Positions 1-20,000 of a stretch of 20,000 bases of DNA are shown here, one piece after another. The position numbers and the translations under genes are program-made. Every line of letters starts with the position of its first letter. Within the stretch, counting starts at the first letter, position 1. This DNA is from an uncultured virus (IMG/VR IMGVR_UViG_3300035698_035315) (taxonomy: Duplodnaviria; Heunggongvirae; Uroviricota; Caudoviricetes). The notes below the pieces were generated by a model. The model was not told the DNA's origin. It made no database searches and saw only the letters and a list, made by a program, of their open reading frames with translations. The stretch covers positions 51,703-71,702 of IMG/VR virus record IMGVR_UViG_3300035698_035315; one strand, written 5' to 3'.

Positions 1-2
1 GC

Positions 3-590
3 GGCTATTGCAATGACAATTTGCTGCACCTGACGGTAAAAGACCCTATTTTTTGTGAGTGGTGGAATCATCATTTTGGTAAAGATTCACAAAGCAAAAA
101 GATTCCAGCATGGGTAGAGTTGCTTCCGAAGGACAAATTGATATGGCTTCTTCGTGGGATGATAGACAGTGACGGTTGTATTAACAAAGAGAAGAAAAAG
201 GGTATTGTATCGGCATCAATTACTACCACGAATGAAAAGTTGATGCATCAAGTCTTTCAAATAGGAATTAAATGTGGTATTCCTTTTTCATTCAAGAAGA
301 ATGACGGACGTATGGTCGAAATTGCCAATCATAGACAAAGTATGGGAAGAGACTCGTTTACTGTTTATATTTCTGATGCCGAGAAAACTTCTTCTTTGAT
401 TCGTGGATGTGCAAAAGAGCTTCCTATTTCTATTGGAAAACCAACCGTTAATCAGAACTACAAGGAGATTGATGGTAGATTCTATTATCGGATTGGTGGT
501 GTATCTGAAGTCCCATATCATGGTTGGGTCTACAATCTTGAAGTTGATGGAGACCATACTTATTGTACTGCTCAAGTCCGTCATCATAAT
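3..590 (+). mobile_element. C-terminal part of a LAGLIDADG-containing intein in the portal gene
   Basis: Second LAGLIDADG motif 'WLLRGMIDSDGCI', block F 'VYNLEVDGDHTY', and block G 'HHN|C' (AAT 588-590, Cys TGC 591-593). Confidence 0.93.
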
Positions 591-1883
591 TGCTACATAT
601 TTCATGAGTGGGATGAGAAGTCTAAGAAATGGGATAGGATAGTTATACTTCCTCCTGAAGAGGTTGCAGTATTTCAGTATCCATTTTCTGATATTGCTCG
701 TGTAGAGTATAAGCCTGAGCGTTTAATGCAGTTACTTGAGTCTTCGGAGGATATGCAAACATCTGAAATGGATGATTTGTCTCGTGAGATTGTGTTGAAC
801 ACTCCAGATGAAATCAAGAAGATGGTTAGAAAGAACGGGGCTATCATAATGGACACTGATCCAACAAGTGGGTCTTTTGTTCATCACATGGCTCGGATGC
901 GGTCCCCATACATGGATTTGGGCGTATCTGTTCTTGAGCGAGTTTTGATACCGATGCTCATGAAAGAGCATTACAGGTATACGCAGTTATCGTTAGCAAG
1001 TCGTAATATGACACCGAAGAACAAGATACAGGCTCCGATGTTGACGGGGGATCAGCTTGAGGATTTACGGACTCAGATAGACCTTTCGTATTTAGACCCT
1101 GAGTATTCTATTGTTACGAATTACGAATGGGATTGGGAGCAAATTGGTGCTGACGCAAGATTGCTTGATTTGTCGCGTGAGTATGAGGTAATTGAGAGTC
1201 AGGTTTTTGCAGGCTTAGGAGTAACTCGCGAGCTTTTGACTGGCGAAGGTTCGTATAGTGGCAATCGTATAACAGTTGAAATTCTCAACACAATGTTTCT
1301 CATTGTTCGTGAGGTATTACAAGAGTATGTTGAGCACAAGTTGTTCAAGCCTGTTGCCGAGGCACATGGCTGGTATGAAGAGGGCAAGAATGGCGTAAAG
1401 AAGTATTGGTATCCTAGACTTGGGTTCAACCGGCTTACGATTCGTGACAATCAGGAAGTATTTGACAGTCTTTTTCAGTTGTATCAGAAGGGCAGTTTAC
1501 CTGTTGATATCATCTATGAATTGTTCAATCTTGATCCTGATTCCATTCACGAGAAGATTTACGAAGACTTGTTTACCGTAAAGGACCCCACTTTCAATCG
1601 TGCAGTAGAGAACATCAATGATGATACTGGCCGCGCTCTTGTAGAGCGTAGTGATGTTGTTGACAGGGTTGGTAAATATCTTGGATTGAAAGTAAAGCCA
1701 CCTGAAGGTGAAGAAGATGGCGGATTTGGTGATTTTGGTGGCGGATTTGGCGATGAAGAGGGCGGTGATGGTGGTTTAGAAGCTGAAGCTGAAGAATTGG
1801 CATCGACCATTTCAGAGGAATTACCAGCAGACTCTTCTGATGAGGAAATTGAAGAAGTAGTTGATTCGGTTTTAGAGGAGTAA
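3..1883 (+). CDS. Phage portal protein containing an intein (5' end lies outside the window)
   Basis: The frame is open from position 3. The C-extein (from Cys at 591) has portal-like segments: 'HHMARMRSPYMDLGVSVLERVL' and 'IESQVFAGLGVTRELLTGEGSYSG'. It has an acidic Gly-rich tail and is the first gene of a protease/scaffold/MCP module. Confidence 0.8.
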   Translation, partial: GYCNDNLLHLTVKDPIFCEWWNHHFGKDSQSKKIPAWVELLPKDKLIWLLRGMIDSDGCINKEKKKGIVSASITTTNEKLMHQVFQIGIKCGIPFSFKKNDGRMVEIANHRQSMGRDSFTVYISDAEKTSSLIRGCAKELPISIGKPTVNQNYKEIDGRFYYRIGGVSEVPYHGWVYNLEVDGDHTYCTAQVRHHNCYIFHEWDEKSKKWDRIVILPPEEVAVFQYPFSDIARVEYKPERLMQLLESSEDMQTSEMDDLSREIVLNTPDEIKKMVRKNGAIIMDTDPTSGSFVHHMARMRSPYMDLGVSVLERVLIPMLMKEHYRYTQLSLASRNMTPKNKIQAPMLTGDQLEDLRTQIDLSYLDPEYSIVTNYEWDWEQIGADARLLDLSREYEVIESQVFAGLGVTRELLTGEGSYSGNRITVEILNTMFLIVREVLQEYVEHKLFKPVAEAHGWYEEGKNGVKKYWYPRLGFNRLTIRDNQEVFDSLFQLYQKGSLPVDIIYELFNLDPDSIHEKIYEDLFTVKDPTFNRAVENINDDTGRALVERSDVVDRVGKYLGLKVKPPEGEEDGGFGDFGGGFGDEEGGDGGLEAEAEELASTISEELPADSSDEEIEEVVDSVLEE

Positions 1884-1887
1884 TCTG

Positions 1888-3753
1888 ATGAGAATGGAAG
1901 CTAGGATGTTGATTCGACTGGCTATGCTTGAGCATGGTATTATTGCTCAAGACGAACAGTCTGTCGAAGAAAAAGACAAGCAACCGCCAGTTGAAGAATC
2001 CGAAGAGAAGCAGTCAGAGGGGGATGAAAAATCTGATGATTCGGGTTCATCTGAATCCGAAGTTGACAAACAATCTGAATTCAAAAAACTCGTTATTGAC
2101 AAAGTAAAAGAGAAGTTGCAGTCGAATGGAAAAGCAGAAGATATAGTAATTGTTTCTTCTGATAGTTCCAAGGTTTCCAAGGTTGCTAAAGACATTGGTC
2201 TCAATATGGAAGTGACTGAGGACAATGTTCATGACGTGCTATATTCTCTTGGCGAAATGATGGACGAAGAGGCGCCCGGCGATGAAGAGGAAAAAGCAGA
2301 AGAACGTGAAAAGCCAAACAAGATGACAGAAGAGGAGGCGGAAGAGGCGGAGAGGTCTGATGATAACCAGTCTGATAAAAAACAGTCTGAAGAAGAGACA
2401 GAGAATTCTGACACAGAACCAGTTAAGAAGAAAGACAATTCAAAGAGTAACAAGATTGAGAAGGAAGTAAAAGAAAAGGCAGAGGATGTCAAGGAGAAGG
2501 CTGAAGATGTGGCAAAGGCGATGAATACAGAAGATGTAGTTGAGCTTTTCAATCGTGTAGTTGAAATGGTCACACTTTTGATAAAAGCTAATCCTCCCCG
2601 TATTCGTCGTAAGTCGTCTGATAACGCATATATGGAAAATGTTATAGACCGAATGGCAGATCGATATCTACGAGTAGCTACTCAGCTTGTAGTGGCTGCG
2701 GATAAAGATATTCCAGAAGGATATGAATTGCATGTTTTTGAGAAAGGTCCTGACGAAGGAAAAAAGATATACAGAACAAAGAAGCAGGTGAAGGGCGAAT
2801 ATCATTATGCTCCGGTTGAGGGTGAGAAGTATAGTGTTGACCGTTTCAAGAAAAAGAAAGAAGAGCCAGGAACAGAGAAGCCTGTTGAGAAACAATTTGA
2901 ATCTTTTGGTAATGCTGATTCGGTAGGTACGGCCAAATGGCACAATTCAGAAGAGCCTTTGGATGTTGAGAATGAAGGATTGATGGCGAAACGTGGTTTT
3001 ACAAAGATAGAGCCTGATTCGATTCAATTGGATGATGATATGCAGGTTGCTGATATCAAGACAGGGAAAATTTATCGTTTTGGCGATTTACCCCAGGAGT
3101 TTCAAGATAGAATAAAGTCTATTGTGGCTACAAAAGGTGCATGGAGGGCTCCTACGGATGCTGTTCTATCAAAAAAGCCAAATGAAGAATCTGAGAAGCC
3201 CAAAGCAGAGTCGGAAAAGCCCAAAGTAGAATCGAAAAAGATAGATAAAGCCAAGAGTAGTGTAGGTGAAATTGGCAAGGTCAAAGATTTCAAAGAGCTG
3301 ATTAGCAAGTTCAATGCAATTTTGAAGGATACTGGGGTAGATGAGGGATTTGCCAAGTTTATGCAATCCTATGTTTACAATTTACCAGAAAGTGAAATGG
3401 CACATTTACAAGGCAAGACTACACGGGAAATAATGGAATTGGTTATGAGTGAAATGTTGGACGGATATGCTTCCACAAAGGCTGCCTCAATGCGCTCTGC
3501 TGCAATAGCTGAAAGATTAGCAGAAGATTTGATTGCATTGAGTCTTGTTCGTCAAGCTGTTCGAGGATTACAGGTAAAACGTAAAGACAAGGACACAATG
3601 AGCGACACAGGTGGTAGTAGTAAAGGGCGACAGCGAGAACCTGAAATTAAGCCGCCTCGTGATGACTTGAAAAAGCATTTTCGTAAGAAGCGTAAACGTC
3701 CCGGCGAGATGGATAAGGATGTAGATTGCGACCCAGATAAGCGGCCAGACTGA
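1888..3753 (+). CDS. Large Glu/Lys-rich hypothetical head-region protein (621 aa)
   Basis: Long ORF with a GAGGAG SD. Low-complexity, with short internal repeats (EKAEDV x2, ESEKPK x2). No recognisable catalytic motif. Confidence 0.75.
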   Translation: MRMEARMLIRLAMLEHGIIAQDEQSVEEKDKQPPVEESEEKQSEGDEKSDDSGSSESEVDKQSEFKKLVIDKVKEKLQSNGKAEDIVIVSSDSSKVSKVAKDIGLNMEVTEDNVHDVLYSLGEMMDEEAPGDEEEKAEEREKPNKMTEEEAEEAERSDDNQSDKKQSEEETENSDTEPVKKKDNSKSNKIEKEVKEKAEDVKEKAEDVAKAMNTEDVVELFNRVVEMVTLLIKANPPRIRRKSSDNAYMENVIDRMADRYLRVATQLVVAADKDIPEGYELHVFEKGPDEGKKIYRTKKQVKGEYHYAPVEGEKYSVDRFKKKKEEPGTEKPVEKQFESFGNADSVGTAKWHNSEEPLDVENEGLMAKRGFTKIEPDSIQLDDDMQVADIKTGKIYRFGDLPQEFQDRIKSIVATKGAWRAPTDAVLSKKPNEESEKPKAESEKPKVESKKIDKAKSSVGEIGKVKDFKELISKFNAILKDTGVDEGFAKFMQSYVYNLPESEMAHLQGKTTREIMELVMSEMLDGYASTKAASMRSAAIAERLAEDLIALSLVRQAVRGLQVKRKDKDTMSDTGGSSKGRQREPEIKPPRDDLKKHFRKKRKRPGEMDKDVDCDPDKRPD

Positions 3754-3782
3754 GGCGAGGCCACAAGAACCGAGGACATAAG

Positions 3783-4040
3783 ATGAAAAGAGAAAGGATA
3801 GCAAAGATGGTTGATCGTATTGCACAGGATGAAGAAAGCAAGCCTTTGATGAATGTTGATCAGGCGATAGATAACATGGTAGCTGCAATAGTGACTATTG
3901 ATGAGAATCTTTCGGCCATTGATACCGAAACTCCAGCACAGAAAAAAGCCCTTGTGACTGTTCGGGATTTAGTAGAAACGGCAGTAGCCCCATACACGGC
4001 TGACATTATCAAAGCCATGGAGGCTTTTGAAACGGGGTAG
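3783..4040 (+). CDS. Hypothetical protein (85 aa)
   Basis: GAGGA SD upstream, tight packing, N-terminal 'IAKMVDRIAQDEE'. Confidence 0.7.
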   Translation: MKRERIAKMVDRIAQDEESKPLMNVDQAIDNMVAAIVTIDENLSAIDTETPAQKKALVTVRDLVETAVAPYTADIIKAMEAFETG

Positions 4041-4433
4041 ATGATGGCTAATAATACAGGTCTTGATACTGATATTACTCAGAAGACTTTGACGGCTGCT
4101 GATCTTGTTCAAAATGATGAATTGACGTTCCCATATCCTGAAGGTGGTGGGCCACGTCGTGCACCTGGAAATGGTTGCACGGTTTGTGTTCACAAGGGAT
4201 ATTGTACGGCTTTGTATTACTTTAGGCGTTACACAAAAGCAGAACCTGACAAGAACAATGGCACGGATTGCAAATCATGGTCTAAGAATCCTAAAGACCA
4301 AATCAAGAAATGGTCACAGCATGATGTTGATGAAAACATTCGCTTGACTGCGATAGATGGCATTCTCACCGAGCCGAATCGTAATGGAATTGTAGAGCCT
4401 ACGACTGGCGCACCTAACAAACCGTTCATGTGA
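4041..4433 (+). CDS. Hypothetical Cys-motif protein, possibly metal-binding
   Basis: Abuts the upstream stop codon. Contains CxxC-x5-C ... C ('CTVCVHKGYC...TDC'). Confidence 0.7.
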   Translation: MMANNTGLDTDITQKTLTAADLVQNDELTFPYPEGGGPRRAPGNGCTVCVHKGYCTALYYFRRYTKAEPDKNNGTDCKSWSKNPKDQIKKWSQHDVDENIRLTAIDGILTEPNRNGIVEPTTGAPNKPFM

Positions 4434-4443
4434 GAGGGGAATT

Positions 4444-4848
4444 ATGCCTCGTGATATTCAAGAAGTTGTGAAGCGTGGAGTTAATCGGGACGATTTTATT
4501 CGTGGCGTTGAGTCAAAAGCATCGCGCAGGCGTCCTACTCGCACAAGAGTAAAGGTTAAAGGGACATTATTTGCGATACGAAACAAGCGTTTGGCAATAC
4601 GTGAGGCGGCATTACGTAAAGTTCAAATAGCGTTCACTTACAAAAAGATTACTACGAACAAGTCCAAAAAGTACATTGTGGCTCCGTATGAATTCAAATA
4701 TCGTCGTCTAAAGATAGGTGTGCGTAAGATGTTGTATGCTTATGATATGGAAGCAAAACATATCAAGTCGTTTGCTTTGAAGAACATTCGAAATGTAGCT
4801 CTTACTGATAGGAAGTTTCGACCGAAATGGCCCATTTTGATTACTTGA
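4444..4848 (+). CDS. Standalone WYL-like domain protein (134 aa, basic)
   Basis: 'IAFTYKK...KYIVAPYEF...MLYAYDMEAKHIKSFALKNIRNVALTDRKF' matches the WYL pattern (I.F.Y, V.PY, YL.A.D, R.F.L..I..V). GAGGGG SD. Confidence 0.7.
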   Translation: MPRDIQEVVKRGVNRDDFIRGVESKASRRRPTRTRVKVKGTLFAIRNKRLAIREAALRKVQIAFTYKKITTNKSKKYIVAPYEFKYRRLKIGVRKMLYAYDMEAKHIKSFALKNIRNVALTDRKFRPKWPILIT

Positions 4849-4860
4849 TATAGTCAAAAG

Positions 4861-4880
4861 TTCACAATTCTTTTATATTT
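4861..4880 (+). promoter_or_regulatory. Putative phage promoter motif TTCACAATT(C/T)TTTTAT, copy 1
   Basis: Intergenic TTCACAATTCTTTTATATT closely matches the cores at 13236-13254 and 13797-13812. Confidence 0.5.
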
Positions 4881-4920
4881 AGGTTTGTAGTAGAGAAAAA
4901 AAGTTAATGGAGGCTTACTG

Positions 4921-5703
4921 ATGAAACGACGTGGAAGCTCATTTTATAGGTCGGAAGTTGCTCCAATGTTCCAACAATTTAGTGTTGGCGACATTGTGAC
5001 GCCGCTCTTTTTGGACACTTACCCGGTCGTTCATGGGACGATTGTTGATGTGCGGCCCAAAGAGGCCAAGATTTATGTAGCGTGGAATAATGGTCCTATA
5101 AAACAACATGACCCTGATGAGATACAGGTTGTGCCTTTTGAGGCTCGCCGGGTATCACGAGTTGTCAAGAAAAGCAAAGATTTGAAGTCTGAAGACAAGT
5201 ATGTTGGTGATCCCAAGACGCATGGAATTGATAAGCCCCGTGGCGGCGGCTTTTCGATATTACAAGATTTAGCTGATGACTTACATGAAGAGAGTTATGA
5301 AGAGGCCCAAAAGCAGACTAAAGAAATTGAGAAAGAATTGAAGAATCGTCGTGGGAGCAGATTAGGCGAAACTCTTCTCGAAAAGTCTACGACTTGGCAT
5401 GAAGATGGTTCAGTAGAAAAGAAAGTAAGGATGTGGGAAGACGATTACGACTATGATGGTGATGAATACGATGATGAAGACGATGAAGATGAGGTTTTTG
5501 AGGTTAGTGATTTGCGTCGTGCTGTTTATCATAATGAACGTGGTAGAATATACAGGCGGACTCGTCTTGAAGGTGATTCAAGCGTGTTGATATGTCCACG
5601 TTGCAAGAGTGATGGCTTAGAATTACAGCCATTTACGAAAAGCGTGAAGATATACATTTGTCCTGAATGTGGATGGAAAATTACAACTGACAAGCTTATA
5701 TAG
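4921..5703 (+). CDS. Hypothetical protein: N-terminal SH3-like barrel, acidic linker, C-terminal zinc ribbon
   Basis: 'FSVGDIV...GTIVDV...YVAW' at the N-terminus and 'CPRC...CPECG' at the C-terminus. GGAGG SD. Confidence 0.75.
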   Translation: MKRRGSSFYRSEVAPMFQQFSVGDIVTPLFLDTYPVVHGTIVDVRPKEAKIYVAWNNGPIKQHDPDEIQVVPFEARRVSRVVKKSKDLKSEDKYVGDPKTHGIDKPRGGGFSILQDLADDLHEESYEEAQKQTKEIEKELKNRRGSRLGETLLEKSTTWHEDGSVEKKVRMWEDDYDYDGDEYDDEDDEDEVFEVSDLRRAVYHNERGRIYRRTRLEGDSSVLICPRCKSDGLELQPFTKSVKIYICPECGWKITTDKLI

Positions 5704-5712
5704 GAGAATCTG

Positions 5713-6105
5713 ATGAACGAGAAAAGAGTAGCAAAAAAACTGCTTAGATTAGCAAAAGAGTGTTTGGGTGTAAGTCTGAGTGATGAAGCTAGTGAATTAT
5801 TATTATACATAAATAACGATGCTCAATTGTACAGACAACAATTTATTCCGATAGTAAAGAATTTGATGCTCAAGCGCGCGAAGGGCATCTATGATAGTCT
5901 TAAGGCTGTGAAGTTGTTTATGTATTTGGTAGATGCTGGTGCCAAGAAGTATATTAAGGAATTTGGTTCGCCAGGTGATAGTATGCGCAGTATGTTTCCC
6001 AAGTCTGTGCGTCTTAAAGTTGCCGAAGAGTTGCGTGATGACTTTGAGGATGAGGCAGACCTTGGGAATTGGGACGATTTCATTCCTGCGAAGTATCAGG
6101 TATAA
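5713..6105 (+). CDS. Hypothetical phage protein with the shared N-terminal helix motif
   Basis: AGGAG SD; begins 'MNEKRVAKKLLRLAKECLG'. Confidence 0.8.
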   Translation: MNEKRVAKKLLRLAKECLGVSLSDEASELLLYINNDAQLYRQQFIPIVKNLMLKRAKGIYDSLKAVKLFMYLVDAGAKKYIKEFGSPGDSMRSMFPKSVRLKVAEELRDDFEDEADLGNWDDFIPAKYQV

Positions 6106-6125
6106 AATCATAAAAGGATTTGTTG

Positions 6126-7466
6126 ATGAGGACAGCTTCAATTGAGATGCGTGAAGAAAGGGGCCAGTTGATTGTAACTGGTCCTTTTATAGAGATGAGA
6201 GAAGTATTCCCTAAGTTGAAAAGCAGGGGATTCAAGTATAATAGTTCGGACAAGAGTTGGCGCATAGAGAAGTCACAGTTGACTGCTCGCAAGTTGAAGA
6301 ATTTAGACAAATTATTGGACAATAGCAGGAATGAGACATTAGTTCAAATGGCGTCAGCGAAGGATGTTTTGGACAAGCTAGATGGCTTACAGTTTTTTCG
6401 TGTTGAGTATAATGGCAAAAAGGGATTTGCCATTCATGGCAATGTTTTTGATTTCAAAGAAATTGTCAAGAAAGCTGGGGGGCGCTGGAATAGGGGTGCT
6501 TCAAGATATGATTTTGAGTACTATAATTTTGACGTAGACAAATTAGAATTGGTAGTAGACAAGATACTCAAGGCAGAGAAAGATTCAAAGCGTTTACGGT
6601 CGGAAATACGCGGCAAGTTGGACAACAAGGATTTTGGGATAGTTTCTACGCATTTACGTGATTCGTATTTGTATATTATGTCAACATCCAAGAAGTATCG
6701 TGATATCATCAAGCAACATTTTCCAAAAGCTCGTTGGAAATTGCCTTATTGGATGATAAAAGTCTCTGATATTGAGTATACTAACGTAGACAAGTTCATA
6801 AAGAAAGTCAATGAATTAGAAGAATCATCGTTTCAAGACAAGTCTAAGCCGAAGAAAGACAAGAAGCGTTCTACTTCGGCAGATTATTCATGGTCTGTCG
6901 GTGAGGGTTATGGTGGTAAGTCTTACAAGCGTGGCACTGTTGTGGTAGCTCCTCTTTCTGATCAGAAAAAAGGATGGCCTAAGTATTTGTATATTTTGAA
7001 GACTGAGAGTACATATTTTAGGGAAGATGGTATGAGTTTTGGCGTTGGGGATGATAGTGGTAAGTTATTTTATTATTCTGCTAGGGCGGCCACTCCTGAA
7101 GAGGCTCAGCCTTTGATAGATGAGTCAACTGAAAGGGCAAGCAAGTCAAAGGCTTTGAAGGAATTGAAAGATATTGGGCTTGATATACGCAAAAAAGGTC
7201 GTTGTCCTAAAGTTATGGTAAAGCCAAAGGGTAACAAATACGTATTGAATAGCAATTTGATACCTTATGGTGGCGGTTCATGGTTTGTAGTAGATAGTGG
7301 AGTGGTGTGGTATGTGGTGAATAATGGCAGTGATGGGGATAATTGGGATTTAAACAATGTTCAAACTGGTGGTGCTGGCGCTATTGGGCATCGTATTAGA
7401 GATAGATTTATAGCACAAAGAGTAGAGTATTTGGCTGGTATTATGGGCATCAAACCGAGCAAGTAG
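6126..7466 (+). CDS. Basic multidomain hypothetical protein with three DUF5710/HARP-like repeats
   Basis: ATG 6126 follows AAAGGA. Repeats 'LKSRGFKYNSSDKSWRI', 'VKKAGGRWNRGASRYDF' and 'IKQHFPKARWKLPYWMI'. Gly/Asn-rich C-terminal domain 'NNGSDGDNWDLNNVQTGGAGAIG'. Confidence 0.65.
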   Translation: MRTASIEMREERGQLIVTGPFIEMREVFPKLKSRGFKYNSSDKSWRIEKSQLTARKLKNLDKLLDNSRNETLVQMASAKDVLDKLDGLQFFRVEYNGKKGFAIHGNVFDFKEIVKKAGGRWNRGASRYDFEYYNFDVDKLELVVDKILKAEKDSKRLRSEIRGKLDNKDFGIVSTHLRDSYLYIMSTSKKYRDIIKQHFPKARWKLPYWMIKVSDIEYTNVDKFIKKVNELEESSFQDKSKPKKDKKRSTSADYSWSVGEGYGGKSYKRGTVVVAPLSDQKKGWPKYLYILKTESTYFREDGMSFGVGDDSGKLFYYSARAATPEEAQPLIDESTERASKSKALKELKDIGLDIRKKGRCPKVMVKPKGNKYVLNSNLIPYGGGSWFVVDSGVVWYVVNNGSDGDNWDLNNVQTGGAGAIGHRIRDRFIAQRVEYLAGIMGIKPSK

Positions 7467-7481
7467 ACTTTTGGGGTTGAT

Positions 7482-7946
7482 ATGTCAGAACACGAACGTA
7501 TGATTGGATTGTTGTTGAGTAATCCGACTATTTTGGGAAAAGCGTTAGATTTTCCAAAGGTTTGGATACGTTGCAAAGAATATATAATTGATCCGGTTAC
7601 ACAAGAGAAAGCGGACTTGATATTTCAGAACAAGTATAATGCTTATCGTGCCGAACTTGATACAGTTTGTTTTGTAGTAGAGTTGAAGAGTGATCAGGCC
7701 GATCATGAGGTAGTTGGTCAGCTTCAGAAAGCAGTTGATCTTATGGCCAAGACTGGGCCGCGAATAGGCCATTGGTATGACACCAAGGGTATAGCCATTG
7801 CTAAACAGTATACAGCTAGTGGGTTGCGCTTGCTTCATAATGCGGGTTTTCGTGCGTTTTTATGGGGAGAGTCGGAAGAATCAGGTGTTTTTCTTAGAGA
7901 GCTTAGTTCTAAGAAACGCAAGAAAAAATCGTTTGCGGTAACATAG
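7482..7946 (+). CDS. PD-(D/E)XK nuclease resembling the NucS/EndoMS C-terminal domain
   Basis: 'KEY...KADLIF...FVVELKSDQADHEVVGQL...GIAIA' matches the E...D...E-x-K...Q restriction-endonuclease-like fold. Confidence 0.75.
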   Translation: MSEHERMIGLLLSNPTILGKALDFPKVWIRCKEYIIDPVTQEKADLIFQNKYNAYRAELDTVCFVVELKSDQADHEVVGQLQKAVDLMAKTGPRIGHWYDTKGIAIAKQYTASGLRLLHNAGFRAFLWGESEESGVFLRELSSKKRKKKSFAVT

Positions 7947-7980
7947 CAATTTGAATTATTTGTTACCAAGGAGTCAAGTA

Positions 7981-8403
7981 ATGAATTGCAAAAAATTGGC
8001 ACAGGAGTTAGTGAGGCTTGCAAAGGTTTTGATAAGTGAGGATGATGGATTTATGGATAGCGAGGCTTATCTTTCTCAGGACGATGTTGATCTTGCGATT
8101 GGCCAGCAGTTTGTTGCGAGCATGAATGACCGTGATTATTTGACTTTTGAAGAAGTAAAAGTTCTTTGTGTTTCATGTGCTGACAAGATGAAAGAAGCCG
8201 GCGTAACACGAATCAAGAAGTCGAGTTTTTCTCGTGTTGCCAAAATGACTTGGGATGAATGTATTGCTGAGGCAAAAGCTACTGGCAAGACCAACCCCGA
8301 GGCTTTTTGTGGATGGCTTCGTGCTTATGGACCACATGGAACGGTAAAGCCTTCGAAGCCTGGCAAAGTCCCAAAGGGGTATCATCCACAAAAGGGGAAG
8401 TAA
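7981..8403 (+). CDS. Hypothetical head-region protein (140 aa)
   Basis: ATG 7981 after AAGGAG is preferred to the TTG at 7951. Begins 'MNCKKLAQELVRLAKVLIS'; has CxxC and 'WDECI...NPEAFCGWL' segments. Confidence 0.75.
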   Translation: MNCKKLAQELVRLAKVLISEDDGFMDSEAYLSQDDVDLAIGQQFVASMNDRDYLTFEEVKVLCVSCADKMKEAGVTRIKKSSFSRVAKMTWDECIAEAKATGKTNPEAFCGWLRAYGPHGTVKPSKPGKVPKGYHPQKGK

Positions 8404-8404
8404 A

Positions 8405-8701
8405 ATGAACGGAAAGCAAGTAGCACAACAATTAGTAAGATTAGCAAAAGAGCTTTCTTCTGCTAGAGAGACAAAGCTTCAGAAAGAAGTAGCGAAGCGG
8501 ATTGATAAAGCCTATGAGTTGATATATCAAGCAGACATTCTTTTGAGTAATTGTTATGAAGGTGACAAGAGTAGCCCAAATGACAAAGCTGTAAAAGAGA
8601 TAAGGTTTGGGGTTTTGCGTCCTGCATTGAAAGAGATGGGTTCTCTCGGTTGGTCCAAACCACTTTCAAGTGTGACTTTTGTGCCTGAAAAGTTTAGGTA
8701 A
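8405..8701 (+). CDS. Hypothetical protein with the shared N-terminal helix motif
   Basis: Begins 'MNGKQVAQQLVRLAKELSSA'; starts 1 nt after the upstream stop codon. Confidence 0.75.
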   Translation: MNGKQVAQQLVRLAKELSSARETKLQKEVAKRIDKAYELIYQADILLSNCYEGDKSSPNDKAVKEIRFGVLRPALKEMGSLGWSKPLSSVTFVPEKFR

Positions 8702-8763
8702 TCTTCAGCCATTGTGGTTTGAAGAAAAAACTGGTTGAAGGGAAAGAGAAACAGGAGTGAAAA

Positions 8764-9009
8764 ATGGCTTACAGTAAATCGTATCAGACAGTAGTAGCAG
8801 GTCGTGTTCGTGAGGACGAGATGCCTTTTTTCCGTCAGAACCGGATTGCGGCGCCGCCTAACACGTTCATAATTTCAAGTATTGGCGGGCAGAAGCAGCC
8901 TACAATTACACTTACTCCTTTGGAAGACGTGAATGTAGGCAAGAAAGACAATCGCACTCAGGGTGATAATGCCTATTTACCCGGCTCCTACAACTGCATC
9001 TCGCAATAA
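8764..9009 (+). CDS. Hypothetical protein (81 aa)
   Basis: AGGAG SD and co-directional with its neighbours. Confidence 0.7.
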   Translation: MAYSKSYQTVVAGRVREDEMPFFRQNRIAAPPNTFIISSIGGQKQPTITLTPLEDVNVGKKDNRTQGDNAYLPGSYNCISQ

Positions 9010-9098
9010 TTATGCTATATTGTGGATTGTTTAGGACGCAGATTGTCCGATTTTGCATTTGTGTAAAGCCGGCATAAGGAACAGATAGGAGGATTGTT

Positions 9099-9470
9099 AT
9101 GACTGGAATCAACAATTGGGAATATGCAAAGTGGGCGATTGTTATTGGGCGTTCTTTGCGCTTCAATCCGCCCGTTGCAAATAGTGTAGAGTACAACACC
9201 GTTTTGAGTTTCATTGGTTCTGTTACGAACATAAGTCGTCAATGGCTTAAAGAGAGTGTGTATTGGAAAATGCGTACTCCTAATGTCAATTACAACATTA
9301 CTCCAAATGATTTAGGTGAAGCAGTTGTGTCAATTGGTCGCGACATGATGAAGATACCGGTTAGAGATGCCGTTGAAAGAACATGGGTTCAATGGTTGAT
9401 TATAGCTACTGGTAATCGTCGTTATGGGGCCAAGGGCAATACGATTGGTTCCAAAGTAACGGTGCCCTAA
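9099..9470 (+). CDS. Hypothetical protein (123 aa)
   Basis: AGGAGG SD. Confidence 0.75.
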   Translation: MTGINNWEYAKWAIVIGRSLRFNPPVANSVEYNTVLSFIGSVTNISRQWLKESVYWKMRTPNVNYNITPNDLGEAVVSIGRDMMKIPVRDAVERTWVQWLIIATGNRRYGAKGNTIGSKVTVP

Positions 9471-9505
9471 TCTTAGCAAACAGTAATGAAAACAGGAGGA
9501 AAAGG

Positions 9506-10321
9506 ATGAGAACGCGGAAGTCGTCTAAGGCGGAATTATATCGTGTTGCAAAGTTTATGGTTGGTGAAGAACAATACGATACGCAAGATGAAATCAAATG
9601 GCTGACTCCTAATGGTTCAGTTATAACAGCTTCAATCTCGAAGAAGGCAAGGCAAGTAGTTGCCGGTATGTTTGGCAAGACGGCAGCACGGCCTACTCCA
9701 ATTGCTTTACGCAAGCCTGAAAAAGTCAAAGCGTTGATGAAGAAGTCGGGTTTTGCTTTGTTAGAGGATGGTTCGGTTGCTTTTTGGCCGATGGTTCCGT
9801 GGGGGCCAATTCCTGATTATCGCAAGAAACCACGTAGGTTAGCGGGTGGTTTTCCTGAAGGCGACAGAGCTTGCATGTATGCGATAAATGGAAATGACGA
9901 GAAAGTAGTTCTATACAAGGCGCTGCTTGATAAGTTGATTCGTTTTAATAGGTCATTGAAAGCTGCCGGTAGTGGTGTTGTTTCGGAAGAAGAAGCTGTT
10001 AGTGATGCTACTGATTCATTTGATGGCTTGTTTGGCGAAGCAAAGACAAAGAATCCTTATATGAGTCCTCGTTTCAGGAAGCCGCGTAAAGAGATTGGCA
10101 ATGAGCTTATTGCAATGCGCTCAGACGTTGAAAGCGGCAAGTTTGATGTAGCTATGAAGCGTTTTGGCAAGCTTGAAGAGCTTGTGTTTGTTGCATTGCA
10201 AGTTTGGGAAGGTCAGAGTGAAGCTTTGACCAAACGTAGACAGCTTATGCGTACTATCATGAACGCATTTGCTAAGAATCGCGAGGAAATCATTCAGGCT
10301 CTAGCTACTGCTAAAGTGTAA
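9506..10321 (+). CDS. Hypothetical protein (271 aa)
   Basis: AGGAGG SD region; N-terminal 'AELYRVAKFMVG'. Confidence 0.75.
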   Translation: MRTRKSSKAELYRVAKFMVGEEQYDTQDEIKWLTPNGSVITASISKKARQVVAGMFGKTAARPTPIALRKPEKVKALMKKSGFALLEDGSVAFWPMVPWGPIPDYRKKPRRLAGGFPEGDRACMYAINGNDEKVVLYKALLDKLIRFNRSLKAAGSGVVSEEEAVSDATDSFDGLFGEAKTKNPYMSPRFRKPRKEIGNELIAMRSDVESGKFDVAMKRFGKLEELVFVALQVWEGQSEALTKRRQLMRTIMNAFAKNREEIIQALATAKV

Positions 10322-10328
10322 TTATACG

Positions 10329-10363
10329 TGGGGAGAACTCATTTTACGATGGGTTTTTCCCCA
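10329..10363 (+). terminator. Intergenic stem-loop (terminator or RNA processing site)
   Basis: TGGGGAGAACTCAT pairs with ATGGGTTTTTCCCCA (about 14 bp with G.U pairs and one bulge), just after a stop codon. No U-tract follows. Confidence 0.35.
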
Positions 10364-10403
10364 TAACTAACTCAATTCACCTCTTGTAGTAAGCCGGATA
10401 ACA

Positions 10404-12689
10404 ATGCCAGCAAGACGTTGCACCTCAGAGTCATGTTTGTTGGAAGCGGCTCACAAGAGTCGTCTTTTTTCTTTAGAACTTCCTGTTGCTGACATTTTAC
10501 ACAATCCGCAACGGGAATGGTTGATTCGTTCGTTGGGCAATCGAAAGCGTGTAGCATCTGATCGTAAGATCTCGGTTGATTGGAAAAAGTTCAACGTAGA
10601 AGACTATTTTTTCACTCATTGTACAATCGTTTGTTCGGTTGTCACAGCTTCAAACGGGTACTACATAGAGCCTCCTTGTGATGAGCTTGTGAACAACAAT
10701 GGAAATGCTTGGAATAACGAAGTTTTGTTATCCACGTTTAGGTCATTTGTTGGGGCTGAGAACTATTTTGAACACATGCAGGCGCCTGAGCTTTCTAAAG
10801 GAAAGATTTTAGATGCGGTTATACGCCCAGTAAACTATAAGGGCAAGAATGGCAAAACAGCCGATATTTACTATACAGATATTTTGGTAGCAACTGACCG
10901 CAAGCACATTGATTTGGTAGAGCGGATTGAGAAAGGCGAGTTGAATACATTATCCATGGGCTGTTTTGAAGCTGGTACTTTGGTAACTATGGCTAATGGC
11001 ACTCGTAAGCCTATTGAGACTATAGAAAAAGGCGAGCGAGTAATTAGTCATCGTGGTTATGCAAGAGAAGTATTGCGTCCAATTAAAACGCAATGGCTTG
11101 GCGATATGTACAAGGTTCATGTTGAAGGAAGACCTGAGCCGATAGTTTGTACTGGGAATCATAAGTTTTGGTCATGGCAAAGACCTCCGTATTGTGCCTG
11201 TGGTTGTGGGGAATCTTTGCCTGATGCGAGTGTTTGGAATAAGCGAAAAAGTTTGAAAACGTCATTTGTAAATGGCCATAGAATGCGTGTTTTGAATCCG
11301 ATGGTTGAATATAGTGTAAGTGAGAAAGAACGACGGCTGGCGATTTTGGACGAGGCGGCGCAACCGCATTTTGAATGGAAGGAAGCTCGCGGTCTTGAGG
11401 CAGGAGCCTATCTTACAATTCCAAGTGAATACTCGATTGGCTCAGAAGATGTTTCTGTTGCTCGTGCTCGTTTGTTGGGTCTTTATTTGGCAGAGGGTTC
11501 AATAAACAACTGTGGTGGCTATAAATCAGTTGGGTTTACTTATTCACTCTATGAGAAAGATACTCTTGCTCAAGAGACAAAAGAACTGCTTGCTAAAGAG
11601 TTTGGAGTCGAATCATCAGTTTATGAACGAAGTGACAGAAATACGTGTGAAACCAGAACACACAAGAATGATTTTGTTACAGAATGGTTTCAAAGTCATG
11701 GCGGGCATTATTCTTGGGCTAAGGCTATTACTGAGGGTGTATTGCATTGGCCGCTTGATGCGTTACGAGCACTTGTCGGTGGATGGCTTGATGGTGATGG
11801 GTGTATGCATGAGGGCGGTCGTAAACGAATTATAGGTGTTACTGTTAGTGCTGACTTGGCGAGTCAGATAAGTCTTATTTTGGCTCGTTTGGGAATCTAT
11901 CATACGTGGAATGTGAAGGATGAATATGAGTCTGTTGAAAATGGAGTTATTGTTCCGCATCGTAAAAGCCACTATATTACAATTCCTTCAAGTGTTGTTC
12001 ATTTAGTAACACCATTTACAATGCGGTGGAATGATGGTGACCCAAGGCCAATTCACTCGCGTTGTCATATTCAGCCATCTTCAGAGAACGTAGTTGTGCG
12101 CGTGAAGAAGGTTGAACAGTTACGTCCGATACATGATGATAATGAACTATCGACAGTATATTGTCTTGAAGTTGAAGAAGAGCATAGTCTGTTAGTTGGT
12201 GGTAGTGTAGGAGTTCAGAACTGCGTCGCCCATTGGGTTACATGTAGTAAATGTGGCAAAGAGATAGCTGATGAGAAAGACAATTGTGAGCATATCAATA
12301 AAGAGTTGATGACATACTTTACGGATGATAAAGGTGTCAAACGTATAACAGCAGAACTCTGTGGGCGCACCTTTGAGTCGAATGGAAAAAGAGTAGGGGA
12401 CCAAGAATCTGTTCAGTTTATTGAGGCAAGTTGGGTTGAGCGTCCGGCTTTTACAGGGGCAGTTTTGAATTACTATGTTAGTGATATTCCAGAAGAGAAG
12501 AAGGCGAGTCTTCTGGAATACTCTTCGATGGACACGATGTATACCAATCTTGCCCAACTGAGGGTTGCTGATACAACTGGGATGATGGCGGTTCGTCTTG
12601 CCAAGGAAGAAGTGAAACGTTTGAATCTTGTCTATCTTGTTAATCGTGTAGCAATGAATGGTGTTAAATTCAGAAAGAAGGAGGCTTGA
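10404..12689 (+). CDS. Prohead (capsid maturation) protease precursor with intein; about 341 aa after splicing
   Basis: Exteins show 'YFEH...KGKILDA', 'IEKGELNTLSMG|C' (putative catalytic Ser), 'CSKCG...CEH' and 'FIEASWVERPAFTGA', as in HK97-type phage maturation proteases. Lies between the portal and scaffold/MCP genes. Confidence 0.8.
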   Translation: MPARRCTSESCLLEAAHKSRLFSLELPVADILHNPQREWLIRSLGNRKRVASDRKISVDWKKFNVEDYFFTHCTIVCSVVTASNGYYIEPPCDELVNNNGNAWNNEVLLSTFRSFVGAENYFEHMQAPELSKGKILDAVIRPVNYKGKNGKTADIYYTDILVATDRKHIDLVERIEKGELNTLSMGCFEAGTLVTMANGTRKPIETIEKGERVISHRGYAREVLRPIKTQWLGDMYKVHVEGRPEPIVCTGNHKFWSWQRPPYCACGCGESLPDASVWNKRKSLKTSFVNGHRMRVLNPMVEYSVSEKERRLAILDEAAQPHFEWKEARGLEAGAYLTIPSEYSIGSEDVSVARARLLGLYLAEGSINNCGGYKSVGFTYSLYEKDTLAQETKELLAKEFGVESSVYERSDRNTCETRTHKNDFVTEWFQSHGGHYSWAKAITEGVLHWPLDALRALVGGWLDGDGCMHEGGRKRIIGVTVSADLASQISLILARLGIYHTWNVKDEYESVENGVIVPHRKSHYITIPSSVVHLVTPFTMRWNDGDPRPIHSRCHIQPSSENVVVRVKKVEQLRPIHDDNELSTVYCLEVEEEHSLLVGGSVGVQNCVAHWVTCSKCGKEIADEKDNCEHINKELMTYFTDDKGVKRITAELCGRTFESNGKRVGDQESVQFIEASWVERPAFTGAVLNYYVSDIPEEKKASLLEYSSMDTMYTNLAQLRVADTTGMMAVRLAKEEVKRLNLVYLVNRVAMNGVKFRKKEA
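10962..12221 (+). mobile_element. 420-aa intein with a LAGLIDADG homing endonuclease
   Basis: Block A 'CFEAGTLVTMANG', block B 'CTGNHKF', LAGLIDADG motifs 'LLGLYLAEGS' and 'LVGGWLDGDG', block F 'VYCLEVEEEHSL', C-terminus 'VQN|C'. Confidence 0.93.
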
Positions 12690-12691
12690 GG

Positions 12692-13165
12692 ATGGTTAGG
12701 AGACGAAGGCTTACCACGAGATTAGCTGCTGCTAAGAAAGAGGAGAAGAACGAAGACAATGGCGCTCTCAAGGATGCCGACAAGGATTGGTCTGAATTGA
12801 CAAAAGCATCTCAAAAAACGTCCTCTTTGAGGCGGCGGAAAGCATCTGATGATTGCCCAGGATGTAACCCGCTGATGCGTGAAATTGTGGCAATGGAAAG
12901 GGTACTTGCACAAGGCGAAAGTGGCACAGCAGAAATTGAACAGTACGAAAAAGAAATTGATGCTCAGCCTGCTGATGTTGAAATTCTTGATGAGGCTAAA
13001 ACACTTTTCGATGAAGAGGCCGACATCATACAGGAAAGCTTGATTGTCGATGTTGGTAAAGTTGATGAGCCAATGGATTATACAGACCAAAATACAAAAA
13101 TGTCTTCCGACGATTCACTGGCAAGACAACTAATAAGTCTTGCGCAAGCTTTATTAGAAGAATAA
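12692..13165 (+). CDS. Acidic hypothetical head protein, possibly scaffold-related
   Basis: AAGGAGG SD 7 nt before ATG 12692. Arg-rich N-terminus and an amphipathic C-terminal helix 'LARQLISLAQALL'. Confidence 0.7.
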   Translation: MVRRRRLTTRLAAAKKEEKNEDNGALKDADKDWSELTKASQKTSSLRRRKASDDCPGCNPLMREIVAMERVLAQGESGTAEIEQYEKEIDAQPADVEILDEAKTLFDEEADIIQESLIVDVGKVDEPMDYTDQNTKMSSDDSLARQLISLAQALLEE

Positions 13166-13225
13166 AAAATTCCAATATGTCGCGAATTCCGCTGTAATCT
13201 CTTGTGTTAGTGGGGCTTAGGCATT

Positions 13226-13251
13226 GATGTCATTTTTCACAATTTTTTTAT
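13226..13251 (+). promoter_or_regulatory. 26-nt direct repeat / putative promoter, copy 2
   Basis: GATGTCATTTTTCACAATTTTTTTAT is identical to 13787-13812, and both are followed closely by TTCTCTCTT. Confidence 0.6.
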
Positions 13252-13311
13252 ATTCTCTCTTGTATGGTGTCTTTTGTTTTTATGAGGTTTTACGAGAAAG
13301 GAAGGGATGTT

Positions 13312-13629
13312 ATGGCTCGTAATGAGGAAATTGCTAGGAAGATTTTGAAGATTGCTAAGGAGTTGACAGGTGGCGATTCAGACCAGGGTTGTTATTTGCA
13401 CAAAAATGGGCTTATAGTTTGGAGTTCCCCTGACAAGATAGATGAAACTCATAAGGATTTGCGTCGTATTGATGGCAAGTTAGAACTTGATGATACTTTT
13501 GATTGGAAAAAAATTCGGCGTATCAATGGTGAGAAGGTTAGTGTATGGACGTGGTATGGGATATTTGGTATGGCGAAAGATGCAATTGATATGCTTAAAA
13601 AGTTGGGTTACAAAGAAGGAAAACCATAG
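13312..13629 (+). CDS. Hypothetical protein (105 aa) with the shared N-terminal helix motif
   Basis: ATG 13312 follows AAGGAAGGGA; begins 'MARNEEIARKILKIAKELTGG'. Confidence 0.7.
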   Translation: MARNEEIARKILKIAKELTGGDSDQGCYLHKNGLIVWSSPDKIDETHKDLRRIDGKLELDDTFDWKKIRRINGEKVSVWTWYGIFGMAKDAIDMLKKLGYKEGKP

Positions 13630-13786
13630 ACAGACGAGTTTTTGACAATTTCAAATGGGTGTACGTATAGATTATGGTGCGGGTGTTATTCCGATTGGTT
13701 TTTTGGGTGACAGGGAACCAACCCGATAGAGGTTTAGGAGAGCATTTTAAGGCTTTTGTGATTGTGAGACGTTTGTGAAAGATCAG

Positions 13787-13812
13787 GATGTCATTTTTCA
13801 CAATTTTTTTAT
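13787..13812 (+). promoter_or_regulatory. 26-nt direct repeat / putative promoter, copy 3
   Basis: Identical to 13226-13251, followed by a local tandem duplication of TTTTTATTCTCTCT. Lies upstream of the scaffold-decoration-MCP genes. Confidence 0.6.
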
Positions 13813-13898
13813 TCTCTCTTTTTTATTCTCTCTTAGTGTAGAAGTAGAAGCCTGTTGACTTTCAGGGTTATTTGACCCAAGTTAGAAAGGAGATACGG

Positions 13899-14882
13899 AT
13901 GGTCCGTCGAAGAATTACTCGGATTGGAAAGAAAAAGCCGCGTAGTCTTGTTGCTGAAATTGCGGCTGTGGAAAAACAATTGGGAATGTATTCTCAGGAC
14001 GATGACTTAGACGATGATCTTTTAGAAGATGAATTAGAAGATGACTTAGAAGATGACTTAGAAGATCTTTTAGAAGACGACTTAGAAGACGACTTAGAAG
14101 ATGAATTAGAAGACGACTTAGAAGATGATCTTTTAGAAGATGAATTAGAAGATGATCTTTTAGAAGATGACTTAGAAGACGACTTAGAAGACGACTTAGA
14201 AGACGATTTGCTGATAGACGAGTCCATCTTGTCACAAGACGAAGATGAAGATGCCGAAGAAGACTACGAAGATGCCAAAGACGAAGAAGATGAAATTGAT
14301 GACGAGATTGAAGTTGAGGACGATGAAGATATTGAAGCTATGCTTTATTCAGAAGATGAAGAGGCTTCAGAGGAACTTATCGAAGAAGAATTCAATGTAA
14401 TGTCTCAAGACGATGACGACGACGATGACGACGATGATGACGATGATGACGACGATGATGACGACGATGATGACGACGACGACGACGACGACGACGACGA
14501 TGATGACGACGACGACGACGATGACGATGATGATGAAGACGATGACGATGAGATTGCTTGTGTAACATCGAGGCGCAATTCTTCTCGCAGGCGAAGGAAA
14601 GCTTCACGTCGCAGGCGTTCTAGCGAAGAAGAGCCTGGCATAGAAGACGAGATTACTCAGGATTCTCTTAGTGATGTTGAAGACGAGCGTGGCAAAGAAG
14701 ATTTGGCGACTGAACCTTCGACGCTATCAACAGCCCCAACTTCTTGCACTGCACGTTATCAGGAAGCATCGAAGCGTCTTGACAGGGTGGCAAGTTACTT
14801 TGAGAATCAAGGTCGTAAAGATTTGGCTTTGCGAGTAGATAGGCTGGCAGACGCGGTTGATGCTTTGCTGCCGAACAAATAA
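13899..14882 (+). CDS. Extremely acidic scaffold/core-like protein (327 aa)
   Basis: AAAGGAG SD before ATG 13899. EDDL repeats and a 42-Asp run, with Arg-rich patches and a C-terminal helical segment. Confidence 0.75.
   Translation: MVRRRITRIGKKKPRSLVAEIAAVEKQLGMYSQDDDLDDDLLEDELEDDLEDDLEDLLEDDLEDDLEDELEDDLEDDLLEDELEDDLLEDDLEDDLEDDLEDDLLIDESILSQDEDEDAEEDYEDAKDEEDEIDDEIEVEDDEDIEAMLYSEDEEASEELIEEEFNVMSQDDDDDDDDDDDDDDDDDDDDDDDDDDDDDDDDDDDDDDDDDDEDDDDEIACVTSRRNSSRRRRKASRRRRSSEEEPGIEDEITQDSLSDVEDERGKEDLATEPSTLSTAPTSCTARYQEASKRLDRVASYFENQGRKDLALRVDRLADAVDALLPNK
13998..14213 (+). repeat. Coding minisatellite of 12/15-nt units (GAAGAYGAHTTA) encoding EDDL/EDEL/EDDLL
   Basis: Tandem repeats read directly from the sequence. 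Confidence 0.92.
14409..14552 (+). repeat. GAC/GAT trinucleotide run encoding D42-E-D4-E
   Basis: 14409-14534 is 42 consecutive Asp codons. Confidence 0.95.
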
Positions 14883-14925
14883 GTCAAGTTCATCTTGTGA
14901 AAAGGTCGAAAGAAAGGAGAGAATA

Positions 14926-15882
14926 ATGTCGAGGCGACGGAATCGTTTAACGGCTAGTAATCGTCGCAGAGAACGTAAGGCTGTTGAGGACAGCATTCCT
15001 TATCCCGGAACGGTTAACCAACCGGATCGTCGGTTTAAGAAATGCCAAGAGTATAACACGTTTGAGCAGACTGTAAACCACGAACTCCCAGATATGCGGA
15101 CAGAGTGGAAAGAAGATGCTCATGATGAAATCGGTTTTGGTATTCCTGAAGCTGGTGGGCCTACTGTTGCCAGCATCAAGGCTGCGGCTTCCAAAGCTGT
15201 GAAGCTGGCAGTTTTGCTTCTCGGGGATAAGGTCAAAGAACAGGTTATTGAGAATCAGGCTCGCGACTTCATGAAGCTTGGCAATAAGTGTCTTGATAGG
15301 GCTCTGAAGCGCTTTGCTCAGACCGAGGACATTTACGCTGCTGATGAAGATAAAGATGAAGGCGAAAAACAGGAAGAAAAGGACGAAAAGGTTGAAAAGG
15401 AAGAAATAAAGGAAGAAAAGGTAGAGGAAGAAAAGGACGAAGAGGCTGACGAGGAAAAGGAAAAAGAGGCTTCTGAGGACGAAGAGAAAAAGAAAAAGGA
15501 CGAAGAAGAGGCTGAGGCAGAGGCTGCTAAGACAATCCAAGAAGAGGCTGAAGAAAAGGCCAAAGAAAAAGAAGCAAGCGCGGCTGAGTTTGACATAGAG
15601 TTGCAGTCAATGTCGGATGAAGGCATGCGTGAAGATGCAGCCGCCGACAAGGTACTTGCAAGTCTCTATGCTCAGGACGAAGAAGCCGACGAAGAAGCCG
15701 ACGAAGATGAATCCGGCGATGAAGATGAGGGAAAAGAAAAGACCTCATCGAAGAAAGCTACAAAGCAGGGCGTCAAAAAGCTTGGCGGCCAGCCGAAAAA
15801 AGCATCTGTTTCGTCAGATGATGCTGTCAATTTGAGCGAGCTTTGGGTAGACGCTCCTGACGTGGGCGATGTGTTTAAGTAA
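14926..15882 (+). CDS. Putative capsid scaffolding protein (318 aa)
   Basis: AAAGGAG SD before ATG 14926. Glu/Lys-rich, coiled-coil-like, with a C-terminal 'LSELWVDAPDVGDVFK'. Directly upstream of the decoration and MCP genes. Confidence 0.6.
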   Translation: MSRRRNRLTASNRRRERKAVEDSIPYPGTVNQPDRRFKKCQEYNTFEQTVNHELPDMRTEWKEDAHDEIGFGIPEAGGPTVASIKAAASKAVKLAVLLLGDKVKEQVIENQARDFMKLGNKCLDRALKRFAQTEDIYAADEDKDEGEKQEEKDEKVEKEEIKEEKVEEEKDEEADEEKEKEASEDEEKKKKDEEEAEAEAAKTIQEEAEEKAKEKEASAAEFDIELQSMSDEGMREDAAADKVLASLYAQDEEADEEADEDESGDEDEGKEKTSSKKATKQGVKKLGGQPKKASVSSDDAVNLSELWVDAPDVGDVFK

Positions 15883-15932
15883 GCCTGACGTGGGCTTTTA
15901 CTGGTCGTTTTTTGTAAAGGAGGAACTGAGAC

Positions 15933-16442
15933 ATGGCCTTGACGATTCTGATTCGTGGCCACCTCAACGCGATTCCTGTTCTCGCAGATGTTTGCTATAC
16001 AAAGGCAAACTATGGCGTGAACACGAATAACTCGCTGAGTATTAACACTCCGCGTGGCGTAATTGGTGGCTCAATTGCTGCAATCAGTGCTGGTAACGAC
16101 TACACTGTCGTTCCAGGTCACATTGACTTGCAGCCTGTTGGGTTGTTTGTCAACGATGCCGCTGGTGCGGCCTATGAGAACGCTCCTGCCGTAGCAAGCG
16201 GTAAGGTAACGGTCATGAAGGCTCAAGCTAGTGTCGAAGTTGACGTGTTTGAAACTCGTAATGCAGCTAATTCAGCAGATATTACTTACGTTGTAGGTAA
16301 TTTACTGTATAGCTCAGCACAGGGTTTCTTGACGAACGAATTGCCGTCCGATATTGGTGGTTCTGTTGATACTGTAATTGGTATCATGACGAAAGCACCT
16401 ACGACGGTTTCACCTACCATGGGTTTAGATGAAAGAATATAA
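15933..16442 (+). CDS. Head decoration/cement protein (169 aa)
   Basis: AAGGAGG SD. Small Gly/Ala/Val-rich beta protein ('PVGLFVND...SGKVTV...YVVGNLLY...GFLT...VIGI..KAP') immediately before the MCP. Confidence 0.75.
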   Translation: MALTILIRGHLNAIPVLADVCYTKANYGVNTNNSLSINTPRGVIGGSIAAISAGNDYTVVPGHIDLQPVGLFVNDAAGAAYENAPAVASGKVTVMKAQASVEVDVFETRNAANSADITYVVGNLLYSSAQGFLTNELPSDIGGSVDTVIGIMTKAPTTVSPTMGLDERI

Positions 16443-16475
16443 GCCCTGGTATAAGGCTGACAAGAGGAGAAAAAA

Positions 16476-19400
16476 ATGTCCGTAGACAATAAGACTAAGC
16501 AGGAAATCATCAGCCAATACATCAAGACTGCCGCTGGCCGGCAGCGTCTTGCGGCGAGCATTAACTGAATGGTGCTCGTAAAATCCGGTAAATTGCTGGG
16601 ACACCCTTAGACATGAAAATCAACGGCATAACAATTAGCGAAACGAGATTGACGAAGCTGACGGCTATATTAGCTAATAAGGTTTATAGTTACATGTCCA
16701 AGGACAATCAGCATCCGAGCCTTGTTGGAAACGACGAGGAAGGTTCAACGACTGGAGACGAGGCTAAGGGCCAAAAAGCCTATGCCGGTAAGGTCTCGCC
16801 TGCATTCGGTAACGATGTGGGTATGCCGGGCATTCTTGAGAAAAAGAATGGTGATACAGTCTGAACTCATCGGTAACGGTGAGAGGTAGGTTGAGAGACC
16901 TATCCGCCTTGTGCAAGCAAGGTTGTAACAGAATGGATTCAGCCTCTTCGTCGGCGTCGGGACTACACTTCCGTGGGATAACGTACCGTCTCACGTTAAA
17001 CTCGGTAAATTGCTGGAAACTCATGGAGAAGTTGTAATGCGTGAGGTTTTGAACAAAGAGTTGCTAACAAAACTCTACGTTCTTGATAAGAGAACTGATA
17101 GAGAAATTGCTGGCATACTTAATGTTCATCGTGCATCAGTTACAGTGGCTCGAAAGAGACATGGAATAAAAAAGATTAGAGAGTATGAGAGGAAAAATCT
17201 CTCTGATTTGTCTGATGTGCAGACTTCATTGATCGACGGTTCCATATTAGGTGATGGAGCAATAGAACGTAACCATTCAAGTTCGTATGTTTTTTCTTTT
17301 GGACACTCACAAAAACAACACAGTTATGCTAAGATGAAAGCGAAGATTCTTGGAGATTATTTTAGTAATGTTAGAATTGACAAGAAAGGCATGATGCGTG
17401 TCAGGTCGATTGTGCATCCTGTCTTTGGTGAATATCGAAAAGAATGTTATATCAACATAGATGGCAAGTGGCATAAAAGAATGCCCAAATCGTTATTGGA
17501 CAGATTGAATCTTTACTCGCTTTCGGTGTGGTACTGTGATGATGGTTGTCAGAGTGGCAATCAGGTTTGGTTTTGTGTGGGGTGTCCAGTTGAAGAAGAC
17601 CGCGAGAACGCAATTTCGGTTATTGAAGATAAATTTGGACTTTCTTGTTCTATTCATAAGATGAGCAGGGAAGAATGTTGGAGACTTTGTGTGTTAAAGC
17701 GTTCTCAAGAGAAATTTTTTGATATTGTGAGTGGTTTCGTTAGCATTGCAATACCGTACAAGATACCTAACTGGTATCAAGTGCGGCATGACAATCAGCA
17801 GCCAAGCCTTTTTGGAAACGAAAAGGTGGGTTCAACGACTGGTGGAAGCCTAAACTCTGATAAAGAGCATGGCGATAACACACGCCTTGATTGGGAGACT
17901 AATCAGGGTACGCCGGGTGCCTGTATGATGAAACAGGTGAAGATACAGTCTGAACAGCAGTTAATTCTTGGTAGCTGTTGAGTCTGGCAGAAATGACCAG
18001 AACGGTATCTTGAAAAAGATACTTGTAACAGATTGCGCAAGGCGTTCTTCGTCGAACAGTTGCCCGATGGTGCTTTGCCGATTTACGACAAAGACCCAAA
18101 CGTCACCGCTTATGTGATCGGTGAGGAAGGCGAGAACATCGTTGCGGTTGCAAAGCCAAAGCGTGTTCTTTTCCCGCTGTTTGAAATTGCGTCGAATCCT
18201 GAAATTCAACTCACTGAGGTTAAGTCTCGTCGTTTTGACCTTAATACCCATGGGGTCGCTGTTTAGAGATAAACAGATAAAAATATCCCGTAAATTGCTG
18301 GAACCCAAATGAGTAACGAATTTTCTGAAACTATGATGAAGACAAATTTGAACAATGATGAGGTTCGCAGTCTATATCAGAATGGTTTTTCTGATATTCA
18401 GATTGCCAAACAACTTCATGTTGGTCGTGCTAAACTTCGTGCTTGGCGTGAATCTAATGGTATTCCGTCAAAAAAGAAGGTTGTGCAAAAATTATCTTTA
18501 TCAGAATTGCAGAAAATTGTAGAAGGGCTAAATGCCGGTCAAACACTTACCAACATATCAAGTGAATTGAACATGAGTCGTGTAACCTTAGCTAAGATGA
18601 TCAAGAAGGCGGGACTTTCTTACAAAGAATACCGTCCTGCTCATCCAGTTGAGATTGACGATTATGTTCTTACACAAGTTCAAAAAGAAGTTCTTTTGGG
18701 TGATATGTTTGGAGATGGCGGACTAGTGCCTACTAGCAAAAAAAATGCTTATTATCAATGCGCTCATAGTATTGGTCAAAAGTCATTTTTATACTGGAAG
18801 GCGAATGTTTTCCATCCTTTGACTTCCAGAGTAGGAAGTTATAAGACCAAAGATGGTGAATACGTGCGAATGGGGACGTGGACAAGTGGTTGTCTCAAAG
18901 CTTATCATCAAGATTTTTATCCTGATGGAAAAGGCAATAAGACAATTACAGTCTCACTTGCAAATCGTATGACACCATTGGCATTAGCTGTTTGGTACAT
19001 GGGCGATGGTTCTATCAACAGGAATACCGGAGTATTTCATGTTGGAAGGCAAATTGAGTTTTATCAAGTAGCAGAAATTCTATCTGATAAGTTTGAAATG
19101 CTGTTGAAGGCATGTCGTTATGAACGTGAATGGCATCTTAGGGTTATGAATCCTGAAAAGTTTTTCACGCTTATATCGCCATATCTTCTTGAATCATTCG
19201 GGTATAAAGTTCCCAAAGCCTATCGTGAACTTGTTGGCAATCAGCAGCCGAGCATTCTTCCAATAATGGAGCAGACTGAACGGATTGGTGAAAACCGATT
19301 CCTCAGTGTGTCGAAAGAGAATGAAGGTTCAGAGACTGGTGGAAGCCTAAACTCTGATAAAGAGCATGGCAATAACACACGCCTTGTGAAGTTATCACAG

Positions 19401-20000
19401 GGTATGCGGGACATCCATTCCTCGTTGGATGAAGATACAGTCCACTCTACATCACTTCGATAAGATGTAGGTTGCATTGAGAGAAGTGTAGATCTGGCGA
19501 AGTCGGAGATTCAGGCTGAGGAAGACCGTAAGGTGTTCGCAGTCATGGACGCTCTCGCAACGGACCCGACGAACCCCAACCCGGACATTCCGGTAACGGG
19601 CAACCTGACGGCCAATGCGTTGGCAGATGCTTTTGCCAACATCGAGCGTACCGACATTCGGGTCGCTAACGTATTTCTCAATGCCAAGGATTATGCAGAC
19701 CTACGTAAGTGGGACCGCGATACCCTTGACATCGAGACACAGCAAGTCTTGCTGAAGACTGGCCTGATGGCAACGCTTTGGGGTGCGAAGCTTATCGTAT
19801 CTCGTATTGTTCCTGAAGGAACGGTTTATGTGTGTGGAGAACCTGAGTTCTTCGGACGCATCCCAGTAAGAACAGAGCTTACTGTTCTCTCCGCTGACGA
19901 CCCTAAGAACAGGCTGATTGGTTTCTCTGTTTTCGAGAACATCGGAATTGGGGCATACAACCCATTTTCGCTTCAACGCCTGGTTATCACGAGAGTCTAA
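16476..20000 (+). CDS. Major capsid protein, spliced: join(16476-16561,16936-16978,18036-18241,19475-20000), 286 aa
   Basis: GAGGAG SD and ATG 16476. Exons total 861 nt and join in frame: ...RQRLAASM/IQPLRRRRDYTSVG/RKAFFVEQLPDGALPIYDKD...RRFDL/IERSVDLAKSEIQAEEDRKVFAVMD...ITRV*. HK97-fold-like features are present (backbone helix, 'LWGAKLIVSRIVPEGTVY'). Confidence 0.88.
16562..16935 (+). ncRNA. Group I intron 1 (374 nt, no intact endonuclease) in the MCP gene
   Basis: P1 GCGAGCAU/GUGCUCGU with a U.G wobble, P10 CUGAAU/AUUCAG, P 'AAATTGCTGG', Q 'AATCAGCA', R 'GTTCAACGACTG' (16743), S 'GATACAGTC' (16853), terminal G16935. Confidence 0.92.
16979..18035 (+). ncRNA. Group I intron 2 (1057 nt) with an endonuclease gene
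   Basis: P at 17007, P5 TCATG/CATGA, Q at 17793, R at 17830, S at 17940. It ends TTGTAACAGATTG, like intron 1 (TTGTAACAGAATG). The 5' boundary is set by reading frame and is uncertain by 1 nt. Confidence 0.88.
17037..17981 (+). CDS. Intron-encoded homing endonuclease, N-terminal HTH plus LAGLIDADG_2-type domain
   Basis: GGAG SD then ATG 17037. HTH 'TDREIAGILNVHRASV'; motifs 'LIDGSILGDGAI' and 'LSVWYCDDG'. Confidence 0.88.
   Translation: MREVLNKELLTKLYVLDKRTDREIAGILNVHRASVTVARKRHGIKKIREYERKNLSDLSDVQTSLIDGSILGDGAIERNHSSSYVFSFGHSQKQHSYAKMKAKILGDYFSNVRIDKKGMMRVRSIVHPVFGEYRKECYINIDGKWHKRMPKSLLDRLNLYSLSVWYCDDGCQSGNQVWFCVGCPVEEDRENAISVIEDKFGLSCSIHKMSREECWRLCVLKRSQEKFFDIVSGFVSIAIPYKIPNWYQVRHDNQQPSLFGNEKVGSTTGGSLNSDKEHGDNTRLDWETNQGTPGACMMKQVKIQSEQQLILGSC
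18242..19474 (+). ncRNA. Group I intron 3 (1233 nt) with an endonuclease gene
   Basis: P1 GACCU/GGGUC with U.G, P2 CTGTTT/AAACAG, P3 TCCCGTA/TGCGGGA, P at 18292, Q at 19239, R 'GTTCAGAGACTG' (19327), S at 19432, terminal G19474. The junction CT|C restores the frame. Confidence 0.92.
18309..19463 (+). CDS. Intron-encoded homing endonuclease, two HTH segments plus LAGLIDADG_2-type domain
   Basis: HTH-like 'SDIQIAKQLHVGRAKL' and 'TLTNISSELNMSRVTL'; motifs 'VLLGDMFGDGGL' and 'LAVWYMGDGS'. Confidence 0.88.
   Translation: MSNEFSETMMKTNLNNDEVRSLYQNGFSDIQIAKQLHVGRAKLRAWRESNGIPSKKKVVQKLSLSELQKIVEGLNAGQTLTNISSELNMSRVTLAKMIKKAGLSYKEYRPAHPVEIDDYVLTQVQKEVLLGDMFGDGGLVPTSKKNAYYQCAHSIGQKSFLYWKANVFHPLTSRVGSYKTKDGEYVRMGTWTSGCLKAYHQDFYPDGKGNKTITVSLANRMTPLALAVWYMGDGSINRNTGVFHVGRQIEFYQVAEILSDKFEMLLKACRYEREWHLRVMNPEKFFTLISPYLLESFGYKVPKAYRELVGNQQPSILPIMEQTERIGENRFLSVSKENEGSETGGSLNSDKEHGNNTRLVKLSQGMRDIHSSLDEDTVHSTSLR

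Follow-up and report, generated by a model that had tools for sequence, protein, structure and literature searches.

Inteins in TerL, portal and protease genes and group I introns in the major capsid gene: predicted self-splicing elements sorted by host gene in a jumbo phage head module

The same type of homing endonuclease travels with inteins and with group I introns, both of which settle in the same conserved genes, and the reason why a gene holds one rather than the other is rarely testable. What governs the choice when a single head module holds both? The window analyzed here, 20,000 nt in length, spans positions 51,703 to 71,702 of the record IMGVR_UViG_3300035698_035315; coordinates labeled "genome" refer to the whole record, the others to the window, in which all features described lie on the + strand. 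A preliminary description of this DNA had named portal, protease and major capsid protein (MCP) genes as the hosts of the elements, and a PHROGs profile search of the window ORFs bore this out. The portal gene, the 3' part of which lies at 3..1883, matched phrog_16240 (E 7e-15); the complete ORF (genome 49236-53585) encodes 1449 aa, or 653 aa without both inteins. The head maturation protease gene (10404..12689; 761 aa, 341 aa without its intein) matched phrog_18299 (E 1e-11), and a sequence search returned no relative of the protease with a solved structure. The MCP matched phrog_2522 with exon 3 (E 2e-8) and exon 4 (E 2e-23). Together with the TerL gene upstream of the window (genome 42295-45204), these genes form an HK97-fold head module, as judged from PHROGs matches of the window ORFs and of element-free relatives. 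For the predicted MCP of an intron-free relative, the best Foldseek matches were HK97-fold capsids (E about 1e-5), the pLDDT of this AlphaFold model being only 57 and its residues 26-97 too poor for mapping the first two intron sites. The module comprises the head and packaging genes of a jumbo phage, kin of Bacillus phage G and Tunturi_5.

Seven self-splicing elements were recognized in the head genes, four inteins (one in TerL, two in the portal and one in the protease) and three group I introns, with six LAGLIDADG domains among them. The TerL intein and the first portal intein lie upstream, outside the window. The portal intein, the protease intein and the three MCP introns reported in the preliminary description were all confirmed, whether by profiles, by element-free relatives or by a spliced MCP frame of 286 aa. 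Its total of two inteins for the module was too low, another portal intein and the TerL intein upstream of the window bringing the number to four; its five splicing reactions become six for the portal, protease and MCP genes together, or seven once TerL is counted. Of the second portal intein, the window holds the C-terminal part (3..590; Pfam LAGLIDADG_3 and Hom_end), which includes LAGLIDADG motif no. 2. The whole intein has 403 aa, is inserted at extein site 223, begins upstream of the window (by 618 nt), ends in His-Asn before Cys, matches Intein_splicing (E 1e-6) and has counterparts at the same site in relatives. The protease intein (10962..12221; 420 aa; Pfam Hint and LAGLIDADG_3), whose boundaries were set by intein-free relatives, begins with Cys and ends in Gln-Asn before Cys, with Gln replacing the usual penultimate His. 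Its insertion point is after the LSMG motif, the Ser of which is the probable catalytic Ser. From the established roles of these motifs, we take the TerL intein to sit at the P-loop and the protease intein beside the probable catalytic residue. All four inteins have Cys at position 1, Asn as the last residue and Cys, Ser or Thr at +1, in frame, as in class 1 inteins. The protease intein matches Hom_end_hint at the cut-off and the TerL intein is over the cut-off for Intein_splicing; both portal inteins are below that cut-off (E 3e-4 and 1e-6). Pairwise identity among the four is only 23-27%, and intein-free alleles with matching flanks are present in relatives. The four inteins are thus predicted to be class 1 protein-splicing elements with LAGLIDADG domains.

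The MCP gene is divided into exon 1 (16476..16561), exon 2 (16936..16978; 43 nt, last base A), exon 3 (18036..18241) and exon 4 with the stop codon (19475..20000). Removal of the three introns leaves a single frame with 79% identity to the intron-free MCP P0001 and zero gaps. Intron 1 (16562..16935; 374 nt) scores 51.4 bits against RF00028, over the cut-off; the core of intron 2 (16979..18035; 1057 nt) scores 23.3 bits, below the cut-off, and three relatives (L058, L083 and L114) have introns at the same site. Intron 3 (18242..19474; 1233 nt) gave no RF00028 match, and an Rfam search with this intron alone returned chance matches only; it has P1, P3 and P7 motifs, a long P6 and a short P9. Weak Rfam matches to LOOT RNA, located in the periphery of the intron core, were set aside. 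The P3, Q, R and S motifs, the P7 G-C pair of the G-site and a P1 helix are found in all three introns, and the terminal G at each 3' splice site (G16935, G18035 and G19474) gives an in-frame MCP. A U-G wobble in P1 marks the 5' splice site of introns 1 and 3. The introns here share several features with IA-type group I introns of phages (T4 td and Twort, for instance): the core motifs, additional stems separating P7 from P3, and an endonuclease ORF overlapping the core; unlike in that type, the ORF here starts in the P5 region and intron 2 has an A-U pair. Introns 2 and 3 have 61 nt in common at 95% identity. Judged by the R-S core module, intron 1 is nearer to relatives' site-2 introns and intron 2 nearer to site-1 and site-3 types, a pattern that suggests exchange between neighboring introns. 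By these motifs the three are related group I introns, and their splicing is predicted.

The four LAGLIDADG endonucleases that had been described within the window are indeed there, in the portal intein, the protease intein, intron 2 and intron 3, with none in intron 1. The HTH-LAGLIDADG ORF of intron 2 (17037..17981; PF03161, E 2e-25) is 56-58% identical to the same-site ORFs of L058 and L083, begins past the P4 5' strand and crosses the ribozyme core, as does that of intron 3 (18309..19463; PF03161, E 2e-21). Matches to PF03161 and PF14528 are over the cut-off, two LAGLIDADG motifs with their acidic residues are readable in the translations, and the intron-encoded proteins are 24-33% identical between sites. 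Intron 1 lost its endonuclease through an in-frame internal deletion: the 83-aa remnant (16613-16864) aligns with the two ends of a LAGLIDADG-type ORF of 343 aa in the same-site intron of L058. At site 1, ORF loss is also seen in the introns of L343 and L360, the intron of L351 holds an HNH ORF instead of LAGLIDADG, and the site is filled in both clades. Endonuclease interference competition has a precedent in nucleus-forming phages, and the enzymes could be retained as weapons against head genes of co-infecting relatives, beyond homing. The acidic motif residues are apparently intact on inspection and empty alleles prevail (61 of 65 for MCP), as such a role would have it; the ORF losses in intron 1, L343 and L360, however, are what a neutral homing cycle predicts, and plain homing accounts for the remainder. 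We consider retention as weapons quite unlikely. Ordinary homing, by which each endonuclease would cut the empty allele and copy its own element in during co-infection, explains the endonucleases.

The 5' splice site of intron 2 departs from the canonical form. Within its P1 helix (16972..16995) the U-G wobble is absent from the inferred splice site and A16978-U16989 stands there instead, with U16979-G16988 one step on. The splice pair is U-G in 11 of the 12 introns of the family, including all three others at the intron 2 site. A cut after A16978 gives the conserved VGRK junction with the frame kept; one after the next U, with the 3' site unchanged, leads to 16 stops. Because the same U-G pair 3' of the splice pair also occurs in eight of the 11 canonical introns, the extra U-G of intron 2 is best read as an extension of P1. 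The P10 pairing is weak, with 2 bp at the junction (assigned partly by inspection). Assembly error was rejected as the source of the A-U pair, as two complementary positions are changed and two further assemblies have identical letters. Five other in-frame splice choices with a 5' exon ending in U were also discarded: each changes or removes Gly43/Arg44, adds residues, or has no U-G pair in P1. Changes in the U-G pair usually reduce efficiency and yield cryptic products (PMC11417360). Intron 2 might be cut at the U-G one base further 3', with a frameshift or another 3' site, leaving the gene impaired or the MCP two residues shorter. U16979 does pair with G16988 in the predicted P1, and one in-frame product near the normal end exists for this cut, with G18042 as the 3' site; yet that product loses the invariant Arg44, the pair is explained as P1 extension, and none of three records examined, all partial, has a second MCP copy. 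We hold this cut to be very unlikely. The preferred reading is that intron 2 is a variant descended from canonical group I introns, predicted to act as one and to splice after A16978 via the compensated A-U pair. In the literature searched, which missed most subscription and older papers, no case of a natural A-U splice site was found.

Does the division of element types between genes extend to relatives? Among distinct close alleles, inteins occupy 6 of 16 TerL, 5 of 20 portal, at least 10 of 30 protease (11 with L033) and none of 65 MCP alleles, and introns 4 of 65 MCP alleles and none of 66 in the other genes (p = 0.06). These rates exclude 80 loci ranked on full-length score, in which 0 of 62 MCP alleles were interrupted, and the site-1 introns found through the intron pattern; a scan for portal relatives gave 3 loci from a single sequence and 21 from an alignment. 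At least one intein is present in 28 of 120 portal proteins, that of the window included. TerL, portal (four sites) and protease (six sites) have 12 sites together, every one an intein. The comparison of these 12 with the three intron sites inside MCP gives a Fisher p of 0.002, for sites of which the latter three belong to one related family inside 84 codons of one gene and are possibly not independent. By gene length alone, the 12 intein sites would miss MCP with p = 0.14, which is not significant. In 50 related records (8.27 Mb), all eight RF00028 matches and all ten core-motif matches were MCP introns. No MCP intein was found in the 25 longer matches of 1538 candidates, nor in the one longer match of 7999, and no intein domain in 150 MCP representatives (the best 150 of 2440 HMM matches); two MCP sets are biased to uninterrupted genes, and clustering at 50% could mask an intein-bearing MCP. 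Three apparently long MCPs, P0146 (695 aa), P0024 (420 aa) and P0025, proved on inspection of their sequences to have no intein. Inteins were further found in helicase-type and other enzyme-like ORFs. The GenBank phage set, with only 4 intein and 19 endonuclease relatives, was too small for a host survey. Inteins are hence nowhere as common as introns in the MCP genes surveyed (0 of 65 close alleles, 0 of 150 representatives). The proposal that low-copy proteins take inteins while the high-copy MCP takes introns is upheld as a partition, with all 12 other sites held by inteins; the lack of MCP inteins, by itself, does not reach significance. We regard the sorting of element type by host gene in this phage family, with inteins in low-copy TerL, portal and protease and introns in MCP only, as real at the level of the sequences. 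No literature on MCP inteins, and no proposal of such a partition in titles or abstract openings, was found by the same search.

Copy number is a plausible candidate cause of this partition. Introns would be spliced from late mRNA and inteins from precursor proteins. An intein is produced 1:1 with its host, and the MCP would be needed in hundreds to thousands of copies per head; an MCP intein would more than double the polypeptide, free one endonuclease per subunit and, where unspliced, leave subunits that spoil the shell, and selection would clear such insertions. An intron would be excised a single time from each mRNA; its endonuclease is translated from a separate start and is deletable, as in intron 1. 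Translation cost alone is insufficient as an account, since mini-inteins of 133-134 aa occur in portals of relatives and none was seen in MCP; their absence points partly to folding or stoichiometry.

A second account turns on supply instead of cost. Reverse splicing into abundant RNA and local spread from one intron to the next would load the top late transcript with introns, and the lack of MCP inteins would be chance. The sequence shared by introns 2 and 3, the R-S modules and the length-based p value all fit, as do MCP introns detected in two unrelated families, phrog_3437 and phrog_10, by a junction pattern scan; that pattern was derived from an MCP junction, however, and its matches are no neutral sample. 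A 3'-junction pattern was too unspecific, with no MCP locus among the matches listed. Supply also leaves unexplained the absence of MCP from the 19 intein hosts in PhagesDB, and we judge it unlikely. Structural constraint has a lower probability still: an HK97 fold dependent on chaperone and scaffold would offer no conserved site for intein folding and splicing at any copy number, inteins favoring active-site motifs that MCP lacks. The positions of the TerL intein (P-loop) and of the protease intein (next to the probable catalytic Ser), and an MCP without even mini-inteins, agree with this; against it, four intein sites lie in the non-enzymatic portal, and the 13 conserved Cys/Ser/Thr columns of MCP supply possible +1 residues. 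Historical accident, one intron lineage having entered MCP and one intein pool the other genes without functional meaning, would suit just three intron sites of one family, the encoded proteins being 24-33% identical across those sites. Site 1, however, is filled in both clades, in L351 with an HNH ORF, and the four inteins are so divergent as to imply many separate invasions in the same direction, which makes accident highly improbable. Taken as a whole, the account to which we give somewhat better than an even chance is one of ordinary homing elements sorted by host gene through selection against MCP inteins, with intron 2 splicing after A16978. Its extension to a general rule is more doubtful. 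By that rule MCPs would be refractory to inteins through 1:1 synthesis, MCP genes would be the preferred home of group I introns and copy number would decide, while intron 2 would be a working natural ribozyme choosing a Watson-Crick A-U beside an unused U-G in the phage's most highly expressed essential gene.

MCP introns together with TerL inteins are already known from crAss-like phages and mycobacteriophage LittleE. The crAss-like Delta and Zeta groups resemble the present phage in having MCP genes with group I introns and, typically, a TerL intein, as in Delta phages, and one Zeta MCP is in five fragments; they are an unrelated family with introns also in PolB, in primase and in ATP_43b, while here introns were found only in MCP, and the text consulted proposes no copy-number rule and mentions inteins in neither portal nor protease (Yutin et al. 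2021, PMC7886860). LittleE (cluster J), with 775 capsid subunits, has a capsid intron with a homing endonuclease, its splicing shown by RT-PCR, adjoining an intein-bearing TerL; it differs in being a single intron with the canonical U and terminal G, with an endonuclease gene that lies on the opposite DNA strand (Pope et al. 2013, PMC3706429). TerL and portal are likewise among the hosts of class 1 LAGLIDADG inteins in actinobacteriophages, whose 784 inteins lie in 19 host proteins that include neither MCP nor a head protease, as against six protease sites here; the terms "major capsid" and "protease" are both absent from the available text (bioRxiv 10.1101/2025.01.02.630785). Faustovirus E12 and Mimivirus also have the MCP as a group I intron hot spot (five group I of 12 introns), although these are eukaryotic giant viruses with a different capsid fold (PMC6247863). 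Core genes of the Jug phages, also jumbo, hold numerous group I introns and some inteins; unlike here, introns split terL and nrdD (PMC12880540). Such entry into TerL speaks against any general confinement of introns to high-copy genes.

With both types in one operon, and filled and empty alleles at 15 sites, the family lets the effects of copy number, of fold and of transcript abundance be compared directly. Together with its three canonical relatives at the same site, intron 2 offers a natural matched set on 5' site choice without a wobble, which is relevant to the design of ribozymes for trans-splicing and for circular RNA. Annotation has to allow for MCP genes of this family that are split into four pieces, and for inteins that change the lengths of portal, protease and TerL.

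The window covers the last part of a 71.7-kb virus record whose completeness is 37% (CheckV), and the window's portal protein is also recorded on a 221,945-nt contig. In its last exon, the major capsid protein (MCP) shares 66% identity with a 485-kb uncultured phage, 47.5% with Tunturi_5 and 34% with Bacillus phage G, and by these sequence identities the source virus classes as a phage-G-like jumbo phage. The interrupted genes had been named portal, protease and MCP in the preliminary description, and PHROGs profiles agree. Window ORFs matched portal (E 7e-15), head maturation protease (E 1e-11) and major head protein (exon 3, E 2e-8; exon 4, E 2e-23), and element-free relatives matched the same families more strongly. 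The predicted model of a relative's MCP, of low confidence (pLDDT 57), was best matched by HK97 capsids.

The protease intein (420 aa) occupies positions 10962-12221. One portal intein starts 618 nt upstream of the window and ends at 590; a further one (393 aa) lies elsewhere in the whole portal ORF, and an intein of 366 aa sits in the P-loop of the large terminase (TerL). All four begin with Cys, end with Asn and precede a Cys, Ser or Thr. Each has a LAGLIDADG_3 match above the Pfam cut-off, and their pairwise identity is only 23–27%. Intein BLAST matches within the record all fell in TerL, portal and protease. The MCP gene is interrupted at codons 29, 43 and 112 by introns 1 (16562-16935), 2 (16979-18035) and 3 (18242-19474); without them the protein has 286 aa and aligns gap-free, at 79% identity, with an intron-free relative (P0001). 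Rfam scored intron 1 at 51.4 bits and intron 2 at 23.3 bits, below the cut-off, and missed intron 3. P1, P3, the P7 G-site and the terminal G are present in each, and the three group I core motif sets of the record are all within the MCP. The earlier tally of two inteins, three introns and four LAGLIDADG endonucleases stands for the introns; the module total is four inteins and six LAGLIDADG domains.

Two of the introns, 2 and 3, carry ORFs for PF03161 endonucleases whose N-terminal parts are HTH-like; these ORFs begin just after the 5' strand of P4 and run on through the core. Intron 1 holds an 83-aa remnant, which aligns with both ends of the 343-aa ORF in the same-site intron of a relative (L058); this match at both ends indicates that the endonuclease was lost through in-frame deletion.

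For the survey of relatives we fetched 80 MCP loci (via exon 4), 21 portal loci and smaller sets, chained the tblastn matches per gene, classed each insertion of at least 150 nt, merged alleles at 97% identity and counted only genes with enough coverage. Inteins were borne by 6 of 16 TerL, 5 of 20 portal and 10 of 30 protease alleles (chaining overlooked locus L033, seen otherwise) and by none of the 65 distinct close MCP alleles. Introns occurred in 4 of those 65, the window's own counted in, and in none of the 66 TerL, portal and protease alleles. The sorting noticed in the window is thus borne out in its relatives, where MCP inteins are not as frequent as introns. A second clade has inteins in 2/12 portal and 5/37 protease alleles, with no intron in either set; its 62 MCP alleles, chosen by full-length score, are an unfair sample. 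At least one intein was present in 28 of the best 120 among 584 portal proteins. The intein sites are 48 and 114 in TerL; 154, 156, 223 and about 340 in portal; and 72, about 100, 124, 157, 186 and about 240 in protease. Hint or Intein_splicing matches, most below the Pfam cut-off, were obtained in six in-frame insertions, each from a different site, and in a single helicase-type ORF; further intein-like matches lie in helicase-type ORFs (three in locus L016) and two other enzyme-like ORFs. L016 has a protease with three inteins and a DEAD/helicase-type ORF with three (L016:2490-6950, L016:16128-20522). In 50 whole records (8.27 Mb), all eight RF00028 and all ten core-motif matches were MCP introns, and 43 records had neither; most records are fragments, three of the seven with MCP introns were picked for that reason, and both scans overlook some introns, intron 3 among them.

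Searches for longer MCPs gave 25 matches among 1538 candidates (306–2000 aa) and 1 among 7999 (581–2000 aa), none with an intein, and the best 150 of 2440 matches to an MCP HMM, the longest of 445 aa, lacked Hint and LAGLIDADG; these searches used 50% clusters, which may conceal fusions. In the available part of a PhagesDB survey (784 inteins, 19 host proteins), the hosts include portal, TerL, minor capsid and tape measure, and no major capsid protein (bioRxiv 2025.01.02.630785). No report of an MCP intein, or of sorting by host gene, was found in the literature searched, of which coverage is incomplete. Fisher's test gave p = 0.002 for 12 intein sites outside and 3 intron sites inside the MCP; by gene length alone, 12 intein sites would miss the MCP with p = 0.14. 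For three intron sites all within the MCP p = 0.004, and these may be one local radiation; for intron occupancy (4/65 vs 0/66) p = 0.06, with allele counts not independent of each other. As a description of this phage-G-like family, the sorting is well supported.

The observation is real and its element types are all known. As far as the available accounts go, crAss Delta and Zeta phages (PMC7886860) and LittleE (PMC3706429) likewise have capsid introns beside TerL inteins, and the Faustovirus MCP is likewise an intron hot spot (PMC6247863). Jug phages differ in carrying introns within terL (PMC12880540), so that for introns the sorting is family-specific. Novel in this work are the test of the sorting across the family and the six protease intein sites. 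Similar group I introns interrupt the MCP of unrelated phages, at two sites in phrog_3437 and also in phrog_10, as well as one other gene (loci L336, L337, L339, L345, L350, L366, L369, L371; L370; L347; L338, L362, L364).

Stoichiometry is our preferred candidate for the cause. LAGLIDADG enzymes cleave empty alleles, which leads to homing; inteins splice as protein and group I introns as RNA, and the window's elements presumably behave likewise. A 400-aa intein within the 286-aa MCP would lengthen the polypeptide by ~140%, release one endonuclease per subunit and let unspliced subunits enter a shell built from several hundred subunits or more (PMC3706429 gives 775 at T=13). The cost of an intron would be paid once per mRNA, and its endonuclease, a separate ORF, could be dropped (intron 1; loci L343 and L360) or exchanged (HNH in L351). 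Mini-inteins of 133–134 aa occur in portals of the family and count against translation cost as sole cause. A rival to stoichiometry, RNA-level supply plus local spread of introns, is favored by 61 nt common to introns 2 and 3 (17829-17889 and 19326-19386; 95% identity) and by core modules apparently swapped between introns. A fold constraint and accident are further rivals. The R-S module of intron 1 is 61–67% identical to relatives' site-2 introns vs 60% to the L058 site-1 intron, and that of intron 2 is closer to site-1/3 types (70–73%); these resemblances suggest module exchange between adjacent introns, although the margins are small. Interference competition by the endonucleases is a less likely possibility. 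The site-1 introns of L343 and L360 have no ORF, and LAGLIDADG ORFs lie outside, directly 3' of the MCP (L343:1-1272 and L360:2-1249, both minus strand); a free-standing endonuclease possibly serves the ORF-less intron. Locus L372 (LR745208.1) has two LAGLIDADG ORFs directly after the MCP, and the site-1 intron of L351/L359 an HNH-type ORF in place of LAGLIDADG.

Intron 2 has an unusual splice site. The reading frame and the conserved Gly43-Arg44 demand a 5' exon ending at A16978, opposite U16989 in P1, with both partners altered relative to the canonical U-G. The three other known introns of this site, those of L058, L083 and L114, have U opposite G, as do 11 of 12 tabulated family introns; the A-U letters recur in two other assemblies, L001 (one mismatch in 10.5 kb) and L002 (none in 3.9 kb). 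No second MCP copy was found in the three partial records examined. Splicing after A16978 is quite probably functional, judged from sequence. The next base 3' of the A-U pair belongs to a U-G pair, as does the base beyond the splice pair in 8 of 11 canonical introns; a cut at this U-G would bring in 16 stops if the usual 3' site were used, or delete Arg44 if another were. The U-G is described as conserved, substitutions reducing efficiency and yielding cryptic products (PMC11417360, in part). The literature searched, incomplete in coverage, held no report of a natural A-U splice site; the compensated A-U variant, whose same-site relatives are canonical, is new here.

A short helix, K/R-x-A-x-x-L-x-x-L-A-K, recurs close to the N-terminus of small proteins unrelated to each other (window 5713, 7951 and 8405; genome 20970, 21989, 47222 and 47625; 7 matches to a regex) and is a candidate capsid-targeting leader; similar helices lie at window 13264 and at the C-terminus of 12686-13165. 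Two very acidic ORFs (13872-14882 and 14857-15882; 102 Asp and 56 Glu in 336 aa, a long poly-Asp run, LEDD-type repeats) precede the head genes, have no profile match and are candidate scaffold or core proteins. The 169-aa gene directly 5' of the MCP (15933-16442), kept in position in relatives and without a profile match, is possibly a head decoration protein; a 205-aa ORF resembling it precedes the portal (genome 48069-48686). Two other genes within the head module (window 4444-4848 and 7482-7946) encode a WYL-domain protein that stands alone (E 2e-5) and, by a weak match (E 0.01), a NucS-type nuclease. From translation, we take the N-terminal part of a 650-aa ORF between TerL and portal (genome 45273-47225) to be topoisomerase IB core-like, and a 1314-aa ORF (genome 16758-20702) is presumably an SNF2-like helicase.

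Follow-up and report, generated by a model that had tools for sequence, protein, structure and literature searches.

Organization of the interrupted capsid gene

The analyzed window comprised 20,000 nucleotides (positions 51,703 to 71,702) of the uncultured virus record IMG/VR IMGVR_UViG_3300035698_035315. The last 3525 nt of the window very probably constitute the major capsid protein (MCP) gene of a phage-G-like huge phage of salt-lake metagenomes, which encodes a 286-amino-acid protein of the HK97 fold and contains three group I introns that are related to one another. All features described below are on the forward strand. Joining of 16476–16561, 16936–16978, 18036–18241, and 19475–20000 produced an 861-nt open frame of 286 codons followed by TAA with no internal stop, so that the four-exon fusion proposed in the first-pass annotation could be reproduced from its coordinates. 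Exon 1 (86 nt), preceded by a GGAG-type ribosome-binding site, encodes residues 1–28 and two bases of Met29; exon 2 (43 nt) extends from the last base of Met29 to Gly43; exon 3 (206 nt) extends from Arg44 to two bases of Leu112; and exon 4 (526 nt) carries the last base of Leu112 through Val286 and the stop codon. Introns 1 and 3 thus follow codon positions 29.2 and 112.2, respectively, and intron 2 separates codons 43 and 44. The IMG/VR record terminates at the MCP stop codon (position 20000).

The introns were 374 nt (16562–16935), 1057 nt (16979–18035), and 1233 nt (18242–19474) long and accounted for 75.6% of the gene span, close to the value of about 76% given earlier. Their G+C content was 40–47% compared to 50–60% in the exons. 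As had been noticed at first pass, the open reading frame list of the locus contained fragments only, namely 16476–16568 (30 aa), 18033–18266 (77 aa), and 19533–20000 (155 aa). Inteins were considered as the nature of the inserts and rejected, since no intein-family match was present among the Pfam hits of the insert ORFs and read-through of the unspliced RNA from the exons meets a stop 2, 0, and 8 codons into introns 1, 2, and 3, respectively.

Identity of the capsid protein

Profile searching with a family alignment of 28 homologues revealed full-length homology to 6wkk_A, the phage G gp27 major capsid protein of solved structure (E 2.6e-75; profile positions 3–281 against chain residues 4–279), which bears out the major capsid identity given earlier and places the protein with the HK97-fold MCPs of the gp27 type. 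A PHROG major head protein was also matched (E 4.8e-28), and tblastn analysis matched genes annotated as coding for capsid proteins in phage G and Tunturi_5. The Pfam Phage_capsid cut-off of 24.2 bits was exceeded by two of three homologues tested (31.7 and 31.4 bits). A structure model of a homologue with 92% identity, predicted from an alignment with 28 rows, was too poor to be of use (mean pLDDT 55.6); the sequence match to 6wkk made a fold search superfluous.

Exon junctions and intron-less alleles

The joined protein was approximately 88–93% identical to intact homologues, and its N-terminal 111 residues showed 80–91% identity to the 25 homologues listed. When 108 full-length homologues were aligned to it, all were colinear, and no gap came to lie 6 or fewer residues from a junction; a total of 72 distinct uninterrupted homologous genes could be found in viral contigs. 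Alleles that naturally lack introns were also recovered. Contigs of other runs represent an allele without introns 1 and 2, joined precisely at the predicted junctions; one of them, of run X5, passes from exon 1 through the 43-nt exon 2 into the first 8 bases of exon 3 without interruption. Together, the colinear homologues and the intron-less-allele contig show that the gene is split by three group I introns as first proposed, with junctions that are right to the nucleotide. Displacement of junction 1 by one base was rejected, as it would produce Ile where Met occurs in all aligned homologues shown. Similarly, junction 2 placed after U16979 was rejected: either the frame is lost, or the intron would end in C and Arg44, the first residue after the exon 2/3 junction and invariant in the MCP family, would be replaced. 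No RNA run containing the locus was present among the runs listed, and the four runs examined consisted of DNA contigs.

Ribozyme cores of the three introns

Four core motifs, J3/4-P4 (TAAATTGCTGG), P4'-P6 (AATCAGCAKCC), J6/7-P7 (GGTTCARMGACT), and J8/7-P7' (GATACAGTC), occurred once each and in order in every insert. Across the whole 71.7-kb record, the first three motifs were found only at the three introns, and J8/7-P7' had one additional chance match; by this core-motif scan, group I insertion within the 71.7 kb is confined to the capsid gene. The first-pass report of complete cores with P1, P3, P5, and P7 pairings could be extended, as the elements were ordered and P1–P9 were paired in all three introns. 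The conserved core, comprising the P3–P8 and P4–P6 domains with P7 formed from J6/7 and J8/7, was found in the three introns and in two relatives. Each intron also had a UAA at its 5' start, in frame in intron 2, and a terminal G (G16935, G18035, and G19474).

In intron 1, P1 (16556–16563/16570–16577) places a U16561-G pair at the splice site, and a 6-bp P10 (16565–16570/16937–16942) could be drawn. Intron 3 has a comparable U18241-G pair in P1 (18237–18242/18252–18257), a P2 hairpin, and a 51-nt insertion in P6. P10 was weak or displaced in introns 2 and 3.

The covariance-model search that the first-pass annotation had suggested was only partly successful. RF00028 recognized intron 1 with 51.4 bits (gathering score 50 bits) but matched only the 3' core of intron 2 below that score (23.3 bits, E 0.006) and gave no hit on intron 3; the model is unable to span ORF insertions of 0.8–0.95 kb in P5. 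Because a MAFFT alignment of four intron cores left the P7.1 and P7.2 columns off by one, leave-one-out nhmmer profiles were used instead, and each of the three introns could be found from the others. Intron 2 was recovered at E 1.4e-45 and 7.8e-09, and with intron 3 left out of the profile, both its 3' core (E 2.4e-20) and its 5' part (E 5.7e-4) were detected.

Among five distinct introns, every listed helix was fully paired except one with unequal strand lengths, which was left unscored; the helices were picked by eye from anchored alignments, and this complementarity is therefore partly selected. P5, P8, and P9 had wholly different sequences among the five introns with pairing kept, and compensatory changes were seen in P7 (G-C to A-U in the relative L065) and in P3 (G-C to C-G in intron 3). 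The folding energy of intron 1 was -132.9 kcal/mol (z -4.33), which none of 100 shuffled sequences equalled, and the unconstrained fold recovered P1, P3, P4, P5, P6, P7.1, P7.2, P8, and P9 but not P7.

In each of the three introns, P7 and P3' were set apart by approximately 70 nt of hairpins; P7.2 was paired over 7–8 bp with compensatory changes. Subgroup IA, an architecture typical of phage introns, is said to be defined by additional hairpins, P7.1 and P7.2, that separate P7 from the 3' strand of P3, and by this definition the three introns would be classified as IA. A scan with a 16-nt P4'-P6 motif retrieved at least 120 viral contigs, and the J3/4-P4 motif was present in 3 of 122; most of these contigs, with a shorter core and without the J3/4-P4 motif, were set aside as other group I introns.

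Endonuclease genes and probable intron mobility

Introns 2 and 3 each carry an endonuclease gene in the P5 loop. The intron 2 product, HE2 (17037–17981; 314 aa), consists of a helix-turn-helix (HTH) domain and a two-motif LAGLIDADG region, and the ribozyme core itself codes for roughly its final 60 residues. HE3 of intron 3 (18309–19463; 384 aa), whose start codon lies at the P5 stem, has two HTH-like regions followed by the two-motif LAGLIDADG part. Against PF03161 (LAGLIDADG_2; cut-off 25), HE3 scored 77.2 bits and HE2 scored 89.9 bits on a longer TTG-start ORF. Their motifs were seen in the alignment as ILGDG/WYCDDG and FGDGG/WYMGDG; from the profile matches and two motifs that each end in acidic residues, both proteins can be assigned as probable LAGLIDADG homing endonucleases. 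HE2 was 58% identical to the L065 copy and 30% identical to HE3, which also matched I-SceI weakly (E 0.0014). Intron 1 lacks an intact endonuclease gene. Its 83-aa ORF (16613–16864) corresponds to an in-frame internal deletion of a LAGLIDADG gene that is intact in the same intron of the relatives L061 and L065.

Relatives had 0, 1 (L061), 2 (L065), or 3 introns at the same sites. Additional copies were sought by single-protein scans with HE2 and HE3, which matched only near-identical contigs, by a metagenome scan with a two-sequence HE2 alignment, which returned only the two contigs already known, and by a 21-nt P7/P7.1 motif search for intron 2, which returned known contigs only. Introns 2 and 3 share a 61-nt tract with 95% identity, which suggests ongoing spread and recombination of intron/endonuclease units within the MCP gene.

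We infer that the introns self-splice and that two of them home. The presumed pathway is the standard one, with attack by guanosine at the splice site in P1, docking of the intron's terminal G, and exon ligation; the capsid mRNA would require all three splicing events. Introns 2 and 3 are probably mobile by means of their intact HTH-LAGLIDADG enzymes, while intron 1 has lost its enzyme through the in-frame deletion. The three units are paralogues at three sites of one gene that probably swap segments, and they may possibly serve as a weapon against co-infecting relatives.

The 5' splice site of intron 2

A U-G wobble is near-universal at the 5' splice site of group I introns. In the Tetrahymena ribozyme, the position of the wobble pair reportedly directs cleavage, and C-G exceptions are said to exist. 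One point needs correcting: the 5' splice site that keeps the reading frame across intron 2 comes after A16978 rather than after a U. In its P1 (16972–16979/16988–16995), A16978, the last exon base, pairs with U16989, and the U-G pair is displaced one base into the intron, where U16979 is the first intron base; introns 1 and 3 have the U-G pair at the site itself. The insertion follows the synonymous third codon position of Gly43, a base that varies among the 72 intron-less genes (31 C, 28 T, 10 A, and 3 G). In the L065 copy, GGU|U is paired with GG; relative to it, the exon base has changed to A, with Gly retained, and the opposing guide base has changed from G to U. Literature searching for naturally occurring group I introns that lack U at their 5' splice site returned nothing relevant.

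Tentatively, then, intron 2 may be a natural group I intron that is cut accurately after an adenosine held in a Watson-Crick A-U pair, a proposal for which the case is nearly balanced. It is improbable, although less so than the other alternatives considered here, that intron 2 is instead impaired in splicing or cleaved one nucleotide further on, at the U-G pair and thus behind U16979. The message would then be frameshifted by +1, this allele would give scarcely any capsid protein, if any, and the genome would be either defective or reliant on a helper. The displaced canonical pair and the reported Tetrahymena wobble-position rule both point in that direction, as does published work on the Anabaena intron, in which a guide ending in G and a pyrimidine at the splice site were found to be required. 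However, the U to A change in the exon is matched by the G to U change in the guide, so that P1 stays paired as in L065, which suggests selection for function. The endonuclease gene and all core helices of intron 2 are intact, and the identical sequence was found in several samples across years. Moreover, a normal protein is impossible from the shifted junction because the invariant Arg44 follows it directly. Should intron 2 splice well enough to provide for a huge capsid, either the wobble rule does not hold strictly in this subfamily, or the U-G pair just inside the intron is the docking signal and cleavage is offset from it by one base. The A-U site with its matching guide change offers an inexpensive, direct way to probe the stringency of the U-G requirement in a natural intron.

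Persistence of the three-intron gene

The same three-intron gene was present at 99.97–100% identity in two other viral contigs, and also in contigs of further runs dated 2017–2019. The genes downstream in L083 revealed no informative family. IMG/VR classifies the record as a provirus of 37% completeness, and the endonuclease of intron 1 has been lost, as might be expected of a decaying pseudogene in a defective prophage, with the inserts being dead mobile-element remnants that are never removed. This explanation is very improbable, given that the exons have neither stop nor frameshift, the joined protein closely resembles intact homologues, compensatory pairing is kept in the ribozyme cores, two endonuclease genes are intact, and relatives occur on contigs of 200–600 kb, typical of huge lytic phages. 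Wrong stitching of intron sequences from elsewhere in the metagenome into the MCP gene is hardly credible, as three independent assemblies are 99.97–100% identical over all junctions, a 2542-nt Logan contig spans 16400–18619 without any difference, and diverged versions occupy the same sites in L061 and L065, even though these metagenomes also contain related introns without ORFs at other places, as well as contigs in which 16607 is joined to 17790, or 17022 to 17790, with only a few letters in between.

Consequences for annotation

The prediction that automated annotation would truncate the gene was borne out by database homologues of 155 and 151 aa, which begin at the same internal start as the 155-aa fragment. 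Gene callers return fragments, and truncated homologues occur in related phages; therefore, capsid-based surveys of phage-G-like huge phages will under-count or mis-size this marker unless introns are modelled, and the default RF00028 threshold detects one of the three introns. The locus also provides a compact natural series for homing, endonuclease loss, and inter-intron recombination, as alleles exist with 0, 1, 2, or 3 introns, one intron has had its endonuclease deleted, and paralogous endonucleases are available for three sites of a conserved gene.

Comparison with known systems

Like the introns described here, those of T4 td, nrdB, and nrdD combine P7.1 and P7.2 hairpins with a stop codon in frame soon after the 5' splice site and a looped-out endonuclease ORF, but with enzymes of the GIY-YIG or HNH type in other loops. 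The present introns differ in that LAGLIDADG genes occupy the P5 loop, and their coding sequence continues across the 3' half of the core. Staphylococcus phage Twort reportedly has three group I introns in one late gene, orf142, which are said to be small, ORF-less, and self-splicing in vitro. The present gene resembles orf142 in its three introns, whereas here two of the three carry endonuclease genes and splicing is predicted. The Jug huge gut phages have approximately 18 introns per genome with terL, nrdD, and DNA polymerase split, and splicing was backed by metatranscriptome reads for 37 of 76 introns (PMC12880540). They are likewise huge phages with split essential genes; however, their introns have a mean length of approximately 206 nt, and the capsid gene is not named in the relevant passages of that paper.

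Group I introns in capsid genes are already documented, and the arrangement described here is real and not new in kind. The first-pass annotation cited td, nrdB, and nrdD of T4 as phage group I introns, which the LittleE paper also names (PMC3706429), but it overstated the rarity of introns in virion genes, since capsid-gene introns are published for LittleE, Tuc2009, and a crAss-like phage. In mycobacteriophage LittleE, splicing of the MCP intron was demonstrated through RT-PCR and sequencing of the N terminus (Pope et al. 2013, PMC3706429), and the same paper cites a capsid-gene intron in lactococcal phage Tuc2009. The LittleE insert is, like those described here, a probable group I intron in an HK97-type capsid gene that follows U, ends in G, and has a LAGLIDADG-like ORF; it differs in being single, in having the endonuclease ORF on the opposite strand, and in belonging to a temperate siphovirus of 106–117 kb instead of a phage-G-like huge phage (PMC3706429). 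A metagenomic parallel is the crAss-like Zeta-group cMAG OLRF01000054, of a different phage order and capsid family, whose MCP gene lies in five fragments with group I introns recognised through endonuclease domains (Yutin et al. 2021, PMC7886860). Both genes are known from DNA with splicing predicted; the passages on OLRF01000054 give neither ribozyme structures nor nucleotide-level junctions, whereas here the junctions are fixed by intron-less alleles.

Major capsid protein gene

The major capsid protein gene (16476–20000, forward strand) was distributed over four exons (16476–16561, 16936–16978, 18036–18241, and 19475–20000). The joined exons formed an 861-nt frame with its sole stop at the end, which agreed with the single ORF proposed in the first-pass annotation. 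A search with exon 4 revealed 1506 proteins at E ≤ 0.001; among the best 120 of these matches, many were exactly 286 aa long with approximately 90% identity. The nearest named relatives of exon 4 were from an uncultured 485-kb phage (66% identity), Tunturiibacter phage Tunturi_5 (47%), and Bacillus phage G (gp27; 34%), the latter two being annotated as major head or capsid proteins. When the joined product was aligned with 108 listed homologues of 280–292 aa, the predicted colinearity across the junctions was borne out, with gaps within six residues of any junction in 0/108 homologues and none in the joined protein. The junction residues (..AAS-M-IQPL.., ..SVG-RKAF.., and ..RFD-L-IERS..) also agreed with the family consensus. 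A profile of 28 homologues matched 6wkk_A, the phage G capsid protein of known structure, over its full length (E 2.6e-75), confirming the capsid identity assigned earlier. The open frame, the gap-free alignment, the consensus junction residues, and the 6wkk_A match together make the coding reading of the joined gene secure.

Three database homologues with approximately 92% identity (P0003, P0088, and P0097) were called as truncated proteins. Two of them (155 and 151 aa) begin within exon 4, while the start of the third (252 aa) precedes the exon 3 boundary by 8 residues, and its leading residues resemble the intron 2 tail. Judged from these proteins, further intron-bearing relatives probably exist. 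A PhotoRC-I match opposite exon 4 (19809–19844, reverse strand; 21.5 bits, below the cut-off of 45) is most likely due to chance.

Group I cores of the three introns

The three group I cores described at first pass were only partly recovered by Rfam model RF00028. Intron 1 (16562–16935) scored above threshold (51.4 bits), but intron 2 (16979–18035) reached only 23.3 bits, corresponding to its 3' core, and the search of intron 3 (18242–19474) returned no match. The weaker scores can be attributed to long ORF insertions in P5. The J3/4-P4, P4'-P6, J6/7-P7, and J8/7-P7' motifs were common to all three introns, one copy each and in order. Leave-one-out nhmmer profiles, each built without the target intron, detected intron 1 (E 2.1e-37 and 6.6e-11), intron 2 (E 1.4e-45 and 7.8e-09), and intron 3 (3' core, E 2.4e-20; 5' part, E 5.7e-4), and nhmmer profiles found no other member of the intron family over the 71.7-kb record.

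Helices P1, P3, P4, P5, P6, P7, P7.2, P8, and P9 could be placed in these introns and in intron 1 of L061 and intron 2 of L065, two related but diverged viral contigs. These helices were picked by eye, and every scorable helix was fully paired in the five introns. The sequences of P5, P8, and P9 were unrelated between introns, and pair changes were seen in P7 (G-C to A-U in L065) and P3 (G-C to C-G in intron 3). As a partial control, free-energy folding of intron 1 recovered all by-eye helices except the long-range P7 (z -4.33; equally stable shuffles, 0/100). All three introns start with UAA and end with G. A clean P10 of 6 bp was present in intron 1; in introns 2 and 3 this pairing was weak or displaced. 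In unspliced RNA, a stop would be reached 2 codons into intron 1, at the very first codon of intron 2, and 8 codons into intron 3.

Sub-threshold matches to the Rfam LOOT RNA (RF03000; cut-off 46.4 bits) at 17847–17921 and 19344–19433 (forward strand; 29.2 and 21.4 bits) coincided with the P7.1/P7.2 hairpins of introns 2 and 3. This peripheral group I intron domain may be similar to the LOOT motif or may be its source in part.

Endonuclease ORFs

The ORFs of intron 2 (17037–17981) and intron 3 (18309–19463) matched LAGLIDADG_2 with 89.9 and 77.2 bits, respectively, and both carried HTH-like regions at the N-terminus. These two endonucleases and that of L065 intron 1 were paralogues (26–33% identity); in each, the 3' half of the ribozyme core codes for the last ~60 residues, and the frame used is the same. 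Intron 1 of the window retained the first ~25 endonuclease codons and the tail, representing an in-frame deletion of ~750 nt compared to L061 and L065. The core-frame tail could be seen in all three introns (17790–17981, 19238–19463, and 16700–16864) as the endonuclease C-terminus NQQPSL..GS.TGG.., RNA structure and protein coding overlapping by ~180 nt at the 3' half of the core.

Intron alleles and exchange

The fetched viral contigs contained 72 distinct uninterrupted capsid genes and three interrupted genotypes, a sample ranked by protein similarity that does not represent an unbiased frequency. L061 carried intron 1 and L065 introns 1 and 2. All three were present in the window type, which was seen again (99.97–100% identity) in two more viral contigs as well as in additional runs. 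A contig of sequencing run X5 ran from exon 1 through the 43-nt exon 2 into the beginning of exon 3 without an intron, establishing junctions 1 and 2 in DNA. Other contigs in runs X2, X4, X5, and X6 joined the 5' core to the 3' core (matched to 16586–16607, 17022, and 17790–17807) with 6–18 letters between and unrelated flanks, indicating compact ORF-less relatives in other genes of the community.

A 61-nt tract from P7 to P7.1 (17829–17889 and 19326–19386) was 95% identical between introns 2 and 3, the rest of which was far more diverged, and resembles the outcome of recent gene conversion between two introns in the same gene. Moreover, the intron 1 core was closer to L065 intron 2 than to its positional homologue in L061. 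Both observations suggest exchange of segments between introns.

Intron 2 splice site

The base preceding insertion sites 1 and 3 was T in 72/72 intron-less genes. At site 2 it is the third base of Gly43 and was variable in the same genes (A 10, C 31, T 28, and G 3). The L065 exon ends in GGU, the final U pairing with a guide G, while the window exon ends in GGA opposite a guide U, placing an A-U pair at the predicted splice site. This paired exon and guide change argues for selection on P1. The only U-G pair in P1 of window intron 2 lies one base inside the intron; a shifted junction was rejected since it either broke the frame or replaced the invariant Arg44. For the Anabaena intron, the relevant part of the published work reports two requirements, a G at the end of the guide and a pyrimidine as the splice-site base. 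No natural A-U example was found in the literature searched.

Genomic setting

The window covers the final 20 kb of the 71.7-kb IMG/VR record, which is classed as a provirus and terminates exactly at the capsid stop codon (20000). The contig behind L083, a related viral contig near-identical to the record, extends at least 6 kb further (L083 6525 onward). Fragmentation of the capsid gene probably caused the provirus to be trimmed at this position, which would make its boundary an artefact. A head module was present upstream, including a portal-like ORF (21–1880) and an ORF of 761 aa (10404–12686) that matched a head protease. Just upstream of the capsid gene, two extremely acidic forward ORFs (13872–14882 and 14857–15882), one with a ~40-Asp run and the other rich in Glu and Lys, had no match in Pfam or PHROGs; judged from where they lie, they may encode scaffold-like proteins. 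All sequencing runs containing the stretch were labelled salt lake metagenome, and capsid gene homologues occurred on viral contigs up to 618 kb.

Comparison with known systems

The split capsid gene is real and cleanly resolved, and its arrangement is of an already known kind. Three introns within one gene have reportedly been described in Twort, according to the title of a cited work. The present gene adds an allele series, paralogous endonucleases, and a non-canonical intron 2 splice site. In the relevant sections of the published reports, a capsid-gene group I intron is documented with RT-PCR evidence in LittleE, together with a citation of the Tuc2009 capsid-gene intron (PMC3706429), a crAss-like capsid gene is found in five fragments (PMC7886860), and intron-rich huge phages are described (PMC12880540).

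Follow-up and report, generated by a model that had tools for sequence, protein, structure and literature searches.

The second of three group I introns in the major head protein gene of an uncultured Caudoviricetes virus probably uses a 5' splice site that lacks the usual U.G wobble. Judging from comparison with related introns, the cut would fall after A16978, where it is likely to be slower and less accurate than in those relatives. The U.G wobble at the 5' splice site is usually treated as invariant. Here, one homologous intron is found at one gene site in both natural states, U.G in two related lineages (L060 and L209) and A-U in the window, by which we mean the whole 20,000-nucleotide stretch of DNA analysed. 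The A-U copy retains a U.G one pair further along the helix, which makes it a natural experiment on whether the wobble or its position selects the cut site.

The capsid gene is predicted to comprise four exons and three group I introns

The window forms the final 20 kb of an IMG/VR record of 71.7 kb. The DNA runs that contain the stretch are labelled as salt lake metagenomes; 13 listed runs contain it or parts of it, four of them with half or more of the sampled words, and one of these four may be the source sample. The gene at 16476-20000 on the plus strand encodes the major head protein: its exon 4 is matched by PHROG 2522 ('major head protein') with E 3.6e-28. A homologue without introns, L001 (ORF 2869-3744), lies in LR745208.1, a 485-kb uncultured phage, and matches the capsid gene at E 2.1e-47; it was the single match in a blastn search against GenBank phages. 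The exon structure was derived by tblastn with the L001 protein, from homologue sequence and with a script that joins exons by coordinates, and reads as follows.

16476..16561, plus strand: exon 1 of the major head protein gene, placed by tblastn with L001; ends in U16561, a canonical U.G site
16562..16935, plus strand: intron 1, group I without a full endonuclease gene (Rfam RF00028)
16936..16978, plus strand: exon 2, 14 codons plus one base, ending in A16978, the third position of the GGA codon for Gly
16979..18035, plus strand: intron 2, 1057 nt, predicted IA-type group I, with terminal G18035 and a core that aligns with relatives
18036..18241, plus strand: exon 3, from comparison with homologues and tblastn
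18242..19474, plus strand: intron 3, group I with a LAGLIDADG ORF at 18309-19463, following a canonical U18241.G site
19475..20000, plus strand: exon 4, with the PHROG 2522 match (E 3.6e-28); the record ends with its stop codon

The 3' end of intron 3 was set at G19474 because homologues read D-L-I-E-R there, and the junction of exons 1 and 2 reads A-A-S-M-I-Q-P, the same as in L209, which is intronless at site 1. All four exons are open. Joined, they form a 286-codon open frame with 207 identities in 292 alignment columns against L001, and the protein is 88-93% identical to many relatives. Each intron ends in UG and each begins with UAA (at 16562, 16979 and 18242), a shared start that an earlier note on this sequence had already pointed out. 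From their sequence and predicted folds, introns 1, 2 and 3 are related IA-type group I introns within this one gene. No other capsid gene was found in the record; with CheckV giving a completeness of 37, the genome is not whole and a second one is possible.

The unusual bases are reproduced in other assemblies of the locus. The earlier note had named an assembly error as one of two explanations for the odd splice site, and the comparison contradicts it. One IMG/VR contig (L004) is 100% identical to the window over 3923 nt, and another (L003) has one mismatch in 6528 nt, at 17397, away from the positions in question; in both contigs the two junctions are unchanged. Logan contigs from three further runs show 0 differences and 0 gaps over 16400-18619 (X2), over 16786-17155 and 17837-18248 (X3) and over 16747-17250 and 17985-18258 (X4), and thus at both junctions; all three runs are distinct from the possible source run, X1. 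This confirmation comes from assemblies and not raw reads, so rare variants could be hidden. An error in sequencing or assembly, either at 16978/16989 or at the 3' junction, would need two matched changes; nothing was found in its favour, and we regard it as scarcely credible. None of the runs listed for 16400-20000 was an RNA run, and among the Logan contigs covering this stretch there was no intron-free DNA form of the capsid gene.

The 5' splice site of intron 2 probably lies after A16978

The pairing that defines the 5' splice site of intron 2 involves two short segments.

16972..16979, plus strand: 5' strand of P1, seven exon bases plus the first intron base, U16979
16988..16995, plus strand: internal guide (3' strand of P1), in which U16989 pairs with A16978 and relatives have G

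As the earlier note had drawn it, P1 is an 8-bp helix (16972-16979/16988-16995) topped by the wobble U16979.G16988. The hairpin is the minimum-energy structure by RNAfold (-9.9 kcal/mol, z -2.24), with 3 of 200 shuffles as good. The pair at position -1 is A16978-U16989, so the U.G wobble with the last exon base is absent.

The reading frame discriminates between the two adjacent cut sites in the way the earlier note had argued. Joining A16978 to C18036 keeps the frame through GGA|CGC, giving the open 286-codon frame and the conserved Gly-Arg. Joining U16979 to C18036 adds one nucleotide, and the resulting 862-nt product loses the frame, with its first stop at codon 73. The proposal that the ligated junction pairs on with the guide also holds, in that C18036 could bind G16988 and G18037 could bind C16987, which would extend P1 by a 2-bp P10. 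Guide base G16988 therefore has two partners, intron U16979 in P1 and C18036 in P10.

The site falls between the Gly and Arg codons of a conserved V-G-R-K motif. In 77 homologues that are intronless there, the residue at the site is Gly in 74, Ala in two and Ile in one, followed by Arg and then by Lys or Arg. Together with the homologous introns described below, these comparisons leave A16978|C18036 as the only predicted junction that combines a terminal G, the frame, Gly-Arg and positional homology to the GGU|UAA junctions of L060 and L209. The same four features support unusual site selection, the other explanation in the earlier note. Moving both sites one base leftward was also considered: Gly-Arg is kept, but the intron then ends in U and the exon in G, which makes two anomalies instead of one.

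A canonical-looking choice does exist within the locus. Cutting after U16974 and joining after G18031 would give an exon ending in U and an intron ending in G; the product is in frame, reads V-L-R-K and is open, with 206 identities in 292 columns against L001. This alternative is nevertheless extremely unlikely, since U16974 pairs with A16993 inside P1 and no guide G could be found by eye in 16975-17016. Leu occurs at the site in none of the 77 homologues, and the equivalent choice is out of frame in L060, owing to one extra U before the terminal G of the L060 intron.

Intron 2 has an IA-type core and an endonuclease gene

Intron 1 reaches 51.4 bits against Rfam RF00028, for which the gathering score is 50. 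Intron 2 gives a partial match (17677-17971) of 23.3 bits, below that gathering score, because its core is split by about 770 nt of ORF. Column-by-column alignment to intron 1 is possible for its 5' and 3' parts, its core also aligns with the introns of L060 and L209, and introns 2 and 3 carry the same core sequence blocks as intron 1. At the 3' end, G18035 is the terminal base, within an end motif common to the relatives.

The 3' halves of five introns fold into P6, P7, P7.1, P7.2 and P8, with compensatory changes at 28 of 58 predicted pairs across the five sequences, and window intron 2 keeps all of these helices; its P3, P4 and P5 can be drawn by eye as in intron 1. Subgroup IA is distinguished by two extra hairpins, P7.1 and P7.2, lying after the 5' strand of P7 and before the 3' strand of P3, and such hairpins are present at alignment columns 63-105 and 106-130. 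The wobble receptor in J4/5 is A-rich in all of the introns, and by eye it shows no obvious adaptation in window intron 2.

The intron also encodes a homing endonuclease.

17037..17981, plus strand: LAGLIDADG homing endonuclease ORF of intron 2, 314 aa (Pfam PF03161, E 2.2e-25, residues 65-227)

This ORF sits in the P5 loop and extends into the 3' half of the core, and its protein is 56% identical to that of the intron 2 ORF in L060. The intron 3 ORF matches LAGLIDADG_2 (E 1.9e-21), and both reading frames are intact. The transposon part of an IStron (IS200/IS605 or IS607) was sought in intron 2 and is absent, the sole long ORF being the LAGLIDADG protein. From these features, intron 2 is best explained as a genuine IA-type group I intron that is mobile and carries the gene for a LAGLIDADG endonuclease.

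We also considered whether the intron, or the whole element, is decaying and splicing is no longer needed, as the provirus label and the completeness of 37 could imply. This is very unlikely given four open exons with 88-93% protein identity to many relatives, two intact endonuclease ORFs and core helices that have been kept. Moreover, the only oddity is a matched, pairing-preserving double change, and no signs of decay were noted in intron 2 apart from this change of the -1 pair. Intron 2 is a real and probably functional variant with a predicted non-U splice site.

Homologous introns carry U.G at the same site

The earlier note had proposed a comparison with homologous introns at the same capsid site. 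Among the 80 capsid loci examined, of 358 relatives found, nearly all are without introns. L060 has introns at sites 1 and 2, and L056 has one at site 1. A third lineage, L209, came from a pattern scan of metagenome contigs; its one intron lies at site 2. In DNA, the introns that L060 and L209 have at site 2 are about 67-69% identical to that of the window or to each other, and they encode the same endonuclease family. Their presence at exactly this codon in two diverged relatives speaks against a chance feature. Both follow the canonical pattern, with GGU as the Gly codon, UAA at the start of the intron (GGU|UAA), GG before a shared CUCAC in the guide, and U.G as both the -1 and the +1 pair.

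Tabulating P1 for seven introns shows that the -1 pair is U.G in six of them and A-U only in window intron 2. The +1 pair is more variable, being U-A in intron 1 of L060 and of L056. Window intron 2 and its counterpart in L209 have the same seven exon pairs, the same U.G at +1 and the same linker to P3; P1 of window intron 2 departs from that of L060 and L209 at just the two -1 partners, A in the exon and U in the guide. Since introns 1 and 3 and the relatives have U.G at -1, the A-U state is derived, and the A-U pair is a compensatory double substitution from U.G.

The exon half of this change is synonymous, as it falls in the Gly codon. GGA is found at this codon in 12 of 72 intronless genes, including those of the closest relatives, L005 and L006. 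It is thus a normal allele, and the intron may have arrived on, or drifted within, a GGA background. Only one lineage is known to have the A-U state, in copies that are all nearly identical.

The endonuclease protein, used alone and as a two-sequence alignment, retrieved from viral contigs only the window's own lineage (two contigs) and the L060 contig. Patterns of the 5' junction gave three loci in viral contigs, three in metagenome contigs (one of them new, L209) and none in genome contigs. The 3' junction pattern gave 10 loci in viral contigs, namely three known contigs and seven chance matches without a capsid exon.

A model for the choice of splice site

The ancestral state, which two diverged relatives retain, was GGU with a guide G; in the window lineage the exon base changed to A and the guide base to U, so that pairing was kept and the wobble lost. 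The intron may have come to a GGA background through homing with little co-conversion, or by drift. An A-opposite-G mismatch would then have arisen and later been repaired by the G-to-U change in the guide. In the present intron, the position of P1 in the ribozyme would set the cut, placing it after A16978, which is Watson-Crick paired with U16989 in the absence of the usual wobble. After the first step, G16988 would release intron U16979 and pair with C18036 in P10, and ligation after terminal G18035 would yield GGA|CGC.

The case for a fixed position comes from introns with tandem U.G pairs. In window introns 1 and 3, and in intron 2 of L060 and L209, U.G is found at both -1 and +1, and the frame demands the -1 site. 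Because these members must use the -1 site, the family would normally cut at a fixed helical position and ignore the U.G at +1. In window intron 2, that position now holds A-U, so the cut is thought to fall after A16978. Splicing there is probably efficient enough, at a rate below that of the U.G form. The intact U.G one pair further (U16979.G16988) could attract cleavage, and a mixture of A16978 and U16979 cuts is possible.

The ribozyme might instead follow the wobble outright. It would then cut after U16979 and leave most transcripts frameshifted, with capsid protein made from a minor, correctly spliced fraction, or the allele would be mildly to severely defective. U16979.G16988 is the only wobble at the top of P1, and the wobble is said to be a main determinant of the cleavage site. 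In Tetrahymena, studies attributed to Doudna in 1989, Barfod and Cech in 1989, Pyle in 1994 and Strobel and Cech in 1995/96 reportedly found that a Watson-Crick pair in place of the wobble lowers the rate and fidelity of the first step, and that the wobble helps choose the site. We consider this outcome, the main rival, unlikely. It would halt translation at codon 73, no other capsid gene was found in the record, and the same allele has been assembled in several runs and contigs. The tandem-U.G relatives already pass over the +1 pair, and the change from G to U in the guide keeps A16978 paired, a matched change expected if that pair matters.

Returning to cleavage after A16978, a stronger form of the model is that the family picks its 5' cut by helix position alone and cuts a plain A-U efficiently, ignoring the adjacent U.G. 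We put this forward tentatively, as a plausible extension of the sequence pattern. If it is correct, intron 2 would be the first case in nature of a group I intron demonstrated to have A as the last base of its 5' exon, and the 'universal' wobble would be dispensable in phage IA introns. Many such introns would then have been discarded by annotation rules that demand U.

Comparison with known systems

A natural Watson-Crick pair in place of U.G at the cut site would not be peculiar to window intron 2. Hur and Waring reportedly described in 1995 group I introns of fungal mitochondrial cox1 that have C.G at the 5' splice site, and the C is said to be forced by the codon. Unlike in these introns, the base in the window is at a free third position of a Gly codon, so that the A is not forced by the protein, and the exon strand contributes the purine to the A-U pair.

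Among phage introns, that of T4 td is reportedly of IA type, with a homing endonuclease and U.G at the cut site. Landthaler and Shub are said to have reported in 1999 three introns in one gene of Twort, likewise with U.G at the cut site. The window shares with these systems a phage host, P7.1/P7.2 between P7 and P3', a loop that holds an endonuclease ORF, a gene with several introns and an intron starting with UAA. Intron 2 differs in having A-U at the cut site, where T4 td and Twort reportedly have U.G.

The nearest parallel at the 5' splice site is the group B IStrons. One paper states that the last 5' exon base in group I introns is 'virtually always a U (or exceptionally a C)', and that group B IStrons splice after G, so that the U-G pair contributes its U as the intron's first base (Tourasse, Stabell & Kolsto 2014, PMC4227781). 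For BcISt1 of Bacillus cereus ATCC 10987, the same paper reports a junction confirmed by RT-PCR and sequencing (PMC4227781). As in these elements, the 5' exon of window intron 2 would not end in U, and a U-G lies one position past the cut, closing the helix beside the loop. However, the exon before a group B IStron ends in G and the element includes an IS200/IS605-type transposon part, and neither is true of window intron 2. In contrast to the IStrons, it has an exon A paired with U, a LAGLIDADG endonuclease, a location in a phage capsid gene and close relatives with canonical U.G at the same site. Intron 2 resembles a group B IStron at its 5' site and is not a member of that group.

The expectation of U is built into how such introns are catalogued. 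In a survey of introns in the Bacillus cereus group, U is treated as an insertion requirement (PMC2504315). A 2025 intron database required U before every intron and rejected 16,427 candidates without it (PMC11835236). No published report of an A-U 5' splice site was found in the open-access literature. Introns like window intron 2 disrupt the calling of capsid genes in metagenomic phages and are missed by intron finders that demand a U.

Relationships among the introns and neighbouring genes

Several minor observations concern the introns as a group. The 83-aa ORF of intron 1 (16613-16864) corresponds to just the two ends, ~22 residues at the start and ~20 at the finish, of the 342-aa LAGLIDADG ORF in the homologous L060 intron 1. 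As the match covers only the two ends, intron 1 has lost its endonuclease by internal deletion. The endonuclease ORFs of introns 2 and 3 (17037-17981 and 18309-19463) start in the P5 loop and continue through P4', P6, P7, P7.1/7.2, P3' and P8, and the last 60-70 codons of both double as ribozyme core.

The P7.1/P7.2 region has a distribution of its own. Over 61 nt it is 95% identical between intron 2 (17829-17889) and intron 3 (19326-19386), and one Logan contig jumps from 19333 to 17837 via this repeat. Here window intron 2 is similar to intron 3 and to intron 1 of L060, and intron 2 of L060 and of L209 is similar to window intron 1, a pattern that points to recombination between introns. Sub-threshold matches to the Rfam LOOT RNA (RF03000, gathering score 46.4) at 17847-17921 (29.2 bits) and 19344-19433 (21.4 bits) fall exactly on the P7.1/P7.2 hairpins of introns 2 and 3.

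The record stops exactly at the capsid stop codon (19998-20000) and L003 and L004 run further, so the record is a fragment. It bears the IMG/VR label of provirus, yet phage contigs of 250-485 kb are among its relatives. ORFs 13872-14882 and 14857-15882, upstream of the capsid gene, contain long acidic or Glu/Lys-rich low-complexity runs, and the second was without a match in a PHROG search; their position suggests scaffold-like proteins. The ORF directly 5' of the capsid gene (15933-16442, 169 aa) likewise had no match in a PHROG search, and ORFs similar to it also precede the capsid gene in L001 and L209.

A 16-base core motif was found at at least 118 loci in viral contigs. Of the 80 loci examined from this set, most were chance matches and about a dozen were intron-like by eye. 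In the same metagenomes as the window, further contigs match only the conserved core blocks of these introns and differ in the loops, one of them at a depth of 54 in X1. These contigs suggest that related group I introns are frequent among other genomes there.
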